Shown: one piece after another, positions 1 to 64,000 of the stretch
Layout: every line of letters begins with the position of its first letter
How positions within the stretch are numbered: the stretch's first letter is position 1
Assembly: GCF_046105845.1 (NCBI RefSeq)
Contig: NZ_CP151004.1
DNA length: 64,000 nt
DNA from: Escherichia coli
GTDB taxonomy: Bacteria > Pseudomonadota > Gammaproteobacteria > Enterobacterales > Enterobacteriaceae
Reading direction: 5' to 3' (one strand)
Translations under genes and position numbers: made by a program
The notes under the pieces: generated by a model
What the model was told of the DNA's origin: nothing
Database searches by the model: none
The model's input: the letters and a program-made list of their open reading frames with translations, nothing else

Positions 1-1362
1 GTCCGTCACGCGGGTCACGGCGCTGACAATCTCCGCCATTGTTTCCCCGGCGCTTTCGACCAGCGTAGAGCCAACATCCACTTTCCCCACCGAGTCTTCA
101 ATCAGGCTTTTAATTTCACGAGCCGCCTGGGCGCTGCGCTGGGCCAGATTACGCACTTCTCCCGCGACCACCGCAAAACCGCGCCCTTGCTCACCCGCAC
201 GCGCAGCCTCAACCGCGGCGTTCAAAGCCAGAATATTGGTCTGGAAGGCAATGCCGTCAATTACGCTGATAATATCGGCGATTTTCTGCGAACTGGTGGA
301 GATATCGCGCATGGTCTGTACTACGTTATCCACCACTTTGCCGCCGCGTTGCGCCGTTTCAGAAGCACTTAACGCCAGATGGCTGGCCTGACGCGCATTC
401 TCGGCGTTCTGTTTCACCGTTGCGGTCAGTTGCTCCATGCTGGCTGCCGTCTCTTCCAGCGAAGCGGCCTGTTGCTCGGTGCGCGAAGAGAGATCGTTAT
501 TGCCGGTGGCGATTTCGCTGGCACCGCTATAAATGGCATTGGCCCCGTTGCGCACATCACCGACGGTACGCATCAGCTCTCCCTGCATATGGCGCAAACT
601 CTCTGCCAGTTGCCCCATCTCATTAGAGCCATCCACCTCAATCGGTTTCACCAGATCGCCGCCTGCAATATGACGAATGCTGTCAATCAGGCGATTCATT
701 GGCGCTACCAACGAGGCTTTAATACCGAACCAGACGGCGAAGATGACCGCCAGTACGACGATCATCACGCCCACCAGAATCCACATCGCCTGGCTGTAGG
801 AGGCATTATTATCGCTGACGGCGATATCATAGAGCCGATCGTTTTGCTCCATGTAAGCCACATACTGCTTCTCGAAACCGTCCTGATATCCCTGGGTCGG
901 CTGATCAAAGAACTCGTTGATTTTGCCTGCACCTAACAGTTGGATCAGCTCCGCCAGCGCATTGTGATAAATATCGTAATTACGTTTGATCTCTGACGCT
1001 GCGGCGGTGCTCTGACGCGGGTCACGCGGCAACGCTTCGTAATCCGCCCAGTTTTTTTCCGCCTGTTTCAGCGAAATACTGGCACTCTGCATTAGCTCAG
1101 CAACGGTTGAACCGCTACCAATATTATTCTGATCCATCATGTAGCGGATACCCGCGCGGTTGAGGGTGTTACGCGTCTGCAACAACGCAACCCAGCTGCC
1201 ATTCAGCGTGGATTGCTGCTGGCGAATGGTTTGTAAAACAGTGAAATTTTCTTTGTCATTCTTTAAGGCATTAAAGAACAGACCGCCTGATGTCAGTTGT
1301 AAAAGGCCAAAAACGGCCAAAACCAGCAGTAAGCTGGTCACAATTTTGATACGTTTTAACAT
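1..1362 (-). CDS. tsr: Methyl-accepting chemotaxis protein Tsr (serine chemoreceptor); 3' end truncated by the window edge, N-terminal ~454 codons present
   Basis: Reverse-strand translation from the ATG at 1362..1360 reads [27 protein letters not shown]..., continuing through the HAMP and methyl-accepting signalling regions. The ORF runs off the window start, which is why it is absent from the ORF track. Confidence 0.9.
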
Positions 1363-1392
1363 GGTTTCTCTTTCCTGTGGACCGATGCAAGA

Positions 1393-1419
1393 TTTTCGGC
1401 CTGGAAAGGAAAAACTTTA
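1393..1419 (-). promoter_or_regulatory. Putative sigma-28 (FliA) promoter of tsr
   Basis: Minus strand reads TAAAGTTT-N11-GCCGAAAA, against the FliA consensus TAAAGTTT-N11-GCCGATAA, about 30 bp upstream of the tsr start codon. Confidence 0.5.
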
Positions 1420-1591
1420 TAGTCAACGTCATTATCACCGTCGAACATAATTCGTTTTGTTTCATTTTTGTACAAAACTAAGAGCGTCATGAATAAAAAA
1501 ATTAATCTTGTTTATTTATTTCACGCTATTTATCGCAATTTTGCACAATGATGCATCGTATGATGCGCGTTTTAAAGAAAGGATATCTGAT

Positions 1592-2134
1592 ATGTTAAAC
1601 CGTGATTTTGATCATCTATCAACCCTGCTCCATCTTTTTTTTGAGCGTGACGATATTTGCCAAAAGCTTAATATTATTGATCAAAACGAGATCACCGGGT
1701 GGGAAGTTTGGTTCCAGGTGGAGTTTGCTAATATGCTTTGCTCAACAGACCATGAATGGTGGCGTGAACAAACACTATCCTGTGATATGCGCAAAAAGCC
1801 CGAACGCCCCACCCTACGTACAGATTTTTTATTACGCAAAAAAGGCTGGGCACAAGATAGCTATATTGCGCTTGAAATTAAACAGAACAGAGATGCGACA
1901 AGTTGTGTTAAAAATATGATCGCAGACTTAGAGAAAAGCGCCAAAATTAAACGTTCTGAGCTTGATTTGCGTAGTTTCTGGACTTTAGGTATTACCCCGA
2001 TGATCGACAGAGAAAGACTGAACTCTCTCATCGACAGTTATTTAGATGAGAAATTCTATCTTACTAAATCTCGTAAAAAACACGTTTTACTTAAAGAAAT
2101 AAAAAATACACCATATTGCTATATTGTTATTTAA
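1592..2134 (+). CDS. Hypothetical protein (~180 aa), AT-rich orphan ORF inserted between the divergent tsr and btsT genes; possible PD-(D/E)XK-like motif
   Basis: Long ORF in an AT-rich, lysine-rich block with AGGA 5-9 nt upstream of the ATG at 1592. The E...D...ExK spacing (WEVWFQVEF / RTDFLL / ALEIK) is only loosely nuclease-like. Start chosen by RBS; the ORF track start at 1508 is also possible. Confidence 0.45.
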   Translation: MLNRDFDHLSTLLHLFFERDDICQKLNIIDQNEITGWEVWFQVEFANMLCSTDHEWWREQTLSCDMRKKPERPTLRTDFLLRKKGWAQDSYIALEIKQNRDATSCVKNMIADLEKSAKIKRSELDLRSFWTLGITPMIDRERLNSLIDSYLDEKFYLTKSRKKHVLLKEIKNTPYCYIVI

Positions 2135-2242
2135 CATTTATGGCATGAATATAATTTTTAGATGAGTAACACAACTGAGGGCTAAAACTCGCCTTGGTTG
2201 TGATCATCATCACATAAATAGCCTTCATAAACCTTGCTCAAT

Positions 2243-2270
2243 ACCGCTCAACCGCAAAACTGACCGCTTA
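2243..2270 (+). promoter_or_regulatory. Putative BtsR (YehT) LytTR-type response-regulator binding site upstream of btsT: direct repeat ACCGCTCA-N12-ACCGCTTA
   Basis: Direct repeat of the ACC(G/A)CT(C/T)A motif seen in the sequence about 160 bp upstream of the btsT start. Assignment rests on recall of the published YehT motif. Confidence 0.4.
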
Positions 2271-2426
2271 CGTCCCTAAAATAACCACTCAGTTATTTAC
2301 CTTACTTTACGCGCGCGTAACTCTGGCAACATCACTGCAGGATAGCGGTCAATTTACCTCCTCAAACGCAACGCAAACCTAGAACGGCTTCGGCCAACTA
2401 TTAATCAATACATGCCAGGTTTTACT

Positions 2427-4577
2427 ATGGATACTAAAAAGATATTCAAGCACATACCCTGGGTGATTCTCGGAATCATCGGTGCATTCTGCCTCGCGGT
2501 AGTTGCATTACGTCGGGGGGAGCACGTCAGCGCCCTGTGGATCGTGGTCGCCTCTGTGTCGGTGTATCTGGTGGCGTATCGCTACTACAGTCTGTACATC
2601 GCCCAGAAGGTGATGAAACTCGACCCCACGCGCGCGACGCCTGCGGTTATTAACAACGACGGTCTGAACTATGTTCCGACTAACCGTTACGTGTTGTTTG
2701 GTCACCACTTCGCCGCTATCGCCGGTGCTGGTCCGCTGGTTGGTCCGGTTCTCGCCGCGCAGATGGGCTACCTGCCTGGCACGCTGTGGCTGCTGGCGGG
2801 GGTAGTGCTGGCCGGTGCGGTACAGGACTTTATGGTGCTGTTTATCTCCTCTCGCCGTAACGGCGCATCTCTCGGTGAGATGATCAAAGAAGAGATGGGA
2901 CCAGTACCGGGGACTATCGCGCTGTTTGGCTGTTTCTTAATCATGATCATCATCCTCGCCGTCCTGGCGCTGATTGTGGTTAAAGCCCTGGCCGAAAGTC
3001 CGTGGGGTGTCTTCACCGTTTGCTCAACCGTACCGATTGCGCTGTTTATGGGTATCTACATGCGCTTTATCCGTCCGGGGCGTGTGGGTGAAGTCTCTGT
3101 CATTGGTATCGTGCTGCTGGTTGCCTCTATCTACTTCGGTGGCGTGATTGCTCACGATCCGTACTGGGGTCCGGCACTGACCTTTAAAGACACCACCATT
3201 ACCTTCGCGCTGATTGGCTATGCGTTTGTTTCCGCACTGCTGCCGGTGTGGCTGATCCTCGCACCGCGCGACTATCTGGCAACCTTCCTGAAAATCGGCG
3301 TTATCGTCGGCCTGGCGCTGGGTATCGTGGTGCTGAACCCGGAACTGAAAATGCCTGCGATGACCCAGTACATTGACGGTACTGGCCCGCTGTGGAAAGG
3401 CGCTCTGTTCCCGTTCCTGTTCATCACCATCGCCTGTGGTGCGGTATCTGGCTTCCACGCGCTGATCTCTTCCGGTACGACGCCGAAACTGCTGGCTAAC
3501 GAAACCGACGCGCGTTTCATTGGCTACGGCGCAATGCTGATGGAGTCCTTCGTGGCGATTATGGCGCTGGTTGCTGCGTCCATCATCGAACCGGGTCTTT
3601 ACTTCGCGATGAACACCCCGCCTGCTGGCCTTGGCATCACCATGCCTAACCTGCATGAAATGGGTGGCGAGAACGCGCCGATCATCATGGCGCAGCTGAA
3701 AGACGTTACCGCACACGCGGCAGCGACCGTCAGCTCCTGGGGCTTCGTGATTTCGCCAGAGCAGATCCTGCAAACCGCGAAAGACATTGGTGAGCCTTCT
3801 GTCCTGAACCGTGCAGGTGGTGCGCCGACGCTGGCGGTAGGTATCGCTCACGTGTTCCACAAAGTGCTGCCGATGGCTGACATGGGCTTCTGGTATCACT
3901 TCGGTATTCTGTTCGAAGCCCTGTTCATCCTGACCGCGCTGGATGCGGGTACCCGTTCTGGCCGCTTTATGCTGCAAGACCTGCTGGGTAACTTCATCCC
4001 GTTCCTGAAAAAAACCGACTCTCTGGTTGCCGGTATCATCGGTACTGCGGGCTGTGTGGGTCTGTGGGGCTACCTGCTGTATCAGGGCGTGGTCGATCCG
4101 CTGGGCGGCGTTAAGAGTCTGTGGCCGCTGTTCGGTATTTCCAACCAGATGCTGGCAGCCGTAGCGCTGGTACTGGGCACCGTTGTGCTGATTAAGATGA
4201 AGCGCACCCAATACATCTGGGTAACTGTTGTTCCGGCTGTATGGCTGCTTATCTGCACCACCTGGGCGCTGGGTCTGAAACTGTTCAGCACCAACCCGCA
4301 GATGGAAGGCTTCTTCTACATGGCAAGCCAGTACAAAGAGAAGATTGCTAACGGTACTGACCTGACGGCGCAGCAGATTGCCAACATGAACCACATCGTT
4401 GTGAATAACTACACCAACGCAGGTCTGAGTATTCTGTTCCTGATCGTGGTGTACAGCATCATCTTCTACGGTTTCAAAACCTGGCTTGCGGTGCGTAACA
4501 GCGACAAACGTACTGACAAAGAAACACCGTACGTTCCAATCCCGGAAGGCGGCGTGAAGATCTCTTCGCACCACTAA
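2427..4577 (+). CDS. btsT: Pyruvate/H+ symporter BtsT (YjiY), CstA family transporter, 716 aa
   Basis: Translation MDTKKIFKHIPWVILGIIGAF... is a multi-TM CstA-family protein. Start set at the internal ATG (2427) matching the canonical N-terminus; the ORF track starts 15 nt upstream. Confidence 0.93.
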   Translation: MDTKKIFKHIPWVILGIIGAFCLAVVALRRGEHVSALWIVVASVSVYLVAYRYYSLYIAQKVMKLDPTRATPAVINNDGLNYVPTNRYVLFGHHFAAIAGAGPLVGPVLAAQMGYLPGTLWLLAGVVLAGAVQDFMVLFISSRRNGASLGEMIKEEMGPVPGTIALFGCFLIMIIILAVLALIVVKALAESPWGVFTVCSTVPIALFMGIYMRFIRPGRVGEVSVIGIVLLVASIYFGGVIAHDPYWGPALTFKDTTITFALIGYAFVSALLPVWLILAPRDYLATFLKIGVIVGLALGIVVLNPELKMPAMTQYIDGTGPLWKGALFPFLFITIACGAVSGFHALISSGTTPKLLANETDARFIGYGAMLMESFVAIMALVAASIIEPGLYFAMNTPPAGLGITMPNLHEMGGENAPIIMAQLKDVTAHAAATVSSWGFVISPEQILQTAKDIGEPSVLNRAGGAPTLAVGIAHVFHKVLPMADMGFWYHFGILFEALFILTALDAGTRSGRFMLQDLLGNFIPFLKKTDSLVAGIIGTAGCVGLWGYLLYQGVVDPLGGVKSLWPLFGISNQMLAAVALVLGTVVLIKMKRTQYIWVTVVPAVWLLICTTWALGLKLFSTNPQMEGFFYMASQYKEKIANGTDLTAQQIANMNHIVVNNYTNAGLSILFLIVVYSIIFYGFKTWLAVRNSDKRTDKETPYVPIPEGGVKISSHH

Positions 4578-4585
4578 CCGTGTTT

Positions 4586-4613
4586 AGCCCCGCTTCGGCG
4601 GGGCTTTGTTCTT
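4586..4613 (+). terminator. Rho-independent terminator downstream of btsT
   Basis: GC-rich hairpin AGCCCCGC-TTCG-GCGGGGCT followed by TTGTTCTT. Confidence 0.6.
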
Positions 4614-4626
4614 ATCAGAGTGAACT

Positions 4627-4830
4627 ATGTTTGGTAACTTAGGACAGGCAAAAAAATATCTCGGCCAGGCGGCGAAGATGTTGATTGGCATTCCAGACTA
4701 CGACAACTACGTCGAGCATATGAAGACCAACCATCCCGACAAGCCGTACATGAGCTATGAAGAATTCTTCCGCGAACGCCAGAACGCGCGCTACGGCGGC
4801 GATGGTAAAGGCGGTATGCGCTGTTGTTAA
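4627..4830 (+). CDS. yjiX: Small DUF466-family protein YjiX (67 aa)
   Basis: [70 protein letters not shown] directly downstream of btsT, a conserved pairing with cstA-like genes. Confidence 0.85.
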
Positions 4831-4840
4831 TGGAGAGAGC

Positions 4841-5797
4841 ATGAACCCGATTGCAGTTACCCTACTCACCGGTTTTTTAGGCGCAGGAAAAACCACCCTG
4901 CTGCGCCATATTCTTAACGAACAGCACGGCTACAAGATTGCCGTAATTGAAAACGAATTTGGCGAAGTCTCTGTTGATGATCAACTGATTGGCGACCGCG
5001 CCACGCAGATCAAAACGCTGACCAACGGCTGCATCTGTTGTTCGCGCTCCAACGAGCTGGAGGACGCGCTACTCGACCTGCTGGACAATCTCGACAAGGG
5101 CAATATTCAGTTCGATCGTCTGGTTATTGAATGCACCGGCATGGCCGATCCCGGCCCGATTATTCAGACCTTTTTCTCCCATGAAGTTTTATGCCAGCGC
5201 TACCTGCTGGACGGGGTGATTGCACTGGTGGATGCGGTACATGCCGATGAGCAGATGAACCAGTTCACCATCGCCCAGTCACAGGTTGGCTACGCCGACC
5301 GCATTCTGCTGACCAAAACCGACGTCGCAGGTGAAGCAGAAAAACTGCGTGAACGCCTGGCGCGCATCAACGCCCGTGCACCGGTCTACACCGTTACCCA
5401 CGGCGATATCGACCTGGGCCTGCTATTCAACACCAACGGTTTTATGCTGGAAGAGAACGTGGTCAGCACCAAACCGCGTTTCCACTTTATCGCGGATAAA
5501 CAAAACGATATTTCGTCGATTGTGGTGGAACTGGATTACCCGGTAGATATCAGCGAAGTTTCTCGGGTGATGGAAAACCTGCTGCTGGAATCGGCAGATA
5601 AACTGCTGCGTTACAAAGGGATGCTGTGGATTGACGGCGAACCTAACCGCCTGCTGTTCCAGGGCGTTCAGCGCCTCTACAGCGCCGACTGGGACCGCCC
5701 GTGGGGCGATGAAAAACCGCATAGCACGATGGTGTTTATCGGGATTCAGCTGCCGGAGGAAGAGATTCGGGCAGCGTTTGCGGGGTTGAGGAAGTAA
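4841..5797 (+). CDS. yjiA: COG0523 / G3E-family P-loop GTPase (putative zinc metallochaperone) YjiA
   Basis: GFLGAGKTTL Walker A, CICCS motif; start at the ATG at 4841 preceded by a GGAGAG RBS. The ORF track extension to 4757 overlaps yjiX and is probably not translated. Confidence 0.9.
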   Translation: MNPIAVTLLTGFLGAGKTTLLRHILNEQHGYKIAVIENEFGEVSVDDQLIGDRATQIKTLTNGCICCSRSNELEDALLDLLDNLDKGNIQFDRLVIECTGMADPGPIIQTFFSHEVLCQRYLLDGVIALVDAVHADEQMNQFTIAQSQVGYADRILLTKTDVAGEAEKLRERLARINARAPVYTVTHGDIDLGLLFNTNGFMLEENVVSTKPRFHFIADKQNDISSIVVELDYPVDISEVSRVMENLLLESADKLLRYKGMLWIDGEPNRLLFQGVQRLYSADWDRPWGDEKPHSTMVFIGIQLPEEEIRAAFAGLRK

Positions 5798-5805
5798 GGG
5801 GTTAT

Positions 5806-5835
5806 GGGCCGGATAAGGCGCAGCCGCATCTGGCC
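5806..5835. repeat. REP (repetitive extragenic palindromic) element
   Basis: GGGCCGGATAAGGCGCAGCCGCATCTGGCC, an imperfect palindrome of REP type between the convergent yjiA and mrr genes. Confidence 0.5.
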
Positions 5836-5842
5836 TGATATT

Positions 5843-6757
5843 TCACTCAAAATAGTCCATATCCAGTTTCGGCACCTTCAACAAACGTGAAGAAACCCCT
5901 ACTTCGTTTTCGATCATTAAGTGCACCAGGCGTTCCCCATCAACCAGCACCATACCCTCGACGGATTGGGCAAAGTCACGCGCCTGAGAAGTAAACCCAG
6001 AAGTGGTAATAAACACCCCACGTTTCGCTTTTTGCCCAGCCAGTGCGCCGTAAAATGCCTGTAATTCTGGCCTGCCTACAGTATTCTGCCAACGTTTTGC
6101 CTGAACATAAACTTTCTCCAGGCCAAGTTTATCAAGCGATATCACACCATCGATGCCACCATCTCCAGTACCGCCAACACGCTGCAAATCATCACGGTGG
6201 CCGCCATACCCCAGGCGATGCAAAACATCCAGAACAATGACTTCAAAGCGCGAAGGAGAAACCTGCAATAAGTTTTCCAGAACCTCATCAGCCACCGCAT
6301 CACGAAGCTCTTTTAGCGCCTGATCTAACCGATCGTCCGGGCTGCTCTTTGCAAGTTCTTCATGATCGGGAGAGTCGGCTTTCGGATCTAAATCGACGGC
6401 ATCCGGCCGTGACTTAAGTTTGACATTCACAAAAGCGAAGGCCAGATGGTTCGTCTCCTGCTCCGTCATTGGCTGGGGATGAGACGCAACCCAGTCAAAA
6501 CCCGCAGGAGTCAGGCACCATTTGCCACGCGACAAACTTTGCGACAACCCGGCACGTTTTAAACGGTCATGCGCCCAGCCTGCACGATTTTTATAAACAA
6601 GTTGTCCGCTGGTAATGACTTTCGCTCGCTGGCTGTCATCCAGTCCTAATGCATCCGCGGCAGCCTCATGAACATCACGCGCGGCTGCACCTTCCGGTTT
6701 TGTCGCCAGATAACGCAGAACAGGTTCAATAAATTTGTCATAGGTTGGAACCGTCAT
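5843..6757 (-). CDS. mrr: Type IV methylation-dependent restriction endonuclease Mrr (304 aa)
   Basis: Translation MTVPTYDKFIEPVLRYLATKPEGAAARDVHEAAADALGLDDSQRAK..., with an N-terminal winged-helix and C-terminal Mrr catalytic region; divergent from hsdR. Confidence 0.9.
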   Translation of the reverse strand: MTVPTYDKFIEPVLRYLATKPEGAAARDVHEAAADALGLDDSQRAKVITSGQLVYKNRAGWAHDRLKRAGLSQSLSRGKWCLTPAGFDWVASHPQPMTEQETNHLAFAFVNVKLKSRPDAVDLDPKADSPDHEELAKSSPDDRLDQALKELRDAVADEVLENLLQVSPSRFEVIVLDVLHRLGYGGHRDDLQRVGGTGDGGIDGVISLDKLGLEKVYVQAKRWQNTVGRPELQAFYGALAGQKAKRGVFITTSGFTSQARDFAQSVEGMVLVDGERLVHLMIENEVGVSSRLLKVPKLDMDYFE

Positions 6758-6944
6758 AGTACATCCTTGCAGAATCAGGTAGATGTTTTTCGGCTACTAT
6801 AACACTACAAAAATAGACGAACACGTTAGAAATGAGTCAGTTGCTGTGACTCCGGTCATTGCCCGGAAAGGTACAGAAAGCTAAGATAGGGCGTTATGGG
6901 CCTTAAATATTTGGACAGGCCCACACAGCAATGGATTAATAACA

Positions 6945-9900
6945 ATGATGAATAAATCCAACTTCGAATTCCTGAAGGGCGTCAACGACTTCACTTATGC
7001 CATCGCCTGTGCGGCGGAAAATAACTACCCGGATGATCCCAACACGACGCTGATTAAAATGCGTATGTTTGGCGAAGCCACAGCGAAACATCTTGGTATG
7101 TTACTCAACATCCCCCCTTGTGAGAATCAACACGATCTCCTGCGCGAACTCGGCAAAATCGCCTTCGTTGATGACAACATTCTCTCTGTATTCCACAAAT
7201 TACGCCGCATTGGTAACCAGGCGGTGCACGAATATCATAACGATCTCGACGATGCCCAGATGTGCCTGCGGCTAGGCTTCCGTCTGGCTGTCTGGTACTA
7301 CCGTCTGGTCACCAAAGATTATGACTTCCCGGTGCCGGTATTTGTGTTGCCGGAACGTGGCGAAAACCTCTATCACCAGGAAGTGCTGACGCTAAAACAA
7401 CAGCTTGAACAGCAGGCGCGAGAAAAAGCGCAGACTCAGGCAGAAGTCGAAGCGCAACAGCAGAAGCTGGTTGCCCTGAACGGCTATATCGCCATTCTGG
7501 AAGGCAAACAGCAGGAAACAGAAGCGCAAACCCAGGCTCGCCTTGCGGCGCTGGAAGCACAGCTTGCCGAGAAGAACGCGGAACTGGCAAAACAGACCGA
7601 ACAGGAACGTAAGGCTTACCACAAAGAAATTACCGATCAGGCCATCAAGCGCGCACTCAACCTTAGCGAAGAAGAGAGCCGCTTCCTGATTGACGCGCAA
7701 CTGCGTAAAGCAGGCTGGCAGGCCGATAGCAAAACCCTGCGCTTCTCCAAAGGCGCACGCCCGGAACCCGGCGTCAATAAAGCCATTGCCGAATGGCCGA
7801 CCGGGAAAGATGAAACGGGTAATCAGGGCTTTGCGGATTATGTGCTGTTTGTCGGCCTCAAGCCCATCGCGGTGGTAGAGGCGAAACGTAAAAATATCGA
7901 CGTTCCCGGCAAGCTCAATGAGTCGTATCGCTACAGCAAATGCTTCGATAATGGCTTCCTGCGGGAAACCTTGCTTGAGCATTACTCGCCGGATGAAGTG
8001 CATGAAGCGGTGCCGGAGTATGAAACCAGCTGGCAGGACACCAGCGGCCAACAACGGTTTAAAATCCCCTTCTGCTACTCGACCAACGGGCGCGAATACC
8101 GCGCAGCAATGAAGACTAAAAGTGGCATCTGGTATCGCGACGTGCGTGATACCCGCAATATGTCGAAAGCCTTACCCGAGTGGCATCGCCCGGAAGAGCT
8201 GCTGGAAATGCTCGGCAGCGAACCGCAAAAACAGAATCAGTGGTTTGCCGATAACCCTGGCATGAGCGAGCTGGGCCTGCGTTATTATCAGGAAGATGCT
8301 GTCCGCGCGGTGGAAAAGGCAATCGTCAAGGGTCAACAAGAGATCCTGCTGGCGATGGCGACCGGTACCGGTAAAACCCGTACCGCAATTGCCATGATGT
8401 TCCGCCTGATCCAGTCCCAGCGTTTTAAACGCATTCTCTTCCTTGTCGATCGCCGTTCTCTTGGCGAGCAGGCGCTGGGGGCGTTTGAAGATACGCGTAT
8501 TAACGGCGACACCTTCAACAGCATTTTCGACATTAAAGGTCTGACGGATAAATTCCCGGAAGACAGCACCAAAATTCACGTTGCCACCGTACAGTCGCTG
8601 GTGAAACGCACCCTGCAATCAGATGAACCGATGCCGGTGGCCCGTTACGACTGTATCGTCGTCGATGAAGCGCATCGCGGCTATATTCTCGATAAAGAGC
8701 AGACCGAAGGCGAGCTGCAATTCCGCAGCCAGCTGGATTACGTCTCTGCCTACCGTCGCATTCTCGATCACTTCGATGCGGTAAAAATCGCCCTCACCGC
8801 CACCCCGGCGCTGCATACGGTACAGATTTTCGGCGAGCCGGTTTACCGTTATACCTACCGTACCGCGGTTATCGACGGGTTTCTGATCGACCAGGATCCG
8901 CCTATTCAGATCATCACCCGCAACGCCCAGGAGGGGGTTTATCTCGCCAAAGGCGAGCAGGTTGAGCGCATCAGCCCACAGGGGGAAGTGATCAACGACA
9001 CCCTGGAAGACGATCAGGATTTTGAGGTCGCCGACTTTAACCGTGGCCTGGTGATCCCGGCGTTTAACCGCGCCGTCTGTAACGAACTCACCAACTACCT
9101 TGATCCGACCGGGTCACAAAAAACGCTGGTCTTCTGCGTCACCAATGCCCATGCCGATATGGTGGTGGAAGAGTTGCGTACCGCGTTCAAGAAAAAGTAT
9201 CCGCAACTGGAGCACGACGCGATCATCAAGATCACCGGTGATGCCGATAAAGACGCGCGCAAAGTGCAGACCATGATCACCCGCTTCAATAAAGAGCGGC
9301 TGCCCAATATCGTGGTAACCGTCGACCTGCTGACGACCGGCGTCGATATTCCGTCGATCTGTAACATCGTGTTCCTGCGTAAAGTACGCAGCCGTATTCT
9401 GTACGAGCAGATGAAAGGCCGCGCCACGCGCTTATGCCCGGACGTGAATAAAACCAGCTTTAAGATTTTCGACTGTGTCGATATCTACAGCACGCTGGAG
9501 AGCGTCGACACCATGCGTCCGGTGGTGGTGCGTCCGAAGGTGGAACTGCAAACGCTGGTCAATGAAATTACCGATTCAGAAACCTATAAAATCACCGAAG
9601 CGGACGGCCGTAGCTTTGCCGAGCACAGCCATGAACAACTGGTGGCGAAGCTCCAGCGCATCATCGGCCTGGCCACGTTTAACCGTGATCGCAGCGAAAC
9701 GATAGATAAACAGGTGCGTCGTCTGGATGAGCTATGCCAGGACGTGGCGGGGGTGAGCTTTAACGGCTTCGCCTCGCGCCTGCGGGAAAAAGGACCGCAC
9801 TGGAGCGCCGAAGTCTTTAACAAACTGCCTGGCTTTATCGCCCGCCTGGAAAAGCTGAAAACCGACATCAATAGCCTGAATGATGCGCCGATCTTCCTCG

Positions 9901-10457
9901 ATATTGACGATGAAGTGGTGAGCGTAAAATCGCTGTACGGTGATTACGACACGCCGCAGGATTTCCTCGAAGCCTTTGACTCGCTGGTGCAACGTTCCCC
10001 GAACGCGCAACCGGCATTGCAGGCGGTGATCAATCGCCCGCGCGATCTCACCCGTAAAGGGCTGGTTGAACTCCAGGAGTGGTTTGACCGCCAGCACTTT
10101 GAGGAATCTTCCCTGCGCAAAGCGTGGAAAGAGACGCGCAATGAAGATATCGCTGCCCGGCTGATTGGACATATTCGCCGCGCTGCGGTGGGCGATGCGC
10201 TGAAACCGTTTGAGGAACGTGTCGATCACGCGCTGACGCGCATTAAGGGCGAAAACGACTGGAGCAGCGAGCAATTAAGCTGGCTCGATCGTTTAGCGCA
10301 GGCGCTGAAAGAGAAAGTGGTGCTCGACGACGATGTCTTCAAAACCGGCAACTTCCACCGTCGCGGCGGGAAGGCGATGCTGCAAAGAACCTTTGACGAT
10401 AATCTCGACAACCTGCTTGATAAATTCAGCGATTATATCTGGGACGAGCTGGCCTGA
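6945..10457 (+). CDS. hsdR: Type I restriction enzyme R subunit HsdR (EcoKI family, type IA), 1170 aa
   Basis: N-terminus MMNKSNFEFLKGVNDFTYAIACAAENNYPDDP...; PD-(D/E)XK nuclease region followed by SF2 helicase motifs (LLAMATGTGKTRTAIA Walker A, VVDEAH DEAH box). Confidence 0.95.
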   Translation: MMNKSNFEFLKGVNDFTYAIACAAENNYPDDPNTTLIKMRMFGEATAKHLGMLLNIPPCENQHDLLRELGKIAFVDDNILSVFHKLRRIGNQAVHEYHNDLDDAQMCLRLGFRLAVWYYRLVTKDYDFPVPVFVLPERGENLYHQEVLTLKQQLEQQAREKAQTQAEVEAQQQKLVALNGYIAILEGKQQETEAQTQARLAALEAQLAEKNAELAKQTEQERKAYHKEITDQAIKRALNLSEEESRFLIDAQLRKAGWQADSKTLRFSKGARPEPGVNKAIAEWPTGKDETGNQGFADYVLFVGLKPIAVVEAKRKNIDVPGKLNESYRYSKCFDNGFLRETLLEHYSPDEVHEAVPEYETSWQDTSGQQRFKIPFCYSTNGREYRAAMKTKSGIWYRDVRDTRNMSKALPEWHRPEELLEMLGSEPQKQNQWFADNPGMSELGLRYYQEDAVRAVEKAIVKGQQEILLAMATGTGKTRTAIAMMFRLIQSQRFKRILFLVDRRSLGEQALGAFEDTRINGDTFNSIFDIKGLTDKFPEDSTKIHVATVQSLVKRTLQSDEPMPVARYDCIVVDEAHRGYILDKEQTEGELQFRSQLDYVSAYRRILDHFDAVKIALTATPALHTVQIFGEPVYRYTYRTAVIDGFLIDQDPPIQIITRNAQEGVYLAKGEQVERISPQGEVINDTLEDDQDFEVADFNRGLVIPAFNRAVCNELTNYLDPTGSQKTLVFCVTNAHADMVVEELRTAFKKKYPQLEHDAIIKITGDADKDARKVQTMITRFNKERLPNIVVTVDLLTTGVDIPSICNIVFLRKVRSRILYEQMKGRATRLCPDVNKTSFKIFDCVDIYSTLESVDTMRPVVVRPKVELQTLVNEITDSETYKITEADGRSFAEHSHEQLVAKLQRIIGLATFNRDRSETIDKQVRRLDELCQDVAGVSFNGFASRLREKGPHWSAEVFNKLPGFIARLEKLKTDINSLNDAPIFLDIDDEVVSVKSLYGDYDTPQDFLEAFDSLVQRSPNAQPALQAVINRPRDLTRKGLVELQEWFDRQHFEESSLRKAWKETRNEDIAARLIGHIRRAAVGDALKPFEERVDHALTRIKGENDWSSEQLSWLDRLAQALKEKVVLDDDVFKTGNFHRRGGKAMLQRTFDDNLDNLLDKFSDYIWDELA

Positions 10458-10658
10458 CACGTATACACTTCATCCTTCAGGCTACCTCTGCGTTGGCTGC
10501 GCTCGTTCACCCCGGTCACGTACTTCTGTACGCTCCCGGGGATTCACTCACTTGCCGCCTTGATGCAACCTGAATGATTTTGTGTATATTACCCTCGGCA
10601 ATTTCTTTTTCTGCGGCCCCAAACAATGCGGGCCGCTGCTTAATTTACGGAACTCACA

Positions 10659-12248
10659 ATGAACAATAACGATCTGGTCGCGAAGCTGTGGAAGCTGTGC
10701 GACAACCTGCGCGATGGCGGCGTTTCCTATCAAAACTACGTCAATGAACTCGCCTCGCTGCTGTTTTTGAAAATGTGTAAAGAGACCGGACAGGAAGCGG
10801 AGTACCTGCCGGTAGGCTACCGCTGGGATGATCTGAAATCCCGTATCGGTCAGGAGCAGTTGCAGTTCTACCGTAACCTGCTGGTACATCTGGGCGCCGA
10901 CAATCAAAAGCTGGTGCAGGCGGTGTTCCAGAACGTCAACACCACCATTACCCAGCCGAAACAGTTGACCGAGCTGGTCAGCAATATGGATTCACTGGAC
11001 TGGTACAACGGTGCGCACGGTAAGTCGCGCGATGACTTCGGCGATATGTACGAAGGGCTGCTGCAGAAGAACGCCAACGAAACCAAGTCTGGCGCGGGCC
11101 AGTACTTCACCCCGCGTCCGCTGATTAAAACCATTATTCATCTGCTGAAACCGCAGCCGCGTGAAGTGGTGCAGGATCCGGCAGCAGGTACGGCGGGCTT
11201 TTTGATTGAAGCCGACCGCTACGTTAAGTCGCAAACCAATGATCTGGACGACCTTGATGGCGACACGCAGGATTTCCAGATCCACCGCGCCTTTATCGGC
11301 CTCGAACTGGTGCCCGGCACCCGTCGTCTGGCGCTGATGAACTGCCTGCTACACGATATTGAAGGCAACCTCGACCACGGCGGCGCAATCCGTCTGGGCA
11401 ACACCCTGGGTAGCGACGGTGAAAATCTGCCGAAGGCGCATATTGTCGCCACTAACCCGCCGTTTGGCAGCGCCGCAGGCACCAACATTACCCGCACCTT
11501 TGTCCACCCGACCAGCAACAAACAGTTGTGCTTTATGCAGCATATTATCGAAACGCTGCATCCCGGCGGTCGTGCGGCGGTAGTGGTGCCAGATAACGTG
11601 CTGTTTGAAGGCGGCAAAGGCACCGACATCCGTCGTGACCTGATGGATAAGTGTCATCTGCATACCATCCTGCGTCTGCCGACCGGTATTTTTTACGCTC
11701 AGGGCGTGAAAACTAACGTGCTGTTCTTTACCAAAGGGACGGTGGCGAACCCGCATCAGGATAAGAACTGCACCGATGATGTGTGGGTGTACGACCTGCG
11801 TACCAATATGCCGAGCTTCGGCAAGCGCACGCCGTTTACCGACGAGCATTTGCAGCCGTTTGAGCGCGTGTATGGCGAAGATCCCCACGGTTTAAGCCCG
11901 CGCACTGAAGGTGAATGGAGTTTTAACGCCGAAGAGACGGAAGTTGCCGACAGCGAAGAGAACAAAAACACCGATCAGCATCTGGCTACCAGCCGCTGGC
12001 GCAAGTTCAGCCGCGAGTGGATCCGCACCGCGAAATCCGATTCGCTGGATATCTCCTGGCTGAAAGATAAAGACAGTATTGATGCCGACAACCTGCCGGA
12101 GCCGGATGTATTAGCGGCAGAAGCGATGGGTGAACTGGTGCAGGCGCTGGGCGAACTGGATGCGCTGATGCGTGAACTGGGGGCGAGCGATGAGGCCGAT
12201 TTGCAGCGTCAGTTGCTGGAAGAAGCATTTGGTGGGGTGAAGGAATGA
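10659..12248 (+). CDS. hsdM: Type I restriction-modification N6-adenine DNA methyltransferase subunit HsdM (529 aa)
   Basis: MNNNDLVAKLWKLCDNLRDGGVSYQNYVNELASLLFLKM...; contains the NPPF catalytic motif (ATNPPFGSA) and an AdoMet-binding region. Confidence 0.95.
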   Translation: MNNNDLVAKLWKLCDNLRDGGVSYQNYVNELASLLFLKMCKETGQEAEYLPVGYRWDDLKSRIGQEQLQFYRNLLVHLGADNQKLVQAVFQNVNTTITQPKQLTELVSNMDSLDWYNGAHGKSRDDFGDMYEGLLQKNANETKSGAGQYFTPRPLIKTIIHLLKPQPREVVQDPAAGTAGFLIEADRYVKSQTNDLDDLDGDTQDFQIHRAFIGLELVPGTRRLALMNCLLHDIEGNLDHGGAIRLGNTLGSDGENLPKAHIVATNPPFGSAAGTNITRTFVHPTSNKQLCFMQHIIETLHPGGRAAVVVPDNVLFEGGKGTDIRRDLMDKCHLHTILRLPTGIFYAQGVKTNVLFFTKGTVANPHQDKNCTDDVWVYDLRTNMPSFGKRTPFTDEHLQPFERVYGEDPHGLSPRTEGEWSFNAEETEVADSEENKNTDQHLATSRWRKFSREWIRTAKSDSLDISWLKDKDSIDADNLPEPDVLAAEAMGELVQALGELDALMRELGASDEADLQRQLLEEAFGGVKE

Positions 12249-13615
12249 GTGCGGAGAAATTGCCGGAGGGGTGGGTTGAGTGTGAATTATCCGAACTCGG
12301 TAACATTGTTACAGGGAAAACTCCCAGTACCAAGGAGCCTTCCAATTTTGGAGGCAGCATTCCTTTCATTAAACCAGGCGATCTTGATCTCGGTGGCTAT
12401 ATCATGAATACCGCCGATACTCTGACGGAGAAAGGGTTATCTCTTGTCCCCACTCTTCCTGCCAATTCAGTCGTTGTGACGTGTATTGGAAATTTAGGAA
12501 AAGTTGGAATTACCGCTAAAAAATCAGCATCTAATCAACAAATAAATGCATTGATCCCGTCAGAAAAGCTAAATGTAAAATTTGTTTATTACCAAATTTT
12601 AACATTAAAACCATGGTTAGAGTCTCAATCAGCAGCTACTACAATTGCGATTGTGAACAAGAGCAAATTTTCTCAGGCACCATTTAAATTCCCGTCGCTT
12701 GCCGAACAAAAAATCATCACTGAAAAACTCGATACGCTGCTGGCGCAGGTAGACAGCACCAAAGCACGTCTTGAGCAAATCCCACAAATCCTGAATCGTT
12801 TTCGTCAGGCTATTCTAGCTAATGCTGTGGAAGGAAAATTGACCGACGAATGGCGAGCCGGAAAATGTTATATTACAGAAATCAAAAAAATATCTGATAT
12901 TATTCAGAATGCTCAAGTCGGATTAGTTCGTTCAGCTTCAGATCAAAGCGAAATATGCACTCAAAAAATGAGAACGCCTTATATAAAAATGAATAACATT
13001 CACAATGTTCTCGGAACAAATTTAGAAAAACTCGCTTATGTCAACTGTGATAGCTATGAACTGGAAAAATATAGATTAAAAAATGGAGATTGGCTCTTTA
13101 ATACACGAAATAGTTATGAGTTAGTTGGTAAATCCTGTGTCTGGAATGGATGTAGCAATGCTGTATATAATAATAATATATTAAGAGTTAGACTAAAAGA
13201 AAACTACAATTCTGTTTTTTTAGATTATTGGTTTCACTCGTTCTATGGAGTGAGCATGCTTAATAGTATTAAATCCGCAACAACAAATGTTGCTGCGATA
13301 TATCAGAAAGAACTCTTAAGTAAAAGTGTTCCATTCCCCCCCCTTCCCGAACAAGCCGAGATTGTTCGCCGCGTCGAACAACTCTTCGCCTACGCCGACA
13401 CCATAGAAAAACAGGTCAACAACGCCTTAGCCCGCGTTAACAACCTGACGCAATCCATCCTGGCAAAAGCGTTCCGTGGTGAACTCACCGCCCAGTGGCG
13501 GGCCGAAAACCCGGATTTAATCAGCGGAGAAAACAGCGCCGCCGCGTTGCTGGAAAAAATCAAAGCTGAACGCGCAGCCAGCGGGGGTAAAAAAGCCTCG
13601 CGTAAAAAATCCTGA
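12245..13615 (+). CDS. hsdS: Type I restriction-modification specificity subunit HsdS (456 aa) with divergent AT-rich target-recognition domains
   Basis: ATGA start/stop overlap with hsdM. The conserved central (LAEQKIITEKLDTLLAQVDSTKARLEQIPQIL) and C-terminal (LPEQAEIVRRVEQLFAYADTIEKQVNNALARVNNLTQSILAKAFRGELTAQWR) regions frame two variable segments of visibly lower GC content. Confidence 0.9.
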   Translation: MSAEKLPEGWVECELSELGNIVTGKTPSTKEPSNFGGSIPFIKPGDLDLGGYIMNTADTLTEKGLSLVPTLPANSVVVTCIGNLGKVGITAKKSASNQQINALIPSEKLNVKFVYYQILTLKPWLESQSAATTIAIVNKSKFSQAPFKFPSLAEQKIITEKLDTLLAQVDSTKARLEQIPQILNRFRQAILANAVEGKLTDEWRAGKCYITEIKKISDIIQNAQVGLVRSASDQSEICTQKMRTPYIKMNNIHNVLGTNLEKLAYVNCDSYELEKYRLKNGDWLFNTRNSYELVGKSCVWNGCSNAVYNNNILRVRLKENYNSVFLDYWFHSFYGVSMLNSIKSATTNVAAIYQKELLSKSVPFPPLPEQAEIVRRVEQLFAYADTIEKQVNNALARVNNLTQSILAKAFRGELTAQWRAENPDLISGENSAAALLEKIKAERAASGGKKASRKKS

Positions 13616-13627
13616 TCATTATTTTCT

Positions 13628-13655
13628 GGCGCACCTTTCCGGTGCGCTTTTTATT
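13628..13655 (+). terminator. Rho-independent terminator after hsdS
   Basis: Hairpin GGCGCACC-TTTCC-GGTGCGC followed by TTTTTATT. Confidence 0.6.
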
Positions 13656-13749
13656 ATTTTACGCCAATCATAACTCACGCAAATATATTTAAATCATTCC
13701 AGAAATTGCCTATTTTATTCTATTTTTAGCTGGACTTTCCCTGTATTTA

Positions 13750-13765
13750 CTGATGATATATCCAG
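13750..13765 (+). promoter_or_regulatory. Putative LexA box (SOS operator) in the symE promoter
   Basis: CTGATGATATATCCAG against the consensus CTGT-N8-ACAG (2 mismatches), about 90 bp upstream of the symE start. symE is a known SOS-induced gene. Confidence 0.4.
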
Positions 13766-13771
13766 GTATTT

Positions 13772-13848
13772 AGCGCGGTGCGGATGTGCGCCAACACACC
13801 CGCACCGCTCATCACAATCACTATTCCAGGAGAATAGCAGTTATGACT
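13772..13848 (-). ncRNA. symR: Probable SymR antisense sRNA overlapping the symE 5' UTR, RBS and start codon (coordinates approximate)
   Basis: Placed from established knowledge of the symE/SymR arrangement (a ~77-nt cis-antisense RNA covering the symE translation initiation region). The inverted repeat GCGGTGCGG...CCGCACCGC at 13776..13809 lies within it. Exact ends are not determinable from sequence alone. Confidence 0.35.
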
Positions 13849-14184
13849 GACACGCATTTTATTGCACAACCGTTCGAAGCAGAAGTCTCCCCGGCAAATA
13901 ACCGTCAATTAACCGTGAGTTATGCGAGCCGCTACCCGGATTACAGCCGTATTCCCGCCATCACCCTGAAAGGTCAGTGGCTGGAAGCCGCCGGTTTTGC
14001 CACCGGCACGGCGGTAGATGTCAAAGTGATGGAAGGCTGTATTGTCCTCACCGCCCAACCCCCCGCCGCTGAAGAGAGCGAACTGATGCAGTCGCTGCGC
14101 CAGGTGTGCAAACTGTCGGCGCGTAAACAAAAGCAGGTGCAGGCGTTTATTGGAGTGATTGCCGGTAAACAGAAAGTCGCGTAA
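13843..14184 (+). CDS. symE: SOS-induced toxin-like protein SymE (113 aa; AbrB/SpoVT-fold endoribonuclease-like)
   Basis: [52 protein letters not shown]..., with AGGAG RBS upstream of the ATG at 13843. The ORF track start at 13786 is an upstream in-frame extension. Confidence 0.85.
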
Positions 14185-14345
14185 CAGCGTTTACTCCCGG
14201 TTAACCACCGGGAGCCTTCCACTGACTCAATAGAAACTTTCCCCCTCAGTAAATATTTACCTGCCTGATTGTGCAGTAAAAATCTATTGTTTCAGTACGT
14301 TGCGAAAGCGATAATAGAGGCTTAGCAATGAGGAAGGCACATCTT

Positions 14346-15725
14346 ATGGAATCAATTCAAGCCTGGATTGAAAAATTTATTGAGCAAGCACAGCAACAAA
14401 GTTCGCAATCCACTAAAGATTATCCAACGTCTTACCGTAACCTGCGAGTAAAAGTGAGTTTCGGTTATGGCAATTTTACATCTATTCCCTGGTTTGCATT
14501 TCTTGGAGAAGGTCAGGAAGTTTCTAACGGTATATATCCCGTTATTCTCTATTATAAAGATTTTGATGAGTTGGTTTTGGCTTATGGTATAAGTGACACG
14601 AATAAACCACATGCACAATGGCACTTTTCTTCTGACATACCTAAAACAATCGCAGAGTATTTCCAGGCAACTTCAGGTGTATATCCTAAAAAATACGGAC
14701 AGTCCTATTACGCCTGTTCCCAAAAAGTCTCACAGGGTCTTGATTATACCCGGCTTGCCTCCATGCTGGACAACATAATCAACGACTATAAATTAATATT
14801 TAATTCTGGCAAGAGTGTTATTCCACCTATGTCAAAAACTGAATCATACTGTCTGGAAGATGCGTTAAATGATTTGTTTATCCCTGAAACCACAATAGAG
14901 ACGATACTCAAACGATTAACCATCAAAAAAAATATTATCCTCCAGGGGCCGCCCGGCGTTGGAAAAACCTTTGTTGCACGCCGTCTGGCTTACTTGCTGA
15001 CAGGAGAAAAGGCTCCGCAACGCGTCAATATGGTTCAGTTCCATCAATCTTATAGCTATGAGGATTTTATACAGGGCTATCGTCCGAATGGTGTCGGCTT
15101 CCGACGTAAAGACGGTATATTTTACAATTTTTGTCAGCAAGCTAAAGAGCAGCCAGAGAAAAAGTATGTTTTTATTATAGATGAAATTAATCGTGCCAAT
15201 CTCAGTAAAGTATTTGGCGAAGTGATGATGTTAATGGAACATGATAAACGAGGTGAAAACTGGTCTGTTCCCTTAACCTACTCCGAAAACGATGAAGAAC
15301 GATTCTATGTCCCGGAGAATGTTTATATTATCGGTTTAATGAATACTGCCGATCGCTCTCTGGCCGTTGTTGATTATGCCCTGCGCAGACGATTTTCTTT
15401 CATAGATATTGAGCCAGGTTTTGATACACCACAGTTCCGGAATTTTTTACTGAATAAAAAAGCAGAACCTTCATTTGTTGAGTCTTTATGCCAAAAAATG
15501 AACGAGTTAAACCAGGAAATCAGCAAAGAGGCCACTATCCTTGGGAAAGGATTCCGCATTGGGCATAGTTACTTCTGCTGTGGGTTGGAAGATGGCACCT
15601 CTCCGGATACGCAATGGCTTAATGAAATTGTGATGACGGATATCGCCCCTTTACTCGAAGAATATTTCTTTGATGACCCCTATAAACAACAGAAATGGAC
15701 CAACAAATTATTAGGGGACTCATAG
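14346..15725 (+). CDS. mcrB: 5-methylcytosine-specific restriction enzyme McrB (GTPase / AAA+ DNA-binding subunit), 459 aa
   Basis: MESIQAWIEKFIEQAQQQSSQSTKDYPTSYRNLRVK..., with GPPGVGKT Walker A and a DEIN Walker B-like motif. AT-rich composition. Confidence 0.93.
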   Translation: MESIQAWIEKFIEQAQQQSSQSTKDYPTSYRNLRVKVSFGYGNFTSIPWFAFLGEGQEVSNGIYPVILYYKDFDELVLAYGISDTNKPHAQWHFSSDIPKTIAEYFQATSGVYPKKYGQSYYACSQKVSQGLDYTRLASMLDNIINDYKLIFNSGKSVIPPMSKTESYCLEDALNDLFIPETTIETILKRLTIKKNIILQGPPGVGKTFVARRLAYLLTGEKAPQRVNMVQFHQSYSYEDFIQGYRPNGVGFRRKDGIFYNFCQQAKEQPEKKYVFIIDEINRANLSKVFGEVMMLMEHDKRGENWSVPLTYSENDEERFYVPENVYIIGLMNTADRSLAVVDYALRRRFSFIDIEPGFDTPQFRNFLLNKKAEPSFVESLCQKMNELNQEISKEATILGKGFRIGHSYFCCGLEDGTSPDTQWLNEIVMTDIAPLLEEYFFDDPYKQQKWTNKLLGDS

Positions 15726-16771
15726 TGGAACAGCCCGTGATACCTGTCCGTAATATCTATTACATGCTTACCTATGCATGGGGTTATTTACAGGACATTA
15801 AGCAGGCCGACCTTGAAGCCATACCCGGTAACAATCTTCTTGATATCCTGGGGTATGTATTAAATAAAGGGGTTTTACAGCTTTCACGCCGAGGGCTTGA
15901 GCTTGATTACAATCCTAATACCGAGATCATTCCTGGCATCAAAGGGCGAATAGAGTTTGCTAAAACAATACGCGGCTTCCATCTTAATCATGGGAAAACC
16001 GTCAGTACTTTTGATATGCTTAATGAAGACACGCTGGCTAACCGAATTATAAAAAGCACATTAGCCATATTAATTAAGCATGAAAAGTTAAATTCAACTA
16101 TCAGAGATGAAGCTCGTTCACTTTATAGAAAATTACCGGGCATTAGCACTCTTCATTTAACTCCGCAGCATTTCAGCTATCTGAACGGCGGAAAAAATAC
16201 GCGTTATTATAAATTCGTTATCAGTGTCTGCAAATTCATCGTCAATAATTCTATTCCAGGTCAAAACAAAGGACACTACCGTTTCTATGATTTTGAAAGA
16301 AACGAAAAAGAGATGTCATTACTTTATCAAAATTTTCTTTTTGAATTTTGCCGTCGTGAATTACCATCTGTAAATACAACTCGCCCACATTTAAAATGGG
16401 ATGCATCAAGCATATCGGATCAATCACTTAGCTTGTTACCTCGAATGGAAACTGACATCACCATTAACTCATCAGGGAAAATACTTATCGTTGATGCCAA
16501 ATACTATAAAAGCATTTTTTCACGACGAATGGGTACAGAAAAGTTTCATTCTCAAAATCTATATCAACTGATGAGTTACTTATGGTCGTTAAAGCCTGAA
16601 AATGGCGAAAAAACAGGGGGGTTATTAATATACCCACACGTAGACACCTCAGTGAAACATCGTTATAAAATTAATGGCTTCGATATTGGCTTGTGTACCG
16701 TCAATTTAGGTCAGGAATGGCCGTGTATACATCAAGAATTACTCGACATTTTCGGTGAATATCTCAAATAA
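15725..16771 (+). CDS. mcrC: 5-methylcytosine-specific restriction enzyme McrC (nuclease subunit), 348 aa, GTG start overlapping the mcrB stop by 1 nt
   Basis: Reading from the GTG at 15725 gives (M)EQPVIPVRNIYYMLTYAWGYLQDIKQ...; a PD-(D/E)XK-type region (ILIVDAKYYK) lies near the C-terminus. The ORF track start (15695) is an upstream in-frame extension. Confidence 0.9.
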   Translation: MEQPVIPVRNIYYMLTYAWGYLQDIKQADLEAIPGNNLLDILGYVLNKGVLQLSRRGLELDYNPNTEIIPGIKGRIEFAKTIRGFHLNHGKTVSTFDMLNEDTLANRIIKSTLAILIKHEKLNSTIRDEARSLYRKLPGISTLHLTPQHFSYLNGGKNTRYYKFVISVCKFIVNNSIPGQNKGHYRFYDFERNEKEMSLLYQNFLFEFCRRELPSVNTTRPHLKWDASSISDQSLSLLPRMETDITINSSGKILIVDAKYYKSIFSRRMGTEKFHSQNLYQLMSYLWSLKPENGEKTGGLLIYPHVDTSVKHRYKINGFDIGLCTVNLGQEWPCIHQELLDIFGEYLK

Positions 16772-16793
16772 GCGGTAAGTTTTATAGAAAATA

Positions 16794-16820
16794 CCGCTCC
16801 CGACACCACATCGGGAGCGG
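16794..16820. terminator. Stem-loop between the convergent mcrC and large helicase genes (likely bidirectional terminator)
   Basis: CCGCTCCCGA-CACCACA-TCGGGAGCGG hairpin located between the mcrC stop (16771) and the helicase stop (16828). Confidence 0.5.
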
Positions 16821-16827
16821 CTCATCA

Positions 16828-19800
16828 TCAGGAGGCGATCACCTCCACCAGCACATCCGTTGCCCAACTCTCTTCGCTGTTGGCGACATTCCCTTCCTTG
16901 CAGGCCTGAGCCATTTTGACTAACTGGAAAGAAACGTCATCGCGGAAATCAAAGTAATGCCATTGCGATGCAAAGTTGATGCGCCAGTAGCCCATCCCCT
17001 GATCGAAGCGGATCTTCAATACCTGACCATCATCAAAAGTCACCGTCAGTTTACGATGGTGAGGGATATCGCGCGGCGAGTCGAACACCGTCAGTTCTAC
17101 CGGCCTGCCCAGCGCAGCAGCAAACCACTGATCAGCGAAATCCTGAAAATCCGCTATGCTCATCCAGTCATGGAAAGGCCGGTTACCGGGGCGATCTTTA
17201 TCTTTAAATAGCGTATCCAGCGTCACTTCAGCGCCATCGGTCAGCTTTGTTTTTAGCGGTCTCAAAATTGATCCCAACAACGCCAGCGCAACCGGGTTTT
17301 GCAGATAGCGATCGGTATAGTGAACGCCGGTAATTCGCGTGTTATTCATCAGTGACTGCGCTTCTTCATGGTCGTTAAACAGCACGTCCCAGAAGCGTTG
17401 CCCAAACTGCGACAGTGGTCCATTCAACTGTTTGTGGATCTGAATGTCTTTGACCCGCTCGACAGCGTTGGCGGCTTTAGCCGGCAGAATAAATTCGTTC
17501 AGCTCTACCGTTTTATAGCCGAGACTACGTACCACCAGTTCGTCATTCAGGTGCCACTCCGGCCCCGGAATCGTTGCCTGCTGGCTACGAGAGGCCAGCG
17601 TCATCACGCGATCGGCAAAGGTGACCTGAGCAACGATCGGTAATTTCAAATCCTGTTCAACATGGCATAGCCGCACACCCAGCGCAGTAAATTGCGATAG
17701 TTCGTGCAACAGGTCCGGGTCATCCACTCCCGCAGGAATAACAAGATCGACCTCGACGTTGTCTTTTAGCCGATAGTTCTGAACCGCCGCGCGGAACTGA
17801 CGTGCGTATAAATCCCACTCATTGGGCGCGCCGGTCATCCACAGGGTGAGCTTTTCAGCGCCTTCGTTAATCGCCCGGCGAATCGTATCGCCAATGGCGC
17901 CAGGGCAGTAGCGGGCATCCGGCAGCGAGAATGTCTCTTCATCCGGTAAACCGATGTAATACGTGAAGTCATCGCCAAGCCAGGCCAGCGCCGCTTTGCG
18001 ATCCAGCAAATCGTGATCGTGGCGAGTCTGGGAATCAAGCAGGCATTCACTACATGCAGTCTCACAATGGCGGCAGCCTAACTGTTTCACCATTCCCTGC
18101 AATATAGCTTCAATGTGTACCGGTGCGCTGGAGGCAAAACCTGCACCACCGCTGATCACATCATAAAGCTGTACGGCTAATACCGATTGCCCATCCTCCA
18201 GTCTGACCGGACGTACAGAATAGCCGAGTTCTGCGGCGGAGATACCCAGAACGCCCGCCAGCGCCTGACGCAGAGCAACCGCCAGAGTCATGGCAACAAT
18301 CCGCCCCTCCTCTGTGTTATCTGGCAGATACTCGCCGTTTTGCGGTTTGCGCAGAACCATTTCAAAGACATCGGTGCGCGCCAGTGCGCCCAGGGTGACG
18401 TTCTTCATGAGTGCCGTCGAACCGGGGCAAATCAGACGATGATTCTGGCTATCGCGGTCCGCTTTACCCGGACGCGGTGGATAGTGAGCTTCCATGCTTT
18501 TCGGCGCATCATTTTCATTCAGCATCGACTCAGCACGGCCACAGCTCAGACACAATGCATAACCGTGTCCACCTTCCCCCAAACTTTGCTGGAAAACATG
18601 CCCATCAGCCCCAGAAGCCATATAACCCATTAGCGGGTTAGGCAACGGTACGGGCTCTGCTTTAACAAAGACCCACGCGGGGACAACCGGGACGAATTTC
18701 ATGGTTTCAATATTGTTCGTTACCGGAGCGTGTGCATCGGTGACAAACCCGGCAGGCTGCAGCACCTGACGGCGATTATCCATGATTATTTTTTCGCCGC
18801 AGGCGCTATTGGAGCAAAAGAGCATCCCGGAACTGCTCATCCCCTCTTCATAGCCAATGGTCCCGCATTTGTGACAGCGCCAGGCGCAATCCAGACGCTG
18901 GGCTTCATTGGTATCAGCATTAATGTTGTGCCAGTGCAGTGAGACACCGGCAGAGCGGAAGACACGGCCATCAAGAATGATCTCTGCTCCCGGTGCATAT
19001 TCACGAATGGCAACACCGAGGTTACGGGAAGGTAATCCTTTATAACGGGAGACGTTATCTTCACGGTCCTTTTTATCACGACTTTTTTGCGATTTTTCGC
19101 GGATATAATCTTCCATTGTGAAGTTATCAAACGTCACTACATCTGTCGGGAAACCGTATCCCGGCAAGAAGGTTCTGGCAGCTAGATCGCGCAGCAGATA
19201 CTCGCCACAGTGCCGTTTCTTCTCCAGCTCTATGCGCTTACGATAAGGCGTTTGCGGCTGCGACTCACGCTCCTGTGTCACGAGATCGCGATAAACGGAG
19301 AGCCACCGCTGCTGCAGGAAGGTGATCGCGTTGATTGTTTTATCCCGCAGATATTCGGCTCTTGCACCATGCAACGCCGTACCTTTCACCAGCCGTTCCA
19401 GCGCCGTGTCGATATCAAGAACAGGGCGTTCCAGCCAGACTTTGAAGCGTTCGCATTTTGACTGCCCGTCATCTTCACCGAAAAACCAGAGGCTATCGAG
19501 GCTGGTTTTCTCTTTATCGGTTTCGCCAATAACGTTACATAAAAAGTCGGACAGTAATAATGCATTGACGTGACGTTGCACCAGTCGGGCGGAGTTCATC
19601 GCGACCATGGGTGCCGGGATCATGGTTTCAAATGGCCAGAGCGGGTTGGCAAAAACCTGCTGGTCGTGTGGGTTACCTTTACATAGGGTGTAAGAGATCG
19701 CACGTGATTCTTTACTACGCCCGGCTCGCCCGGCGCGCTGTAAATAGTTGGCCGGATGTGGCGGTACGTTGTTCATTACCACCGCAGTAATGCCCCCGAT

Positions 19801-22800
19801 ATCAACCCCCATTTCCATGGTGGTGGAACAGTTGAGAACATTTAGTTGCCCATTCTTGAACATCTTTTCATAGCTTTGCAGACGTTCTGACGACTGCTGG
19901 GCAGAGTGCTCGGCAGTGCGATAGTAGAAACCGCCTTCCACGACACGATCGTTGATGTCTGTCCAGACGTTTTCCGACCGCAATTGTGCGATCAGCGGAT
20001 CATTGCTGACCCAGTCGCGTGCTTTTGCCAGACCCTCTGCGTAGTCTTCCTGTGAACGATCCAGCTTCCAGATTTCCGGCATGGTGACTTTCTGCGCGAC
20101 AAAAGTGTCATATTGCGCCTGGGTAAGATGCTCGAACGAAATATGGGTAGGCAGATAAGGGGTTAAGCCTTTAAAAGCCGTATCCAGGATTTTATTGGTT
20201 ACCGGGCAAATCCAGGCATCCGTGATTAATGAAAAAGTCATATGCTCTTTCGGTAAATAAAAACGGTTGCCATCGGGTTTCAGTACTGCAAGCGGTCCGG
20301 TAAGTTGGGCCCATGCTTCTTTCAGCCATGTATTGATAATATCAATAGTCGCCGTATTGACGGTTTTGAATCCAGCCCCCAGCATCAGTAACTTCGCTAA
20401 ACGATGGGATACGTTGCCATTACGAATTTGAGGCCAGCGTCTGTTCTGATTATCTTCAGGATCTTTTGATTCCGGGTTACGGACGAATTTTGATGAAAAA
20501 CGGCTACCGATCCAGTTTTTCAGCTCATCATCCAGCTGTGTGAAGTTGCTCTCACGAACGTAATGATCCAGCGTAACTTTGAGAAAATCGCGCCAGTCAT
20601 CCAGCGTTAATCCTTTTTCCTGCCAGTGCAGAGGGATCTTATGTATTTTCTCCAGCCCCAGGTAACCAACCTGAACCAGCCCTTGTGTTTCCAGGCTGTT
20701 AGTCCGTTTAGGGCGACGCATGAATTCCCGGAATAACAACATTTCCGAAAGCTTTAGAGGCCCGCCGTTTTCATTAAACACTTCAGGCTTAAGATAATGG
20801 TTATATTGCAGAACCGGGCCACGGATATCGGCTCTCTCTTTAAGCTCGTTAACCATTTCTGTCCAGGTTCGGGATACCAGAGTAATTGCAGCTTTTCCAC
20901 CGATTGCAGACTGGTAAGCCTGTTCAAGCTGCTCGGCCTGCGCTTCTGATAATTTCGCTTGATCCGGCAATCCCCAGCTTCGATATTCTTCTGCCTGCTC
21001 ACGGGCTTGCTTTACCCTGGTCGCTAATTTTTCCAGATCGGCATTAGCGTTCGGCGCCGTGGGCGTTTGCGTTCGTTGATGCCAGCTCAGAATTTCGACT
21101 ACGCTTCCGCGTAAGCGACTACGTTCTGCTTCTTGCTGCATACGCACCGCCATCCGGGCTGTCCCTTGTCGACTATCCGTAAAGGTAATGAGTCGACGTC
21201 CTCGCCCTGGCAACGAATCTGGTCCGACGCCCTCTTTGCCTTCATCACTGGCAAAGTCCTGACAATACTCAAGAACGGTAGGCACGATGTTAGTAACGTA
21301 AAATGGCCCACCTAATAATGCACGCCGAAAGGGTTGTTTTCCGCTCATGCCTCGGTAGCCACAGCCGCTGGCGCTACAAACCTGTTCAATATCATTAATA
21401 ATCAGCGGAATGCTGTCATTATTAATAACGCCAATACGGCGCGTCTGACGGTCGAGGCGTTGTAGGGTATAGCCTGTCTCGCTGGTCTCTCCTGCGGCAA
21501 TAATCAACGGAGGCTGGAAACTGTTCTCTTTTTCGACTTTTTCCTCTGTAGTGTCATGTTCAACAGGTACTTCATCCTGCAAGGAGAACTCATCGCCACC
21601 TTTATTTTCCCATTGGACAAGTTTGCCCTTTTTGTCCTGCGCCAGAAGATGAGGCTCATTACAATCATTACAGAACGCCACTTCGTATACAGGGCTTCCA
21701 CAGTCACAATTTTGTCGCTGGTTCACATACACATAGCCAAAGGGCCAGCCTTTTTCGAGCGGTGTACCGTGCTTTAATCTGCAATCTTTATCAACACAAG
21801 CCCATATTCCCTGGGTATTACGCTGGAAGATATGCGCCCTGACTTTAAGAAATGCGGGATCCTTTGCATTAGGTTGAGTCCCTGAACAGACATCGATCCA
21901 ACGCAGTACTTCCTGCTGGCTGTAATGCTGTTTTGTCAGCACGTTTAACCGCTCTGTTATCTCATCCAGCTTCATCGGATTGGGCTGTTTGACCAACATC
22001 TCACGTATGTAACGCGCTTCGGGGGAATGCGTAAGCGCATAAAAGCGATCAGGACTTATACCTTTAATTTTATTATCATTTTTATCTCTTAGATCCAGAT
22101 CGGGTATTTGCTCTATTTCGTCTAACGGAAGAGAAACGTTTTTGGATGGTTCCAGTTCAGGAATCACCCGACTTCCGTCCAGAACATCGATGCGCTCCTT
22201 CGGGATACCGGATAATTCAGAGAGAAATTTTTTCAGCTGCTTTTCGACGTCGCTGCCGGCAATGGTCGCAGAGGTCGCTACAAAGCGCACATCATCTGGC
22301 GTCACGCCAAACGCTGTCATCACACGACGCAGCTGGAGCGCCAGTTCAGCGGCCTGCGACCCGACATAGGTATGCGCTTCATCCAGTACAATCCAGCGTA
22401 GTGATTTTTGTGCTTTGGATTGCTGGATAATCGGGGCGTCGACCTGGCGAACCATCATATATTCCAGCATCGTGCCGTTGGTCACCAGAATCGGGGCAGG
22501 TTCTTCACGCATTTTTTCGCGCGAGAGCACCTCATTCGGCCTTTTTGCCTGTTCGCTTTTTACCGAAGCGTGTAGGTTTTCGGTGTTACCGTTGTAAAGG
22601 CAGTAGCGGATCCCGGTACCAAAACCACGCGTCCAGGCATCCAGACGCTCGCGCTGTGAATTAATCAGGGCGTTCAATGGATAGAGAAAAAGGGCTCGGA
22701 CACCGACCAACGGATTGTTGCCATTTTCATGCAGTTCCCGGTAAAGATCTTCCAGCACCGGTACCATAAAACATTCCGTTTTACCTGAACCCGTACCACT

Positions 22801-23172
22801 GGTTACCACCACTGAATGTTTCTTTTCCAGCAAAGCTTTCCAACTGGCTAACTGGTGTGTAAAAGGCTTCCAGTCAGCACCAAATCGGTACCGGCCATTA
22901 CTCTGATCATCCAGTGAATCAACCACTGCTTTGCTCAACAATGCGTTGCCTTCCGTCAGACTGCGCATCGTGTGGTTTGACTCCTTCCAGCCAAACATTT
23001 GCTGGAATACCGGAGAAGCAAGGAATGAGCCCGGTTTCCCACAATCAGCCCCCATTTGTTGCGCGAGATGTTCACGCAGCTGCGGGTTGGTTACGCCCAT
23101 GATACTGAGCGTTGCTTCAGTTGAACGAGACAACGATTGTTCAATAAGTGACGAAAAATAGCGTGTAGTCAT
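16828..23172 (-). CDS. druE: Giant (2114 aa) SF2 DEAH-box helicase with MrfA-type Zn-binding (DUF1998/MZB-like) Cys clusters; candidate Druantia type III DruE-like defense helicase
   Basis: Walker [10 protein letters not shown] (~22780..22800), DEAH box VLDEAHTY (~22367..22384), SAT motif, motif [10 protein letters not shown] (~19718..19741), Cys4 clusters CHKCG...CSNSACG and [11 protein letters not shown] (~18040..18880). Forms an operon with the 1112-aa gene upstream (12-bp gap). The DruE name is inference from size, architecture and locus, not a verified hit. Confidence 0.75.
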
Positions 23173-23184
23173 CCTTATTCCTTT

Positions 23185-26100
23185 TTATTTTTTAGCAACA
23201 TAACGCAACAGGCTGCACTGAAAGATGGTCTTAAACCAGCGGGAATCGAAGTCCCTGACTTGCCTCAGGAAAAATACGGCACCGGGTTTACGGTCAAATA
23301 CAGCTTCAAAAGAAGTATTTCCGCTTGCCACAGCTGCAGCGAAGACGGGTAACCAGGCCACGGAATAGCGGTGATTTGCGTCAGGATTAATACCAATCAC
23401 TGGCTTTTTTTGTGACATCATCCATTTATACAGACGCTTGCAGCCATATTCAGGCCAGCGAGCTTCACTGTGCTCACGTAAAAGCTCCTGATACCACCCG
23501 TGGACACAAGATTCAGGAATAGACGGAGGGAGATATCCGTTACTTAACCATTTCTCAATTTCATCGGCATATGTCGGGAACACGAGCCCCAGCCGTTGAA
23601 ACATATTAGTAACCAGTAATTTCTGGGTTTCCTCCGGTGCACCTTTTTGGCTCAGGAACAATTTGAAACGCTCAGATGCAGCTTTGATCTCAAAGATGGG
23701 GAAAAACTCCCATAGAATAGGGAACTCATTCTCAATACGACTCAGGTACTCTGCTGACATTTCAAATTTGAAGAGCGACATTGCCAATGCCTGCGGATGC
23801 TGCACCAGTGCACGCCATACTTCAAAGGTTGCCAGTGGTAAATACCCGAATTGATCGTACAGGCTACGCATAAATTGCCAGCCGGAATGGGCAGGATCGT
23901 TAGCCATCTGTCCGAGAACCAGTGTGATGGTATTAACTTCTGCCTGTGGATTAAAAAGCTGGGTCGCTTTCTGCAATGAGCGGATGTTGCTTTCTTCTAC
24001 CGGTAACGAAGATTCGCCACGAATGAAGCAGGGACGAAAAGCCATCTCTTCACCCGGTTTAGGGACAACCAACCACGGTCCATTTTTGTTAACGATTGAG
24101 CTCAACTCATATTCACCGACAGGCACTCCCTCGCTCATTCTAGATGCTAAGGGAATGGATTTCCTCTCGGGTTCACTTAACAGCATGATAACGGGGGAAG
24201 GAATCTGCCCAGCACGATGGTTCACTGACTGGCTGAGTAATAGTTCTTTTTCATAATCATAGCGCAGGCTGTATTTATAGCGACGAATTTGCCAGGCCAT
24301 GACCACACCTGCCCCCGTAATACGCATCTCAACAACCTGATCAATACCTGCCTCAAGTGAAATCAGGTTCTCAATATGTTCGCGAAGACTATAGAGATTC
24401 AATTCAACAGGACGATCGCTCAACGCCGTATAACACCATTCATGCCATGCCTGTAATCCACTAACGGAGCGCAAATACAACTGCAATGTATATTTTGTCG
24501 GCTCACCATTTCTGGAGAACAGAAACGCTCTGGAACCCAGCAGATCATGCAGCGTAATGTTTTTATCCAGAGGACGTCCGTTTACATCAAGAGCGAGACA
24601 GCCTTTAGCGGGAAAAGGTAACTCAATGTCGATGGGGTCAGCCGCCAAATTAGGCAGAACTTGTAATGTAATAAATGCCGGAGGTACCCCTTCCGCTTTA
24701 AGTTGTATCTCTGTTCGCCCCTCAGTACGCTTACGTGTAGCCTCCAATGTTTTATCTTTAAGTTTTGCTACACAAGGATGCTGTGTGGTGATTAAGATAG
24801 TGCCTTCATTTGCGTGCATTCCACCTTTTATCTCAATACTGAAATCAGCAGGCAAGATACCGATTTTGCGACGCAAGAGCGTTTCATTGTTACTATTACG
24901 GATAGAAAGATATTGAGCCCCCAGCATCTCTTGTATATGACATTGCTCAATTGAAATTCCGCTCAGGTAACGCGTTACATCAATGCTTTGAATATCCGGT
25001 AGTGTAGAAATGACTTTTGGTACACCAATAAATGTTTCATCTGGATGACAAACCCAGCTTGCACGCTTTCCATTTAGAGCAAACCTTCCGATGCTGATTT
25101 GTTCTCTTCCGGTGCGAATCCGATAAGTTTCATTTGCTGTAACTGTAACGTCCTGACATCCCTTCACAGGTAGTGCTTTTAGTCCTAATACGTTTACTGC
25201 GCTCGATTGGCCATCAAAACCAGCAACATTGCTATTATCCCGAGGGAGTACAATCAGAACATCGCTGCTTCGCACACTGCAAGAAGCCTGTCCCTGTAAC
25301 AGCCATTGATCTGCATCAACGATGAAGGTTAACGGCACCTCACCAATGGCAATTTCACTGTCATCAAGTTTAATGCTCCCAACAATCATCCCTCCAGCAC
25401 GAGCCACTAATGACAAACCTGCCGATGGATTTTGCCTGACAAATCTCACTTCGCTTTTACGTAATCGAACTGTTGCCTGTCTGTTTTCCAGGGAAGCATA
25501 GGCTGGCCCAAGGCCAGAGACTTCCTCACCATCTTCACAAATGGCAAGTTCAAAGCGCGTAGTTGACGGCTCGCTTGTTACAGGAAAGGAAACTTCGTCC
25601 GGAAGAGATACTATCACCCTAAGCTCATCTGGATGCTTTTCTGACCAATAGAATTGGCAACGCGTACTCTTATTTTTTTGTAGTCGAGGCTTAGCCTCTA
25701 CAGAGGCTGCGCATAGCAGTCCATTCAAAAAATGCGTTCCTGTTTCATCATCTAACGGTATTGGAAACTCGCTTCGCCAGGTAGGGTGAACCTTCTCAAG
25801 CTGTTGTACTGGTTCTTTGTGATTTATTAGGTTGTGAGTAAGTACTAAGGAATTGAGGTTATCAGCCATATGACTGATAAGTTCTACAGAGGTATCTTCG
25901 CTAAAAACAGTTGGCAGCGCTGATTTTTCTATGACAGCTCTTGCCAGCGAAAGGGCAGAAAAACCTGACTGCTTTGCTTGCTCATATTGTCCAAGGATCC
26001 TGGAGAAAACAGCCAGAAAGCGACTGTCTGATTCTTTGAGTAGCCGGAAAGGTAAACCACCTTCACTGAATAATGTTCCGAGAAAATTGCGTCGTTCAGA

Positions 26101-26523
26101 TTCATAAAATCGAATTGGGCGCAGCCAGTAATCTTCCATCCCTTTCGGTACGATAGTACCAAGCTCTGTGGCGGTGAATGAAATCCCTATTTTTTTATAT
26201 ATAGGGTCCCACGTCCATCCGCATTGCCGTTCATAATCCCTGCGGTACCACTCAGAGCAAAAAAGAACAAAACAGGCAGCAAAGTCCCTATTACATATAT
26301 TAGATTGTGATTGATCGACCGCACGGAGTAGCTGCGTTAATTGGGTATATTCATCATTGGTTGCATGATATTCATAAAGAGGACGGCCATCCGGTTGTCT
26401 CAACCCTCTAAGATTCACAAAGTTACTTAGCCAGGAAGTACATTTTACCCATGAAATGTATTCTGATTGACCCAAAGCAAGCTCCTTAGAGATAAAAGAT
26501 ACAAAAACAAAACCCCACAACAC
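23185..26523 (-). CDS. druH: Large (1096-1112 aa) protein of unknown function encoded immediately upstream of the giant helicase; candidate Druantia type III DruH-like partner
   Basis: Uninterrupted 1112-codon ORF with no recognisable catalytic motifs, co-directional and near-contiguous with the helicase gene. Start is uncertain: GTG at 26523, or TTG at 26475 preceded by a strong AAGGAG SD. An AT-rich promoter region lies upstream (26524..26970). Confidence 0.65.
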   Translation of the reverse strand: MLWGFVFVSFISKELALGQSEYISWVKCTSWLSNFVNLRGLRQPDGRPLYEYHATNDEYTQLTQLLRAVDQSQSNICNRDFAACFVLFCSEWYRRDYERQCGWTWDPIYKKIGISFTATELGTIVPKGMEDYWLRPIRFYESERRNFLGTLFSEGGLPFRLLKESDSRFLAVFSRILGQYEQAKQSGFSALSLARAVIEKSALPTVFSEDTSVELISHMADNLNSLVLTHNLINHKEPVQQLEKVHPTWRSEFPIPLDDETGTHFLNGLLCAASVEAKPRLQKNKSTRCQFYWSEKHPDELRVIVSLPDEVSFPVTSEPSTTRFELAICEDGEEVSGLGPAYASLENRQATVRLRKSEVRFVRQNPSAGLSLVARAGGMIVGSIKLDDSEIAIGEVPLTFIVDADQWLLQGQASCSVRSSDVLIVLPRDNSNVAGFDGQSSAVNVLGLKALPVKGCQDVTVTANETYRIRTGREQISIGRFALNGKRASWVCHPDETFIGVPKVISTLPDIQSIDVTRYLSGISIEQCHIQEMLGAQYLSIRNSNNETLLRRKIGILPADFSIEIKGGMHANEGTILITTQHPCVAKLKDKTLEATRKRTEGRTEIQLKAEGVPPAFITLQVLPNLAADPIDIELPFPAKGCLALDVNGRPLDKNITLHDLLGSRAFLFSRNGEPTKYTLQLYLRSVSGLQAWHEWCYTALSDRPVELNLYSLREHIENLISLEAGIDQVVEMRITGAGVVMAWQIRRYKYSLRYDYEKELLLSQSVNHRAGQIPSPVIMLLSEPERKSIPLASRMSEGVPVGEYELSSIVNKNGPWLVVPKPGEEMAFRPCFIRGESSLPVEESNIRSLQKATQLFNPQAEVNTITLVLGQMANDPAHSGWQFMRSLYDQFGYLPLATFEVWRALVQHPQALAMSLFKFEMSAEYLSRIENEFPILWEFFPIFEIKAASERFKLFLSQKGAPEETQKLLVTNMFQRLGLVFPTYADEIEKWLSNGYLPPSIPESCVHGWYQELLREHSEARWPEYGCKRLYKWMMSQKKPVIGINPDANHRYSVAWLPVFAAAVASGNTSFEAVFDRKPGAVFFLRQVRDFDSRWFKTIFQCSLLRYVAKK

Positions 26524-26973
26524 TTCTAATTTGAAAGAAAACTTTTCAAAATATCGTATAATTAATCAGGCGGCAACAACTAATTTTTCAGGTCGGTACT
26601 ATAAATTAATTTTAGATAAAAATGATATCAACCATCTATTAATCACAACTCATTTATCACCTGGTTTTATAATTTCAAATGAAAATAAATCTCAAACAAT
26701 CAAAAAGTATGCAGTAGCTAACATTTAACTTTCCAGGATATAAAACAATTAGAGAAACTGCACAATAGCGAATAATGAAAGTTGTAAAGTCAGTCAAAAA
26801 ACACAAGCAATCAGTGTGCGTTTTTTGACCGTTATCGACATGAGTTTAAAGAGTTTAGTGAAGAAGATATTCCTGTACACTCCATACCTATTGATGAATT
26901 GTCTCGGGAAAATTTTTATAACTTAATTTAAAAACATAAAAACGTTTTATTATATATAAATCTATACCCCCCC

Positions 26974-27138
26974 TCACTCCACATCCTCCCTGCGTAACCC
27001 AATATCCCTCAACCGCTCATCACTCATCTGCTGTAACACCCGCCGGGCCTGCATTTGCCGCCGCCAACGCCTCACTGCCTGCCAGAGTTGCACAAGTCCA
27101 ATAAACGGTGCTTTAGCTTTGTTTTCGTGAAATTCCAT
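26974..27138 (-). CDS. yjiS: DUF1127-family small protein YjiS (54 aa)
   Basis: Translated by hand: MEFHENKAKAPFIGLVQLWQAVRRWRRQMQARRVLQQMSDERLRDIGLRREDVE, with a GAGGAGG RBS upstream. Below the 60-aa cut-off of the ORF track. Confidence 0.75.
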   Translation of the reverse strand: MEFHENKAKAPFIGLVQLWQAVRRWRRQMQARRVLQQMSDERLRDIGLRREDVE

Positions 27139-27314
27139 CTGCTGCCTCCTCATCTTTCAGAGGCTTCATCATCCGTCTTCTGGCAGTTCACAATACAGAT
27201 GCAAATATTAGTTTTATTTAACATACAGACAGGTTAAAACAGCATCTGCATCCGGTTTTTTAGCCTCATCTGTACCGGTTTTTCTCTCTGTATGGTCCAA
27301 ATAAGGAACACAGC

Positions 27315-28727
27315 ATGACGCGTTATCAACATCTGGCGACTCTACTTGCCGAGCGGATTGAGCAGGGGCTGTATCGTCACGGGGAGAAATTGCCGTCGGT
27401 GCGCAGCTTAAGTCAGGAGCACGGCGTCAGTATCAGCACCGTGCAGCAAGCGTACCAGACGCTGGAGACGATGAAGCTCATCACTCCGCAGCCGCGTTCG
27501 GGTTATTTTGTCGCACAACGTAAAGCCCAGCCGCCAGTGCCGCCGATGACGCGTCCGGTGCAGCGCCCGGTGGAAATAACCCAGTGGGATCAGGTGCTGG
27601 ACATGCTGGAGGCGCATAGCGACAGTTCCATTGTTCCGTTAAGCAAAAGCACGCCGGATGTCGAAACGCCCAGCCTGAAACCGCTCTGGCGGGAGCTAAG
27701 CCGGGTGGTGCAGCATAATCTGCAAACCGTTCTCGGTTATGACTTGTTAGCCGGTCAGCGGGTATTGCGCGAGCAGATTGCCCGCCTGATGCTCGACAGC
27801 GGCTCGGTAGTCACCGCCGATGACATCATCATTACCAGCGGCTGCCATAATTCGATGTCGATGGCGTTAATGGCGGTGTGTAAACCGGGCGATATTGTCG
27901 CGGTCGAATCCCCCTGTTATTACGGTTCGATGCAGATGCTGCGCGGCATGGGCGTGAAAGTGATTGAAATCCCAACCGATCCAGAAACTGGCATCAGCGT
28001 TGAAGCGCTGGAATTGGCGCTGGAACAGTGGCCGATTAAAGGCATCATTCTGGTGCCAAACTGTAATAATCCGCTGGGATTTATTATGCCGGACGCGCGC
28101 AAACGGGCCGTTCTCTCGCTCGCTCAGCGTCATGATATTGTGATTTTTGAAGATGATGTCTACGGCGAACTGGCGACGGAGTATCCGCGCCCGCGGACCA
28201 TTCATTCCTGGGATATCGACGGGCGAGTGCTACTGTGCAGCTCGTTCAGTAAAAGTATTGCACCTGGCCTGCGCGTGGGTTGGGTCGCACCGGGGCGTTA
28301 TCACGATAAACTGATGCATATGAAATACGCCATCAGCAGCTTTAATGTGCCGTCCACGCAAATGGCGGCGGCAACGTTTGTGCTGGAAGGTCACTATCAT
28401 CGCCATATCCGGCGGATGCGGCAGATCTATCAGCGCAATCTGGCACTTTATACCTGCTGGATACGGGAATATTTTCCCTGCGAAATCTGTATTACGCGCC
28501 CGAAAGGCGGATTTTTACTGTGGATAGAATTGCCTGAACAGGTCGATATGGTCTGCGTCGCGCGGCAGCTGTGCCGCATGAAAATCCAGGTGGCGGCAGG
28601 CTCGATTTTCTCGGCTTCCGGCAAATACCGTAATTGTCTGCGCATCAACTGCGCTTTGCCGCTCAGCGAAACCTATCGCGAAGCACTAAAACAAATTGGC
28701 GAGGCCGTGTATCGGGCAATGAAATGA
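27315..28727 (+). CDS. yjiR: MocR-family transcriptional regulator (GntR-type HTH fused to a PLP-dependent aminotransferase-like domain) YjiR, 470 aa
   Basis: N-terminal GntR HTH (LPSVRSLSQEHGVSISTVQQAYQTLE) followed by an aminotransferase class I/II-like domain (SFSKSIAPGLRVGW). Confidence 0.9.
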   Translation: MTRYQHLATLLAERIEQGLYRHGEKLPSVRSLSQEHGVSISTVQQAYQTLETMKLITPQPRSGYFVAQRKAQPPVPPMTRPVQRPVEITQWDQVLDMLEAHSDSSIVPLSKSTPDVETPSLKPLWRELSRVVQHNLQTVLGYDLLAGQRVLREQIARLMLDSGSVVTADDIIITSGCHNSMSMALMAVCKPGDIVAVESPCYYGSMQMLRGMGVKVIEIPTDPETGISVEALELALEQWPIKGIILVPNCNNPLGFIMPDARKRAVLSLAQRHDIVIFEDDVYGELATEYPRPRTIHSWDIDGRVLLCSSFSKSIAPGLRVGWVAPGRYHDKLMHMKYAISSFNVPSTQMAAATFVLEGHYHRHIRRMRQIYQRNLALYTCWIREYFPCEICITRPKGGFLLWIELPEQVDMVCVARQLCRMKIQVAAGSIFSASGKYRNCLRINCALPLSETYREALKQIGEAVYRAMK

Positions 28728-28843
28728 ATTCGAAATAGTGGCGAGCCCCCTGATTTCCTCTCACGAATAGCGTGTGACTCGTTTTAACTTTGCAGGGTCA
28801 TCTCCACGTTCCAGCATGGCTTAGGCAAAATGCGCTTCGTTCA

Positions 28844-28943
28844 TGCCGGATGCCATGTGAACGCCTTACCAGGGCTACAAAAATCTTTAAAATTCAATAT
28901 ATTGAATTAGTTATGTAGACCTGATAAGCGTAGCACATCAGGC
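28844..28943. repeat. Two REP-like palindromic elements in the yjiR–rpnD intergenic region
   Basis: TGCCGGATGCCATGTGAACGCCTTACCAGGGCTAC and CCTGATAAGCGTAGCACATCAGGC, which match REP-type consensus fragments. Confidence 0.45.
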
Positions 28944-28970
28944 AGCTTTGCGTTTGTCATCAGTCTCTGA

Positions 28971-29928
28971 TTAGTACTCGATCCAAGGATCGCGCTTGCT
29001 TTCAGGCAAGGGCTGCTCTAATGCCTGCATTTGCTCTGCCGAGAGTCCGGTATATCGTTGTATCCATTCAGGATCTGCCCCATTCTGCAACAACAATCGG
29101 AGGAGGCTCCGTTCCCCTTCTACTTTCCCTTCTTTCCTCCCCCTCTCCCTTCCCAACAGCCATCCATCATTATGAATTCGCTCTGCAATCGTCATTATTC
29201 GCTCCCTTTGTTGTGGCATTCGACTGGTTAGTTCGCTGATAAACTCTTTAAAACGCGCTTCATCGCCAGTCAGTAAAATGTAATTTAACAGCGCAGTTAT
29301 CTGGCTGTCATTAGTACACTCTGTAACCAGTAATACTACCAGTTGGTCGATAAGTCCCATCAGATCGCGCTGGCGAATATGCTTTTGGATCAACTCCAAC
29401 AGGGCGACTCTGCGATGCTGCACAATCTCGTCGTCTGGCACGACAGTGACATCCACCAGCGGGAACGCGGCGTTATAAACTTTCCGTGCGGTAGCCGGGT
29501 CGGCAAATTCGTCCAGCCAGCACAGGGACCAGGGATAAGGACTACGGCTACCGTGATAAAACAGCATCGGGATGACCAGCGGTAGCGGCCGGCGTTTATC
29601 ATGCTCGATATGGCGCTGCATCACCGCCATGGAATAGCGCATAAGGCGAAACGCCATATGAATATCCTCGCGGCTCTGATGTTCAATCACTACGTAAATA
29701 TAACCATCACCTTCACGGGTCTTTACCGACCACAGAAATATCGGAATGTAGCGCCCGCAATTTTTCATCGACAAAGCTGGCGGATTCCAGTTTTAAGCTG
29801 TCGAGATCGCACAGTTCACGTAAATCTTTGGGTAAGTGGATCTCCATAAAATCCCGCGCGGTGTCAGGGTGCGTGAGAAAGGATTTAAATAATGCGTCAT
29901 GCGGCGTGCTGGTTGTGAAGTTTGTCAT
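28971..29928 (-). pseudogene. rpnD: Rpn (YhgA-like, transposase_31 / PD-(D/E)XK) recombination-promoting nuclease, disrupted by a frameshift
   Basis: N-terminal fragment (29713..29928; [33 protein letters not shown]...) and C-terminal fragment (28971..29774; ...[21 protein letters not shown]...) are in different frames, overlapping around 29713..29774, consistent with a 1-nt indel. Confidence 0.7.
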
Positions 29929-30405
29929 GGCGATCCGTCACCTGTAGATAAGATGGCCCGACTGTAGCGACTAACAAAACCATTCTCACCCGGCAATTTC
30001 TCGTTCCCCGAGGCGCTTTCCAGGCTATTTTTATTCTTCTGCAAACGATACATTTTTCCGGAAACAGGCTCGCATTTTACATTTCCTGTACCCGGCAGAT
30101 ATTCCCCTTTCCACCGCGCTCTTTTGATTAACCGCAAATTTTAATTACACTTAAGGTGTATATTTTCTATGCAACCCATCAATTCAAGAGGTGTAATGTG
30201 CTGATGACTATTTGTAATCGTTATACATTCTGACCTGGAGTCAGAAGGTATTTCTCTGTCTGTGTGTTCACAGGCAGTGTGGTTGATTACATGAAATTCA
30301 GTACATTTGCAGTCTCGTTGCCCTTCTCGCCTGCCTTTCGTCATTACCGACGGTATTGAATTTCGTTTTCCCCGTTGGGGTTCTCCGGACAAGGAGTTGT
30401 TTGTT

Positions 30406-43200: not shown

Positions 43201-45463
43201 CTTCACGCTAAGTAGTGAAACCGCCCGCACCGATGCAAACGGCGATGCCGTGGTCACATTGCGTGGCACAAAAGCGGGTGAGTTTACAGTTACGGCGACG
43301 CTGACCAGAAATAATACCGTTGCTCATCAGCAAGTCACTTTTATTGGGGATACAAACAGCGCGCAGCTCCAGCCGCTGACTGCCTCATTAAATACCATTG
43401 TTGCGGGTAACAGTACGGGGAGTACCCTGACGGCAACGATCCTGGACGCTTACCAAAATCCGCTTAAAGACCAGCAGGTCACTTTCCAGAGTAACGATGT
43501 CACTCTAAGCGGAACAGAAGTCACCACCAATACGCTGGGTCAGGCGACAGTAACAATGACCAGCAATATTGCCGGGCAACATAACGTCGTGGTGAGCCGG
43601 AAAGCGCAAGCCTCCGATAATAAAACGTTTAGTTTATCAGTGCTGCCGGATGAAAGTTCGGCGAAGGTAATAAGTATAACCGGAGCCGAAAAAACGATAA
43701 CGGTTGGCGAAAACATCACGCTACGGATACTCGTCCAGGACGCGTTTAACAATGTAATAGCGGGTCAACGCGTCAGATTAAGTGCGCAGCCAACAGCTAA
43801 CATTACGATAGGCGATACGGCTTACACTGATAATAACGGTTACGCGTACGTTAACCTTCTCAGCACCCAGCCTGGGGTTTATCAGGTGACGGCAACGCTG
43901 GACAATAACAGTAGTAGTAAGGTTGATGTGAATGTGGCAAATGGCAAACTCGAGTTAACATCATCGAAGCCAGAAACCACGGTCCATAACAGTGAAGGTA
44001 TTACGCTGACCGCAACGGCGAGAAATGCACGGGATGAATTGATGCCAGGGCAAATTATCACCTTTAGCGTAACGCCTGAAGGTGCAACGCTAAGCAATAC
44101 AGGGGAAGTCCTTACTGACCAGTCTGGTCAGGCCAAAGTGACGCTGACCAGTAACAAAGTGAATGTCTATACCGTTACGGCCACAATGGGCAAAGATGTT
44201 CCCGTTCAGAGCCAGGTAACGGTTGCGGTTAAGGCAGATGCTAAAACGGCACATGTTGTGAGCGTCGTGGCTTCTCCTGACACCATAACCGCCGACGGCA
44301 TCGATAGCAGCACCGTCACGTCACGAGTAGAAGATGATTACGGATTCCCGGTTGAAGGTGTCGATGTTCGTTACGCCTTAGACACCAAAGGTCGCCCGGT
44401 AGTTAATATTCCAACTACGCGTACCGATCAGTCCGGGCAAGTCACGGCGACAATAACCAGTACATTGGCAGAAACCTTAACGGTCAATGTGCAAGTTCCT
44501 GGTACAGCCAACCAATCCGCAGCTATTACCTTGCTTGCCAGCACGGCGGATGAAAGTAAGTCATTATTGAAATCCGACGTTGGCACTCTGATGGCTGACT
44601 ACCAGCATAGCGCGAAACTTACGCTAACATTGCAAGACAAGTACGGTAACCCGATAGTGACGTCTGATCATCTGGAATTTGTCCAGTCAGGTCCCTTCGT
44701 GAACTTTCTCAAGTTGAGCGATATTGATTACAGCCAAAGAAATTATGGCGAGTACACCGTGACTGTCACTGGCGGAAAAGAGGGAACAGCGACCCTCATT
44801 CCCATGCTGAACGGGGTTCATCAGGCAAAATTAAGCGTATCGCTGAATCTCATCCAATCGATAAAAGAAATGTCCGGTCATGTCACTGCAAACAACCATA
44901 CCTTCTCCACGGCTAAATTCCCGAGCGAAGGTTTTGCAGGAGCGTATTACACACTCAACAATGATAACTTTGAAGCGGGTAAAACCGTTGATGATTATAT
45001 GTTTTCAAGTTCACAGAGTTGGGTGTCTGTCGATGCGTCAGGTAAAGTTTCTTTCTCAAATATCGGCGATCAAACGTCAGTCACAATAAGTGCTGTTCCC
45101 CGACAAGGAGGTACAACCTACCAGACCTTAATTAAGCTGAAAGGCTGGTGGGTGAATAATGGAAATCATACCAATATCTGGCTAGCTGCCAATGCGCTCT
45201 GTCATGCGAAAAATGATGGATATAATCTTCCTGGCATCACACATTTGACGTCTGGCGAAAACAAACGCACGCAGGGATCACTGTATGGTGAATGGGGGAA
45301 CGTTGGAGCGTTTTCCAGTAATTCGCAATTTACACAAGGTGCTTACTGGACAAATGAATCTGATGATTACAATAGGCACTACTATGTACAGATGCTAACG
45401 GGTATGACCGGAAGCGACGCTGATTCCAGCCCCCAACTGACCGCCTGCCGTAAATCACTTTAA
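40223..45463 (+). CDS. Giant (1746 aa) inverse autotransporter adhesin of the intimin/invasin family: LysM, beta-barrel, tandem Big_1 Ig-like domains, C-terminal lectin-like domain
   Basis: N-terminal signal region; LysM (YTLGALESAQSVADRFGISLEELRRLNQF); intimin/invasin-type barrel (FDFLHPWYDTPDYLLFSQHTLHRTDDRTQINTGLGWRHF...); more than ten repeats of the ...TLTATVTD...NPL...V.F... Big_1 pattern; C-terminal Cys-containing domain. Confidence 0.85.
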   Translation: MASTNAHQIKNNDQNSLCGLGDKIRRLTAGVCLFTQIFFPVMATAQNVVHAKPQTTVSSPSPLIENNTVPYTLGALESAQSVADRFGISLEELRRLNQFRTFARGFDNVRQGEELDVPATTLQKSHEQQNAVPPANGENTLENQIASTSQRVGTLLSQDMNSEQASGMARGWASSEASGAMTNWLNNFGTAKISLGVDEDFSLKNSQFDFLHPWYDTPDYLLFSQHTLHRTDDRTQINTGLGWRHFTPSWMSGINLFFDHDLSRYHSRAGLGAEYWRDYLKLSSNAYIGLTGWRSAPELDNDYEARPANGWDLRAEGWLPAWPQLGGKLVYEQYYGDEVALFDKNDRQSNPHAITAGLNYTPFPLLTLSAEQRQGKQGENDTRFAVDLTWQPSSSMQKQLNPDEVAGRRSLASSRYDLIDRNNNIVLEYRKKELIRLSLLDPVKGKSGEIKPLVSSIQTKYALKGYNIEAAALEAAGGKVSTSGKDITVTLPGYRFTNTPETDNTWSIDVTAEDVKGNLSRHEQSMVVIQAPTLSQKDSLLSVNPLTVAADKKSTTTLTVTAHDSDGTPVPGLALQTRSEGVQDITLSDWTDNGDGSYTQMLTAGTTSGSVTLTPQINGESAVKESIVVNIVPVVSSRDHSSITIDNVSYYAGDDIKVRVELKDDSNQPVAYQKEELVKAVTVENSKPGATIVWHEERPGVYTANYPAHKQGTALRAQLSLHNWNAPLQSHIYNIEANQNKARVATLSATNNDVYADKKTFNTLTINVTDESDNPLTNHQVTFKNEKGSAEFVEPPQQNTDAYGVATINMVSQVAEENTISATLPNGFSQRIIAKFVSDSSTPKFKQLVADPDTIIAGNSQGSTLTATVTDFHNNPLKDMKVNFVAPGGSQLDNTSATTDQSGIVRVHLTSSKAGSYSVDASLEANKNIHQSVTITVVPNREQSVMTLNAGSGSAIANNTNTVILTASVKDVYGHPLPDEDVKFTLPASMTGNFTLSSETARTDANGDAVVTLRGTKAGEFTVTATLTRNNTVAHQQVTFIGDTNSAQLQPLTASLNTIVAGNSTGSTLTATILDAYQNPLKDQQVTFQSNDVTLSGTEVTTNTLGQATVTMTSNIAGQHNVVVSRKAQASDNKTFSLSVLPDESSAKVISITGAEKTITVGENITLRILVQDAFNNVIAGQRVRLSAQPTANITIGDTAYTDNNGYAYVNLLSTQPGVYQVTATLDNNSSSKVDVNVANGKLELTSSKPETTVHNSEGITLTATARNARDELMPGQIITFSVTPEGATLSNTGEVLTDQSGQAKVTLTSNKVNVYTVTATMGKDVPVQSQVTVAVKADAKTAHVVSVVASPDTITADGIDSSTVTSRVEDDYGFPVEGVDVRYALDTKGRPVVNIPTTRTDQSGQVTATITSTLAETLTVNVQVPGTANQSAAITLLASTADESKSLLKSDVGTLMADYQHSAKLTLTLQDKYGNPIVTSDHLEFVQSGPFVNFLKLSDIDYSQRNYGEYTVTVTGGKEGTATLIPMLNGVHQAKLSVSLNLIQSIKEMSGHVTANNHTFSTAKFPSEGFAGAYYTLNNDNFEAGKTVDDYMFSSSQSWVSVDASGKVSFSNIGDQTSVTISAVPRQGGTTYQTLIKLKGWWVNNGNHTNIWLAANALCHAKNDGYNLPGITHLTSGENKRTQGSLYGEWGNVGAFSSNSQFTQGAYWTNESDDYNRHYYVQMLTGMTGSDADSSPQLTACRKSL

Positions 45464-45480
45464 TTTCAGCAGGTAATTAA

Positions 45481-45510
45481 GGATACCCTTGTGCGAGGGT
45501 ATCCTTTCAG
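45481..45510 (+). terminator. Rho-independent terminator after the adhesin gene
   Basis: Hairpin GGATACCCT-TGTGCGA-GGGTATCC followed by TTTCAG. Confidence 0.5.
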
Positions 45511-45532
45511 ACTGATAACAAACGCTACATTA

Positions 45533-45560
45533 CCTGATGCGCTGCGCTTATCAGGCCTAT
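45533..45560. repeat. REP-like palindromic element
   Basis: CCTGATGCGCTGCGCTTATCAGGCCTAT. Confidence 0.45.
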
Positions 45561-45583
45561 ATAACCCCTGCAATATATTGAAT

Positions 45584-46168
45584 TTATTGTTTTTGTCGCC
45601 CAGCCGACATGAACGACCACTCAAGAAACTCAACAGCAACCGTTGATGTCAGCCAGACCCCATTTTCCGCTTGCCAGAAAGGGATGCCTCGTTTCGCCAT
45701 TTCCTGTGCTTTGACGGTTAAGATAACCGGCGATCCGTGTCTTGCTCCCACTTTGCGTGCCGTTGCTTCATCAGCAGAGAGATGCACGTAATGACGCTCC
45801 CCTGCAATCAGCCCCTGTTTTTTTATCTCGTCAAGGAAACGGCTTGCCGTACCGTGGTAAAGAAACTGTGGCGGTATTTTTTCGGCAAAGGAAATGGCGA
45901 CCTGCGAAGTCGAATGCCCCTGAACCGCGCGAATGCACCTACCATCACTGGAATAACTAAAACGCTTTTTATCGCTGGTGGCGACAACGGTATCCAGCAA
46001 TGCACGGGTTAACCGCTTGCCCGCTTTTTGGGCACAAAGTATGAGCTTATCGATATCCGCCCATCCTTCACGGTCCAGTACGATACCAATCGCCTCCGGT
46101 TTGTGTCGGAGGACATAACTTAAAAACTTGCTCGTATCCGCCAGCTCTTTTTCGTTGTACTTTGCCAT
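45584..46168 (-). CDS. kptA: RNA 2'-phosphotransferase KptA (Tpt1 family)
   Basis: [43 protein letters not shown]...[16 protein letters not shown]...; start set at the Met matching the Tpt1 N-terminus. The ORF track extends 34 codons upstream. Confidence 0.85.
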
Positions 46169-46417
46169 CGCGTTTTCGTCCCTGGATTTTCTGTTTTTAT
46201 TTACTGATGTCATTGTCACCGGGTTTATGAATTTACTGCAACTCAATCCTGCGCAGAACCTTTTCCCCATAGCGTAATTTTTCCGCTATGCAAAAAACGC
46301 ATAGCCAGAAACATACTTGCATTTTCCCCATACCCACATGGCTGATAAGGTTTTTCAGCTCCAGGAATTTTCCTGGCTCAAGCAACACACAAACACAAAA
46401 AAACAATGGGGATTGTT

Positions 46418-47101
46418 ATGACACAACAAGGGGATGCTGTAGCCGGGGAGCTGGCGACAGAAAAAGTGGGCATTAAAGGGTATCTGGCTTTTTTTCTCAC
46501 CATAATCTTTTTTTCCGGTGTTTTTTCCGGGACAGACAGTTGGTGGCGCGTTTTTGATTTTTCCGTGCTGAACGGATCGTTTGGGCAACTGCCTGGTGCG
46601 AACGGAGCCACCACCTCGTTTCGCGGCGCGGGTGGCGCGGGGGCTAAAGATGGCTTTCTCTTTGCGCTGGAGCTGGCACCGTCAGTCATTCTCTCTCTGG
46701 GGATTATTTCAATTACCGATGGTCTTGGTGGATTACGCGCCGCGCAGCAGTTAATGACGCCAGTGCTAAAACCGTTGTTGGGCATTCCAGGGATCTGCTC
46801 GCTGGCGCTGATCGCTAACCTGCAAAACACCGATGCCGCCGCCGGTATGACCAAAGAGCTGGCGCAGGAAGGTGAAATTACCGAACGCGATAAAGTGATT
46901 TTCGCCGCATATCAAACCAGCGGTAGCGCCATTATCACCAACTACTTCTCTTCCGGCGTCGCGGTGTTTGCCTTTCTGGGCACGTCCGTAATCGTACCTT
47001 TAGCAGTCATCCTGGTGTTTAAATTTGTCGGAGCCAACATTTTGCGCGTCTGGCTTAACTTCGAAGAACGTCGCAACCCAACGCAAGGAGCGCAAGCATG
47101 A
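46418..47101 (+). CDS. yjiH: YjiH-family inner membrane protein (nucleoside-recognition / SpmA-like domain)
   Basis: MTQQGDAVAGELATEKVGIKGYLAFFLTIIFFSGV...; its stop overlaps the yjiG start (ATGA). Confidence 0.85.
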   Translation: MTQQGDAVAGELATEKVGIKGYLAFFLTIIFFSGVFSGTDSWWRVFDFSVLNGSFGQLPGANGATTSFRGAGGAGAKDGFLFALELAPSVILSLGIISITDGLGGLRAAQQLMTPVLKPLLGIPGICSLALIANLQNTDAAAGMTKELAQEGEITERDKVIFAAYQTSGSAIITNYFSSGVAVFAFLGTSVIVPLAVILVFKFVGANILRVWLNFEERRNPTQGAQA

Positions 47102-47559
47102 CAACTCAGGTCCGCAAAAACGTCATGGATATGTTTATCGATGGCGCGCGCCGTGGCTTTACTATCGCCACCACCAACCTGCTGCCGAACGTGGTGATGG
47201 CGTTTGTCATCATTCAGGCGCTGAAAATTACCGGCCTGCTCGACTGGGTGGGGCATATCTGTGAACCGGTAATGGCGCTGTGGGGATTGCCCGGTGAAGC
47301 GGCAACCGTCCTTTTAGCCGCATTAATGAGTATGGGCGGCGCAGTCGGTGTTGCCGCCAGTCTGGCAACCGCTGGCGCATTAACCGGTCACGATGTCACC
47401 GTTTTACTGCCCGCGATGTATTTAATGGGCAACCCGGTGCAAAATGTCGGTCGCTGCCTGGGGACAGCCGAAGTGAATGCCAAATATTACCCGCATATCA
47501 TTACGGTTTGCGTGATTAACGCATTGCTGTCGATCTGGGTTATGCAGCTTATTGTTTAA
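47098..47559 (+). CDS. yjiG: YjiG inner membrane protein (SpmB-like), 153 aa
   Basis: MTTQVRKNVMDMFIDGARRGFTIATTNLLPNVVMAFVIIQALKITGLLDW...; translationally coupled to yjiH. Confidence 0.85.
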   Translation: MTTQVRKNVMDMFIDGARRGFTIATTNLLPNVVMAFVIIQALKITGLLDWVGHICEPVMALWGLPGEAATVLLAALMSMGGAVGVAASLATAGALTGHDVTVLLPAMYLMGNPVQNVGRCLGTAEVNAKYYPHIITVCVINALLSIWVMQLIV

Positions 47560-47571
47560 CAAGGAGTTACC

Positions 47572-48744
47572 ATGATTGATTATACCGCAGCCGGTTTTAC
47601 CCTGCTGCAGGGAGCGCATTTGTATGCGCCGGAAGATCGGGGAGTTTGCGATGTCCTCGTCGCTAACGGCAAAATTATCGCCGTTGCCAGTAATATCCCT
47701 TCTGACATTGTACCGGACTGCACGGTTGTCGATCTCAGCGGGCAGATCCTCTGCCCAGGTTTTATTGATCAACACGTTCATTTGATTGGCGGTGGCGGTG
47801 AAGCAGGTCCCACGACGCGCACGCCGGAAGTGGCGTTAAGTCGTCTGACGGAAGCGGGCGTCACGTCAGTGGTTGGTCTGCTGGGCACCGACTCTATCTC
47901 TCGTCACCCGGAATCCCTGCTCGCCAAGACCCGTGCGCTCAATGAAGAAGGCATCAGCGCCTGGATGCTGACCGGCGCTTATCATGTCCCTTCCCGCACC
48001 ATTACAGGTTCCGTGGAAAAAGACGTGGCGATTATCGATCGCGTGATTGGTGTGAAATGCGCCATCTCTGATCACCGTTCTGCCGCACCGGACGTTTATC
48101 ACCTGGCTAATATGGCGGCGGAATCCCGCGTTGGCGGTTTGCTCGGCGGTAAACCTGGCGTCACCGTGTTCCACATGGGCGACAGCAAAAAGGCGTTACA
48201 GCCTGTCTATGACCTGCTGGAAAACTGCGATGTGCCGATCAGCAAGCTGCTGCCGACCCACGTTAACCGCAACGTTCCGTTGTTTGAGCAGGCGCTGGAG
48301 TTTGCGCACAAAGGCGGCACTATCGACATCACCAGCAGCATTGACGAACCGGTCGCCCCTGCCGAAGGTATTGCCCGCGCCGTTCAGGCCGGTATTCCGC
48401 TGGCACGCGTCACCCTCAGCTCCGACGGCAACGGTAGCCAGCCGTTCTTCGATGATGAAGGGAATTTAACCCATATCGGCGTTGCAGGTTTTGAAACATT
48501 GCTGGAAACCGTGCAGGTGCTGGTTAAAGACTATAATTTCAGTATCAGCGATGCCCTGCGCCCGCTCACCAGTAGCGTAGCCGGTTTCCTTAACCTGACC
48601 GGGAAAGGCGAAATTCTGCCAGGCAATGACGCAGACTTACTGGTCATGACGCCAGAATTGCGCATTGAGCAGGTATACGCTCGCGGCAAACTGATGGTCA
48701 AAGACGGCAAAGCCTGCGTGAAAGGAACGTTTGAAACGGCTTAA
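47572..48744 (+). CDS. iadA: Isoaspartyl dipeptidase IadA (amidohydrolase superfamily), 390 aa
   Basis: MIDYTAAGFTLLQGAHLYAPEDRGVCDVLVANGKIIAVAS...PGFIDQHVHLIGGGGE (metal-binding HxH motif). Confidence 0.9.
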   Translation: MIDYTAAGFTLLQGAHLYAPEDRGVCDVLVANGKIIAVASNIPSDIVPDCTVVDLSGQILCPGFIDQHVHLIGGGGEAGPTTRTPEVALSRLTEAGVTSVVGLLGTDSISRHPESLLAKTRALNEEGISAWMLTGAYHVPSRTITGSVEKDVAIIDRVIGVKCAISDHRSAAPDVYHLANMAAESRVGGLLGGKPGVTVFHMGDSKKALQPVYDLLENCDVPISKLLPTHVNRNVPLFEQALEFAHKGGTIDITSSIDEPVAPAEGIARAVQAGIPLARVTLSSDGNGSQPFFDDEGNLTHIGVAGFETLLETVQVLVKDYNFSISDALRPLTSSVAGFLNLTGKGEILPGNDADLLVMTPELRIEQVYARGKLMVKDGKACVKGTFETA

Positions 48745-48808
48745 ACGGTTGTCAGCCGCCCGAATGGACGTAGAATGCCCGCAAGGGCGGCTGACAGAGT
48801 AAAACGTA

Positions 48809-49720
48809 ATGGATGACTGTGGTGCGGTTTTGCATAATATTGAAACAAAATGGCTTTATGATTTTCTGACCCTGGAAAAATGCCGCAACTTTTCCCAGGC
48901 GGCAGTCAGTCGCAACGTCTCGCAACCGGCATTCAGCCGCCGCATCCGTGCACTGGAACAGGCGATTGGCGTTGAATTGTTTAACCGCCAGGTGACGCCG
49001 CTGCAACTCTCGGAACAAGGGAAAATCTTTCATTCGCAGATCCGCCATCTGTTGCAACAGTTAGAAAGCAACCTGGCAGAGCTGCGTGGCGGCAGCGATT
49101 ACGCGCAACGTAAAATCAAGATTGCCGCTGCACACTCTCTTTCCCTCGGTCTGTTACCGTCCATTATCAGCCAGATGCCGCCGCTCTTTACTTGGGCGAT
49201 TGAAGCCATTGATGTCGATGAAGCGGTCGATAAACTGCGTGAAGGGCAAAGTGACTGTATTTTTTCCTTTCACGACGAAGATTTGCTGGAAGCACCGTTT
49301 GACCACATTCGCTTATTTGAATCTCAATTGTTCCCCGTCTGCGCCAGTGACGAACACGGAGAAGCACTGTTTAACCTCGCGCAGCCACACTTTCCGTTAC
49401 TGAATTACAGCCGCAACTCCTACATGGGGCGATTGATTAATCGCACCCTGACGCGCCACAGTGAGTTGAGTTTCAGCACCTTTTTTGTCTCTTCGATGAG
49501 CGAGCTTTTAAAGCAGGTTGCCCTCGACGGCTGTGGGATTGCCTGGCTGCCGGAGTACGCCATCCAACAAGAAATTCGCAGCGGGCAGCTCGTTGTACTG
49601 AATCGGGAAGAACTGGTGATCCCGATTCAGGCCTACGCATACCGGATGAATACCCGCATGAATCCAGTTGCCGAACGCTTCTGGCGTGAACTGCGCGAGC
49701 TGGAGATTGTGCTTAGCTGA
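48809..49720 (+). CDS. hypT: LysR-family hypochlorite-responsive transcriptional regulator HypT (YjiE), 303 aa
   Basis: N-terminal LysR HTH ([35 protein letters not shown]) followed by a substrate-binding domain. Confidence 0.9.
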
Positions 49721-50105
49721 CATTCTCCAGCGTCGCACTACGCCAACCGCCATTATCCCAGACCAGATCAAACGTTAGCGGTTCATCGTCGTGGTACAGC
49801 ATTATCTCAAGGCTGATAGCCAGCGTGTGGCTGTACGCTTCTTTCAAATTGACCTGCAACGCCGCAATCCGTGGCTCATGAAATAACAGTGCAGAACGCA
49901 GCTGACGGCAATACCAGCTCTGGAGATGTTTGTCGCTCTGGTTATGCACTTGCCACTCGGGCATGCCTGAAACAAGTAATGACGGTAATGCCGAATGAGG
50001 AGAATTAAAAAGAGTGAGGAGATCGCTGCATACCGATTTACGCAGCAATGACGTTTTATTGCCTGAAATTTCAGGTAAAACAGCCTGAAGTGATTGGCGC
50101 ATCAT
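49713..50105 (-). CDS. iraD: Anti-adaptor protein IraD (RpoS stabiliser), 130 aa
   Basis: [55 protein letters not shown]...; its 3' end overlaps the hypT 3' end by 8 bp (convergent). Confidence 0.85.
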
Positions 50106-50777
50106 TTTGCGCACTCCTGACGTTTAGCAACATATGCGGCTTGCCCTGAACACCGGGCACCACTGTATTGATGCTCATTTTCCATAGCCATTCCCTTTTG
50201 TTCATTACATCCATGTCAGTCTGAGACAGGCCTGAATCCTGTCAGCAAAGTATAAAACCTTACTTGCCTATGAATATCTACTGACTTTTCAGGAAAAAAG
50301 TCATGATTTGATAAAAATCATCAAACTCAAAAAAAAACCGCTAGTATATTCTGAATATTCCGAATAGTTACGTAGATGAAAATACTTGTCACCGCCGCTG
50401 CTTAATTCCGGTGGGAAATTATTTATTTCCGCATAATCAGCCATGTATTATTTGAAACAATTAGTTTGTAAATAATATAAATTGATAACATGTCAAATAC
50501 ATCAAAAATACCATTCACAGGCATTATTAATATAGACATCAATATAGCAACATCAAATTCCAATTAGTAATAAGATATGCTTTTAAATTGCATGCAAATA
50601 ATTTTAAATGAGCGTTTTTTGATACTTTATAGTGTTTCCTACCCTTTAATATCACTGTGTAGAGTTGATATCACTACAACAGAAACATGCATGTCATTTG
50701 TTTACTTCTCTTTTTACTACAGAAAAATTTATCTATTTTTCTAAACATCAGTGAAATACTCATAAAAGGTAACTATT

Positions 50778-51608
50778 ATGTCTATGCCATTAAGCAATGC
50801 CCTTCAGAGTCAAATTATTACAGATAATCACTTCCTTCATCATCCAAAAGTCGACAGTGAGTTAACACGTAAATATGAACGTGCACGCCTGGATACGGAA
50901 AATATCTATCTTCTACCTCTTGCTCGTGGCAATAACCATAATTACGATGGAAAAAGCGTTGTCGAAATTAGAAAACTTGATATTAGTAAAGAGTCCTGGC
51001 CATTTAATTATGTGACAGAAACATGCAGAGAATCCGATGGTATTACAACAACAGGACGTATGCTCTATCGAAATTTGCGAATCACCACAGTTTTAGACGA
51101 AATATATGGTGGTATATGTAAAAAGGCGCATGCTGCCACAGAGTTAGCAGAAGGATTACGGCTAAATTTATTTATGAAGAGCCCTTCCTATCCTGTTGAG
51201 GACTATACAGTTCATGAAATAACATTAGGCCCTGGTTGCAATGTTCCTGGTTATGCCGGAACCACGATAGGATATATTTCAACCCTTCCAGCTTCTCAGG
51301 CAAAAAGATGGACCAATGAGCAGCCAAGGATTGATATCTATATTGATCAGATAATGACGGTAACAGGGGTAGCAAATTCTTCCGGATTCGCCCTTGCCGC
51401 ATTACTTAATGCTAATATTGAAATGGGAAATGACCCAATAATTGGTATAGAAGCCTATCCCGGTACCGCGGAGATCCATGCAAAAATGGGGTATAAAGTT
51501 ATCCCCGGTGATGAAGATGCAAAACTCAAACGTATGACTTTGCAACCGTCATCTCTTCCAGAACTGTTTGAATTAAAAAATGGTGAATGGAATTATATTG
51601 GTAAATGA
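50778..51608 (+). CDS. yjiC: Uncharacterised protein YjiC (276 aa), preceded by a long AT-rich leader
   Basis: MSMPLSNALQSQIITDNHFLHHPKVDSELTRKYERARLDTENIYLLPLARG...; AT-rich gene and upstream region (50110..50777). Confidence 0.8.
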   Translation: MSMPLSNALQSQIITDNHFLHHPKVDSELTRKYERARLDTENIYLLPLARGNNHNYDGKSVVEIRKLDISKESWPFNYVTETCRESDGITTTGRMLYRNLRITTVLDEIYGGICKKAHAATELAEGLRLNLFMKSPSYPVEDYTVHEITLGPGCNVPGYAGTTIGYISTLPASQAKRWTNEQPRIDIYIDQIMTVTGVANSSGFALAALLNANIEMGNDPIIGIEAYPGTAEIHAKMGYKVIPGDEDAKLKRMTLQPSSLPELFELKNGEWNYIGK

Positions 51609-51707
51609 CTACTGAGAAGAATGAGTACTCACGTTCAGGTTATACAGATAGTTAAACAATACCCTGCAATTTAGAAAGTAATACTCATTGCGACTTCTTA
51701 ATTTAAG

Positions 51708-51738
51708 AAAGCGCAAGGAATGTTTACCCTTGCGCTTA
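51708..51738. terminator. Bidirectional terminator hairpin between the convergent yjiC and uxuR genes
   Basis: GCGCAAGG-AATGTTTAC-CCTTGCGC flanked by A/T-rich sequence on both sides. Confidence 0.5.
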
Positions 51739-51748
51739 TCATAATAAG

Positions 51749-52522
51749 TCAGGCGTCGACTTTATCCAGCGGCCATGAATCAAACAGATAGCCGTCAAAA
51801 TAAATATCGTCAACGTTCGAGAATTCCAGCAGACGTTGTTTAACGTTTTCCAGATGCTGCCACATTGCCAGCTTCGCCGCTCGGGCATCTTTTTTGATTA
51901 ACGCGGCGAGGATCTGTTTGTGATCGCCCAACCACTCTTTGCGATACAGGCTGTCATCGAGATGGCTGTGCAATTGGATCCACATTGGATTGTTTTCCCG
52001 CCACTGCCAGGACTGACGGAATAACTCCACCAGCATGCTGTTATGCGTTGCTTCGGCAATGGCGAGATGGAACTGCATGTCACCACTTTCGCTGCTACCC
52101 GGCGCGCTGGAAGCCAGTTCACGCTCTTCCAGTTGCAATGCCTGACGCATTTTGACGATATCTTCGCGGGTAGCCTGCAGGGCGGCAAATTCCGCGATGT
52201 TACTTTCCAGTAACTGACGCGCCTGTAACAGCTCAAAAGGACCCGCATCATTGCAGACGTTGGCATCCGGACTGTCTGTGTTGTGGCTGCCTGAGCTATC
52301 AAGAACATAAATACCGGCACCCCGGCGCACTTCCACCAGCCCTTTGATCTCCAGCATGATCAGCGCTTCACGTACCACCGTCCGCGTGACATCAAGCATT
52401 TCTGCAATTTCACGCTCCGGCGGCAGCCGTTCGCCAGGATTGTACGGCGTCTTTATGATCAGATCGCGGATCATCGCCCCGACTTCCTGGTAAGGTCTTT
52501 GCGCAGAGGTGACAGATTTCAT
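51749..52522 (-). CDS. uxuR: GntR/FadR-family transcriptional repressor UxuR (257 aa)
   Basis: MKSVTSAQRPYQEVGAMIRDLIIKTPYNPGERLPPEREIAEMLDVTRTVVREALIMLEIKGLVEVRRGAGIYV... Confidence 0.93.
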   Translation of the reverse strand: MKSVTSAQRPYQEVGAMIRDLIIKTPYNPGERLPPEREIAEMLDVTRTVVREALIMLEIKGLVEVRRGAGIYVLDSSGSHNTDSPDANVCNDAGPFELLQARQLLESNIAEFAALQATREDIVKMRQALQLEERELASSAPGSSESGDMQFHLAIAEATHNSMLVELFRQSWQWRENNPMWIQLHSHLDDSLYRKEWLGDHKQILAALIKKDARAAKLAMWQHLENVKQRLLEFSNVDDIYFDGYLFDSWPLDKVDA

Positions 52523-52559
52523 GGTGTTGTGTCCGTTAGGTGCGGTTAATCAAATTTTT

Positions 52560-52593
52560 GCCGGATGCGGCGTGAACGCCTTATACGGCCTAC
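52560..52593. repeat. REP element between uxuR and uxuB
   Basis: GCCGGATGCGGCGTGAACGCCTTATACGGCCTAC, a near-canonical REP sequence. Confidence 0.55.
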
Positions 52594-52736
52594 AACGGGC
52601 AATTTTACGGCACCCGTTAATCTCAAACTATACCATTAGCACTGGAAGTTGGCACGTACAGGTGGGCAAAAAAACGAAAACTGGTCAACCAAATATGCGT
52701 TTGATTGACCAGTAAGTCTGTAGGGTAATCAGTTAG

Positions 52737-64000: not shown

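What the first reader, a model, noticed from the sequence alone, without database searches (positions are those of the whole stretch)
1440..2160. AT-rich orphan ORF inserted between the divergent tsr and btsT promoters, with a loose PD-(D/E)XK-like motif
The tsr–btsT divergent spacer is about 1.06 kb here and contains a ~180-aa lysine-rich ORF (1592..2134) in a strongly AT-rich block, unlike the neighbouring core genes. The protein shows an E...D...ExK spacing (EVWFQVEF / RTDFLL / ALEIK) that could be a small restriction-endonuclease-fold nuclease, though the match is weak. An 8-bp sequence CATGAATA occurs at both edges of the block (1487 and 2150), which may be a recombination scar or chance. 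I do not recall a gene here in K-12, but that is from memory.
Basis: inference. Interest (0 to 1): 0.5.

Follow-up and report, generated by a model that had tools for sequence, protein, structure and literature searches.

The report
Solitary small nuclease gene beside tsr
The extra 180-codon gene between tsr and btsT is a real, well-conserved accessory gene, found in about 7% of E. coli (nearly all O157:H7), that encodes a small restriction-enzyme-like nuclease of an unstudied family; what it cuts is unknown.

Summary
An AT-rich ORF (1592..2134, 180 aa) lies in a 1,064-bp tsr–btsT spacer. It belongs to an 823-bp haplotype block (1421..2243) that K-12 replaces with 136 unrelated bp.

Among 5,426 complete E. 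coli genomes, three mutually exclusive states fill this slot:
- the ORF: 362 genomes (6.7%), of which 360 carry the O157-type allele (ECs_5314) and 2 the window-type allele
- the K-12 short spacer: 2,753
- large islands such as hpa: 2,261

The ORF is a selected gene. Between the two E. coli alleles dN/dS is 0.03, while dS is 0.68 and the flanks differ by only 1–2%.

No methylase, antitoxin or other partner recurs in 48 loci. The same tsr–ORF–btsT synteny occurs in Citrobacter and Phytobacter. In Pseudomonas prophages the gene sits in a moron position, and some copies lie in defence islands.

The CATGAATA "scar" is chance.

Verdict: an uncharacterised solitary PD-(D/E)XK nuclease, plausibly anti-foreign-DNA. 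Moderate interest.

The parts
1592..2134 (+). CDS of a 180-aa (21.6 kDa) solitary PD-(D/E)XK-fold protein. It is the orthologue of O157:H7 Sakai ECs_5314 and is identical in protein to WP_001558494.1 of strain GF43. Candidate catalytic residues are E38, E44, D78, E95 and K97; D112 is also near-invariant.
   Evidence: ORF and translation. RefSeq annotation as a hypothetical protein. dN/dS 0.028 against the O157 allele. Family conservation. Model and fold matches.
1421..2243 (.). 823-bp haplotype-specific block, 36% GC. K-12-type genomes replace it with 136 unrelated bp, and other strains with multi-kb islands.
   Evidence: Alignments A1 and A6. blastn of the K-12 spacer against the block finds no homology inside it. 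Census of the three haplotypes.
1421..1591 (+). AT-rich (31% GC) 5' region of the ORF. It is essentially unalignable between the two E. coli alleles except for the last ~25 bp, which hold the ribosome-binding site (AAAGGA, 1578-1583). No consensus sigma-70 promoter was found.
   Evidence: (megablast alignment to the O157 allele starts only at query base 150).
1393..1419 (-). tsr sigma-28-type promoter: TAAAGTTT (reverse complement of 1412-1419), N11, GCCGAAAA (reverse complement of 1393-1400). It is conserved in every haplotype and in Citrobacter and Phytobacter, and it marks the left edge of the block.
   Evidence: Read from the sequence. Conservation in A1 and A4. The consensus TAAAGTTT-N11-GCCGATAA is from my own knowledge.
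2199..2214 (+). CRP-like palindrome TGTGATCATCATCACA upstream of btsT. All three haplotypes and Citrobacter/Phytobacter keep it (TGTGAT-N4-ATCACA) although the surrounding bases differ.
   Evidence: Alignments A5 and A6. The assignment to CRP is from my own knowledge of the yjiY promoter.
2243..2270 (+). Direct repeat ACCGCTCA ... ACCGCTTA, resembling BtsR/YehT boxes of the btsT promoter. It marks the right edge of the block; all haplotypes converge from here on.
   Evidence: Alignments A1, A5 and A6. PMC5552118 states that a conserved BtsR motif exists in yjiY promoters. The motif sequence itself is from my own knowledge.
1..1362 (-). tsr, the serine chemoreceptor gene (its 5' 1,362 bp). Left core flank.
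   Evidence: Annotation of GF43, O157 and K-12-like records.
2427..4577 (+). btsT (yjiY), the pyruvate/H+ symporter gene. Right core flank.

Best explanation
The ORF is a functional accessory gene for a minimal, stand-alone PD-(D/E)XK (restriction-endonuclease-fold) nuclease. It belongs to an uncharacterised proteobacterial family, here called the ECs_5314 family.

Inferred mechanism: the carboxylates D78 and E95, with E38/E44 on the first core helix, hold Mg2+. K97 positions the attacking water for phosphodiester hydrolysis, most likely of DNA. The RKK patch after D78 binds the backbone. A 180-aa enzyme of this fold would be expected to act as a homodimer, as the 194-aa restriction enzyme OkrAI does.

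The gene travels alone, with no methyltransferase, antitoxin or other partner. In E. coli it is one of three alternative fillings of a recombination hot spot bounded by the tsr sigma-28 promoter and the btsT CRP/BtsR sites. That slot lies three genes from the mrr-hsdRMS-mcrBC immigration control region.

Its most likely role is attack on incoming foreign DNA, that is, a solitary anti-phage or exclusion nuclease that is harmless to the host. It could be harmless because its target is a feature of foreign DNA, or because it is kept silent until needed.

Shown here: it is a real gene under purifying selection; the fold; the conserved active-site residues; it is solitary; it is accessory and patchy; its position in the locus.

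Inferred: nuclease activity, DNA as substrate, dimer, defence role.

Confidence by step: real selected gene about 0.95; PD-(D/E)XK nuclease about 0.85; defence or exclusion role about 0.35. The overall figure of 0.45 refers to the whole statement.
For: Real gene:
- 47 synonymous against 8 non-synonymous differences between the window and O157 alleles. dN/dS is 0.028 and dS 0.68, while tsr and btsT are 98-99% identical.
- The 180-aa length is kept down to 22% identity.

Nuclease:
- E38, E44, D78, E95, K97 and D112 are kept in 141-143 of 144 full-length members.
- The AlphaFold model has pLDDT 85.9 and pTM 0.84, with the alpha-beta-beta-beta-alpha-beta core. D78 lies on strand 2 and E95-x-K97 on strand 3.
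- All top Foldseek PDB hits are PD-(D/E)XK nucleases.
- Sub-threshold Pfam TnsA-like_N hits in 8 of 27 members.

Solitary:
- No neighbour family recurs across 48 loci beyond within-genus synteny.
- Neighbours are mostly unrelated housekeeping genes.

Accessory and patchy:
- 362 of 5,426 E. coli genomes; 51 loci among representatives of 100,044 species.
- About 8 of 48 copies are truncated or frameshifted.
- GC is 36-38%, well below the host's.

Defence-like company:
- In Pseudomonas prophages the gene is on the opposite strand between the holins and the small terminase, a moron position.
- It sits beside JukA and HsdR in an integrase island of Serratia fonticola, beside a SIR2 defence protein, beside an OLD/AriA-like ATPase, and beside AbiEi and a WYL-domain protein.
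- In E. coli it is 3.7 kb (three genes) from mrr and the immigration control region.
Against: - No match to any PADLOC defence model apart from one spurious weak hit. No NCBIfam match.
- Most neighbourhoods are housekeeping genes, and the defence association was not tested statistically.
- No homologue in 50,697 sequenced phages or 72,556 plasmids.
- No consensus promoter or terminator, so the gene may be silent.
- No recognisable modification-reading or DNA-recognition domain is attached to the core. How a solitary nuclease would spare the host is therefore unexplained.
- Individual Foldseek E-values against PDB are weak (about 1e-2).
Confidence: 0.45

Rival explanations
1. It is a structure-specific DNA repair or recombination nuclease working for the host, for example a Holliday-junction resolvase, or a mismatch or nick endonuclease in the manner of Hjc, RecU, Vsr or MutH.
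For: It has the minimal size and single-domain architecture typical of Hjc-like or Vsr-like enzymes. Hjc, NucS and the AF1548 protein are among the fold hits. It needs no immunity partner. Many copies sit between housekeeping genes.
Against: Its distribution is very patchy: 6.7% of E. coli, and 51 loci among representatives of 100,044 species. Pseudogenes are frequent. It is AT-rich and looks horizontally acquired. It occupies a prophage moron position. None of this is expected of a repair function.
Confidence: 0.15
2. It is a selfish, free-standing homing-type endonuclease gene. It would cut 'empty' alleles of its own locus and be copied in by recombinational repair.
For: A single ORF occupies exactly the same intergenic slot in Escherichia, Citrobacter and Phytobacter. 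ORF-bearing and ORF-less alleles differ sharply right at the block edges. The two alleles are deeply diverged while their flanks are near-identical, which fits repeated import. Decayed copies occur. PD-(D/E)XK homing endonucleases have a precedent in I-Ssp6803I (my own knowledge).
Against: The empty site is not a clean deletion: it holds 136 unrelated bp. The same slot also takes unrelated islands such as hpa, so it is a general hot spot. The gene lies at many different sites in other taxa. Frequency in E. coli is low and largely clonal (O157/O55). dN/dS of 0.03 points to long-term selection on the protein.
Confidence: 0.07
3. It is a toxin, either an abortive-infection or addiction-type nuclease. 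It would be held in check by an unrecognised RNA or by transcriptional silencing rather than by a protein antitoxin.
For: It is a solitary nuclease with intact catalytic residues and no methylase. The AT-rich setting lacks a consensus promoter, which fits H-NS-type silencing. TA-rich neighbourhoods occur: BrnTA near the locus in Citrobacter and GF43.
Against: No small ORF is conserved next to it. The upstream 150 bp is unconserved between the alleles, so it holds no conserved antisense or antitoxin RNA. No Rfam hit.
Confidence: 0.12
4. It is a non-catalytic or non-functional ORF: either a chance open frame in AT-rich DNA, or a nuclease-fold protein reused as a regulator, as IraD is.
Against: dN/dS is 0.028. 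There are about 320 related clusters of the same length. The acidic and lysine residues are near-invariant. A good ribosome-binding site is present.
Confidence: 0.04

Closest known systems
Small Type IIP restriction endonucleases of the PD-(D/E)XK fold (R.SwaI, BglI, OkrAI/BamHI/BglII/BstYI)
   Different: There is no cognate methyltransferase in any of 48 loci. Sequence similarity is undetectable: the PDB profile search found nothing. Specificity is unknown.
TnsA-like endonuclease N-terminal domain (Pfam PF08722)
   Same: It is the only Pfam family giving any signal: E 0.1 for the window protein, and 8 of 27 members at E<=0.1 with a best value of 5.4e-3. The aligned stretch covers the D78...ExK region. 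One UniRef entry for a Pseudomonas member uses this name.
   Different: Every hit is below threshold. No Tn7-like partners (TnsB, TnsC) are nearby, and there is no TnsA C-terminal domain.
Solitary modification-dependent (Type IV) restriction enzymes such as Mrr or McrBC of the neighbouring immigration control region
   Same: It is a stand-alone nuclease without a methylase, encoded 3.7 kb from mrr-hsdRMS-mcrBC in the same window. It shares the PD-(D/E)XK catalytic fold.
   Different: A profile comparison with the window's own Mrr and McrC shows no relation. There is no recognisable modification-reading domain and no GTPase partner. The gene lies outside the yjiA-yjiN anchors that define the immigration control region (PMC12707154).
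Wolbachia CinB and CBASS NucC nuclease domains
   Different: CinB is a 600-700-aa two-domain toxin with a cognate CinA. NucC is activated by cyclic trinucleotide within a CBASS operon. No such partners or extra domains are present here.

Membership tests
PD-(D/E)XK nuclease superfamily | Alpha-beta-beta-beta-alpha-beta core fold | tested here: met
PD-(D/E)XK nuclease superfamily | Conserved D ... (D/E)-x-K on strands 2 and 3, with an acidic residue on helix 1 | tested here: met
   Among 144 full-length members: D78 143, E95 141, K97 142, E38 141, E44 143.
PD-(D/E)XK nuclease superfamily | Metal-dependent phosphodiesterase activity | not testable with these tools
   Needs purified protein.
Pfam PF08722 Tn7_TnsA-like_N | Significant match to the family HMM | tested here: not met
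   E = 0.1 for the window protein. The best of 27 members is 5.4e-3, and none reaches E<=0.001.
Pfam PF08722 Tn7_TnsA-like_N | Association with Tn7-type transposition genes | tested here: not met
   No recurrent neighbour in 48 loci.
Type II restriction-modification system | Adjacent cognate DNA methyltransferase | tested here: not met
   The E. coli neighbours are tsr and btsT. No methyltransferase family recurs in 48 loci.
Type IV (modification-dependent) restriction enzyme | Solitary nuclease joined to a modified-base-recognition domain, or homology to Mrr, McrA, McrBC or GmrSD | tested here: inconclusive
   Solitary: yes. No homology to Mrr or McrC. Only two N-terminal helices and a C-terminal hairpin lie outside the core. 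Specificity for modified DNA cannot be tested here.
Known anti-phage defence systems (PADLOC-DB v2) | Match to a defence-protein HMM | tested here: not met
   Only a weak hit to 'oMTase' (E 2.4e-4, residues 108-172) for the window protein, and none for three other members. Judged spurious.
Toxin-antitoxin module | Conserved adjacent antitoxin gene or RNA | tested here: not met
   No conserved neighbouring ORF. The upstream region is unconserved between alleles. No Rfam hit.
Free-standing homing endonuclease gene | Same insertion point in different genomes, with a clean empty target site that the enzyme cleaves | tested here: inconclusive
   The slot is the same in three genera. However, the empty allele holds 136 unrelated bp, the slot also accepts other islands, and other taxa use other sites. 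Cleavage cannot be tested here.
Mobile element (IS, transposon or integrative island) | Terminal repeats, target-site duplication, or a transposase or integrase | tested here: not met
   No meaningful direct or inverted repeats at 1421 or 2243. CATGAATA is at chance level. The block holds no recombinase gene.

The most novel reading that the evidence does not exclude
The gene is a free-standing PD-(D/E)XK homing-type endonuclease that propagates between bacterial chromosomes. It would cut ORF-less alleles of an intergenic slot between core genes and be copied in by repair. This would explain three things: single-gene occupancy of exactly the same tsr-btsT slot in Escherichia, Citrobacter and Phytobacter; the sharp haplotype edges; and two alleles with dS 0.68 embedded in flanks that differ by 1-2%. 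A less exotic novel reading is a new single-gene anti-phage nuclease that needs no methylase. I put that at about 0.3.
Probability: 0.07. Interest if true: 0.7.

Novelty: new member of a known kind. Interest (0 to 1): 0.35.

Why it matters
The gene is annotated only as 'hypothetical protein', yet the O157-type allele accounts for 360 of the 362 carrier genomes, and the sampled carriers are mostly O157:H7 and O55:H7. It defines a compact nuclease family of about 320 clusters that has never been studied.

If it restricts phages or incoming DNA without a methylase, it would add a very small single-gene system to the defence repertoire, one that lies beside the classical E. coli immigration control region. 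It would also raise the question of how a bare restriction-fold nuclease tells self from non-self.

The locus is also a clean natural example of a three-state recombination hot spot: short spacer, nuclease gene, or catabolic island. Its edges are set by the regulatory sites of the flanking core genes.

Tried and rejected
1. CATGAATA as a recombination scar: rejected. It is at chance frequency, is not at the block edges, and is not conserved in the O157 allele.
2. The longer TTG-start ORF (1508..2134, 208 aa): rejected. Family N-termini align at the ATG at 1592, which has a ribosome-binding site.
3. The K-12 136-bp spacer as a deletion remnant of the ORF: no homology found.
4. A conserved partner gene (methylase, antitoxin or ATPase): none in 48 loci.
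5. NCBIfam: no hit. Pfam: only a sub-threshold TnsA-like_N signal. PDB sequence profile search: only a spurious ribosomal protein at E 1.2. PHROGs: nothing at or below E 0.1.
6. PADLOC 'orphan methyltransferase' hit: dismissed. It is a 65-residue stretch, appears in the window protein only, and the protein has no methyltransferase fold.
7. Relation to the window's Mrr and McrC by hhalign: none.
8. Carriage on phages or plasmids: no tblastn hit in INPHARED or PLSDB. Only 8 predicted-prophage contigs in IMG/VR.
9. Structured RNA, promoter or terminator in the spacer: no Rfam hit and no consensus sites.
11. A first genome contigs attempt with the most diverse alignment failed because it lacked a conserved peptide. 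It was repeated with alignment A2.

Full report
**What is in the sequence**

The window begins inside tsr, on the minus strand with its start codon at 1362. btsT starts at 2427 on the plus strand, followed by yjiX and yjiA. The divergent spacer is therefore 1,064 bp.

The spacer holds one substantial ORF, 1592..2134. It has an ATG start, encodes 180 aa, and has an AAAGGA ribosome-binding site 8 nt upstream. GC falls to 31-36% over 1421-2198, against 54-62% in the flanking genes. RefSeq annotates the same ORF as 'hypothetical protein' in strain GF43, and in O157:H7 Sakai as ECs_5314.

The 8-mer CATGAATA lies at 1488 and 2144. It occurs 3 times in the window against 2.5 expected by chance. It is one of 15 direct repeats of similar length in this AT-rich kilobase. 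It is not at the block edges, and the left copy is missing from the O157 allele. It is chance.

**The locus is a three-state hot spot**

I aligned the window with an O157 genome and a K-12-like genome.

- The first 58 bp upstream of tsr (1363-1420) are identical in all three. They hold a textbook sigma-28 promoter: TAAAGTTT-N11-GCCGAAAA on the tsr strand.
- The last 183 bp before btsT (2244-2426) are also shared.
- Between these, the window has 823 bp where K-12 has 136 bp with no detectable homology.
- The right edge is the ACCGCTCA...ACCGCTTA direct repeat that I recognise as the BtsR/YehT boxes.
- A CRP-like palindrome (2199-2214) is kept in every haplotype even though the bases around it differ.

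A census of 5,426 complete E. coli genomes gives three states:

| State of the tsr-btsT slot | Genomes |
|---|---|
| ORF block | 362 (6.7%) |
| K-12 136-bp filler | 2,753 |
| Third junction type, bordering large islands | 2,261 |

The ORF block is always a single chromosomal copy. The third junction type borders large islands: the hpa 4-hydroxyphenylacetate cluster in E. coli W, and an N-acyl-D-amino-acid deacylase/deaminase island in strain P19_598. Together the three states cover 99% of genomes.

The block has no terminal repeats, target duplication or recombinase. 'Alternative haplotype of a recombination hot spot' therefore describes it better than 'insertion'.

**Two deep alleles under strong constraint**

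Of the 362 carriers, 360 have the O157-type allele. The sampled carriers are mostly O157:H7 and O55:H7, with some other strains. Only two (GF43 and N3) carry the window-type allele, at 99.4% identity. Neither is identical to the window.

The two alleles differ at 55 of 543 coding positions: 47 synonymous and 8 non-synonymous. This gives dS 0.68, dN 0.019 and dN/dS 0.028. The adjacent tsr and btsT are 98-99% identical. The 150 bp upstream of the ORF cannot be aligned by megablast, which is what neutral divergence at that depth predicts.

The protein has therefore been under strong purifying selection for a long time. At least one allele must have been imported from a divergent lineage by recombination through the conserved flanks.

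**The family**

A word-index search found 39 relatives, almost all exactly 180 aa. They come from Citrobacter, Enterobacter and Serratia (73-80% identity) and from Pseudomonas and metagenomes (38-46%). An exhaustive profile search found 322 clusters at 50% identity with E<=1e-3. Nearly all are 175-195-aa single-domain proteins.

Among 144 full-length members, conservation is as follows:

| Residue | Members keeping it (of 144) |
|---|---|
| E38 | 141 |
| W40 | 142 |
| Q42 | 137 |
| E44 | 143 |
| E59 | 140 |
| D78 | 143 |
| E95 | 141 |
| K97 | 142 |
| D112 | 142 |

Database searches gave little:
- NCBIfam has no model for the family.
- Pfam gives only sub-threshold TnsA-like_N signals, in 8 of 27 members.
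- PADLOC and PHROGs give nothing credible.
- A profile search of PDB sequences finds nothing.

**Structure**

An AlphaFold2 model built on the family alignment has mean pLDDT 85.9 and pTM 0.84.

- Two N-terminal helices come first.
- The canonical core follows: helix (E38, E44), strand, strand (D78), strand (E95-x-K97), helix (D112), strand.
- A helix and a small C-terminal hairpin complete the protein.

In AFDB50 the close matches (TM 0.8-0.92) are uncharacterised family members. A few are labelled 'PD-(D/E)XK nuclease superfamily' or 'restriction endonuclease' by automatic annotation.

Membership of the superfamily is met on fold and motif. Catalysis itself is untested.

**Context elsewhere**

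A scan of one genome per species (100,044 species) returned 51 loci. They are in Gamma- and Betaproteobacteria and in Campylobacterota.

Four Citrobacter genomes and Phytobacter have the gene in the same tsr-ORF-cstA/btsT slot, with the same sigma-28, CRP and BtsR landmarks. Other taxa have it at unrelated sites. Clustering all neighbouring ORFs within 4.5 kb in 48 loci found no family that recurs beyond within-genus synteny. So there is no methyltransferase, antitoxin or ATPase partner.

Neighbours are mostly housekeeping genes: fuculokinase, AcnD, citramalate synthase and sensor kinases. Several loci do have defence company:
- a Serratia fonticola integrase island with JukA and a Type I HsdR
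- a SIR2 defence protein
- an OLD/AriA-like ATPase
- AbiEi with a WYL-domain protein

Roughly 8 of the 48 copies are truncated or frameshifted.

No homologue exists in 50,697 sequenced phages or 72,556 plasmids. Eight IMG/VR contigs do carry 41-46%-identical copies. I checked two of them, L071 and L074. In L074 the gene lies on the opposite strand between the holin/lysis genes and the small terminase. In L071 it lies divergently next to the HNH, terminase and portal genes. Most of the other contigs have the same ORF layout. This is the classical moron position of temperate phages.

In the window itself, the gene is three genes (3.7 kb) from mrr-hsdRMS-symE-mcrBC. It lies outside the yjiA-yjiN anchors that define the immigration control region (PMC12707154).

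**Interpretation**

Well supported: the ORF is a real, selected, accessory gene. It encodes a minimal, solitary restriction-endonuclease-fold protein with an intact catalytic constellation.

Inferred: it hydrolyses DNA in a metal-dependent way, probably as a dimer.

Its biological role is open. The case for an anti-foreign-DNA (defence or exclusion) nuclease rests on these points:
- patchy, horizontally mobile distribution
- low GC
- frequent decay
- the prophage moron position
- occasional residence in defence islands
- proximity to the immigration control region

I rate this the most likely role, at roughly one in three.

Rivals are a structure-specific repair nuclease (0.15), a silenced toxin (0.12), a homing-type selfish gene (0.07) and a non-catalytic or non-functional ORF (0.04). 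The unsolved point for any nuclease reading is how a partnerless enzyme spares the host chromosome.

**Novelty and score**

The gene is already annotated as hypothetical, and the superfamily is well known. The specific family is uncharacterised, and I found no literature on it. I class it as a new member of a known kind, of moderate interest (0.35). It is a tidy candidate for a single-gene defence screen and a clear example of a promoter-bounded three-state hot spot. It is not a surprise to a specialist.

Noticed in passing
window 1363-2426; L016 (E. coli W), L017 (strain P19_598): The tsr-btsT spacer is a three-state hot spot in E. coli: the K-12 136-bp filler (2,753 genomes), the nuclease ORF (362), and an island-type junction (2,261). 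The island type borders the hpa catabolic cluster or an N-acyl-D-amino-acid deacylase/deaminase island. Each state has its own version of the CRP-site segment.
   Followed up: yes
window 1592-2134 vs L002 1892-2434: The two E. coli alleles of the ORF have dS 0.68, while tsr and btsT on either side differ by only 1-2%. Divergence is uneven along the ORF: 2-11 differences per 60 nt, and lowest near the 3' end. This suggests a mosaic or imported origin, and the donor lineage is unknown.
   Followed up: partly
window 5798-26973: This is the immigration control region: mrr, hsdR, hsdM, hsdS, symE, mcrB, mcrC, a 2,114-aa DEAD/DEAH helicase and yjiT (1,112 aa). The best full-length matches in complete genomes are only about 97.9-98.5% identical. 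GF43, which shares the rare ORF allele, has entirely different content here: BrnA/BrnT remnant, Fic, DUF1524/DUF262 (GmrSD-like) and another Type I system.
   Followed up: partly
L071, L073-L078 (IMG/VR); L028 (Pseudomonas japonica): Homologues at 41-46% identity sit in Pseudomonas-type lambdoid prophages. In L074 the gene lies on the opposite strand between the holin/lysis genes and the small terminase. In L071 an HNH endonuclease and a phrog_513 'transposase' lie between it and the terminase.
   Followed up: partly
P0067 (295 aa, metagenomic representative): One family member is fused, or mis-called as fused, to about 100 N-terminal residues that look like an IS200/IS605-type (Y1, RAYT-like) transposase fragment. 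This was judged by eye only and not tested.
   Followed up: no
L006 (Serratia fonticola CP133586.1) 669-12543: This is an integrase-bearing island carrying the nuclease homologue, three unannotated ORFs, a JukA homologue and a Type I HsdR. In another S. fonticola lineage (L008-L011) the homologue sits alone between a TRAP transporter (dctPQM) and an AsnC-type regulator.
   Followed up: partly
window 1300-2500: The scan found no sigma-70-like promoter (0 against 3.5 expected in shuffles) and no intrinsic terminator between the ORF stop and the btsT promoter. The ORF may therefore be poorly expressed, and any transcript could read into btsT.
   Followed up: no
L004 10368-10944 (Citrobacter portucalensis); L070 5831-6182 (GF43): A BrnT/BrnA toxin-antitoxin pair lies directly after yjiA in Citrobacter. 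In E. coli GF43 an intact BrnA and a truncated BrnT occupy the same position, at the edge of the immigration control region.
   Followed up: no

Follow-up and report, generated by a model that had tools for sequence, protein, structure and literature searches.

Positions 5843–26523 of the window, the 64,000-nt stretch of E. coli DNA analysed here, contain mrr, a type IA hsdRMS operon, symE/symR, mcrBC and druH-druE, in agreement with the original prediction of five contiguous modules (Table 1). The edges of the interval are exact ORF ends: mrr stops at 5843, and the longest druH ORF starts at 26523. This interval is the E. coli immigration control region (ICR; defence hotspot #36), a variable chromosomal slot full of anti-foreign-DNA systems that has already been described (PMC12707154; PMC10121019); the locus is real, not new. 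Compared with relatives, the left anchor yjiA, named as such for the ICR in PMC12707154, showed 95.6–97.1% identity, btsT 98–99%, and yjiR on the right 97.2–97.9%. No tRNA, integrase or flanking repeats were found in the window.

Table 1. Features of the ICR and its flanks in the window.
Feature	Position	Strand	Evidence or remark
yjiA (GTPase)	4841–5797	+	Left anchor; annotated yjiA, in the same place in every E. coli locus compared
mrr, type IV modification-dependent restriction endonuclease	5843–6757	-	PADLOC mREase_IV, 579.8 bits, residues 1–304, full length
hsdR, type IA restriction subunit, 1170 aa	6945–10457	+	NCBIfam NF008521, 1743 bits (cut-off 729); PADLOC REase_I, 2798 bits
hsdM, type IA methyltransferase, 529 aa	10659–12248	+	PADLOC MTase_I, 764.6 bits
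hsdS, specificity subunit, 456 aa	12245–13615	+	PADLOC Specificity_I, 504.9 bits
hsdS target-recognition domains	TRD1 12278–12689; TRD2 12856–13348		Variable, AT-rich
Terminator-like hairpin 3' of hsdS	13628–13648	+	8-pair stem, then T run
LexA-box-like CTG-N10-CAG upstream of symE	13750–13765	+	CTGATGATATATCCAG; pattern match to consensus only
symR, antisense antitoxin RNA	13772–13848	-	Rfam RF01809, 93.5 bits (gathering score 61), full model 1–77
symE, SOS-induced endoribonuclease toxin, 113 aa	13843–14184	+	NCBIfam NF010128, 226.2 bits (cut-off 132)
mcrBC cassette as insertion	14181–16794	+	2,614 bp vs 13 bp in E. whittamii (aligned to locus L011)
mcrB, GTPase and DNA-binding subunit of type IV restriction system	14346–15725	+	NCBIfam NF008457, 1100 bits (cut-off 637)
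mcrC, nuclease subunit	15725–16771	+	NCBIfam NF007277, 440.7 bits (cut-off 338)
Strong hairpin between convergent mcrC and druE	16793–16821		13-pair stem, 8 G-C
druE (yjiV), Druantia III helicase-nuclease, 2114 aa	16828–23172	-	PADLOC DruE3, 2696.7 bits, full length
druH (yjiT), second Druantia III component, 1096 aa	23185–26475	-	ORF reaches 26523; PADLOC DruH3, 1829.3 bits, full length
AT-rich spacer upstream of druH	26524–26973		GC 0.28
yjiS (DUF1127)	26974–27153	-	Right boundary gene; kept in place in relatives whose cassettes differ
yjiR	27315–28727	+	Conserved flank gene; annotated yjiR in relatives
Rpn-family nuclease homologue, frameshifted	28971–29928	-	NCBIfam Rpn family, 110.9 bits (cut-off 52.1)

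Comparison with K-12 revealed the same anchors, gene order and orientation (mrr-hsdRMS-symE-mcrBC-yjiV/yjiT), with identities of 95–99.6% for mrr, hsdR, hsdM, symE and mcrBC; mrr was 99.6% identical at the nucleotide level, hsdR 96.9% and hsdM 95.2%, the last being 98.7–99.0% identical to the compared loci L001 and L006. Two differences stood out. K-12 druE and druH are pseudogenes with two internal deletions, which map to window positions 17616–19796 and 21950–24966, whereas the window genes appear intact, in the sense of full-length ORFs with conserved motifs. The target-recognition domains of the K-12 HsdS (EcoKI, 464 aa) differ, with only the conserved segments aligning to the window HsdS, which scored 469 against an EcoKI HsdS equivalog cut-off of 662. 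TRD1 was 100% common to L006 and TRD2 was not; the complete hsdS allele was present in 3 of the 5,426 complete E. coli genomes surveyed. Within symE/symR, the start codon of symE, at 13843, is covered by symR, and the NF008457 alignment of mcrB begins at residue 7 of its 465-aa ORF.

The operon originally called Druantia-like is a true Druantia type III system, with full-length matches for both proteins. DruE contains DEAD, Helicase_C and MZB/DUF1998 Pfam domains, the motifs GSGKT128, DEAH264 and RAGR1146, and a CxxC pair at 1700–1710, and it aligned end to end with the solved DruE structure 9tu7 (1026 bits). The druH product matched NCBIfam YjiT_fam (1261.5 bits vs 150), and published work places DruH in the YjiT family of the ICR (PMC13192584). 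Characterised Druantia III systems (E. coli ECOR19, ATCC8739 and EDL933) are likewise two-gene druH-druE operons with DEAD, Helicase_C and MZB domains in DruE, and the DruE motifs that they need for defence are conserved in the window. However, they are carried, together with Zorya II and ARMADA II, on the SPIDER/OI-172 element (PMC13192584; 10.64898/2026.05.13.724758) and form a different clade from the window system. Because of this difference, and because likeness to the solved DruH 9tud was confined to the N-terminal part (80.5 bits, residues 14–266), carrying the published mechanism (PMC13192584; 10.64898/2026.05.13.724758) over to the window DruH is an extrapolation. A literature search found no phage assay of an ICR-type Druantia III. 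The spacer upstream of druH is likely to be the druHE promoter region; a sigma-70 consensus scan of this spacer gave no match.

Base composition was mosaic, largely as proposed: the hsdS variable segments (GC 0.39 in TRD1 and 0.32 in TRD2, against 0.48–0.58 in the conserved parts) and mcrBC (mcrB, GC 0.40 and GC3 0.38; mcrC, GC 0.38 and GC3 0.35) are AT-rich, with GC3 values of 0.35–0.38 across hsdS and mcrBC, whereas hsdR and hsdM had GC values of 0.54–0.56 and GC3 values of 0.65–0.68. The proposal that the helicase operon is closer to core-genome GC held for druE (GC 0.51, GC3 0.53), which is near the genome average, but not for druH, which is clearly lower (GC 0.45, GC3 0.40; GC3 0.32–0.37 in the 5' half).

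To assess population variability, 5,426 complete E. coli genomes were surveyed, a set in which laboratory derivatives of K-12 inflate the counts. Coverage of the interval reached 80% or more in 222 genomes (4%); mrr was found in 943 (17%), type IA hsdRM in 927 (17%), mcrBC in 581 (11%) and near-full-length druHE (at least 80%) in 231 (4%). The commonest element was symE: 2,922 genomes matched some part of the interval, most of them through this gene. The fixed and compositionally uniform arrangement named beforehand as the refuting outcome was thus not seen. Other strains carry different cassettes in the slot: O157:H7 has HNH/DUF262, type IB hsdRMS, symE and GmrSD, and N3 combines BrnTA, Fic and GmrSD with another type I system. 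Both lie between the same anchors, yjiA on one side and yjiS/yjiR on the other, and follow the same plan of type I, type IV and toxin modules, but their defence genes are non-homologous and include no Druantia, and N3 also lacks symE. PKF4 carries mrr, type IA hsdRMS and symE, followed by GmrSD replacing mcrBC-druHE.

Identity to related loci also changed block by block. The hsdS and symE genes were 100% identical to L001, whereas druE was 99.9–100% identical to L005 and L006 and 96–97% identical to L001. The closest complete genome for the interval, E. coli HCP5S3_I2 (NZ_CM149870.1; 100% coverage, 97.9% identity), contains all modules with hsdS and symE identical to the window, but its druE is only 96–97% identical.

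Outside E. coli, type IA hsdRMS and druEH were found in convergent, tail-to-tail orientation in nine other enterobacterial species of seven genera (Proteus, Pseudenterobacter, Serratia, Raoultella, Citrobacter, Enterobacter and, within Escherichia, E. whittamii), with amino acid identities to the window of 93–99% for HsdM, 78–97% for DruE and 62–95% for DruH; these loci were found via close DruH relatives and, given the HsdM identities, are copies of one spreading block rather than independent observations. Outside Escherichia the pair lies beside a P4-type integrase and/or tRNA-Leu(CAA), both of them in Proteus, Pseudenterobacter, Serratia and Raoultella, and not between yjiA and yjiS. Its presence in nine species, several of them with this integrase and tRNA, indicates that hsdRMS(IA) and druEH travel together.

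symE was present in three of the nine loci and mcrBC in none. In E. whittamii (yjiR-yjiS-druH-druE-symE-hsdS-hsdM), mcrBC is absent from the same site, and the hairpin found between mcrC and druE in the window lies between symE and druE. Among the E. coli genomes, mcrBC practically always adjoins druE (junction in 588 genomes, mcrBC in 581). The mcrBC cassette is most probably an AT-rich insertion of about 2.6 kb into the junction of the hsdRMS-druEH pair, its loss from all nine foreign loci being less parsimonious than a single insertion. The co-travelling pair and the insertion in its junction refine the known description of the ICR. They also qualify the prediction of several independent acquisition or replacement events: module frequencies, alternative cassettes and block-wise identity support such events, but the modules cannot be counted as five separate units, because hsdRMS adjoins druEH in nine species and mcrBC practically always lies beside druE.

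Taken together, the window very probably carries a K-12-type haplotype of the ICR in which hsdS is a rare allele and Druantia III is undamaged, with the modules forming layered, largely independent barriers against incoming DNA. Judging from the literature on each family, the EcoKI-family type IA enzyme would cut DNA without its methylation pattern, Mrr and McrBC would cut foreign-methylated DNA, and Druantia III would attack phage DNA intermediates containing single-stranded DNA, with DruH as the likely sensor and DruE as a predicted 3'-5' helicase with PLD-type nuclease domains. SymE would act as an SOS-induced RNA-cleaving toxin restrained by the antisense RNA SymR. The island lacks mobility genes of its own, and its content probably turns over by homologous recombination via yjiA, the conserved hsdS parts, symE and yjiS/yjiR. 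As for the order of acquisition, we infer that the hsdRMS-druEH pair, which rides integrase/tRNA-Leu islands in other genera, likely came first, and that its convergent junction then likely received symE/symR and later the mcrBC cassette; the target-recognition domains of hsdS would have been exchanged as cassettes.

Arrival of the whole 21 kb as one mobile genomic island in a single acquisition would fit the integrase and tRNA-Leu(CAA) beside the pair in other genera, but it is highly improbable and largely refuted by the lack of mobility signatures in the window, the sharp composition differences between modules, their unequal population frequencies and separate replacement, and the absence of mcrBC from all nine related loci. 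Even less probable is descent of the arrangement as part of the ancestral core, passed on vertically, with composition differences that reflect functional constraints and not foreign origin. The core-like GC3 of hsdR, hsdM and symE (0.60–0.68) and flanks conserved in nearly all genomes would agree with it, but the pan-genome counts, with most of the interval in only 4% of complete genomes, refute it, and the non-homologous systems in the same slot, the mosaic identity blocks and the 93–96% identity of HsdM in Proteus and Serratia, which far exceeds typical orthologue identity for these genera, all argue against it.

The original suggestion to look for defence-system synergy at this hotspot is reasonable. 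Mechanistic cooperation, in which type I or type IV restriction products would pass through RecBCD to give single-stranded DNA for Druantia III and so keep the modules together, has a better standing, and we regard it as possible but rather unlikely. The nine-species adjacency and the near-constant mcrC-druE junction are consistent with it, as are the published non-random co-localisation of Druantia III with type I and with type IV restriction-modification (10.1101/2022.08.21.504612; PMC13192584) and reports that Druantia III engages single-stranded DNA intermediates, that its synergy with Zorya II is RecBCD-dependent and that it acts against phage families likewise sensitive to restriction-modification (PMC13192584; 10.64898/2026.05.13.724758). 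However, linkage inside one spreading block is expected without functional coupling, and a cloned Druantia III-A does not need host methylation for defence (10.64898/2026.05.13.724758). The modules also decay independently: K-12 lost druHE while hsdRMS and mcrBC are annotated as intact, mcrB is frameshifted in strain Res13 while the neighbouring druHE is intact, and strain 2012C-4221 carries IS100 within druH. A literature search found no experiment on the pairing of restriction-modification with Druantia III. Largely independent barriers remain the preferred reading.

Some minor features were observed around the interval. The Rpn-family homologue beyond yjiR is frameshifted, with one additional T near 29736 when compared with the intact gene of N3, and HCP5S3_I2 has an IS3 element beside yjiS. 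In the latter genome, the identical, intact hsdS ORF is annotated by PGAP as two partial pseudogenes.

Nine long genes fill window positions 5843–26523, and the ORF map leaves no space for more. The original prediction placed five defence or toxin modules in this interval, and all five were recovered, with profile searches backing every gene and an Rfam match backing symR. The island lies between yjiA and the series yjiS/yjiR...yjiN, flanked on the left by tsr, btsT, yjiX, and yjiA and on the right by yjiS, yjiR, an Rpn-family gene, mdtM, and yjiN; the order is that of the K-12 map at approximately 98 min in reverse orientation. These are the anchors of the immigration control region (ICR), which a review presents as the earliest defence island to be examined in depth; it runs from yjiA to yjiN, and its contents may include type I systems (IA, IB, or ID), Mrr, McrBC or GmrSD, and modules of the brnAT, symE/symR, and rpn kinds (PMC12707154). 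Hochhauser et al. listed the ICR as hotspot #36, "occasionally" with Druantia and type IV systems (PMC10121019). The features are summarized in the following table.

Coordinates and base composition of features in the window
Feature	Position	Strand	Length (aa)	GC	GC3	Remark
tsr–btsT insert	1421–2243			~0.39		823 bp, AT-rich
ORF in the insert	1508–2134	+	~180–208			
yjiA	4841–5797					left anchor
mrr	5843–6757	-	304	0.51	0.47	
hsdR	6945–10457	+	1170	0.54	0.65	
hsdM	10659–12248	+	529	0.56	0.68	
hsdS	12245–13615	+	456	0.41	0.38	
HsdS conserved segments	12245–12277, 12690–12855, 13349–13615					align to K-12
LexA-box-like site	13750–13765					CTG-N10-CAG
symR	13772–13848	-				RF01809
symE	13843–14184	+	113	0.55	0.60	
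mcrBC cassette	14181–16794					2,614 bp
mcrB	14346–15725	+	459	0.40	0.38	
mcrC	15725–16771	+	348	0.38	0.35	
Strong hairpin	16793–16821					
druE	16828–23172	-	2114	0.51	0.53	
druH	23185–26475	-	1096	0.45	0.40	ORF runs on to 26523
yjiS	26974–27153					right anchor
yjiR	27315–28727					right anchor; mdtM and yjiN region beyond
Rpn-family gene	28971–29928	-				frameshifted
Pentapeptide-repeat gene	35579–37669	+	696	0.35		
Inverse autotransporter adhesin gene	40223–45463	+	1746			

According to established work, Mrr and McrBC cut DNA bearing foreign adenine or cytosine methylation, and type I enzymes of the EcoKI family methylate a bipartite site and, at unmodified sites, translocate and cut DNA. 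Mrr was full length (PADLOC mREase_IV, 579.8 bits, residues 1–304), and its gene was 99.6% identical to K-12 mrr. HsdR scored 1743 bits against NF008521 (cut-off 729), and both hsdR and hsdM were close to the EcoKI genes, with 95–97% nucleotide identity to K-12. In HsdS, the three conserved segments aligned to K-12 and both target-recognition domains (TRDs) did not; the protein scored 469 bits against the EcoKI equivalog NF007278, under the cut-off of 662. Judged from its sequence, the HsdS specificity is different from that of EcoKI, and the allele was present in three of the 5,426 complete E. coli genomes searched. The hsdS gene of E. coli HCP5S3_I2 (L001, 14402–15772) was 100% identical to the intact 456-aa ORF of the window, yet RefSeq splits it into two "partial" pseudogenes, which may reflect halves that best match different reference proteins. 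McrB (NF008457, 1100 bits versus 637) and McrC (NF007277, 440.7 bits versus 338) are encoded by genes whose stop and start overlap at 15725.

SymE, described in established work as an SOS-induced toxin repressed by SymR, scored 226 bits against NF010128 (cut-off 132). McrB, McrC, and SymE were assigned by these NCBIfam equivalogs in place of PADLOC, in which no model matched McrC or SymE and McrB gave weak matches only. The symR match (93.5 bits, gathering score 61) overlaps the symE ATG at 13843, and a LexA-box-like site, a pattern match only and a candidate for SOS control of symE, lies upstream of the gene.

The operon described as "Druantia-like" in the original prediction proved to be a true Druantia type III system. 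DruE (PADLOC DruE3, 2696.7 bits) and DruH (DruH3, 1829.3 bits; YjiT_fam, 1261.5 bits) were both full length, with druH immediately upstream of druE on the same strand across a 12-bp gap and the other dru genes absent. DruE carried the Pfam domains DEAD (residues 106–310), Helicase_C (1085–1153), and MZB (DUF1998; approximately 1631–1711), as well as the motifs GSGKT128, DEAH264, RAGR1146, and CxxC...CxxC at 1700–1710. Counterparts of these helicase and zinc motifs are needed for defence in the E. coli ATCC8739 system (10.64898/2026.05.13.724758), the correspondence being by motif and not by residue-level alignment of the whole protein. The Pfam scan of DruH matched no family, the Pfam copy used apparently being without YjiT_N (PF27201) and YjiT_2nd (PF27205), both of which are given by the precomputed hits of the collection, so the blank scan is uninformative. 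A promoter scan of the AT-rich spacer upstream of druH gave no match to the sigma-70 consensus.

In preprints of 2026, DruE is described as a dimeric helicase of 3'-to-5' polarity, loaded at exposed ssDNA and bearing PLD-type nuclease domains at its C terminus; Druantia III defence needs both proteins and clears phage without cell killing, independent of host methylation (PMC13192584; 10.64898/2026.05.13.724758). The experiments concerned systems of the clade that accompanies Zorya II and ARMADA II on the SPIDER/OI-172 element, and the literature searched contained no phage assay of an ICR-type Druantia III. DruH has been assigned to the ICR-encoded YjiT family (PMC13192584). The DruE of the window aligned along its whole length with the solved structure 9tu7 (1026 bits), and DruH matched the solved DruH structure 9tud over the first ~250 residues only, so the sensor mechanism would extend to the window DruH by inference. 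Among E. coli carriers, druH was nearly invariant (99.1–99.9% nucleotide identity) and druE was a mosaic of 95–100% blocks; between genera this was reversed, with amino acid identities of 62–77% for DruH and 78–91% for DruE.

Base composition differed from module to module, bearing out the mosaic that had been predicted. The core neighbours btsT, yjiA, and yjiR had GC3 values of 0.64–0.69. The hsdS TRDs and mcrBC were AT-rich, the TRDs having GC contents of 0.39 and 0.32 versus 0.48–0.58 in the conserved parts of the gene, and the spacer upstream of druH had a GC content of 0.28. The further claim, of a helicase operon closer in GC to the core genome, held for druE but not for druH.

Among the 5,426 complete E. 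coli genomes, 2,922 matched the interval somewhere, in most cases through symE alone, and 222 covered 80% or more of its full length, a threshold that does not ensure the presence of every module. At a coverage of at least 80%, mrr was found in 943 genomes, type IA hsdRM in 927, and mcrBC in 581. Any part of druHE was present in 674 genomes, many of the partial matches being K-12 laboratory derivatives, and at least 80% of its length in 231. O157-like type IB hsdRM (941 genomes) and the N3-type M-S-R system (115 genomes) were also counted, with copies anywhere in the chromosome. The yjiA–yjiS slot held alternative cassettes in other strains: HNH/DUF262, type IB hsdRMS, symE, and GmrSD in O157:H7; BrnTA, Fic, an IS4-disrupted GmrSD, and another type I system in N3; and mrr, type IA hsdRMS, symE, and then GmrSD in place of mcrBC-druHE in PKF4.

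Among genomes that share the arrangement, single modules also decayed independently, with two deletions in druE/druH in K-12, an IS100 in druH in 2012C-4221, and a frameshifted mcrB in Res13-Lact-PER13-34. Identity was block-wise: hsdS and symE of HCP5S3_I2 were 100% identical to those of the window, but its druE was just 96–97% identical, whereas druE was 99.9–100% identical over 4 kb to 2012C-4221 and Res13-Lact-PER13-34, the hsdS of both of which differs. Res13-Lact-PER13-34 shared TRD1 at 100% and had a different TRD2. Given these differing module counts, alternative cassettes, independent decay, and block-wise identity, together with the mosaic GC content, neither an invariant arrangement nor a uniform composition was seen, in support of the predicted hotspot with variable contents. 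Among complete E. coli genomes, the best identity was 97.9% across the island and 98.4% across the left flank, with E. whittamii at approximately 94–96%, and the source appears, from these identities, to be an E. coli lineage absent from the complete genomes searched.

The window contained no tRNA and no integrase homologue, and its repeats were chance-level 18- to 25-mers, so a reading of the interval as a single mobile genomic island was rejected. Exchange by homologous recombination through the conserved anchors is, we infer, the most plausible route.

A DruH scan of species-representative genomes returned ten loci. In all nine enterobacterial loci (Serratia sp., Raoultella planticola, Pseudenterobacter timonensis, Escherichia whittamii, two Citrobacter, two Proteus, and Enterobacter quasihormaechei), druH-druE lay tail to tail with type IA hsdS-hsdM-hsdR; these loci are close relatives of one block and not independent events. 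Amino acid identities to the window were 93–99% for HsdM, 78–97% for DruE, and 62–95% for DruH. The hsd-dru gap was a few tens of bases in two measured loci, symE lay between in three, and mcrBC was found in none of the nine. Outside Escherichia the flanks differed: a P4-type tyrosine integrase adjoined the block, with tRNA-Leu(CAA) in several cases. The Proteus order was lptF/G, beta-lactamase, tRNA-Leu, integrase, hsdRMS, and druEH; Pseudenterobacter had two integrase genes upstream of hsdR; and integrase homologues were close by in Serratia, Raoultella, and P. vulgaris. In Pseudenterobacter timonensis, the Druantia-RM block also adjoined further restriction and candidate defence genes, namely a gene for an HNH restriction endonuclease that binds phosphorothioated DNA (NF045808, 443.8 bits) and a PDC-S02 candidate defence gene directly upstream of druH (L010, 7283–9317). 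The tenth locus, from Salinisphaera (L017), was rejected as a pairing beyond the enterobacterial block; its HsdM-like match was weak and broken and no PADLOC matches lay nearby, so it gives no independent support for such a pairing.

E. whittamii shows an ICR layout of yjiR-yjiS-druH-druE-symE-hsdS-hsdM, in which 13 bp stand in place of the 2,614-bp mcrBC cassette of the window; homology returns at the strong hairpin, and no target-site duplication was evident at the cassette ends. The mcrC-druE junction was found in 588 E. coli genomes, approximately the number with mcrBC. Parsimony favours insertion of mcrBC over its repeated loss. The most economical history, as read from these comparisons, would comprise four elements: travel of the type IA RM system together with Druantia III as a paired unit; insertion of symE/symR and then of the AT-rich mcrBC cassette at the convergent junction of the pair; swapping of hsdS TRDs as cassettes; and replacement by GmrSD of the segment right of symE in part of the population.

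RM systems of types I and IV have been reported to be enriched near several clusters of Druantia III (PMC13192584); the supplementary tables of that paper gave no hits for RM neighbourhood data. Wu et al. listed two pairings in E. coli, Druantia III + RM I and Druantia III + RM IV, whose co-localisation is non-random (10.1101/2022.08.21.504612). It is conceivable, if rather unlikely, that the type IA RM system and YjiT/YjiV-type Druantia III form a co-transferred functional pair in which restriction or RecBCD processing would provide ssDNA substrates for DruE, with the convergent junction acting as a landing pad for symE/symR, mcrBC, and GmrSD. No experiment asking whether these particular systems cooperate was found in the literature searched.

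This textbook defence island is already known; the observation is confirmed and its interpretation supported, and the additions are modest, comprising the hsdRMS(IA)-druEH pairing across genera on integrase/tRNA-Leu islands, the exact boundaries of the mcrBC insertion, and the rarity of the hsdS allele. Its value is that of a well-controlled natural test bed and not of a discovery. The haplotype keeps all modules at full length, including the Druantia III lost in K-12, and has a rare HsdS specificity, so it could be used to ask whether restriction and Druantia III add up or cooperate. Together with the precisely placed mcrBC insertion, the recurrence of the pairing in several genera also offers a concrete, testable history of island assembly.

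Genes bordering the island were more diverged from other E. coli (yjiA, 95.6–97.1%; yjiS, 93–100%; yjiR, 97.2–97.9%) than btsT a few kilobases away (98–99%), in line with reports of raised polymorphism near the hsd region. In the gene for the Rpn-family recombination-promoting nuclease homologue, one extra T near 29736 shifts the frame in comparison with the intact N3 gene. The gene has two diverged allele types, the window copy being 97.9% identical to N3 and 88–90% identical to K-12, HCP5S3_I2, and O157. The insert between tsr and btsT is absent from K-12 and HCP5S3_I2 and was present in 362 of the 5,426 genomes, mostly at 80–90% identity (O157:H7); its ORF had no family match, with a faint hint of a TnsA-like endonuclease (E = 0.14) and an ALEIK motif. 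The AT-rich pentapeptide-repeat gene occupies the position of an O157 gene annotated as T3SS effector EspX6 and is an open frame in the window, whereas an internal stop is annotated in Res13-Lact-PER13-34. The adhesin gene occupies the position annotated iatD in that strain, and its product matched the IatC N-terminal domain at 1120 bits, under the model cut-off of 2400.

What the first reader, a model, noticed from the sequence alone, without database searches (positions are those of the whole stretch)
12245..13615. hsdS allele with divergent, AT-rich target-recognition domains – specificity probably differs from EcoKI
HsdR and HsdM read as canonical EcoKI-family (type IA) sequences, and the HsdS central and C-terminal conserved regions match that family. 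The two TRD segments (roughly 12300..12690 and 12850..13330) are much more AT-rich than the flanking hsd genes and differ from the EcoKI TRDs as I recall them. The recognised bipartite sequence is therefore likely to be different from AAC(N6)GTGC.
Basis: partly seen in the sequence, partly recalled or inferred. Interest (0 to 1): 0.5.

Follow-up and report, generated by a model that had tools for sequence, protein, structure and literature searches.

The report
Rare shuffled hsdS specificity allele
This is an intact specificity gene of an ordinary E. coli EcoKI-family restriction system. Its two DNA-reading modules are a rare, shuffled combination unrelated to those of EcoKI, so the enzyme almost certainly targets a different DNA sequence that could not be identified here.

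Summary
Window 12245..13615 (+) is an intact 456-aa hsdS, translationally coupled to hsdM, in the E. coli mrr-hsdRMS-symE-mcrBC defence locus. HsdR and HsdM are 98.5% and 97.4% identical to EcoKI. The HsdS conserved regions match EcoKI without indels (central 81%, C-terminal 98%). The two target-recognition domains are only 19% and 23% identical to EcoKI's. They also match none of the TRDs of EcoBI, EcoUTI89I or EcoCFTI/EcoAI.

AT-richness is real (GC 0.40 and 0.32, against 0.56 for hsdM). It is generic to all type IA hsdS alleles, so it is not diagnostic.

The allele is a module shuffle. TRD1 is widespread in Enterobacterales and pairs with at least 13 different TRD2s, including EcoKI's. TRD2 is rare and pairs with 4 TRD1s. 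The full allele is in 3 of 5426 complete E. coli genomes, and the exact protein is on about 100 public contigs.

A 2.9-kb mismatch-free tract around hsdS, in about 2.8%-diverged flanks, shows recent recombinational transfer.

The recognition sequence cannot be read from sequence. I predict a bipartite m6A site that is not AAC(N6)GTGC, with the type IA methyl interval of 8.

This is textbook biology and of low interest.

The parts
6945..10457 (+). hsdR, type IA restriction/translocase subunit (1170 aa, intact)
   Evidence: ORF. 98.5% aa identity to EcoKI HsdR. NCBIfam NF008521 scores 1743 bits against a cutoff of 729.
10659..12248 (+). hsdM, type IA m6A methyltransferase subunit (529 aa, intact)
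   Evidence: ORF. 97.4% aa identity to EcoKI HsdM. Its stop codon overlaps the hsdS start.
12245..13615 (+). hsdS, specificity subunit (456 aa, intact)
   Evidence: ORF. Two Pfam Methylase_S domains. AF2 model with mean pLDDT 88.3, matching S-subunit structures over its full length. The exact protein (P0286) is on at least 97 public contigs.
12278..12694 (+). TRD1 (aa 12-150), predicted reader of the 5' half-site
   Evidence: 19% identical to EcoKI TRD1, 16% to EcoBI, 23% to EcoUTI89I. Found at >=97.8% identity with 13 different TRD2 families. dN/dS 0.08 against allele P0150. GC 0.396.
12695..12856 (+). Central conserved region: first coiled-coil helix and crossover zone
   Evidence: 81% identical to EcoKI with no indels. 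Helix 152-195 in the model. The second half (RFRQAILANAVEGKLTDEWR) travels with TRD2 in alleles P0152-P0154.
12857..13342 (+). TRD2 (aa 205-366), predicted reader of the 3' half-site
   Evidence: 23% identical to EcoKI and EcoBI TRD2, 32% to EcoUTI89I TRD2. Present in only 3 of 5426 complete E. coli genomes. Found at >=95% with 4 different TRD1s. The next-best relative is 63% identical. dN/dS 0.18 against P0154. GC 0.319.
13343..13612 (+). C-terminal conserved region: second coiled-coil helix and tail
   Evidence: 98% identical to EcoKI with no indels. Helix 367-410 in the model.
11526..14405 (.). Mismatch-free tract shared with pig E. coli HCP5S3_I2; inferred recent recombination patch carrying hsdS
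   Evidence: The distance between the two bounding mismatches is 2,879 bp. The background outside the tract has 2.8% mismatches, giving P of about 3e-36 for such a run. hsdS is 0/1371 different in 8 loci whose mcrBC flanks differ from the window by 0-74 mismatches.
12884..12890 (+). A7 homopolymer inside TRD2; site of a naturally occurring frameshift
   Evidence: The A7->A6 change gives the 226-aa product P0287, found on 9 contigs including ETEC1738.
13336..13343 (+). C8 homopolymer at the TRD2/C-terminal junction; site of a naturally occurring frameshift
   Evidence: The C8->C7 change gives the 386-aa product P0151, found on 2 contigs, and is also present in ETEC1738. The tract is present in all five alleles carrying this TRD2. 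The UTI89 allele has C7 at the same position.

Best explanation
This is a functional hsdS allele of a chromosomal type IA (EcoKI-family) restriction-modification system.

How the system works (established knowledge, not tested here). HsdS joins two HsdM to form the M2S methyltransferase, and two HsdR to form the R2M2S restriction enzyme. Each TRD reads one half of a bipartite target. The two conserved helices (aa 152-195 and 367-410) form the antiparallel coiled coil that fixes the distance between the half-sites.

What follows for this allele (inference). Both TRDs are unrelated to those of EcoKI. The enzyme should therefore methylate and restrict a bipartite sequence other than AAC(N6)GTGC. 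The conserved helices have no indels relative to EcoKI, so I predict the type IA spacing of 8 nt between the two methylated adenines. That means a 3-5 bp half-site, N6-N8, and a 4-5 bp half-site.

Origin. The allele arose by the classical route: homologous crossover in the conserved regions reassorts TRD modules. The whole cassette then moved between E. coli lineages by recombination through the conserved hsdM and symE/mcrB flanks.

Shown here: gene integrity, family membership, TRD divergence, modular reassortment and the recombination tract.
Inferred: enzymatic activity, altered specificity and spacing.
For: - Gene integrity: intact ORF translationally coupled to hsdM, with intact hsdR and hsdM 97-98% identical to EcoKI.
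- Fold: two Methylase_S domains. The AF2 model has pLDDT 88.3, both TRDs mostly above 90, and two 44-residue helices. Its best structural matches are full-length S subunits 2y7c, 1yf2, 7vs4, 5ybb and 3okg.
- Conserved regions: 81% and 98% identical to EcoKI without gaps.
- TRD divergence: 16-32% identity to the eight TRDs of EcoKI, EcoBI, EcoUTI89I and EcoCFTI.
- Modularity: TRD1 occurs with 13 TRD2 families, including EcoKI's own TRD2 in P0155. TRD2 occurs with 4 TRD1s.
- Purifying selection: dN/dS is 0.08 for TRD1 and 0.18 for TRD2.
- Conservation: the identical protein is on at least 97 contigs, listed in 217 index blocks, always in the same operon.
- Transfer: a 2,879-bp mismatch-free tract in a 2.8%-diverged background, with identical hsdS in at least 4 flank haplotypes.
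- Literature: each TRD specifies one half-site, crossovers in the central conserved region create new specificities, and all type IA enzymes have a Me-interval of 8 (PMC3874165). An hsdS swap alone switches type IA specificity in vivo (PMC8287963).
Against: - No methylome or restriction assay is available, so activity and specificity are inferred only.
- RefSeq (PGAP) annotates the identical sequence as two partial pseudogenes. I read this as an artefact because the ORF is continuous and in frame.
- Frameshifted derivatives exist in some strains: A7->A6 on 9 contigs and C8->C7 on 2 contigs. The allele is therefore not maintained everywhere.
- Between near-identical TRD2 alleles, all 3-5 differences are nonsynonymous. 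The numbers are too small to interpret.
- REBASE could not be searched, so the specificity may already be known.
Confidence: 0.85

Rival explanations
1. The gene is a decayed, non-functional chimera, as the RefSeq annotation of the identical sequence suggests (two partial pseudogenes). On this reading the strain has no active type I specificity.
For: PGAP marks the identical DNA in HCP5S3_I2 and LCP30S3_I5 as two 'incomplete' S-subunit fragments. Frameshifted variants occur in other strains. NCBIfam NF007278 scores 469 bits against a cutoff of 662.
Against: The two PGAP fragments are in the same frame and overlap (locus 9001-9480 and 9454-10371), and the ORF has no stop or frameshift. The protein has the full S1-D1-S2-D2 architecture with a confident model. 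dN/dS is 0.08-0.18. The exact protein is conserved on at least 97 contigs in several flank backgrounds. The sub-cutoff NCBIfam score is expected for any allele with non-EcoKI TRDs.
Confidence: 0.07
2. The allele is functional, but its recognition sequence is one already catalogued. It would then be the same as a characterised type I enzyme not available to me (EcoDI, StyLTIII, or a REBASE/SMRT-derived enzyme), and nothing about its specificity would be new.
For: The protein is on at least 97 public contigs, including Mb-scale chromosomes, and E. coli is heavily SMRT-sequenced. TRD1 is common across Enterobacterales at 70-100% identity, so its half-site has probably been seen. Loenen's Table 1 already listed about 40 specificities in 2013.
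Against: TRD2 is very rare. It is in 3 of 5426 complete genomes. Among 5.8 billion protein clusters, only 5 of the listed full-length S-subunit representatives plus one fragment are near-identical, and the next-best relative is 63%. Neither TRD matches any of the eight characterised TRDs I could test. No paper was found on the carrier strains.
Confidence: 0.4
3. The homopolymer tracts inside hsdS (C8 at 13336-13343, A7 at 12884-12890) make the specificity subunit phase-variable by slipped-strand mispairing, switching restriction and methylation on and off.
For: Both tracts show natural one-base deletions that truncate HsdS. hsdR and hsdM have no run of 7 or more. The C8 tract is conserved in all alleles with this TRD2.
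Against: Intact copies far outnumber frameshifted ones (at least 97 contigs against 9 and 2). The 9 A6 contigs may be a single clone. ETEC1738 carries both deletions, which looks like decay or long-read homopolymer error rather than reversible switching. The C run is simply Pro-Pro codons and is C7 in the constitutively active UTI89 enzyme. There are no inverted repeats, spare hsdS copies or recombinase nearby. Mismatch-repair-proficient E. coli is not known to use 7-8-nt tracts for phase variation (my own knowledge).
Confidence: 0.04

Closest known systems
EcoKI (type IA R-M system of E. coli K-12; AAC(N6)GTGC)
   Same: Same chromosomal locus and gene order (mrr-hsdR-hsdM-hsdS-symE-mcrBC). 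HsdR is 98.5% and HsdM 97.4% identical. The HsdS N-terminus, central region (81%) and C-terminal region (98%) are conserved with no indels. The hsdM/hsdS overlap is the same.
   Different: Both TRDs are unrelated (19% and 23% identity), so the predicted DNA target differs. HsdS is 456 aa against 464 aa.
StySQ / StySJ (natural and laboratory type IA hybrids made by crossover between StySB and StySP hsdS)
   Same: Same mechanism for generating a new allele: reassortment of the N-terminal and C-terminal TRDs by crossover in the central conserved region (PMC3874165). Here TRD1 is found with 13 TRD2s and TRD2 with 4 TRD1s.
   Different: The parental TRDs here are different modules of unknown half-site specificity. 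The event is inferred from population data, not observed.
EcoUTI89I / Eco646I group (type IA; CCA(N7)CTTC)
   Same: Another type IA allele with EcoKI-like HsdR and HsdM and about 45% identical HsdS. It was shown experimentally to be active and to switch specificity by hsdS swap alone (PMC8287963). It has a poly-C run (C7) at the same TRD2/C-terminal junction.
   Different: TRD1 is 23% and TRD2 32% identical to the window's, so the modules differ. It is much commoner: the paper cites 104 systems in REBASE.
Alleles P0152 (E. albertii), P0153 and P0154 (E. coli), and P0155 (TRD1 + EcoKI TRD2)
   Same: They share one module with the window allele at 95-100% identity, in the same operon context.
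   Different: The other TRD is unrelated. All are uncharacterised. Together they would allow the two half-sites to be assigned by comparing methylomes.

Membership tests
Type IA (EcoKI-family) type I R-M system | HsdR and HsdM amino-acid sequences closely similar to EcoKI/EcoBI (families are defined by complementation, antibody cross-reactivity and sequence; PMC3874165) | tested here: met
   HsdR 98.5% and HsdM 97.4% identical to K-12, with the same lengths. NF008521 scores 1743 bits against a cutoff of 729.
Type IA (EcoKI-family) type I R-M system | HsdS domain order S1-D1-S2-D2, with family-specific central and C-terminal conserved regions | tested here: met
   Methylase_S x2. Central region 81% and C-terminal region 98% identical to EcoKI without gaps. 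Model helices at 152-195 and 367-410. Foldseek top hit is the EcoKI S model 2y7c.
Type IA (EcoKI-family) type I R-M system | Allelic chromosomal position in the immigration control region between mrr and symE/mcrBC | tested here: met
   Window gene order matches K-12, REL606 and UTI89. The same order is seen in all carrier contigs.
Type IA (EcoKI-family) type I R-M system | Genetic complementation with EcoKI subunits / antibody cross-reactivity | not testable with these tools
   Requires an experiment. It is expected from the 97-98% identity of HsdM and HsdR and the near-identical HsdS conserved regions.
Type IA (EcoKI-family) type I R-M system | Bipartite m6A target with 8 nt between the methylated adenines (Me-interval 8 for all five type IA enzymes in Loenen Table 1) | not testable with these tools
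   Predicted from indel-free conserved helices. Needs a methylome.
EcoKI specificity (AAC(N6)GTGC) / NCBIfam NF007278 equivalog | TRDs homologous to EcoKI TRD1 (AAC) and TRD2 (GTGC); whole-protein score above the curated cutoff | tested here: not met
   TRD1 19% and TRD2 23% identical. NF007278 scores 469 bits against a cutoff of 662. No blastn similarity to the K-12 TRDs.
Other characterised E. coli specificities (EcoBI TGA(N8)TGCT; EcoUTI89I CCA(N7)CTTC; EcoCFTI/EcoAI GAG(N7)GTCA) | A TRD sharing high identity with a TRD of known half-site | tested here: not met
   Best matches are 16-32% identity. EcoDI, StyLTIII, StySPI and REBASE entries could not be tested.
Phase-variable type I systems (inverton or SSR type) | Multiple hsdS copies with inverted repeats and a recombinase, or a hypermutable repeat tract with frequent reversible length change | tested here: inconclusive
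   No inverted repeats of 20 nt or more, no tandem repeats, no second hsdS and no recombinase. The A7 and C8 tracts do show rare natural frameshifts: 9 and 2 contigs against at least 97 intact.

The most novel reading that the evidence does not exclude
The TRD1 + TRD2 combination specifies a bipartite recognition sequence that no characterised type I enzyme has. In particular, the very rare TRD2 module reads a half-site not yet assigned to any TRD. Its closest relative outside the near-identical alleles is 63% identical, and its distant relatives are in non-enteric metagenomes. A weaker, more speculative add-on is that the C8 and A7 tracts that travel with TRD2 make this allele unusually prone to on/off loss.
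Probability: 0.5. Interest if true: 0.25.

Novelty: new member of a known kind. Interest (0 to 1): 0.2.

Why it matters
The practical value is modest. A strain carrying this allele will restrict DNA prepared in K-12 or B cloning hosts at an unknown site, and its methylome will carry an extra bipartite m6A motif. Knowing the motif would help in transforming such strains, which here are pig-associated and ETEC-related E. coli.

As population biology, the locus is a clean natural example of two textbook processes. One is combinatorial TRD shuffling in the central conserved region. The other is transfer of a specificity cassette between lineages by homologous recombination through conserved flanks.

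It also exposes an annotation weakness. RefSeq/PGAP records the intact gene as two partial pseudogenes, so surveys that rely on annotation will undercount functional type I specificities.

None of this changes how type I systems are understood.

Tried and rejected
- AT-richness as a signal of something special. Rejected: EcoKI, EcoBI, EcoUTI89I and a further allele all have TRDs at GC 0.31-0.42 with GC-normal conserved regions.
- Naming the half-sites by homology. The PDB sequence search gave only EcoKI (conserved regions) and remote S subunits. The eight TRDs of EcoKI, EcoBI, EcoUTI89I and EcoCFTI gave 32% identity or less. Database names for all homologues are generic ('restriction endonuclease subunit S'). 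Structure comparison confirms the fold but cannot give sequence specificity.
- Literature on carrier strains (HKUOPY1, Res13-Lact-PER13-34, ETEC1738, HCP5S3_I2, LCP30S3_I5). There was one irrelevant hit. A search for E. albertii type I methylome papers found nothing.
- Pseudogene reading from the RefSeq annotation. Rejected because the ORF is continuous and the two annotated pieces are in the same frame.
- Inverton-type or SSR-type phase variation. No inverted repeats, tandem repeats or extra hsdS copies were found. The homopolymer tracts are kept only as a low-probability rival.
- dN/dS against the distant homologue P0156. The first attempt was invalid (ungapped comparison, offset by indels) and was not pursued, because dS would be saturated at 56-65% aa identity.
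- EcoDI, StyLTIII/StySPI and REBASE entries could not be obtained with the available collections.
Full report
**What is there**

Window 12245..13615 (+) is a single uninterrupted ORF of 456 codons. It lies in the E. coli 'immigration control region'. The gene order is:
- mrr (5843..6757, -)
- hsdR (6945..10457, +)
- hsdM (10659..12248, +)
- hsdS (12245..13615, +)
- symE
- mcrB (14328..15725, +)
- mcrC (15695..16771, +)

This is the order annotated in K-12, REL606, UTI89 and the closest complete genomes. The hsdS ATG overlaps the hsdM stop (ATGA) and is preceded by AAGGA, so the two genes are translationally coupled as in K-12.

**Checking the observation**

HsdR and HsdM are 98.5% and 97.4% identical to the EcoKI subunits and have the same lengths. 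HsdS is 45% identical overall, and the identity is sharply segmented:

| Segment | Residues | Identity to EcoKI |
|---|---|---|
| N-terminus | 1-11 | 91% |
| TRD1 | 12-150 | 19% |
| Central conserved region | 151-204 | 81% |
| TRD2 | 205-366 | 23% |
| C-terminal region | 367-456 | 98% |

The two conserved regions align with EcoKI without a single gap.

GC is 0.396 in TRD1 and 0.319 in TRD2, against 0.559 for hsdM and 0.552 for the hsdS C-terminal region. However, the AT-richness is a family trait. EcoKI, EcoBI, EcoUTI89I and a fourth allele have TRDs at GC 0.31-0.42 flanked by GC-normal conserved regions. It does not distinguish this allele.

**Is it a real, complete S subunit?**

- Pfam finds two Methylase_S domains, at residues 7-180 (E = 1e-27) and 237-395 (E = 3e-9).
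- An AlphaFold2 model built on 49 homologues has mean pLDDT 88.3. Both TRDs are mostly above 90, and there are two 44-residue helices (152-195 and 367-410).
- Foldseek aligns the model over its full length to the EcoKI S model 2y7c, the M. jannaschii S subunit 1yf2, the PacII S subunit and the T. tengcongensis S subunit.
- dN/dS is 0.08 for TRD1 (against allele P0150) and 0.18 for TRD2 (against P0154).

RefSeq nevertheless annotates the identical DNA in two pig isolates as two 'partial' S-subunit pseudogenes. The two pieces overlap, are in the same frame, and the ORF is continuous. I read this as an artefact of aligning a chimeric protein to two different reference proteins. The sub-threshold score against the NCBIfam EcoKI-HsdS equivalog (469 bits against a cutoff of 662) has the same cause.

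**How unusual is it?**

- The full allele occurs in 3 of 5426 complete E. coli genomes, all pig isolates.
- With a blastn search sensitive to about 65-70% identity, TRD1 is found in 5 of those genomes and TRD2 in only 3. K-12, B, UTI89 and CFT073 are in that set. None of their TRDs resembles these at the DNA level.
- At the protein level, the best matches to the eight TRDs of EcoKI, EcoBI, EcoUTI89I (CCA(N7)CTTC) and EcoCFTI/EcoAI (GAG(N7)GTCA) are 16-32%.
- The allele is not unique. The exact protein is in NCBI and UniRef under generic names. It is on at least 97 contigs, listed in 217 index blocks, and always in the same operon.

**Modular structure**

Among the 120 best full-length homologues, TRD1 recurs at 97.8% identity or more with 13 different TRD2 families. 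One of these is EcoKI's own GTGC-reading TRD2 (P0155). TRD1 also recurs at 70-91% identity in Salmonella, Klebsiella, Enterobacter, Citrobacter, Proteus and others.

TRD2 is much rarer. At 95% identity or more it occurs in five full-length representatives (one of them a frameshifted copy of the window allele) plus one short fragment. It is paired with four different TRD1s: the window/P0150 type, one from E. albertii (P0152) and two more from E. coli (P0153, P0154). The next-best relatives are 63% (Enterobacter hormaechei) and 57% identical.

The second half of the central conserved region (RFRQAILANAVEGKLTDEWR) co-segregates with TRD2. This places the crossover in the first dimerisation helix, exactly where the classical StySB x StySP crossovers that produced StySQ and StySJ were mapped (PMC3874165).

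**Recent transfer**

Against the best complete-genome match (HCP5S3_I2), the surrounding 19 kb differs at 2.8% of positions outside one tract. The tract is a 2,879-bp stretch with no mismatch at all (window 11526-14405). It covers the last third of hsdM, all of hsdS, symE and the start of mcrB. The probability of such a run at the background rate is about 3e-36.

In eight independent loci hsdS is 0/1371 different from the window. The adjacent 2.2 kb of mcrBC differs from the window by 0, 30, 36, 65-66 or 74 positions. The same cassette therefore sits in several chromosomal backgrounds. It has moved by homologous recombination through conserved flanks.

**Mechanism and prediction**

By established knowledge of type I enzymes:
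- Each TRD reads one half-site independently.
- The coiled coil formed by the two conserved regions sets their spacing (PMC3874165).
- Exchanging hsdS alone between type IA systems switches methylation and restriction specificity in vivo (PMC8287963).

I therefore infer that this allele directs the EcoKI-type M2S and R2M2S complexes to a bipartite target that is not AAC(N6)GTGC. All five type IA enzymes in Loenen's Table 1 have 8 nt between the methylated adenines, and the conserved helices here are indel-free relative to EcoKI. I predict the same interval, with a spacer of N6-N8 depending on where the adenines sit. The actual bases cannot be derived from sequence with the tools available.

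**Rival readings**

- Pseudogene: about 0.07. It is contradicted by the intact frame, the fold, purifying selection and conservation.
- Functional, but with a specificity already catalogued: about 0.4. This concerns novelty only and is compatible with the main explanation.
- Homopolymer-driven phase variation: about 0.04. hsdS contains A7 (12884-12890) and C8 (13336-13343) tracts. One-base deletions in them occur naturally, as P0287 on 9 contigs and P0151 on 2 contigs. ETEC1738 carries both. Intact copies dominate, the C run is just Pro-Pro codons, and the constitutively active UTI89 enzyme has C7 at the same spot. These look like ordinary inactivating mutations.

**Verdict**

The finding is correct and its interpretation is sound, but it describes the normal biology of the hsd locus. 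This is a rare, reassorted and recently transferred type IA hsdS allele of unknown, non-EcoKI specificity. It is a new member of a known kind and of low interest. The useful by-products are the clean recombination tract and the RefSeq mis-annotation.

Noticed in passing
window 12245-13615; L001 9001-10371 (NZ_CM149870.1): RefSeq/PGAP annotates DNA 100% identical to this intact 456-aa ORF as two overlapping, in-frame 'partial' S-subunit pseudogenes. This is an annotation artefact that removes the protein from RefSeq protein sets.
   Followed up: yes
window 11526-14405: A 2,879-bp mismatch-free tract against pig strain HCP5S3_I2, embedded in about 2.8% divergence. The same hsdS (0/1371 differences) sits in at least 4 different mcrBC flank haplotypes.
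   Followed up: yes
window 12884-12890 (A7), 13215-13221 (T7), 13336-13343 (C8): Homopolymer runs occur only in hsdS; hsdR and hsdM have none of 7 or more. Natural one-base deletions at A7 (226-aa product, 9 contigs) and C8 (386-aa product, 2 contigs) truncate HsdS. The C8 tract travels with the TRD2 module, and UTI89 has C7 at the same junction.
   Followed up: partly
window 12857-13342 (TRD2), codons 304 and 338: Between the window and the near-identical TRD2 alleles P0150, P0152 and P0153, all 3-5 differences are nonsynonymous and none is synonymous. The window has private S304 (N in all four others) and M338 (I in three). The numbers are too small to test for selection.
   Followed up: partly
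window 16828-23172 (-) and 23185-26523 (-): Two intact giant ORFs match PADLOC DruE3 (2697 bits, full length) and DruH3 (1829 bits). This is a Druantia type III defence pair (yjiV/yjiT) next to mcrBC. In K-12 yjiV is a pseudogene.
   Followed up: partly
L019 5001-9066 (Logan SRR36525904 contig): A metagenomic type I system has an HsdS (P0156, also 456 aa) carrying distant versions of both TRDs in the same combination (TRD1 65%, TRD2 57%). It is followed by an AAA_21/SMC_N ATPase gene and a 364-aa ORF with no Pfam hit. It may reflect a non-enteric source of the module pair.
   Followed up: no
window 40223-45463 (+): A 1746-aa ORF whose N-terminal half matches the inverse autotransporter adhesin IatC/intimin family, below the curated cutoff (1121 bits against 2400).
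   Followed up: no
window 1-25000: The best match in 5426 complete E. coli genomes is only about 97.9% identical over 25 kb. The window's host is therefore not closely represented among complete RefSeq genomes. A metagenome scaffold (ERZ28598633, L004) matches the hsdM-mcrC part with a single mismatch, all other differences lying in the hsdR 3' end.
   Followed up: partly

Follow-up and report, generated by a model that had tools for sequence, protein, structure and literature searches.

The symE-symR locus in an Escherichia coli immigration control region: control elements, conservation and relation to adjacent restriction systems

The segment between hsdS and mcrB in the window (the whole 64-kb stretch of E. 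coli DNA analysed here) carries an orthologue of the symE-symR pair of E. coli K-12, which most likely works in the same way, a reading to which we give a probability of roughly 0.93 on the basis of sequence comparison. A symE/symR module at this address had been proposed in an earlier note on the same DNA, and the proposal is borne out by a match of the symE product to Pfam SymE_toxin (PF08845; 76.8 bits against a cut-off of 29, E = 1.4e-21, residues 20-71), by a full-length match of the opposite strand to the Rfam symR family (RF01809; 93.5 bits against a gathering score of 61, E = 1.7e-18) and by 96.4% DNA identity with the K-12 locus across 723 bp, in which all control elements could be aligned. 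The K-12 locus is the founding type I toxin-antitoxin-like pair (Kawano, Aravind & Storz 2007, PMC1891008), for which mitomycin C induction, repression of translation by SymR and degradation of SymE by Lon have been described (PMC1891008). In K-12, loss of symR expression also raises SymE several-fold, and SymE is toxic when overproduced (PMC1891008). By homology to these K-12 experiments, we infer LexA binding, SOS induction, antisense repression, Lon control and toxicity for the present locus. The module was already known from the literature since 2000-2007, together with its regulator sites and its place in the genome, and is annotated in MG1655.

Layout of the locus and properties of SymE

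The immigration control region has the order hsdR-hsdM-hsdS-symE-mcrB-mcrC, with all genes on the plus strand:

6945-10457, plus strand: hsdR
10659-12248, plus strand: hsdM
12245-13615, plus strand: hsdS, upstream of symE
13628..13648, plus strand: intrinsic terminator 3' of hsdS, GGCGCACC...GGTGCGCT then TTTTTATTATT, from the terminator scan
13843-14184, plus strand: symE, ATG at 13843, stop codon at 14182-14184, 113 aa
14194..14214, plus strand: hairpin just 3' of the symE stop codon, CTCCCGGT ... ACCGGGAG, without a T-run
from 14346, plus strand: mcrB, downstream of symE
to 16771, plus strand: mcrC

The terminator that follows hsdS parts symE from hsdMS transcription and marks the boundary of its left context; because of its presence, symE can be regarded as an independent transcription unit. 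Past the symE stop codon, the segment 14185-14225 folds with -16.1 kcal/mol. The hairpin within it (14194..14214) was absent from the output of the terminator scan and is common to K-12 only; it is possibly a 3'-end or stabiliser element of symE. On the opposite strand, symR was the sole Rfam family match in the whole 64 kb, and it is missing from the NCBI PGAP annotation of the RefSeq genomes inspected.

Over 725 bases around symE, the window and E. coli HCP5S3_I2 are 100% identical, and a match to the locus was found in 2872 of 5426 complete E. coli genomes. In MG1655, symE (b4347) is overlapped in its first 6 nt by the 77-nt symR (b4625), and the geometry is equal here. The window shares with K-12 the hsdS-symE-mcrB order, a 113-aa SymE, a 77-nt antisense RNA whose 5' end lies 3 nt past the ATG, and the places of the LexA box, the Shine-Dalgarno sequence and the symR -10. 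Several differences could also be identified. SymE carries four amino-acid changes (S6F, H22Q, V23L and G26S), the base before the CAG of the LexA box is A in K-12 and C here, the symR -10 reads TAGAAT in K-12 and TAAAAT here, and SymR has three substitutions, one of which (A44G) makes its 3' stem continuous. In the surroundings, the specificity domains of hsdS are unlike those of K-12, and the neighbouring Druantia genes, which are pseudogenes in K-12, are intact in the window.

The symE reading frame is intact, and identical DNA is annotated as symE by RefSeq. Beyond the SymE_toxin domain, the product has C-terminal helices. Its AlphaFold model is of moderate confidence (mean pLDDT 67.9), with a low-confidence N-terminal tail (residues 1-12, pLDDT < 50) that includes residue 6. 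The literature places the SymE core in the AbrB/MazE fold (PMC1891008; PMC11894785). A Foldseek search of the PDB with this model gave nothing at E < 0.5; AbrB-N (1z0r and 1yfb) and MazE (2mru and 1mvf) appeared as weak local matches that were non-significant (E >= 1.3), with a TM of about 0.5 over 35-40 columns, and a PDB sequence search gave no match even at E = 10. MazE and AbrB, which have the SpoVT-AbrB swapped-hairpin DNA-binding domain, are antitoxins or transition-state regulators, whereas SymE is the growth-inhibiting partner and carries the extra C-terminal helices. With regard to activity, RNA cleavage by SymE was inferred in the 2007 work (PMC1891008), whereas Thompson et al. 2022, as summarized in a 2024 review (PMC11894785), reported a SymE without RNase activity that binds DNA non-specifically and compacts the nucleoid. 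The product names reflect both views, namely nucleoid-associated protein in the MG1655 RefSeq record and still endoribonuclease in NCBI PGAP. Thus, both the label 'toxin' and the biochemical activity of SymE are disputed in the literature.

The LexA-type box and the two promoters

A strict sigma-70 consensus scan of 13550-14400 returned no promoter on either strand, and promoters were therefore assigned by homology and conservation only. Related loci were collected by scanning one genome per species with a SymR-derived pattern, and 38 were obtained, spread over about 13 enterobacterial genera (Enterobacter, Pantoea, Kosakonia, Citrobacter, Pseudocitrobacter, Lelliottia, Silvania, Raoultella, Klebsiella, Kluyvera, Leclercia, Entomohabitans and, within Escherichia, E. 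whittamii). All 38 related SymR sequences begin with AGTCAT, the complement of the start codon. A match in E. coli strain IH5 that falls within a mosaic of gene fragments was set aside. The following elements were assigned:

13731..13736, plus strand: candidate symE -35, TGGACT, conserved as a block across the 38 aligned upstream regions
13748..13767, no strand assigned: predicted LexA operator 20-mer, TACTGATGATATATCCAGGT, with the core CTG-N10-CAG at 13750-13765
13754-13759, plus strand: candidate symE -10, TGATAT, 17-bp spacer from the -35, inside the LexA box
13766..13842, plus strand: putative symE 5' leader, start estimated from the -10
13828-13832, plus strand: symE Shine-Dalgarno sequence AGGAG, 10 nt before the ATG
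13856..13861, minus strand: candidate symR -10, TAAAAT, within symE codons 5-7, ending 7 nt before SymR +1

Two conserved blocks were seen in the upstream alignment, TGGACTT (13731-13737) and the LexA-type box, which lies 14 nt past TGGACT and contains the sole plausible -10. On this basis, the TGGACTT block probably represents the symE -35 and the LexA-type box an operator that contains the -10. In K-12, a LexA site and SOS induction have been attributed to the symE promoter (Fernandez De Henestrosa 2000, as cited in PMC1891008).

The LexA-box-like site that the earlier note had placed at 13750..13765 lies exactly there: it reads CTGATGATATATCCAG, a CTG-N10-CAG box with an A/T-rich spacer. 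The window holds 25 copies of bare CTG-N10-CAG, where 12 would be expected. We also computed a heterology index (HI; lower values are nearer to the LexA-box consensus) built from the 18 published boxes in Table 4 of PMC3009722. With an HI of 9.43, TACTGATGATATATCCAGGT was the best of the 63,981 20-mers in the window, and an equally good site was present somewhere in 52 of 300 shuffled windows; the leave-one-out HI of the 18 published boxes ranges from 0.6 to 12.8, a range that includes 9.43. Neither the bare motif count nor the HI alone establishes a LexA box. The significance of the site comes from its position in the promoter and from its conservation in related loci: of the 37 loci that could be assessed, 34 have CTG-N10-CAG at a distance of 24-30 nt from the 3' end of SymR, and this position is kept even where SymE identity is 35-60%. 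In the three exceptions a single half-site is changed; symE is truncated in one of these. CTG 13741 was also considered as part of a second box and dropped, as no CAG follows at the right distance. LexA-box sequences for yjiW and HI values for symE were not found in the literature searched.

The K-12 box, TACTGATGATATATACAGGT, which has A before CAG, gave an HI of 7.94, and the A to C change is predicted by this simple model to weaken LexA binding. C at this position is present in 7 of the 18 published boxes, and of 2252 E. coli genomes with a match to the 60-mer around the C-allele box, 634 carry this 60-mer unchanged. The C form is thus a common E. coli allele; it was the commoner one among the E. 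coli alleles sampled, and it also occurs in E. whittamii.

The candidate symR promoter lies within the coding sequence of symE. Related genera have TAGAAT, as K-12 does, or TACAAT at the -10, and such loci encode His-Ser-Ile or Asp-Cys-Ile at this point, whereas TAAAAT in the window encodes His-Phe-Ile; that is, the S6F codon turns TAGAAT into TAAAAT. The pattern TA-N-AAT is present in 38 of 39 copies, and the promoter with TAAAAT would be expected to work because this pattern is kept. A recognisable symR -35 was not found in the alignment of symR copies. In K-12, changing CATTCT to CACTCC at the symR -10 abolished SymR (PMC1891008).

These allelic features bear on the question of whether the copy in the window is functionally altered or decaying, with a leakier symE or a stronger or weaker symR, unlike K-12. 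Such a change would be in line with S6F/TAAAAT, which is unique among the 44 alleles compared and rare in the species (at most 14 of 2388 E. coli genomes), with an HI 1.5 units above that of K-12 and with the three substitutions in SymR, of which A44G removes a bulge from the 3' hairpin. However, the symE reading frame is intact and the Rfam score is well over threshold, the third position of the -10 is naturally G or C among functional-looking copies, the C allele of the LexA box is the commoner one, and residue 6 falls in the low-confidence tail of the protein model. We therefore consider a functional change in this copy quite unlikely, and a locus that works as in K-12 is the preferred reading.

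The SymR antisense RNA and the proposed control of symE

SymR and its two hairpins were mapped as follows:

13848->13772, minus strand: symR, 77-nt antisense RNA, Rfam RF01809, model positions 1-77
13811..13847, minus strand: SymR 5' hairpin, SymR nt 2-38
13775..13808, minus strand: SymR 3' hairpin, SymR nt 41-74

The 5' end of SymR is located 3 nt beyond the ATG codon of symE, and the RNA spans the first two codons, the Shine-Dalgarno sequence and nearly the whole leader; both AGGAG (13828-13832) and the ATG (13843-13845) are within its span (13772-13848). The SymR strand folds into two hairpins with a minimum free energy of -43.7 kcal/mol (z = -6.9 against shuffles). An anti-Shine-Dalgarno CUCCU (SymR nt 17-21) is found at the tip of the 5' hairpin, which suggests that pairing with symE mRNA begins at this loop. 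Among E. coli alleles, the stem of the 5' hairpin is kept and its loop varies. Seen as DNA, this hairpin is an inverted repeat with arms 13812-13826 and 13832-13846, weaker than the repeat at 13775-13808; it is a second repeat that the earlier note did not include.

The stronger inverted repeat was described in that note at 13776..13809, one base off its actual place; its arms, at 13775-13788 and 13795-13808, are 14 nt long and 93% complementary. The note had described the repeat as spanning the 5' untranslated region of symE, in keeping with antisense control by SymR. Rather than a separate control element of the mRNA, it corresponds to SymR nt 41-74, and several lines of evidence assign it to the antisense RNA. 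In the window, the 3' hairpin of SymR has 15 continuous pairs because A44 to G closes the bulge of K-12. Among 42 distinct SymR sequences, compensatory changes were observed in 9 of its 15 pairs, and 97.3% of cells were paired. Overall SymR pairing dropped from 92% to 24-50% when the partners were slid by 1-3 columns. The SymR-derived search pattern partly dictates that the 5' hairpin is invariant, so that this does not count as evidence, whereas the 3' hairpin is unconstrained by the pattern.

A reading in which this repeat (13775-13808) is a cis-acting element of the plus strand, either a hairpin or attenuator in the symE leader or a terminator of hsdS read-through, has to be weighed against these data. 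The plus strand also folds (-23.4 kcal/mol for the hairpin; -31.1 kcal/mol, z = -4.9, for the same 77-nt stretch), and SymR hairpins are necessarily mirrored in the complementary leader. The two strands differ in quality: RF01809 scores 20 bits on the plus strand against 93.5 bits on the minus strand, the 3' hairpin is paired in 97% of cells on the SymR strand against 84% on the mRNA strand (-28.8 against -23.4 kcal/mol), and overall pairing falls from 92% on the SymR strand to 75% on the mRNA strand. The fall reflects the many SymR pairs that are G-U, since minus-strand-only G-U pairs account for 268 of 1302 cells. Better pairing on the SymR strand means that the structure belongs to the antisense RNA. 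In addition, no T-run follows the repeat on either strand, a canonical hsdS terminator is located 130 nt upstream, and the K-12 RNA has been cloned and detected as a 77-nt species (PMC1891008). A cis-acting role of the repeat is thus highly improbable, and the idea that it terminates hsdS was dropped, as hsdS has its own terminator. Neither the sequence nor the terminator scan revealed a U-tract after the SymR 3' hairpin.

Taken over about 13 genera, the comparison points to selection on the LexA box, on the -10 of symR and on the 3' hairpin of SymR. By analogy with K-12, antisense control would consist in the complementarity of SymR to the leader, the Shine-Dalgarno sequence and the start codon. 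In undamaged cells, LexA on the operator at 13748-13767, over the symE -10, would keep transcription off. SymR would be made constitutively on the opposite strand from a promoter within symE codons 4-14, and this 77-nt, two-hairpin RNA, perfectly complementary to the leader, the Shine-Dalgarno sequence and the first two codons, would block translation of symE; SymE protein that is nevertheless made would be degraded by Lon. After DNA damage and LexA cleavage, symE mRNA would rise and part of it would escape SymR. SymE, a small protein described as AbrB/MazE-like, would stop growth at high levels, an effect that is now attributed to non-specific DNA binding and nucleoid compaction and that was ascribed to RNA cleavage in the older model.

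Like tisB/istR-1 and dinQ/agrB, the further E. coli pairs of a LexA-controlled type I toxin and its small RNA, symE would be an SOS-induced toxin whose translation is held by a constitutive small RNA (PMC4147584; PMC1891008). However, the toxins of those pairs are small membrane peptides, whereas SymE is a 113-aa soluble protein described as AbrB/MazE-like, and small RNAs of the istR-1/agrB type are encoded beside the toxin gene, whereas SymR is a true cis-antisense RNA opposite the symE start. A further difference from these pairs is that SymR is stable and the SymE toxin is the unstable partner (PMC1891008). In hok/sok, Sok is unstable and acts via the mok leader with RNase III cleavage; in contrast, K-12 SymR is stable, present in about 10-fold excess and independent of RNase III, and it covers the toxin's own Shine-Dalgarno sequence and AUG (PMC1891008).

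symE-symR and its restriction neighbourhood

In the earlier note, the position of the symE-symR unit (symER) inside the restriction cluster was said to fit the idea, offered as established knowledge, that symE acts as a backup when restriction is compromised. A backup or restriction-coupling role for symE was not found in the literature searched, and the comparison of loci does not call for it, as symE is found beside three unrelated type I families and symER is kept where restriction-modification (R-M) is lacking. Of 11 E. coli loci that could be interpreted, 10 have symE directly after a type I system and in its orientation, with the following families as neighbours:

IA: K-12, the window and O6:H16
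IB, EcoAI-type: O26, O157:H7 and three others
M-S-R family, taken as ID (ID-like): S4 and TUM17543

Homology between these E. coli contexts begins 10-30 nt before the -35 and stops near the symE stop codon. The downstream neighbour varies as well and may be mcrBC, gmrSD or yjiS. One symER lineage, recognised by the SymR hairpin GCGAGGCGCUCGUG, occurs with systems of all three families (IA, IB and ID), and symER lineages do not track the R-M family. In strain QL57EC, R-M has been lost, with IS1 and an 87-bp hsdS remnant left behind, and symE is retained. Among loci of other genera, a type I gene is immediately upstream of symE in 12 of 38, at least 13 loci with at least 1.5 kb of upstream sequence have no type I genes, and in Citrobacter sp. 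NCU1 and Pseudocitrobacter vendiensis symE follows yjiA with no R-M. Other neighbours of symE across the loci include AbiEi, TIR, HNH, GmrSD-N, integrase and Hcp.

Functional coupling, in which symER would serve the adjacent type I R-M system, or McrBC, as an accessory, has to be considered in view of these data. For example, it might respond to SOS signals from self-restriction when modification fails, as a second line of defence or an addiction module; we regard both the general proposal and this example as unlikely. Coupling would account for the fact that symE directly follows the last gene of an IA, IB or ID-like system, in the same orientation, in most E. coli loci, for type I adjacency in part of the loci of other genera and for the frequent defence-gene neighbours (AbiEi, TIR, HNH and GmrSD), and a review names symE-symR as one of the toxin-antitoxin systems found alongside type I families in the immigration control region (PMC12707154). 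On the other hand, the downstream neighbour is not constant, symE outlasts an IS1-associated loss of R-M and is present beside yjiA without R-M, and the occurrence of the GCGAGGCGCUCGUG lineage beside IA, IB and ID systems is what would be expected for cassette swaps beside a fixed flank. In addition, symE appears to be transcribed from a promoter of its own, and a terminator insulates it. SymE was matched by none of the PADLOC defence models, and a link with restriction has been neither proposed nor tested in the literature searched. Accordingly, symE showed neither obligatory linkage with one defence system nor recognition as a defence gene.

A more specific proposal is that the 3' placement of symER is itself functional and that symER is a damage-sensing partner of type I restriction. 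Co-oriented symER immediately 3' of type I R-M was found in Escherichia, Citrobacter, Klebsiella, Kluyvera, Raoultella and Pseudocitrobacter. If the proposal were true, double-strand breaks caused by phage attack, or by self-restriction once modification is lost, would trigger SOS and derepress symE, and the resulting nucleoid compaction would limit further cutting or halt the cell. We consider this slightly less probable still than coupling in general. Judged from the sequence comparison, the adjacency of symE to hsdS is best explained by position. On this view symER forms the stable right-hand edge of the slot of the immigration control region in which type I R-M cassettes are exchanged, and the simplest reading is that it is a self-contained unit at this cassette-exchange edge and, more generally, a resident of defence islands.

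Thus, our analysis provides a precise map of every element of the locus in the window, symR included, as well as comparative evidence from about 13 genera for selection on the LexA box, the -10 of symR and the 3' hairpin of the RNA. On present evidence, the link between symER and restriction is one of address rather than function.

symR promoter and SymR hairpin loop

At window positions 13855-13863, codons 5-7 of symE share their bases with the -10 hexamer of symR, and therefore the -10 variant sets N-terminal residues of the encoded protein. When the symR -10 was TAGAAT or TACAAT, the N-terminus of SymE contained His-Ser-Ile or Asp-Cys-Ile, respectively. The copy in the window has the rare hexamer TAAAAT, which gives His-Phe-Ile.

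In the antisense RNA itself, the 3' hairpin of SymR has the apical loop UUGGCG (nt 55-60, equivalent to window 13789-13794), whereas E. coli S4 and Enterobacter sp. Bisph1 have its exact inversion, CGCCAA, and loops resembling the inverted form were present at two further loci (L027 and L031). The inverted form looks like a flip of the hairpin loop with the stem unchanged.

Restriction and defence genes flanking symE

The following features of the neighbourhood were delimited:

12245-13615 (10630-12000 in the E. coli HCP5S3_I2 locus): hsdS, a single unbroken ORF of 456 aa with two Methylase_S domains
16828-26523, minus strand: intact type III Druantia system, adjoining mcrC

In HCP5S3_I2, the hsdS DNA is 100% identical, and RefSeq presents it as two 'incomplete' pseudogene pieces. 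This split annotation is probably an artefact resulting from an uncommon pairing of specificity domains. In E. coli QL57EC (locus 2319-3412), an IS1 and an HNH remnant occupy the place of the type I restriction-modification (R-M) system upstream of symE, and only the final 87 bp of hsdS survive; symE and its promoter were intact.

With regard to the Druantia system, DruE3 (2696.7 bits) was a full-length match of a 2114-aa protein in the window with DEAD, Helicase_C and MrfA Zn-binding Pfam domains, and DruH3 matched a 1112-aa protein (1829.3 bits). The system is intact in the window, whereas the corresponding site in K-12 contains only pseudogene fragments (a DEAD/DEAH-helicase and yjiT).

Annotation and additional copies of symE-symR

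No symR annotation could be observed in the PGAP-annotated E. coli genomes inspected (RefSeq records of L001-L006 and L046-L050), and the curated MG1655 record was the only one inspected in which the gene was annotated. The product name of symE was also inconsistent, being 'endoribonuclease' in the PGAP annotation and 'nucleoid-associated protein' in the MG1655 record.

Two MAG contigs (JAEWTL010000091.1 and JAEYGZ010000044.1) were labelled 'Bacillota bacterium'. Their hsdRMS, symE, gmrSD, yjiS and yjiA genes showed 94-100% amino-acid identity to those of the E. coli immigration control region, and both are almost certainly mis-binned enterobacterial contigs.

Some genomes contained two diverged symE-symR copies, one adjoining a type I R-M system and the other not:

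L032 and L033: Raoultella planticola, both copies on one contig
L038 and L039: Ca. Pantoea gossypiicola

Proliferation of symE-symR within genomes was noted previously (Kawano et al., PMC1891008), and these paired diverged copies fit such intragenomic proliferation.

What the first reader, a model, noticed from the sequence alone, without database searches (positions are those of the whole stretch)
14346..16771. mcrBC with a 1-nt stop/start overlap and distinctly AT-rich composition
The mcrC GTG start shares a nucleotide with the mcrB TAG stop, implying translational coupling. Both genes are noticeably more AT-rich than the flanking hsd genes and the helicase operon, consistent with foreign origin. 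Both ORFs are intact here, so the strain is predicted to restrict 5mC and 5hmC DNA.
Basis: seen in the sequence. Interest (0 to 1): 0.25.

Follow-up and report, generated by a model that had tools for sequence, protein, structure and literature searches.

The report
Ordinary E. coli mcrBC restriction operon
This is the well-studied E. coli McrBC enzyme pair that cuts incoming DNA carrying methylated cytosines; its overlapping genes and unusually AT-rich make-up are real but were described decades ago.

Summary
mcrB (14346-15725) ends in TAG at 15723-15725. mcrC (15725-16771) starts with GTG at 15725-15727, so one G is shared. GC is 39.9% for mcrB and 37.6% for mcrC, against 54-56% for hsdR and hsdM and 51% for the downstream helicase.

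One correction: hsdS is just as AT-rich (41.2%), so "more AT-rich than the hsd genes" is true only for hsdR and hsdM.

The locus is the classical E. coli immigration-control-region mcrBC. It is 97.2% identical in DNA to K-12. Both proteins exceed NCBIfam equivalog cut-offs and align full-length to solved EcoKMcrBC structures. All catalytic motifs are kept, and the exact proteins are already deposited as E. coli McrB and McrC.

RefSeq annotates the same 1-nt overlap in K-12. I recall from memory that the low G+C and the foreign-origin inference were published in 1990; I could not retrieve that paper.

New details:
- The AT-rich block coincides with a 2,599-bp presence/absence segment (14185-16783) relative to an "empty-site" strain.
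- 6 of 8 distant mcrBC pairs also have overlapping stop and start codons.
- This allele carries A59V in the 5mC-pocket wall. It is a common natural haplotype that, as far as I found, has not been tested.

Translational coupling and restriction activity are well-founded predictions, not demonstrations. Verdict: already known, low interest.

The parts
14185..16783 (+). mcrBC-specific AT-rich segment (2,599 bp): own upstream region, mcrB, mcrC and 12 nt after the stop. It is absent from an otherwise syntenic 'empty-site' E. coli.
   Evidence: In strain JNEC-KY178 (L023) the symE stop codon is directly followed by sequence that aligns to window 16784 onward. The 200-nt GC profile drops at about 14200 and recovers at about 16800.
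14346..15725 (+). mcrB, 459 aa: N-terminal 5mC-reading domain (residues 1-161) plus an AAA+ GTPase domain
   Evidence: NCBIfam NF008457 equivalog, 1100 bits. Pfam MrcB_N and AAA_5. PDB 6ut6, 7vsr and 3ssc. 10 substitutions relative to K-12.
14829..15725 (+). In-frame internal start (Met162) for the short product McrB-S, which lacks the DNA-binding domain
   Evidence: Met162 and its context are conserved. Internal initiation yielding McrBS is documented for K-12 (PMC12707154). It was not tested here.
15713..15727 (+). mcrB/mcrC junction: SD-like AGGGGA, a 6-nt spacer, then TAG (15723-15725) overlapping GTG (15725-15727) at G15725
   Evidence: Direct reading. The junction is identical in 12 of 12 E. 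coli alleles apart from an AGGGGA/AGGTGA variant of the SD. K-12 RefSeq annotates the same 1-nt overlap.
15725..16771 (+). mcrC, 348 aa: PD-(D/E)xK nuclease subunit that also stimulates the McrB GTPase
   Evidence: NCBIfam NF007277 equivalog, 440.8 bits. Pfam PF10117. PDB 6hz4_M, full length. D244, D257, K259 and K157 are retained.
16793..16821 (-). G+C-rich hairpin between the convergent mcrC and druE genes. It is terminator-like with a T-run on the minus strand and lies just outside the mcrBC-specific segment.
   Evidence: Terminator scan. The hairpin is also present in the empty-site strain.

Best explanation
This is the canonical chromosomal mcrBC operon of the E. coli immigration control region, a Type IV modification-dependent restriction system.

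Mechanism, established for the K-12 enzyme and inferred here from 96-98% protein identity:
- The AAA+ domain forms GTP-bound hexamers.
- A McrC dimer bridges two hexamers. It stimulates GTP hydrolysis through Lys157, acting on the McrB NxxD motif.
- McrC cleaves DNA with its PD-(D/E)xK site (D244, D257, K259) once two distant sites have been brought together by translocation.

The mcrC GTG start overlaps the mcrB TAG stop by one base, and its Shine-Dalgarno sequence lies inside the 3' end of mcrB. Ribosomes finishing mcrB are therefore positioned to reinitiate on mcrC. That would tie McrC synthesis to McrB synthesis, and the weaker GTG codon would keep McrC sub-stoichiometric (the complex is 12 McrB : 2 McrC). 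This coupling step is inferred, not shown.

The operon is a discrete AT-rich 2.6-kb cassette, horizontally acquired into (or lost from) the slot between symE and the druE terminator.
For: Identity:
- Equivalog-level HMM hits for both proteins.
- Full-length PDB matches.
- 97.2% DNA identity to K-12, in the same hsdRMS-symE-mcrBC gene order.
- The exact proteins are already deposited as E. coli McrB and McrC.

Function-critical residues kept:
- McrB GTPase: GPPGVGKT at 201, DEINR at 279, NTAD at 333, RRRF at 347.
- McrC: D244, D257, K259, K157.
- McrB-N: S38, Y41, N43, W49, Y64, L68, Y117 and S120 are present by direct reading against PMC3424535.

Mechanism literature: PMC3424535, PMC7680126, PMC6624300 and PMC12707154.

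Selection: dN/dS against K-12 is 0.03-0.21, indicating purifying selection.

Coupling:
- The junction is invariant in 12 of 12 alleles.
- Eight distant annotated mcrBC pairs show 1-nt (2), 4-nt (3) and 11-nt (1) overlaps, or a 12-nt gap (2).
- The N-termini of distant McrC homologues align within a few residues of the GTG start, not the upstream ATG.

Cassette:
- GC and CAI are low.
- The GC boundaries equal the indel boundaries.
- Distribution is patchy: 596 of 5,426 genomes carry mcrBC and 60 show the empty site. McrBC occupies 6% of enterobacterial ICRs (PMC12707154).
Against: - No expression or restriction data exist for this strain.
- The A59V substitution lies in the wall of the 5mC pocket. 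Every solved structure has A59, so unchanged specificity is assumed, not shown.
- mcrC has its own well-spaced SD, so independent initiation could account for its translation.
- The RNA around the junction folds no better than shuffles (z = 0.11). The one SD-pairing stem it contains is broken in alleles with AGGTGA.
- Start codons in the distant homologues are pipeline predictions.
- Low GC could partly reflect amino-acid or functional constraints. hsdS is equally AT-rich without being a separate cassette.
- The direction of the indel (insertion or deletion) is not resolved.
Confidence: 0.93

Rival explanations
1. The overlap is incidental compact gene packing. mcrC is translated mainly by independent initiation at its own Shine-Dalgarno sequence, with no functional coupling to mcrB translation.
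For: - A good SD (AGGGGA or AGGTGA) sits 6 nt upstream of the GTG.
- No significant occluding RNA structure is found (z = 0.11).
- 2 of 8 distant homologues have a 12-nt gap instead of an overlap.
- Short overlaps are common in operons generally, for example hsdM/hsdS here.
- The complex is 12 McrB: 2 McrC (PMC6624300), so equimolar coupling is not required.
Against: - The stop/start geometry is invariant in 12 alleles although the SD itself varies.
- 6 of 8 distant pairs overlap, and all 8 lie within 12 nt.
- From established knowledge, termination-reinitiation is efficient at such distances.
Confidence: 0.3
2. The operon is intact but has altered or weakened modification specificity relative to EcoKMcrBC. 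The cause would be the N-domain haplotype V37/V59/K87 (plus E13, S19), which touches the 5mC pocket wall and the DNA-contact loops.
For: - The A59 side chain forms part of the 5mC pocket wall, and residue 59 contacts the flipped base's phosphates. S38, next to position 37, is a phosphate clamp, and loop 83-102 supplies the pocket backbone (PMC3424535).
- 9 of the 10 McrB substitutions fall in residues 1-161.
- No solved structure carries V59.
Against: - The substitutions are conservative (A to V, L to V).
- The haplotype is common: 7 of 12 alleles and 9 of 14 sampled cluster members.
- N-domain dN/dS is 0.19, showing no sign of positive selection.
- The discriminating residues Y64, L68, W49 and Y117 are unchanged.
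- The divergence pattern looks like a recombination mosaic, not adaptive change.
Confidence: 0.12
3. The AT-richness reflects functional or selective constraints on these genes (for example H-NS-type silencing or protein composition), not foreign origin.
For: - GC1 and GC2 are also lowered (mcrC 0.447 and 0.332), so amino-acid composition contributes.
- hsdS, part of a resident operon whose other genes are GC-normal, is just as AT-rich.
Against: - GC3 drops the most (0.35-0.38 against 0.65-0.68 for hsdR and hsdM).
- The compositional step coincides to within about 20 bp with the presence/absence breakpoints.
- Distribution within the species is patchy.
- Published analyses find frequent horizontal transfer of mcrBC (PMC2614495).
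Confidence: 0.1

Closest known systems
EcoKMcrBC (E. coli K-12 mcrB b4346 / mcrC b4345; PDB 6ut6, 6hz4, 7vsr, 3ssc)
   Same: - Same locus and gene order (hsdRMS-symE-mcrB-mcrC).
- Same lengths (459 and 348 aa).
- Same 1-nt TAG/GTG overlap, with an identical 60-nt junction.
- Same catalytic and DNA-reading motifs.
- 97.2% DNA identity.
   Different: - 10 substitutions in McrB, 9 of them in the DNA-binding domain and including pocket-wall A59V.
- 16 substitutions in McrC, 13 of them clustered in residues 203-309.
- Divergence is mosaic.
- The neighbouring druH and druE genes are intact here but are pseudogenes (yjiT, yjiV) in K-12.
E. coli strain 2012C-4221 and 7 other complete genomes with at least 99% identical mcrBC
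   Same: Same allele family (99.0-99.2% DNA identity) and the same context, including an intact 2114-aa helicase.
   Different: - No complete RefSeq E. coli genome is 100% identical over the 2.4 kb.
- The exact protein pair is nevertheless deposited from other E. coli assemblies (EHK3780853.1 and EHK3780854.1).
Distant McrBC-family pairs (for example Proteus mirabilis pR997, Paracoccus, Rhodococcus, Clostridium butyricum and Agrobacterium plasmids)
   Same: Same two-gene order, with an AAA+ NTPase followed by McrC. The stop and start are overlapping or nearly abutting.
   Different: - McrC identity is only 23-33%.
- The McrB partners are much larger (about 730-830 aa) and presumably have different N-terminal reader domains.
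- They are plasmid-borne.

Membership tests
McrB (EcoKMcrB equivalog; Type IV restriction GTPase subunit) | Full-length match to the curated equivalog model above its cut-off | tested here: met
   NF008457 scores 1100 bits against a cut-off of 637, covering residues 1-459 of 459.
McrB (EcoKMcrB equivalog; Type IV restriction GTPase subunit) | AAA+ GTPase motifs: Walker A GxxGxGK[T/S], Walker B D[D/E]xx, the McrB signature NxxD, and arginine finger / sensor II arginines | tested here: met
   GPPGVGKT at 201, DEINR at 279, NTAD at 333 and RRRF at 347. Motif definitions are from PMC7680126.
McrB (EcoKMcrB equivalog; Type IV restriction GTPase subunit) | N-terminal DUF3578/MrcB_N 5mC-flipping domain with pocket residues W49, Y64, L68, Y117 and the intercalating Y41 | tested here: met
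   Pfam PF12102 hit. Match to 3ssc over residues 1-162. All named residues are present (one search read). The exception is pocket-wall residue A59, which is V here.
McrB (EcoKMcrB equivalog; Type IV restriction GTPase subunit) | GTP-dependent binding of R-mC DNA and hexamer formation | not testable with these tools
   Requires biochemistry.
McrC (PD-(D/E)xK nuclease partner of McrB) | Full-length match to the curated equivalog model and to Pfam McrBC | tested here: met
   NF007277 scores 440.8 bits against a cut-off of 338. PF10117 E-value 3.5e-27. PDB 6hz4_M covers residues 1-348.
McrC (PD-(D/E)xK nuclease partner of McrB) | Catalytic D244, D257 and K259, plus the GTPase-stimulating K157 | tested here: met
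   TDIT at 243, DAKYY at 257, and K157 within SYLNGGKNT. Residue roles are from PMC12707154 reference 198 and from PMC7680126.
McrC (PD-(D/E)xK nuclease partner of McrB) | Encoded immediately downstream of mcrB in one operon | tested here: met
   1-nt overlap on the same strand.
Translationally coupled gene pair | Downstream start within a few nt of the upstream stop, with the SD inside the upstream ORF | tested here: met
   TAG/GTG share G15725, and AGGGGA lies 6 nt upstream.
Translationally coupled gene pair | Downstream translation depends on upstream translation | not testable with these tools
   Needs nonsense or stop-relocation reporter experiments. The RNA fold gives no evidence of start-site occlusion.
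Horizontally acquired cassette in the immigration control region | Atypical composition, presence/absence polymorphism with fixed flanks, and patchy distribution | tested here: met
   Composition. Empty site in L023. 596 and 60 of 5,426 genomes respectively.
Horizontally acquired cassette in the immigration control region | Recognisable mobility signature (target-site duplication, terminal inverted repeats, or an integrase) | tested here: not met
   No flanking repeats were found. The similarity between the left and right hairpins is not significant (114 of 2000 shuffles reach it).

The most novel reading that the evidence does not exclude
The linked McrB-N haplotype carried here (V37/V59/K87, with E13 and S19) may be a natural specificity or affinity variant of EcoKMcrB. 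Val59 would narrow the base-flipping pocket and shift the balance among 5mC, 5hmC and N4mC targets. Under this reading, E. coli populations would maintain two functionally distinct McrBC reader alleles that are shuffled by recombination.
Probability: 0.1. Interest if true: 0.35.

Novelty: already known. Interest (0 to 1): 0.08.

Why it matters
It matters little as a discovery. mcrBC is one of the best-characterised restriction systems, and its gene overlap, low G+C and inferred foreign origin are long established.

Practically, it predicts that this strain will be a poor recipient for DNA carrying R-mC methylation. Such DNA includes many cloned methyltransferase products, plant and animal DNA, and non-glucosylated 5hmC phage.

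Two by-products have modest value. First, the AT-rich block is delimited to the base as a 2.6-kb presence/absence cassette between symE and the druE terminator. Second, the common natural McrB allele differs from the structurally studied K-12 protein at a 5mC-pocket residue (A59V), which would be cheap to test.

Tried and rejected
- **SD-sequestering RNA structure at the junction.** The 101-nt fold is no more stable than shuffles (z = 0.11). Its one CCCCUA/UAGGGG stem is not maintained in alleles with AGGTGA. Rejected as evidence for coupling.
- **Positive selection in the DNA-binding domain or McrC.** Nei-Gojobori dN/dS against K-12 is 0.03-0.21 everywhere. Divergence is patchy in dS as well (mcrB-N 0.128 and mcrC 200-310 0.306, against 0.02-0.04 elsewhere). 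This points to a recombination mosaic, not an arms-race signal.
- **Mobility signatures flanking the cassette.** No direct or inverted repeats lie at 14185 or 16783. The symE-proximal hairpin (14194-14214) resembles the druE terminator hairpin, but not significantly (114 of 2000 shuffles).
- **Promoter scan.** No consensus-grade sigma-70 site lies upstream of mcrB on the + strand, and total hits equal the chance expectation. A TTGTTT-17-GATAAT candidate seen by eye at about 14288-14316 is unverified.
- **Alternative upstream ATG for mcrC (15695, 358 aa).** Disfavoured. It has no SD. The N-termini of distant homologues align to the GTG form. All sampled gene calls and the structures use 348 aa.
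- **Primary papers.** Attempts to read Dila 1990, Sibley & Raleigh 2004 and Panne 1998 failed because they are not held. Statements attributed to them rest on my memory.
- **PADLOC.** It has no dedicated McrC model hit and matched McrB only through generic REase/AAA models. This was uninformative for membership.
Full report
**1. Observation**

The window reads ...GGGGAC TCA TAG TGG AAC AGC CCG... at 15714-15736.
- In the mcrB frame, TAG occupies 15723-15725.
- GTG at 15725-15727 opens a 348-codon frame ending at TAA 16769-16771.
- mcrB from ATG 14346 gives 459 aa.
- The two genes therefore share exactly one nucleotide, G15725.
- An SD-like AGGGGA (15713-15718) sits 6 nt upstream of the GTG.

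The mechanical ORF list also extends both frames to upstream in-frame ATGs, at 14328 and 15695. They are also the ones used in the solved structures (459-aa and 348-aa chains).

**2. Composition**

| Gene | GC | GC3 | CAI |
|---|---|---|---|
| mcrB | 0.399 | 0.380 | 0.254 |
| mcrC | 0.376 | 0.350 | 0.191 |
| hsdR | 0.543 | 0.653 | 0.396 |
| hsdM | 0.559 | 0.683 | 0.476 |
| hsdS | 0.412 | 0.376 | 0.220 |
| 2114-aa helicase | 0.510 | 0.531 | 0.294 |

The whole window is 0.492 GC. A memory-independent measure, the likelihood of synonymous choices under the window's GC-normal genes, ranks the genes the same way.

hsdS is as AT-rich as mcrBC. Its low-GC stretches are about 12400-13300, and its 3' end is GC-normal. 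symE, between hsdS and mcrB, has GC 0.55.

**3. What it is**

- Pfam finds MrcB_N plus AAA_5 in the first protein and the McrBC family in the second.
- NCBIfam equivalog models for McrB (1100 bits, cut-off 637) and McrC (440.8 bits, cut-off 338) are exceeded over the full length.
- The PDB search returns the E. coli McrBC cryo-EM and crystal entries end to end.
- The 2.4-kb operon is 97.2% identical to K-12. It is 99.0-99.2% identical to eight other complete E. coli genomes.
- 596 of 5,426 complete genomes carry it, all on the chromosome, and many are K-12 laboratory derivatives.
- The surrounding order is mrr, hsdR, hsdM, hsdS, symE (with the SymR antisense RNA, Rfam 93.5 bits, at 13772-13848 on the minus strand), mcrB, mcrC. 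This is the classical immigration control region (PMC12707154).
- The exact McrB and McrC sequences are already in NCBI from E. coli assemblies under adjacent accessions (EHK3780853.1 and EHK3780854.1).

**4. Integrity and residues**

Relative to K-12, McrB has 10 substitutions: P6A, K13E, R19S, L37V, A59V, E87K, Q93H, I132L, F137L and I275V. McrC has 16, of which 13 lie in residues 203-309.

Retained features:
- GTPase motifs: GPPGVGKT at 201, DEINR at 279, NTAD at 333, RRRF at 347.
- The McrC PD-(D/E)xK triad (D244, D257, K259) and the GTPase-stimulating K157 (roles from PMC7680126, and PMC12707154).
- Met162, the internal start for McrB-S.
- In the reader domain, the residues described for 5mC recognition: S38, G40, Y41, N43, T45, S46, W49, E58, S60, Y64, L68, I82, D84, T85, Y117 and S120.

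The exception is A59, which is Val here. The A59 side chain contributes to the pocket wall, and residue 59 contacts the phosphates flanking the flipped base (PMC3424535).

V59 is not a private mutation. It is perfectly linked with V37 and K87 in my samples. It occurs in 7 of 12 aligned alleles and 9 of 14 sampled cluster members. All solved structures are the A59 type; the deposited mutants are at L68.

**5. Selection and mosaicism**

| Segment | dN/dS vs K-12 | dS |
|---|---|---|
| mcrB-N | 0.19 | 0.128 |
| mcrB-C | 0.03 | 0.044 |
| mcrC (whole) | 0.21 | 0.102 |
| mcrC 200-310 | 0.18 | 0.306 |
| mcrC 1-199 | 0.18 | 0.024 |

(All values.)

The uneven dS, together with the allele table, shows alleles recombining as blocks. 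There is no evidence for positive selection.

**6. Translational coupling**

Evidence for:
- The stop/start geometry is identical in all 12 alleles, even though the SD varies between AGGGGA and AGGTGA.
- Among eight distant plasmid-borne mcrBC pairs (23-33% McrC identity), annotated stop/start relations are:
  - a 1-nt overlap in Proteus pR997 and Paracoccus;
  - a 4-nt overlap in Agrobacterium, Rhodococcus and Clostridium;
  - an 11-nt overlap in Butyrivibrio;
  - a 12-nt gap in Roseomonas and Nitrobacter.
- Those homologues' N-termini align within a few residues of the GTG-defined N-terminus, which argues against the upstream ATG.

Evidence against or neutral:
- The starts in the distant homologues are pipeline predictions.
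- mcrC has its own SD.
- The junction RNA is not unusually structured.

Coupling is therefore a reasonable inference (I put it at about 0.65), not a demonstrated fact. Given the 12:2 McrB:McrC complex (PMC6624300) and the known sensitivity of activity to McrC titration by McrB-S (PMC12707154), a coupled but weak GTG start is a sensible way to keep McrC limiting. This last step is my own inference.

**7. Foreign origin, sharpened**

E. coli JNEC-KY178 has the same flanks (hsdRMS-symE and the 2114-aa helicase with yjiT) but no mcrBC. Its symE stop codon is followed directly by sequence aligning to window 16784 onward.

The mcrBC-specific segment is therefore 14185-16783 (2,599 bp). It comprises a 161-bp upstream region, the two genes, and 12 bp. 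The 200-nt GC profile steps down at about 14200 and up at about 16800, so the compositional island and the indel coincide.

Sixty complete genomes have this empty configuration. Other states also occur:
- an IS1 truncation of mcrC in strain GN25;
- a frameshifted mcrB in MS 196-1;
- an IS1 insertion in mcrB in JNEC-KY203.

No target-site duplication or terminal repeats were found, so neither the mechanism nor the direction of the event is resolved.

Published work already reports frequent horizontal transfer and decay of mcrBC (PMC2614495) and cassette replacement in the ICR, including by GmrSD (PMC12707154).

**8. Comparison with what is known, and novelty**

[quoted passage not shown] It is also annotated in RefSeq.
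- From my own knowledge, Dila et al. 1990 (J Bacteriol 172:4888) reported that the G+C content of mcrBC is very low for E. coli and suggested recent acquisition. I could not retrieve that paper.
- The specificity for 5mC, 5hmC and N4mC in an R-mC context, and the exclusion of glucosylated hmC, are established for K-12 (PMC12707154; PMC3424535).

The finding is a correct re-reading of textbook features in a non-K-12 allele. Novelty: already known. Interest: low (0.08).

The only untested wrinkle is the A59V-bearing reader haplotype. I rate it at about 10% to have a measurable effect on specificity.

Noticed in passing
window 16828-23172 (-) and 23185-26523 (-): The 'helicase operon' next to mcrC is an intact Druantia type III defence system. 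The 2114-aa protein matches PADLOC DruE3 (2697 bits) and the 1112-aa protein matches DruH3 (1829 bits). In K-12 the same genes are broken pseudogenes (yjiV and yjiT). This strain therefore carries Mrr, a Type I system, SymE/SymR, McrBC and Druantia III side by side.
   Followed up: partly
window 14185-16783; L023 8998-9003: The mcrBC cassette is an exact 2,599-bp presence/absence polymorphism between the symE stop codon and the druE terminator hairpin. 60 of 5,426 complete E. coli genomes show the empty site. No flanking repeats or mobility genes explain the event.
   Followed up: yes
window 14520-14522 (McrB codon 59); also codons 37 and 87: The common natural McrB-N haplotype V37/V59/K87 differs from the structurally characterised K-12 protein (L37/A59/E87) at a 5mC-pocket wall residue and in DNA-contact loops. 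The three positions were perfectly linked in 26 sampled sequences. I found no functional data.
   Followed up: partly
window 12245-13615: hsdS (456 aa, against 464 aa in K-12) is as AT-rich as mcrBC (GC 0.412) and overlaps hsdM by 4 nt (ATGA). The low-GC parts are the two internal blocks at about 12400-13300, presumably the target-recognition domains. This implies an EcoKI-family enzyme with a different specificity.
   Followed up: no
window 13772-13848 (-) and 13843-14184 (+): The SymR antisense RNA (Rfam RF01809, 93.5 bits) overlaps the 5' end of symE (Pfam SymE_toxin). This is a type I toxin-antitoxin pair sitting between hsdS and the mcrBC cassette.
   Followed up: partly
window 14194-14214 and 16797-16821: Two hairpins with the same CTCCCG/CGGGAG stem and ACCAC-containing 9-nt loops bracket the mcrBC cassette. 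The empty-site strain has only the right-hand one. The similarity is not statistically significant (p about 0.06 by shuffling), so a duplication origin is unproven.
   Followed up: yes
window 35579-37669, 50778-51608, 1508-2134 and about 26500-27300: Other AT-rich islands occur in the window. A 696-aa pentapeptide-repeat protein has GC 0.352, a DUF2686 protein has GC 0.396, a 208-aa ORF with no Pfam hit has GC 0.368, and an intergenic stretch has GC 0.36. A 1746-aa inverse autotransporter (intimin/invasin-like) lies at 40223-45463.
   Followed up: no
L013 (E. coli MS 196-1), L014 (GN25), H63 (JNEC-KY203): Natural decay states of the operon occur in other strains: a frameshifted mcrB, mcrC truncated by IS1 after 22 codons, and mcrB interrupted by IS1. 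These fit the reported frequent loss of mcrBC.
   Followed up: partly

Follow-up and report, generated by a model that had tools for sequence, protein, structure and literature searches.

An intact druH–druE operon of Druantia type III in the immigration-control region of Escherichia coli

An intact two-gene operon of the Druantia type III family, druH followed by druE, lies between yjiS and mcrC in the E. coli DNA analysed here (the window, a single stretch of 64,000 nucleotides). Its identity and architecture were established from the reading frames and from full-length profile matches of both proteins. We consider it likely that this is a selectively maintained anti-phage operon of subtype III-A that clears phage DNA, a mechanism we infer from homologous systems that were characterised in 2026. 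The system itself is already catalogued, its exact lineage being recognised by standard tools as well as by RefSeq, NCBIfam and recent Pfam. The modest new point is that, judged by sequence comparison, the locus falls outside the lineages of all characterised systems that could be compared.

A two-gene cassette between yjiS and mcrC

The first-pass annotation had placed two co-directional minus-strand reading frames of 2114 and 1112 amino acids, 12 bp apart, between mcrC and yjiS, and its coordinates proved exact. The gene druE, which K-12 has in broken form as yjiV, spans 16828..23172 on the minus strand and encodes, from an ATG start, a YprA/MrfA-like SF2 helicase of 2114 aa. Upstream of it, on the same strand, the maximal druH (yjiT) frame opens at a GTG (23185..26523; 1112 aa). 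Translation of druH most likely begins instead at the TTG at 26475, yielding 1096 aa (23185..26475), because an AAGGAG Shine-Dalgarno sequence lies 6 nt upstream of this codon, RefSeq yjiT starts there and druH homologues align only from residue 18 of the maximal frame on. Both frames are free of internal stops, their length at about 50% GC goes far past what chance would give, and both have profile matches of E = 0. The 12-nt spacer between the genes (23173..23184, minus strand; AAAGGAATAAGG, read directly from the sequence) contains a Shine-Dalgarno-like AAGGA. In related loci, druH and druE overlap by 1–8 nt, which fits one co-translated operon. A terminator-like hairpin of the intrinsic type (16793..16821, minus strand), with 13 pairs, 8 of them G-C, followed by ATTTTCT, begins 7 nt past the druE stop codon. 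On the other side, the AT-rich yjiS–druH intergenic region (26476..26973, minus strand; 29% GC) presumably holds promoter and regulatory sequences; a simple sigma-70 consensus scan of this interval picked out no promoter upstream of druH.

Flanking the operon are mcrC (15695..16771, plus strand) and yjiS (26974..27138, minus strand), with neighbour names taken from the RefSeq annotation of one 99.4%-identical genome. As the location next to hsd and mcr genes had suggested, the operon sits in the immigration-control region of E. coli, adjoining mcrBC, symE and hsdRMS; the nearby hsdM is part of a separate type I restriction-modification (R-M) unit on the opposite strand. Accessory genes of Druantia types I and II (druA-D, druM/F/G) are absent from the operon. 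The same two-gene cassette was found at loci L005, L006 and L003 and is kept in P. aeruginosa and in Pantoea/Enterobacter, with no third gene in common.

Domain organisation of DruE and DruH

Both proteins matched their PADLOC type III profiles at E = 0, DruE3 (PDLC00037) with 2697 bits over DruE residues 1–2110 and profile positions 1–2053 of 2055, and DruH3 (PDLC00049) with 1829 bits over the full length of DruH, bearing out the original assignment to a Druantia type III druH–druE pair. DruE also aligned end to end with the DruE of PDB 9tu7 (1026 bits).

The split SF2 helicase with a Cys4 cluster anticipated from the sequence was recovered in full. On the minus strand, a RecA1/DEAD domain (22243..22857; aa 106–310; Pfam PF00270, E = 7.7e-23) carries GSGKT as motif I (K131) and DEAH as motif II (D264, E265, H267), residues that exactly match K121 and D251/E252, as validated in characterised DruE. 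An insertion of about 770 aa splits it from the RecA2/Helicase_C core (19714..19920, minus strand; aa 1085–1153; PF00271, E = 1e-11), whose motif VI, RAGRAGR, includes R1149 and R1152, equivalent to R1135 and R1138 in the characterised protein. The MZB/DUF1998 zinc-binding domain follows (18040..18282, minus strand; aa about 1631–1711; Pfam MZB match), with C1700, C1703, C1707 and C1710 as its Cys4 set, and the ssDNA-contact residue R1383 is conserved as well. Mutating motifs I, II and VI, the ssDNA contact or the MZB Cys4 abolished defence in the characterised system (10.64898/2026.05.13.724758, PMC13192584). DruE of subtype III-A further has a "protruding" or stalk four-helix dimerisation insert, K683-N753 in the characterised protein (PMC12458937; 10.64898/2026.05.13.724758); a segment of similar length aligns with it at ~704–765 here, with low identity and several gaps.

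An SF2 core with MZB/DUF1998 is common to YprA-family systems, and weak PADLOC matches to DpdJ, DrmA and BrxH, along with weak NCBIfam matches to DECH and Lhr-type helicases, might point to a different member (DISARM, ARMADA, Dpd, BRIGADE, TALON) or to a housekeeping MrfA/Lhr-type repair helicase rather than to Druantia. We give this reading practically no credence. The DruE3 match covers 2110 residues at E = 0, whereas the competing matches are confined to generic RecA regions, at E values from 1e-9 to 1e-35 and far under the NCBIfam cut-offs; the partner is a DruH/YjiT-family protein, and the operon has no DrmB, DrmC, DrmM or Arm gene beside it. DISARM was rejected: the DrmA profiles reached only ~1e-9 over ~60–95 residues of the generic Helicase_C domain (E = 9e-10 over 58 residues), and the operon has just two genes. 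An MrfA-type assignment (TIGR03817) was rejected at 121 bits, where the cut-off is 874, and an Lhr assignment (NF007284) at 48 bits, where it is 1496; assignments to Dpd, a BREX helicase or Cas3 were dropped for the same restriction to generic RecA regions.

The C terminus of DruE (16831..18000, minus strand; aa about 1725–2114) is predicted to fold as a PLD-like module. C-terminal PLD-like domains in DruE characterise subtype III-A (PMC12458937; 10.64898/2026.05.13.724758), and the predicted fold places the present protein there. A Pfam-A scan of the DruE C terminus matched MZB alone; YjiV_N is listed among the precomputed Pfam matches on relatives. Within the predicted module, W1786, D1787, Y1952, D1954, R1955, Y1956, H2038, R2040, D2057, G2059, Y2062 and W2063 are invariant across the family. 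By motif pattern, the D-R-Y and H-x-R among them appear to correspond to D1917/R1918/Y1919 and H1999/R2001, the validated nuclease site of the P. aeruginosa protein (10.64898/2026.05.13.724313). Since both motifs are invariant across DruE lineages only 33% identical, the module can be argued to be under selection for a function. The first-pass remark that the locus lacks a methyltransferase, a PLD nuclease or another partner was thus right about the methyltransferase, which the operon does not encode, and has to be amended for the PLD component. Other residues of the characterised DruE are not conserved here, namely those of the PLD pocket (R1258, N1987, Q1990, Y1995) and of oligomerisation (R2075, H1415, K1546, H1572, H1574; both in the numbering of that protein).

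DruH had been described as devoid of recognisable motifs. That description fits the older Pfam-A library, in which the DruH scan gave no match because of the library version; it fails against NCBIfam NF038336 (YjiT_fam), which scored 1261 bits with a cut-off of 150, and against newer Pfam, where close relatives carry YjiT_N and YjiT_2nd as precomputed matches. Profile-profile alignment (hhalign) with the characterised DruH clade gave a probability of 100% and E = 5e-123, indicating homology end to end, and the DruH of PDB 9tud aligned over the N-terminal domain. The AF2 model (pLDDT 90.5) comprises helices at 1–267, beta structure at 272–820 and helices at 834–1095.

The N-terminal helical domain of this model (25675..26475, minus strand; aa 1–267 from the TTG start) contains a conserved patch formed by F69, E75, R78, R79, W89, Y116, W117, L132, T134, L135, G139 and G140. 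In the characterised system, mutation of 14 N-terminal DruH residues abolished defence (PMC13192584), and the defence-essential surface covers residues 63–137 of that protein. Twelve of these 14 positions are identical here, most of them nearly invariant family-wide; each of E75, R78, R79, W89, W117, L132, G139 and G140 is kept by 90% or more of the family. By AF2 secondary structure, the beta-rich centre (24016..25662, minus strand; aa about 272–820) is a predicted Ig-like array, and the best Foldseek matches of the model in the PDB were tandem Ig-like arrays (leptin receptor, Robo2, contactin), the same kind of match as reported for solved DruH structures (10.64898/2026.05.13.724313). Foldseek covered PDB structures up to April 2026 and did not return 9tud; the comparison with characterised DruH was made by profile-profile alignment. 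Finally, the C-terminal helical domain (23188..23976, minus strand; aa about 834–1096) was modelled at pLDDT above 90. Its counterpart touches the DruE stalk in the P. aeruginosa complex structure (10.64898/2026.05.13.724313), and by analogy the same contact would be expected here.

None of the nine residues of the described ssDNA/ATP pocket (Y670, N672, H689, Y733, D735, R1031, H1062, R1064, K1067) is identical in the present DruH, as both the multiple alignment and an independent profile-profile alignment show. Conservation of these residues is confined to about 8–12 of 24 OI-172-clade sequences. On this comparison, the pocket marks one clade and is not a defining trait of Druantia III.

Maintenance of the operon and its candidate mechanism

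Druantia III is among the commonest defence systems of E. coli. The intact cassette occurs in about 224–235 of 5426 complete E. coli genomes, and the 90%-identity cluster of DruE holds 3969 member sequences. K-12-type and BL21-type genomes have only deleted remnants at the same site, and the comparison with pseudogene remnants proposed in the first-pass annotation, once run, showed just three fragments in K-12 between the same flanks. Relative to the window, K-12 yjiT/yjiV lack positions 17616–19796 (2181 bp inside druE) and 21950–24966 (3017 bp, taking away the 5' end of druE and the 3' end of druH), leaving one 503-codon druH fragment and two druE fragments; the retained segments are 96–98% identical in DNA. 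The locus thereby explains the origin of the K-12 pseudogenes yjiT and yjiV.

These remnants, along with an upstream region of 29% GC that yielded no consensus promoter in the simple scan, would suit a relic, decaying or silent, that no longer has a function. Full-length frames, the lack of internal stops, the intact state of all catalytic motifs and the size of the DruE cluster speak against decay, as do the substitution rates: against two other E. coli alleles the locus has dN/dS values of 0.06–0.12 (0.115 for druE against another E. coli allele; 0.098 for druH), so that both genes are under purifying selection at a dN/dS of about 0.1. We rejected the relic reading on the grounds of intact frames, intact motifs and this ratio, and rate it highly improbable.

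For the preferred reading, a working anti-phage operon, the 2026 cryo-EM structures and mechanistic models (10.64898/2026.05.12.722862, 10.64898/2026.05.13.724758, 10.64898/2026.05.13.724313, PMC13192584, PMC13316683; PDB 9tu7 and 9tud) supply a template, and the earlier statement that the Druantia mechanism is unresolved is out of date. By homology, DruE, an SF2 helicase of the YprA/MrfA type, would load on exposed ssDNA or ssDNA–duplex junctions, presumably in phage replication or recombination intermediates, and move 3' to 5' with ATP, unwinding the duplex with the help of the MZB zinc domain that unwinding would need. The PLD-like module would then probably nick or degrade the DNA. DruH would be essential, its conserved N-terminal helical domain serving either 3'-end processing (the exonuclease model) or infection sensing while its C-terminal helical domain docks on DruE. 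Phage DNA would be cleared directly, with no killing of the host, and self-DNA would be spared because a circular, protein-covered chromosome has few free ssDNA ends.

The published mechanisms conflict with one another. The PLD module was dispensable and nuclease activity was not seen in one study (10.64898/2026.05.13.724758), whereas module and activity were essential in two others (10.64898/2026.05.13.724313, PMC13192584); for DruH, the reported roles are ssDNA binding that ATP inhibits, 3'-5' exonuclease activity, or sensing of phage proteins together with dimer-dependent nuclease activity. One published model is immobilisation only (10.64898/2026.05.12.722862, partly 10.64898/2026.05.13.724758): DruE unwinds, DruH clamps ssDNA when ATP runs low, neither of the two cuts DNA, and completion is left to other systems. 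The fully conserved helicase core and MZB domain, the study in which PLD was dispensable and the adjoining nucleases McrBC, type I HsdR and Mrr, which could act downstream, are all compatible with it. It nevertheless seems unlikely for this lineage, given that 0/9 DruH nucleobase/ATP pocket residues are conserved, that the invariant D-R-Y and H-x-R motifs argue for a selected function and that two studies found nuclease activity essential.

Several points count against the homology-based explanation: the low identity to the characterised E. coli proteins (33% for DruE, 18–24% for DruH), the unconserved PLD-pocket, oligomerisation and DruH-pocket residues, the disagreement among the published mechanisms and the failure of the simple scan to locate a promoter. 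A further, rather doubtful proposal is that the YjiT/YjiV lineage is regulated differently from OI-172, being licensed by DNA ends or ssDNA left by the neighbouring restriction enzymes in a coupled restriction–Druantia unit. Its trigger would not be a drop in ATP or Zorya, and the grounds for the proposal are the missing DruH ATP/ssDNA pocket, the missing DruE oligomerisation and PLD-pocket residues and the linkage to type I R-M.

Relation to known systems

DISARM consists of separate DrmA, DrmB, DrmC PLD protein and DrmMI/DrmMII, whereas the present operon has two genes and no methyltransferase. In contrast to both DISARM and MrfA/YprA, here a single 2114-aa protein unites helicase, MZB and PLD modules. 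Repair helicases of the MrfA/YprA or Lhr type are about 750–1500 aa long and have an MrfB or ligase partner; an MrfB-type exonuclease is missing here, and the partner is a YjiT-family protein.

Characterised type III lineages comprise OI-172/SPIDER-type E. coli, P. aeruginosa BL12 and M. smegmatis. The numbering of the BL12 system (Loeff, Chanez and Jinek, 10.64898/2026.05.13.724313; E266, D1740, H1830, D1917-Y1919, R1951, H1999, R2001, S2022) fits 0/120 of the nearest DruE relatives, which indicates a different lineage from the locus here; residue correspondences with it were drawn from motif patterns. P0186, a P. aeruginosa protein 59% identical to ours, was rejected as the system of Loeff et al., whose published residue numbers do not fit it. 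Wang et al. cloned an E. coli type III Druantia of a lineage not given in the main text (10.1101/2022.06.16.496414); it was set aside as a lineage guide, its K124A matching neither K131 (here) nor K121 (OI-172). Our literature search found no published experiment or phage-protection test on the YjiT/YjiV lineage.

In practice, the locus is of narrow use. It offers a second lineage of Druantia III in E. coli, natural and intact, and K-12, the usual host of defence assays, itself has only three fragments of it. At 33% and about 20% identity, the lineage is divergent enough for sorting the general from the clade-only features of the 2026 models, which conflict. Candidates for the former are the N-terminal patch of DruH, the helicase domain, the MZB domain and, in the PLD module, D-R-Y and H-x-R; candidates for the latter are the ATP/ssDNA pocket of DruH and the residues of DruE oligomerisation.

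The closest point of reference is the E. coli OI-172/SPIDER type III-A system, with ECOR19, ATCC 8739, EDL933 and NCTC 12923 as members ("cluster 11", PMC13192584; PDB 9tu7 DruE, 9tud DruH). Both have druH before druE and almost equal protein sizes (1119 + 2104 aa against 1096 + 2114 aa here); DruE is colinear over its full length at 33% identity, and DruH shares 18–24% identity, the three-part architecture and the essential N-terminal patch. Conserved between them are the helicase motifs, R1372, the MZB Cys4 and, at the C terminus, D-R-Y and H-x-R; the ssDNA/ATP pocket of DruH and, in DruE, the residues of the PLD pocket and of oligomerisation lack such conservation. The OI-172-type genes overlap, while those here lie 12 nt apart. 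Lastly, OI-172-type operons sit in a tRNA-linked island with Zorya II and ARMADA II and the present one in the yjiS–mcrC immigration-control region; its lineage is linked not to those systems but to type I R-M in E. coli, the Pantoea/Enterobacter relative and P. aeruginosa, and also to symE in the first two.

Identity and layout of the druHE operon

The first-pass annotation had described two intact minus-strand ORFs, 12 bp apart, between mcrC and yjiS. The positions proved exact: druE (16828..23172, minus strand) starts at an ATG and encodes 2114 aa, and druH upstream of it has a maximal ORF of 1112 aa from a GTG (23185..26523, minus strand), the two being separated by the 12-nt spacer AAAGGAATAAGG, which includes the Shine-Dalgarno-like AAGGA. 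Starting 7 nt past the druE stop codon is a strong hairpin with a T-run behind it. The true start of druH is most likely the TTG at 26475, for a protein of 1096 aa, because AAGGAG lies 6 nt upstream, RefSeq starts yjiT there and homologue alignments begin at residue 18 of the maximal ORF.

The suspected resemblance to Druantia type III was borne out when both translations were searched with PADLOC profiles. The 2114-aa protein matched DruE3 (PDLC00037) over residues 1-2110 with E = 0 and 2697 bits, and the 1112-aa protein matched DruH3 (PDLC00049) with E = 0 and 1829 bits; at the sequence level, these profiles settle the identity of the locus as Druantia type III. The upstream protein is also a member of NCBIfam YjiT_fam (NF038336; 1261 bits, cut-off 150). 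Pfam placed DEAD at DruE residues 106-310, Helicase_C at 1085-1153 and MZB/DUF1998 at about 1631-1711. A Pfam scan of DruH returned no match, an effect of the library version, since precomputed annotations of close relatives carry the newer families YjiT_N, YjiT_2nd and YjiV_N. Of the features that define Druantia type III and its subtype III-A, the locus has every one that gave a clear answer; for the DruE dimerisation insert (K683-N753 in the characterised protein), a stretch of comparable length aligns at about residues 704-765, with low identity and several gaps. The features defining DISARM or the MrfA/Lhr helicases fail here. Standard tools and databases recognise the locus, so neither this kind of system nor its sequence family is new.

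Other helicase assignments were also tried. PADLOC matches to DpdJ, DrmA, BrxH and Cas3 were confined to generic RecA segments (E 1e-7 to 1e-28), and the druE protein fell far under the cut-off of every named NCBIfam helicase family.

Neighbouring genes were named through the RefSeq annotation of a genome 99.4% identical across the 10.8-kb locus, which upheld mcrC and yjiS as the flanks. The order is mrr, hsdR, hsdM, hsdS, symE with SymR RNA, mcrB and mcrC, followed by the oppositely oriented druE and druH and, beyond them, yjiS and yjiR. Between hsdS and mcrB, at 13772-14184, is the symE toxin ORF together with SymR, its antisense RNA (Rfam RF01809, 93.5 bits). Compared with the closest genome (L001, 99% similar), the centre of hsdS (12809-13348) fails to align, so the two genomes differ in target-recognition domain and hence in type I specificity; mcrB (region 14569-15168) is intact here, with a 465-aa ORF, and is frameshifted and deleted there. 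Farther away, the tsr-btsT interval (1421-2243) spans ~820 bp versus only ~135 bp in L001 and holds a 208-aa ORF at 1508-2134; its O157:H7 equivalent carries a hypothetical gene (L002 5282-5824).

The 498-bp intergenic stretch between yjiS and druH (26476-26973) has a GC content of only 29%, against 49% for the window, and is the kind of AT-rich region silenced by H-NS. A simple scan of this stretch found no sigma-70 site. H-NS and StpA have been named as host factors aiding clearance in one Druantia paper (10.64898/2026.05.13.724758).

K-12 remnants and selection on intact alleles

Among 5426 complete genomes of E. coli, about 224-235 have an essentially intact locus. The expected pseudogene remnants between mcrC and yjiS were found in K-12, which keeps only window segments 16500-17615, 19797-21949 and 24967-27299, having lost 2181 bp within druE (17616-19796) and a further 3017 bp (21950-24966) that took away the 5' end of druE and the 3' end of druH. 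What is left corresponds to the pseudogenes yjiT and yjiV, and the Pfam family name YjiV_N is consistent with the second of these names. The K-12 remnant arose by two clean deletions; the BLAST segments (L004) share 3 bp at one junction and 5 bp at the other, suggestive of microhomology-mediated deletion. BL21-type genomes retain even less, about 14% of the 5' part of druE.

Intact druHE could itself be a relic. Measured against a further two intact alleles from E. coli, dN/dS is 0.06-0.12 in both druH and druE, so the intact genes are under purifying selection and are no relic. Between two E. coli alleles, the DruH N-terminal helical domain (residues 1-267; 25675-26475) gave a dN/dS of 0.35 from 6 non-synonymous and 5 synonymous changes, too few to interpret, with lower values of 0.07 in the Ig-like region and 0.09 in the C-terminal domain. 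In another lineage, positive selection was placed instead in the Ig-like region (Wu et al., PMC13192584).

Mechanism and residue conservation

Identity, domain architecture, conserved catalytic motifs, operon structure and purifying selection are established here. Going by 2026 studies on other lineages, DruE would load on exposed ssDNA or ssDNA-duplex junctions, would translocate 3' to 5' and would need ATP and the MZB domain to unwind DNA, and DruH and DruE would both be required for a defence that is direct, not abortive. On the remaining mechanism the published studies, all of other lineages, conflict. In one account DruH is a 3'-5' exonuclease, trimming forked DNA before it recruits DruE, an autoinhibited dimer split upon recruitment, and the PLD nuclease is essential (Loeff et al., 10.64898/2026.05.13.724313). 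In a second account DruH senses late structural proteins of the phage and has a dimer-dependent nuclease, and DruE combines helicase and nuclease and forms oligomers on long ssDNA (Wu et al., PMC13192584). Elsewhere, DruH is an ssDNA binder competitively inhibited by ATP, with no nuclease seen (Hu et al., 10.64898/2026.05.12.722862), or the PLD domains are dispensable and nuclease activity went undetected (Himpich et al., 10.64898/2026.05.13.724758).

The AlphaFold2 model of DruH (pLDDT 90.5) is helical at 1-267, beta-rich at 272-820 and helical at 834-1095, the same architecture as reported for solved DruH, with tandem Ig-like arrays as its best PDB matches. Twelve of 14 DruH residues whose mutation abolishes defence are identical here (F69, E75, R78, R79, W88, Y114, W115, L129, T131, L132, G136 and G137 in the characterised numbering), and most are nearly invariant among 105 family members. 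The nucleobase/ATP pocket of characterised DruH has none of its nine residues identical (Y670, N672, H689, Y733, D735, R1031, H1062, R1064, K1067); these are kept only in the closer half of the alignment on the OI-172 side, the side of the studied E. coli systems. Such clade-specificity of some residues central to one published model is a modest point, apparently unpublished as far as we could find.

In DruE, identical loss-of-defence positions (characterised to window numbering) comprise K121 to K131, R165 to R176, D251/E252 to D264/E265, R1135/R1138 to R1149/R1152, R1372 to R1383, and Cys1681, 1683, 1687 and 1690 to C1700, C1703, C1707 and C1710. Unconserved in the pairwise alignment are R1258 (K here), H1415, K1546, H1572, H1574, N1987, Q1990, Y1995 and R2075.

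For this lineage, the pattern of conservation favours models centred on the N-terminal domain of DruH and on the D-R-Y and H-x-R site of the PLD-like module, and it speaks against an ATP switch like that of the OI-172 protein. We consider it highly probable that the locus is a functional Druantia III-A system acting directly on phage DNA intermediates via helicase activity; more narrowly, it is somewhat favoured that the PLD-like module cleaves DNA as part of the mechanism.

Genomic context and relation to characterised systems

The two-gene cassette adjoins type I restriction-modification genes in other genera too. In a Pantoea/Enterobacter relative (L006 15364-22485; DruE 89% identical) its immediate neighbours are symE, hsdS, hsdM and hsdR, matching those of the window (6945-14184) except that mcrBC is absent; in a P. 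aeruginosa relative (L005 636-3424; DruE 59%) it adjoins hsdM, hsdS, an OLD-family ATPase-TOPRIM gene and DarT. No third gene is common to the cassettes of the window, P. aeruginosa and Pantoea/Enterobacter. The association of the lineage with type I restriction-modification and symE beyond a single genus is another modest point for which we found no earlier publication. On a further, unlikely reading, adjacent restriction systems, rather than ATP or Zorya, would license this lineage.

Ranked by identity to the window DruE, the nearest relatives come from E. coli at 98%, Pantoea/Enterobacter at 89% and Pluralibacter and Leclercia at about 80%, followed at about 60% by Pseudomonas, Methylobacter, Azotobacter and Halomonas. 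Seven PDB entries, 9wae and six related ones ('Helicase', 1970 aa), match DruE residues 1108-1413 only (E = 9e-30) and presumably represent either the DruE of a different Druantia type or a related helicase from the YprA family.

Studied E. coli Druantia III systems come from ECOR19, ATCC 8739, EDL933 and NCTC 12923 and are flanked in the OI-172/SPIDER island by Zorya II and ARMADA II, their DruH and DruE measuring 1119 and 2104 aa; the yjiS-yjiA region of O157:H7 holds no druHE. Wu et al. (PMC13192584) distinguish 15 Druantia III clades and assign their own system to 'cluster 11'; our literature search turned up no experiment on the lineage of the window. The intact yjiT-yjiV locus represents, as far as we could find, a separate, uncharacterised E. 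coli Druantia III lineage, itself a modest and apparently unpublished point. Judged by sequence comparison, the window druHE is a lineage distinct from the CHARACTERISED systems: OI-172-type DruE is colinear end to end at 33% identity, OI-172-type DruH shares 24% identity over the first ~580 residues by BLASTP and is barely detectable past there, and the two DruH clades, compared profile to profile, align over about 1050 columns with a probability of 100% and 18% identity.

Follow-up and report, generated by a model that had tools for sequence, protein, structure and literature searches.

A giant helicase gene in the hsd-mcr region of Escherichia coli encodes a type III Druantia DruE with family-typical inserted domains and a predicted PLD-like tail

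Positions 16828 to 23172 on the minus strand of the 64,000-nucleotide stretch of Escherichia coli DNA analyzed here (the window) hold an intact reading frame coding for 2114 aa, and the question raised by this gene is what the large regions outside its helicase motifs represent. The original prediction named the product DruE and described its architecture as unusual, with an ~800-aa insert (including a Cys-rich element and an FTDSRQ motif) splitting the helicase core and a last ~400 residues without assignable motifs, and it proposed that both regions might serve phage sensing or effector functions.

The identity was borne out by profile searches, as the PADLOC DruE3 model (PDLC00037) matched the product end to end (2696.7 bits; residues 1-2110; model positions 1-2053 of 2055). 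The PADLOC type I, II and IV DruE models gave partial matches only, and NCBIfam, which is without a DruE model, gave partial helicase matches that were all below cut-offs. The adjoining upstream reading frame matched the PADLOC DruH3 model (PDLC00049; 1829 bits), and its product matched NCBIfam YjiT_fam (1261 bits); the RefSeq ortholog of DruH has 1096 aa, and the real druH start is probably near 26475 rather than 26523. Both genes are co-oriented with a 12-nt gap, without druA-D or druMFG genes. Judged by its sequence, the reading frame is thus assigned as druE, encoding the signature helicase of type III Druantia, here an anti-phage system with two genes (druH-druE):

16828..23172, minus strand: druE, 2114 aa, SF2 YprA/MrfA-like helicase of type III Druantia (PADLOC DruE3)
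23185..26523, minus strand: druH (yjiT family), 12 nt upstream of druE (PADLOC DruH3)

The gene pair belongs to the E. coli hsd-mcr "immigration control region", adjoining mcrBC and hsdRMS; its immediate flanks are mcrC and yjiS/yjiR homologs, the locus neighbours are hsdR/M/S, symE, mcrB and mcrC, and E. coli chromosomal loci match the sequence at 99.3% identity. RefSeq labels druE here merely as 'DEAD/DEAH box helicase'. In K-12, a decayed copy of the locus is annotated as yjiT plus a yjiV pseudogene.

The protein could be aligned with the solved E. coli (EDL933-type) DruE, 9tu7, in one collinear alignment covering residues 5-2089, with a global identity of 36.5% over 2004 aligned residues. 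By region, a profile of residues 296-1200 matched 9tu7 residues 291-1190 in a single stretch (E=1.5e-170), and residues 1200-1713 and 1715-2114 matched with E=2e-66 and E=2.7e-19, respectively. All of the following functionally tested residues of the EDL933-type protein are kept: K131, D264/E265, R668, R673, R819, K822, R891, F892, F1341, P1342, R1383, the four MZB Cys and H1718. The motifs listed in the original prediction were found exactly where it had placed them, i.e., GSGKT at 128, DEAH at 264, SAT at 301, QRAGRAGR at 1145, CVDKDCR at 459, CDCGSP at 489, CNDCNEP at 501 and FTDSRQ at 664, as were three further Cys clusters (1429/1433/1436/1453/1458, 1541/1544 and 1700/1703/1707/1710). Among 33 homologs with 50-98% identity to this DruE, the following Cys residues are (near-)invariant (C459, C464, C489, C491, C501, C504, C599 [32/33], C604, C1433, C1436, C1453, C1458, C1541, C1544, C1582, C1700, C1703, C1707 and C1710); C1429 is not conserved. 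Since these Cys and FTDSRQ (33/33) are (near-)invariant, they are not chance features.

The identity, motifs and extra domains are therefore real and were correctly noticed, and they are already known. The domain architecture is family-typical, collinear with 9tu7, and was described in four preprints of May 2026 (Hu et al., Himpich et al., Loeff et al., Wu et al.); it is thus not unusual for DruE, as had been claimed, and is of low novelty. The N-terminal region and the domains of the helicase core, with approximate boundaries here and below, are:

22858..23172, minus strand: N-terminal region, residues 1-105 (approximate), upstream of the Pfam DEAD match
22243..22857, minus strand: RecA1, residues 106-310, with GSGKT 128 (K131), DEAH 264 and SAT 301
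21076..21252, minus strand: RecA2 first segment, residues ~641-699, motif-IV-like element with FTDSRQ, R668 and R673
19573..19947, minus strand: RecA2 second segment, residues 1076-1200, with EHSAQQ 1088, the motif V region and motif VI (QRAGRAGR 1145)

The N-terminal region bridges domains and closes the toroid in the protein of Hu et al. RecA1 coincides with a Pfam DEAD match (residues 106-310, E=7.7e-23) and is 60% identical to the EDL933-type domain, with K121, D251 and E252 aligned to K131, D264 and E265; mutation of the ATPase residues aligned with K131 and D264/E265 abolishes defence in homologs (Wu et al.). Overall, the SF2 ATPase motifs (Walker A, DEAH, SAT and motif VI) are intact.

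RecA2 is less simple. The Pfam Helicase_C match is confined to residues 1085-1153, corresponding to model positions 41-109 of 110, and the early part of the RecA2 fold must therefore lie elsewhere. The second segment is 58% identical to that of the EDL933-type protein, and it is the only part of residues 296-1200 matched by MrfA, Lhr and DEAD-box proteins; the Lhr matches (5v9x, 7lhl) cover only profile positions 787-849, in the motif V-VI region, and the profile search found nothing matching Lhr or Hel308 in residues 311-1075. The region between the lobes is thus not simply the set of winged-helix and ratchet domains of those helicases, an alternative that the original prediction had named.

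One could suppose that a single contiguous insertion of ~800 aa separates two intact RecA lobes and that FTDSRQ belongs to this inserted part, as originally predicted. The confinement of the Helicase_C match agrees with this supposition, as does the outcome of excising residues 701-1074 in silico, after which the match still began at model position 38, short of FTDSRQ. An AF2 model of residues 296-1200 (12-sequence alignment; mean pLDDT 56.8), in which neither the zinc domain nor RecA2 was resolved, also leaves room for it. However, phmmer alignments of the same spliced construct to RecQ4 and LGP2 begin at RLITF, and the 664-673 element is invariant among the homologs, is kept in 9tu7 and has a weak match, FSDSRQ, in another solved giant helicase (9wae). 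Moreover, R668 and R673 align with EDL933-type R647 and R652, which track the DNA phosphate backbone in the solved E. coli structure (Wu et al.), strand contacts are made by helicase motifs IV and V (Himpich et al.), and Loeff et al. described INS and Stalk domains embedded within RecA2. We consider the single insertion highly improbable and assign FTDSRQ, by alignment, to a conserved motif-IV-like element of RecA2 that would contact the DNA backbone and belongs to the helicase proper, not to an insert of unknown role. The split-RecA2 topology is suggested by alignment, published work and conservation, with one of our own two tests negative.

The large extra modules of the original prediction are real; they are best assigned, however, to two insertions, one (a winged helix plus a double-zinc domain) between RecA1 and RecA2 and the other (a Cap with a nested helical bundle) inside RecA2:

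21868..22242, minus strand: linker plus winged-helix domain, residues ~311-435 (approximate), collinear with 9tu7 residues 291-415
21253..21867, minus strand: double zinc-binding domain (dZBD / ZBM_L / part of INS), residues ~436-640, with eight conserved Cys
20878..21075, minus strand: helical dimerisation domain (DD / PD subdomain / Stalk helix), residues ~700-765, from alignment and AF2 helices
19948..20877, minus strand: duplex-binding 'Cap' domain (DBD), residues ~766-1075, within RecA2, with RRPK 819-822 and wedge R891-F892

A winged-helix (WH) domain is in the domain list of Himpich et al.; Foldseek of this region gave weak winged-helix-type matches only (Fur, Rok; all E > 1). The eight Cys of the double zinc-binding domain (459, 464, 489, 491, 501, 504, 599 and 604) are kept in 32-33 of the 33 homologs, consistent with the two zinc motifs described there (Hu et al., Himpich et al.), and the EDL-type lock loop 505-523 aligns with residues ~522-539. 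The helical bundle, residues 701-761 of which correspond to EDL933-type P680-Q758, is the least conserved block among the homologs; AF2 predicted long helices at 668-702, 713-733 and 736-757 (model mean pLDDT ~57). An E. coli homolog without the dimerisation domain loses dimerisation and defence (Hu et al.), and the Stalk binds DruH in the P. aeruginosa homolog (Loeff et al.). Some dimer-interface residues differ from those of the E. coli homolog, i.e., Y191 is replaced by A202 and R2075 by D2079, with H1023 unaligned. In the Cap, EDL933-type R809, K812, R886 and F887 correspond to R819, K822, R891 and F892, the last invariant in 33/33 homologs, and its function as a strand-separating wedge has been described in homologous DruE (Hu et al.). 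The Cap block was modelled by AF2 with pLDDT 70-90 and had no significant Foldseek PDB match; the poor 296-1200 model as a whole likewise gave no match with E<=0.001 against a PDB library to 2026-04-08, evidently without DruE entries, a null result that weakly supports a Cap domain without an older structural homolog.

It is tempting to regard the inter-lobe region, i.e., the Cys-rich element and ~800 aa around it, as a dedicated module sensing a phage protein or other infection signal. The variability of the helical bundle, the most variable block, could reflect an arms race, and the Stalk contacts DruH, itself a proposed sensor (Loeff et al.) and, in the literature on homologs, a proposed sensor or processor. 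However, every DNA-bound structure shows duplex DNA bound by the zinc domain and the Cap, which also bear the wedge and lock elements (Hu et al., Himpich et al.), and the DNA-contact and wedge residues are kept here (R819, K822, R891 and F892). DNA structure (ssDNA tails or forks) together with DruH accounts for activation, and the 2026 DruE preprints report no phage protein that binds DruE. A dedicated sensor thus appears very unlikely; the published structures assign the inserted domains roles as duplex platform, wedge and lock, and in dimerisation and DruH docking, i.e., DNA handling and assembly.

Downstream of motif VI, the layout is that of YprA/MrfA-like helicases, i.e., the RecA1-RecA2 core is followed by OB, connector and DUF1998 modules, with the OB and connector assigned via the 9tu7 alignment and the published descriptions:

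19138..19572, minus strand: extended/atypical winged-helix domain, residues ~1201-1345, with the GYGFP loop at its end (F1341 wedge, P1342)
18298..19137, minus strand: OB-fold/zinc plus connector region (OBZ), residues ~1346-1625, collinear with 9tu7
17944..18297, minus strand: MZB (DUF1998) zinc domain plus linker, residues ~1626-1743, with C1700/C1703/C1707/C1710 and clamp His1718

Residues F1341 and P1342 correspond to EDL933-type F1327 and P1328, are both invariant in the 33 homologs, and have a function described for the wedge Phe/Pro of the GYGFP loop (Hu et al., Himpich et al.). Two putative zinc sites in the OBZ (C1433/C1436/C1453/C1458, and C1541/C1544/C1582 plus a fourth ligand; Cys invariant in 33/33) agree with the two zinc motifs reported there by Himpich et al. 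Pfam placed MZB/DUF1998 at residues ~1631-1711 (E=3.7e-9); EDL933-type C1681, C1683, C1687, C1690 and H1698 align with C1700, C1703, C1707, C1710 and H1718, and MZB Cys-to-Ala mutants of the homolog lose defence (Himpich et al.).

The C-terminal tail is, as predicted, a separate module beyond DUF1998. Pfam found no family in the last 400 residues and no PLD match in any of 22 homologs, in agreement with the original prediction that this part carries no assignable motif; nevertheless, it is not without a fold, as a PLD-like fold was found in the tail (AF2 model pLDDT 86), predicted to form a tandem PLD-like module:

17488..17943, minus strand: PLD-like domain 1 (PLD1), residues ~1744-1895, with W1786-D1787 and W1873-H1874
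16831..17487, minus strand: PLD-like domain 2 (PLD2), residues ~1896-2114, with the Y1952-x-D1954-R1955-Y1956, H2038-x-R2040 and D2057-Q-G2059 pocket

The HxK(x)4D(x)6G(S/T)xN signature is missing; the corresponding stretch reads H2038-H-R2040-KLTVTFDDG...D2057-Q-G2059, with no Lys at +2 and no conserved Asp at +4 after it, and the module, despite its PLD-like fold, is thus not a canonical HKD member. Among 1057 cluster representatives, it was found only at the C-terminus of proteins of ~2050-2250 aa or in fragments.

An effector role for this tail, as originally suggested, is a fair candidate, but it is contested by experiments on homologs, the 2026 reports disagreeing on whether the tail acts as a nuclease. 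Loeff et al. reported ATP-dependent ssDNA degradation that was abolished by pocket mutation, with P. aeruginosa pocket mutants also losing defence, and Wu et al. found that purified E. coli DruE cuts long DNA. Hu et al. and Himpich et al., on the other hand, found the PLD domains of the EDL933-type protein dispensable for helicase activity and defence, and the canonical HxK(x)4D missing. The module might be catalytically inert and serve structure or regulation instead (as an assembly surface, or by binding DNA or a ligand), in which case Druantia III would unwind and immobilise phage DNA but leave it uncut. A truncated protein, DruE 1-1723, still protects and keeps binding, ATPase and unwinding (Himpich et al.), some type III DruE proteins have no PLD domains, e.g., the 1667-aa DruE of M. 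smegmatis (Hu et al.), and a role of the C-terminal domain in higher-order assembly was reported (Wu et al.); the failure of Pfam to recognise a PLD in the 22 homologs points the same way. Against an inert tail stand the P. aeruginosa pocket mutants, the cutting of long DNA by the E. coli protein, and the invariance of the YxDRY/HxR/DQG pocket across 54 diverse family members (Y1952, D1954, H2038, R2040 and G2059 in 54/54; D2057 in 52/54), which argues for selection on the pocket and against a mere scaffolding role. We regard the inert tail as possible but not as the favored reading, and suggest with moderate confidence, by analogy with the homologs, that the PLD2 pocket is a functional non-canonical site binding or cleaving phosphodiesters.

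A further, rather doubtful, proposal is that the tandem module is a non-canonical (HxR-type) nuclease or phosphodiester-sensing site that is only conditionally required, the need for it perhaps depending on a partner nuclease, e.g., Zorya II ZorE; the hsd-mcr lineage would then rely on its own PLD site. The pocket core is invariant also in lineages where its deletion has no phenotype, additional pocket residues (H1874, K1990 and D2002) are conserved in this lineage, and Zorya II does not adjoin druH-druE within the 64-kb window. If true, such a conditional requirement would reconcile the contradictory 2026 reports. We also considered H1874 (Gly in the EDL933 type) as the cause of the PLD controversy and rejected it; His occupies this position in only 2/54 family-wide sequences, and H1874 is thus a lineage feature and not a family catalytic residue.

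Overall, the best explanation of this gene, to which we assign a probability of roughly 85%, combines its identity as type III DruE, the domain order given above, a mechanism derived from homologs, and a proposed nuclease output of PLD2. The helicase and anti-phage activities at this locus are inferred from the 36.5%-identical E. coli homolog and from the P. aeruginosa homolog, for which 3'->5' DNA helicase activity and anti-phage activity needing both DruH and DruE have been shown (Hu et al., Loeff et al., Himpich et al.). DruE would load where phage DNA exposes single-stranded 3' tails or forks, and the tracking strand would thread a closed tunnel over RecA2 and RecA1, with R668 and R673 contacting the backbone, F1341 wedging into the tracking strand and H1718 clamping it during ATP-driven 3'->5' translocation. 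The zinc domain and Cap would form the duplex entry platform, with F892 as the strand-separating wedge and the zinc-domain loop as a lock, while the helical bundle (~700-765) may serve dimerisation and/or DruH docking. The PLD2 pocket may provide a helicase-coupled nuclease output, the requirement for which would depend on phage and context. The 2026 studies disagree on loading polarity (3' versus 5' overhang), on whether dimerisation activates or inhibits, and on complex formation between DruE and DruH.

As an anti-phage system, Druantia is widespread, but its mechanism was opaque until 2026; the inserted domains would explain how the helicase recognises phage DNA ends or forks yet spares the closed host chromosome. 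The value of the present analysis is a correct annotation of druE in place of its RefSeq label. For the question of whether the PLD-like tail is a nuclease, this divergent E. coli lineage with its fully conserved pocket, together with a naturally null K-12 at the same locus, would be a convenient test system.

Compared with known systems, the tail shares only 6-15% sequence identity with PLD-superfamily proteins (the MITD1 PLD-like domain, Nuc, BfiI, NgoAVII and SauUSI), and the HKD signature of that superfamily is missing from it. The DISARM DrmA/DrmB, Dpd DpdJ and ARMADA helicases belong to the same YprA-like clade and have DUF1998 (Bell et al.), and the PADLOC DpdJ and DrmA models gave partial matches to DruE; these matches, however, cover the RecA lobes only, and those systems have other partner genes and nucleases that are separate or of other folds (Bell et al.). 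B. subtilis MrfA/YprA (6ZNP), the founding YprA-family SF2 helicase, resembles DruE in RecA1 (residues 84-307, E=3.7e-17), RecA2 motifs V-VI and an MZB match, and has a 3'->5' DNA helicase core joined to OB, connector and zinc modules (Hu et al., Loeff et al.). At 751 aa, however, it is without the WH/dZBD insert, the Cap or dimerisation insert and the PLD tail, and ~60% of DruE mass is extra relative to MrfA (Hu et al.).

For P. aeruginosa DruE (Loeff et al.), compared by description only, the described set is the same, i.e., N, RecA1, RecA2 with INS and Stalk, HTH, Gate, OB, DUF1998 and two MITD1-like PLD domains, with a pocket containing D-R-Y and H-x-R. No constant numbering offset fitted the nine pocket residues given by Loeff et al. 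to any of 269 homologs, and that protein thus belongs to another lineage; its D1740 and H1830 may correspond, judged only by spacing, to D1787 and H1874. A 'Pseudomonas type' label for the present lineage was dropped, as the 59%-identical P. aeruginosa DruE (P0036) is not the protein of Loeff et al.

The closest studied protein is the EDL933 / ATCC 8739-type E. coli DruE (2104 aa; cryo-EM structures 9TU7-9TUC; Himpich et al., Hu et al., Wu et al.). It differs in lying on another island, adjoining Zorya II and not in the hsd-mcr region, in its low identity in the insert domains (26-35%), PLD1 (22%) and PLD2 (32%), and in peripheral pocket residues (H1874/G, K1990/L, D2002/A and Q2058/M; here/EDL933). 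On the other hand, it is likewise encoded downstream of druH, is collinear over its full length with an identical order of eleven domains by alignment, and shares the five zinc sites, the helicase motifs, the 664-673 element, the wedge Phe, the clamp His and the PLD2 YxDRY/HxR/DxG pocket.

The druE ORF, which encodes the giant helicase of the two-gene type III Druantia anti-phage system, is intact (window 16828-23172, minus strand, 2114 residues) and matches the PADLOC DruE type III model end to end (2696.7 bits); the co-oriented ORF upstream (23185-26523) matches PADLOC DruH type III (1829 bits). NCBIfam assigns the DruH protein to the YjiT family and holds no DruE model. A scripted search found the motifs where they had been predicted, i.e., GSGKT at residue 128, DEAH at 264, SAT at 301 and QRAGRAGR at 1145, the Cys-rich strings at 459, 489 and 501, FTDSRQ at 664, and three further Cys clusters at 1429-1458, 1541/1544 and 1700-1710. 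Pfam matches comprised DEAD (106-310), Helicase_C (confined to 1085-1153 and beginning at model position 41 of 110) and MZB (DUF1998; about 1631-1711); none fell in the last 400 residues, for which the original prediction had likewise assigned no motif. PF27116.1, present in the precomputed Pfam annotations of every full-length homolog among 120 close homologs, was not reported by our Pfam profile search.

The druE locus is the immigration control region; hsdR, hsdM, hsdS, symE, mcrB and mcrC lie upstream. These plus-strand genes (window 6945-16771; type I restriction-modification in the case of the hsd genes) are all intact and run convergently towards druE; O169:H41, the closest genome, has a frameshift in its mcrB ortholog. 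The mechanical druH ORF begins at a GTG at 26523 (1112 aa), but since the family profiles first align at residue 19-31 and the ortholog in RefSeq has 1096 aa, the true start probably lies near 26475. The position of K-12 rpnD, a pseudogene there, is taken in the window by an Rpn family recombination-promoting nuclease/transposase-like ORF (28971-29774), which directly follows yjiR on the margin of the variable island. A low-GC (37%) gene (35579-37669) codes for a pentapeptide-repeat protein of 696 aa, which matches HetL- and PipB2-type repeat proteins in part and below threshold; near it lies a gene (40223-45463) for an inverse autotransporter adhesin (IatC/intimin family, 1746 aa).

DruE residues 5-2089 align as a single stretch to the 2108-residue "DEAD/DEAH box helicase" of six PDB entries (9TU7-9TUC), as did the separately searched segments 296-1200 (E = 1.5e-170), 1200-1713 (E = 2e-66) and 1715-2114 (E = 2.7e-19). 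The untagged counterpart of the solved protein, the EDL933-type DruE, comes from an E. coli genome in which Zorya II is its neighbour; the protein is 2104 aa long, GSGKT falls at 118 and DEAH at 251, and its numbering is followed in the papers of Hu et al., Wu et al. and Himpich et al. Pairwise alignment gave the following equivalents.

Residue equivalents, EDL933-type DruE to window DruE (encoded on the minus strand, 16828-23172)
R809/K812 to R819/K822
R886/F887 to R891/F892
680-758 to 701-761: PD subdomain
505-523 to about 522-539: lock loop
F1327/P1328 to F1341/P1342
H1698 to H1718
four MZB cysteines to C1700/C1703/C1707/C1710

A second solved giant helicase (9wae and related, a 1970-aa "Helicase") showed a strong match over RecA2 motifs V-VI (E about 1e-14 to 1e-16) together with weak matches at FSDSRQ and in the Cys region; it may be the DruE of another Druantia type.

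FTDSRQ had been regarded as a motif of an insert between the helicase lobes. It is invariant in 33 of 33 homologs, the distant E. coli DruE has kept it too, and R668 and R673 are the equivalents of R647 and R652 of the EDL933 type, which follow the phosphate backbone of the DNA where duplex gives way to single strand (Wu et al.). The tracking strand also touches helicase motifs IV and V (Himpich et al.), and the first 40 model positions are absent from the Helicase_C match. Taken together, these data indicate that the segment around 641-699 would be the first part of RecA2, to which we reassign FTDSRQ. In that case the predicted insertion of about 800 residues is two insertions, one of approximately 330 residues (WH and zinc domain) before 641-699 and one of approximately 375 residues (dimerisation bundle and Cap) after it; large extra modules do split the core, and residue equivalences and the preprints indicate that they flank the first RecA2 segment. 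In-silico tests of this layout gave mixed results: with 701-1074 excised, RecQ4 and LGP2 alignments start at RLITF, but the Pfam Helicase_C match was not extended. The AF2 model of 296-1200 was of too low quality to serve here (pLDDT 56.8), and Foldseek with this model found no match in a library older than the DruE depositions.

The architecture of DruE was described in four preprints in May 2026. Himpich et al. give the layout as RecA1, WH, double zinc-binding domain, duplex-binding domain with a nested helical dimerisation domain, RecA2, extended WH, OB/zinc, MZB and two PLD-like domains, with five zinc motifs (two in the double zinc-binding domain, two in OB/zinc and one in MZB). Hu et al. 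name the inserted parts ZBM_L, Cap domain (without known structural homolog) and protruding PD subdomain; they identify F887, on a loop of the Cap, as the wedge that separates the strands, and show that deletion of the PD subdomain abolishes both dimerisation and defence. In a P. aeruginosa ortholog, Loeff et al. describe INS and Stalk domains embedded within RecA2, the Stalk binding DruH in their complex. Eight cysteines (459, 464, 489, 491, 501, 504, 599 and 604), six of which the original prediction had noticed while missing two, show little or no variation in 33 homologs, and their number suffices for both zinc sites of the first zinc domain. Further on, C1433/C1436/C1453/C1458 and C1541/C1544/C1582, located in the OB/zinc region, are invariant in the same number of homologs, C1429 is not conserved, and C1700/C1703/C1707/C1710 form the MZB zinc site.

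AF2 modeled the C-terminal 400 residues (1715-2114; 22 homologs) as two alpha/beta domains (pLDDT 86.4). The canonical HKD signature is absent from this tail and no Pfam PLD model matches it. Of 1.84 billion cluster representatives, 1057 matched a profile of the tail; in the best 150 of the 1057 matches the tail was always C-terminal in proteins of approx. 2050-2250 aa, or in fragments. Across 52 full-length representatives, the query and the EDL933 type (54 sequences), Y1952, D1954, H2038, R2040 and G2059 of the pocket in PLD2, the second PLD-like domain, are invariant and R1955, Y1956, D2057 and Q2058 nearly so; the conservation of H1874, K1990 and D2002 does not extend beyond the lineage of the query. 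Because the pocket is invariant family-wide, we favor, with moderate confidence, PLD2 as carrying a functional site. According to Loeff et al. and Wu et al., DruE degrades DNA in an ATP-dependent manner and mutants of the pocket or nearby lose defence; Hu et al. and Himpich et al. report that the PLD domains are dispensable.

By homology, DruE would be an ATP-driven 3'->5' DNA helicase that depends on an end or fork where single-stranded DNA is exposed and threads the tracking strand through a closed tunnel, with the inserted domains acting as duplex platform, wedge and lock and the helical bundle serving dimerisation and/or DruH docking. The preprints differ on the physiological trigger (3' vs. 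processed 5' overhangs), on whether the dimer is active or autoinhibited, on whether DruE and DruH form a complex and on whether DruE is a nuclease.

The druE DNA is 99.3% identical to E. coli chromosomal loci and was matched in 652 of 5426 complete genomes, with at least 80% of the gene covered in 237 of these. K-12 carries yjiT (505 aa) and the yjiV pseudogene at the same site. BLAST of window 16001-27400 against K-12 MG1655 4572414-4576855 found these to be the residue of druH-druE, from which two internal segments (window 21950-24966 and 17616-19799) have been deleted; what is left is 95.7-98.1% identical. As a result, this locus is naturally null in K-12. Disrupted druE homologs are common: a 1730-aa N-terminally truncated form without RecA1 represents 1116 member sequences, one genome carries an IS30 insertion in druE, and in a BL21 derivative the gene is annotated "DUF1998 domain-containing protein". 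One EDL933-type ortholog (NZ_CP073976.1) is named "motility-regulating DEAH-box RNA helicase" in RefSeq, which conflicts with the DNA-helicase defence role in the 2026 preprints.

The finding as originally stated is already known: the DruE gene family has been on record since 2018, a prediction of its architecture followed in 2025 and four structure determinations in 2026, and PADLOC recognises the window protein. What it adds concerns the contested role of the PLD tail and annotation (RefSeq "DEAD/DEAH box helicase"; K-12 yjiT/yjiV as a Druantia remnant). E. coli holds two divergent DruE lineages, the hsd-mcr-island type of the window and the EDL933 type, found in about 499 genomes (60-80% nucleotide identity in RecA2), where druE adjoins Zorya II and a second DEAD/DEAH helicase gene; the island of the window is a different one from that of these Zorya-linked copies. 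Compared to the EDL933 type, its nearest solved protein, the window DruE is 36.5% identical globally over 2004 aligned positions, the values by block being about 60% for the RecA lobes, 26-35% for the inserted domains, 22% for PLD1 and 32% for PLD2.
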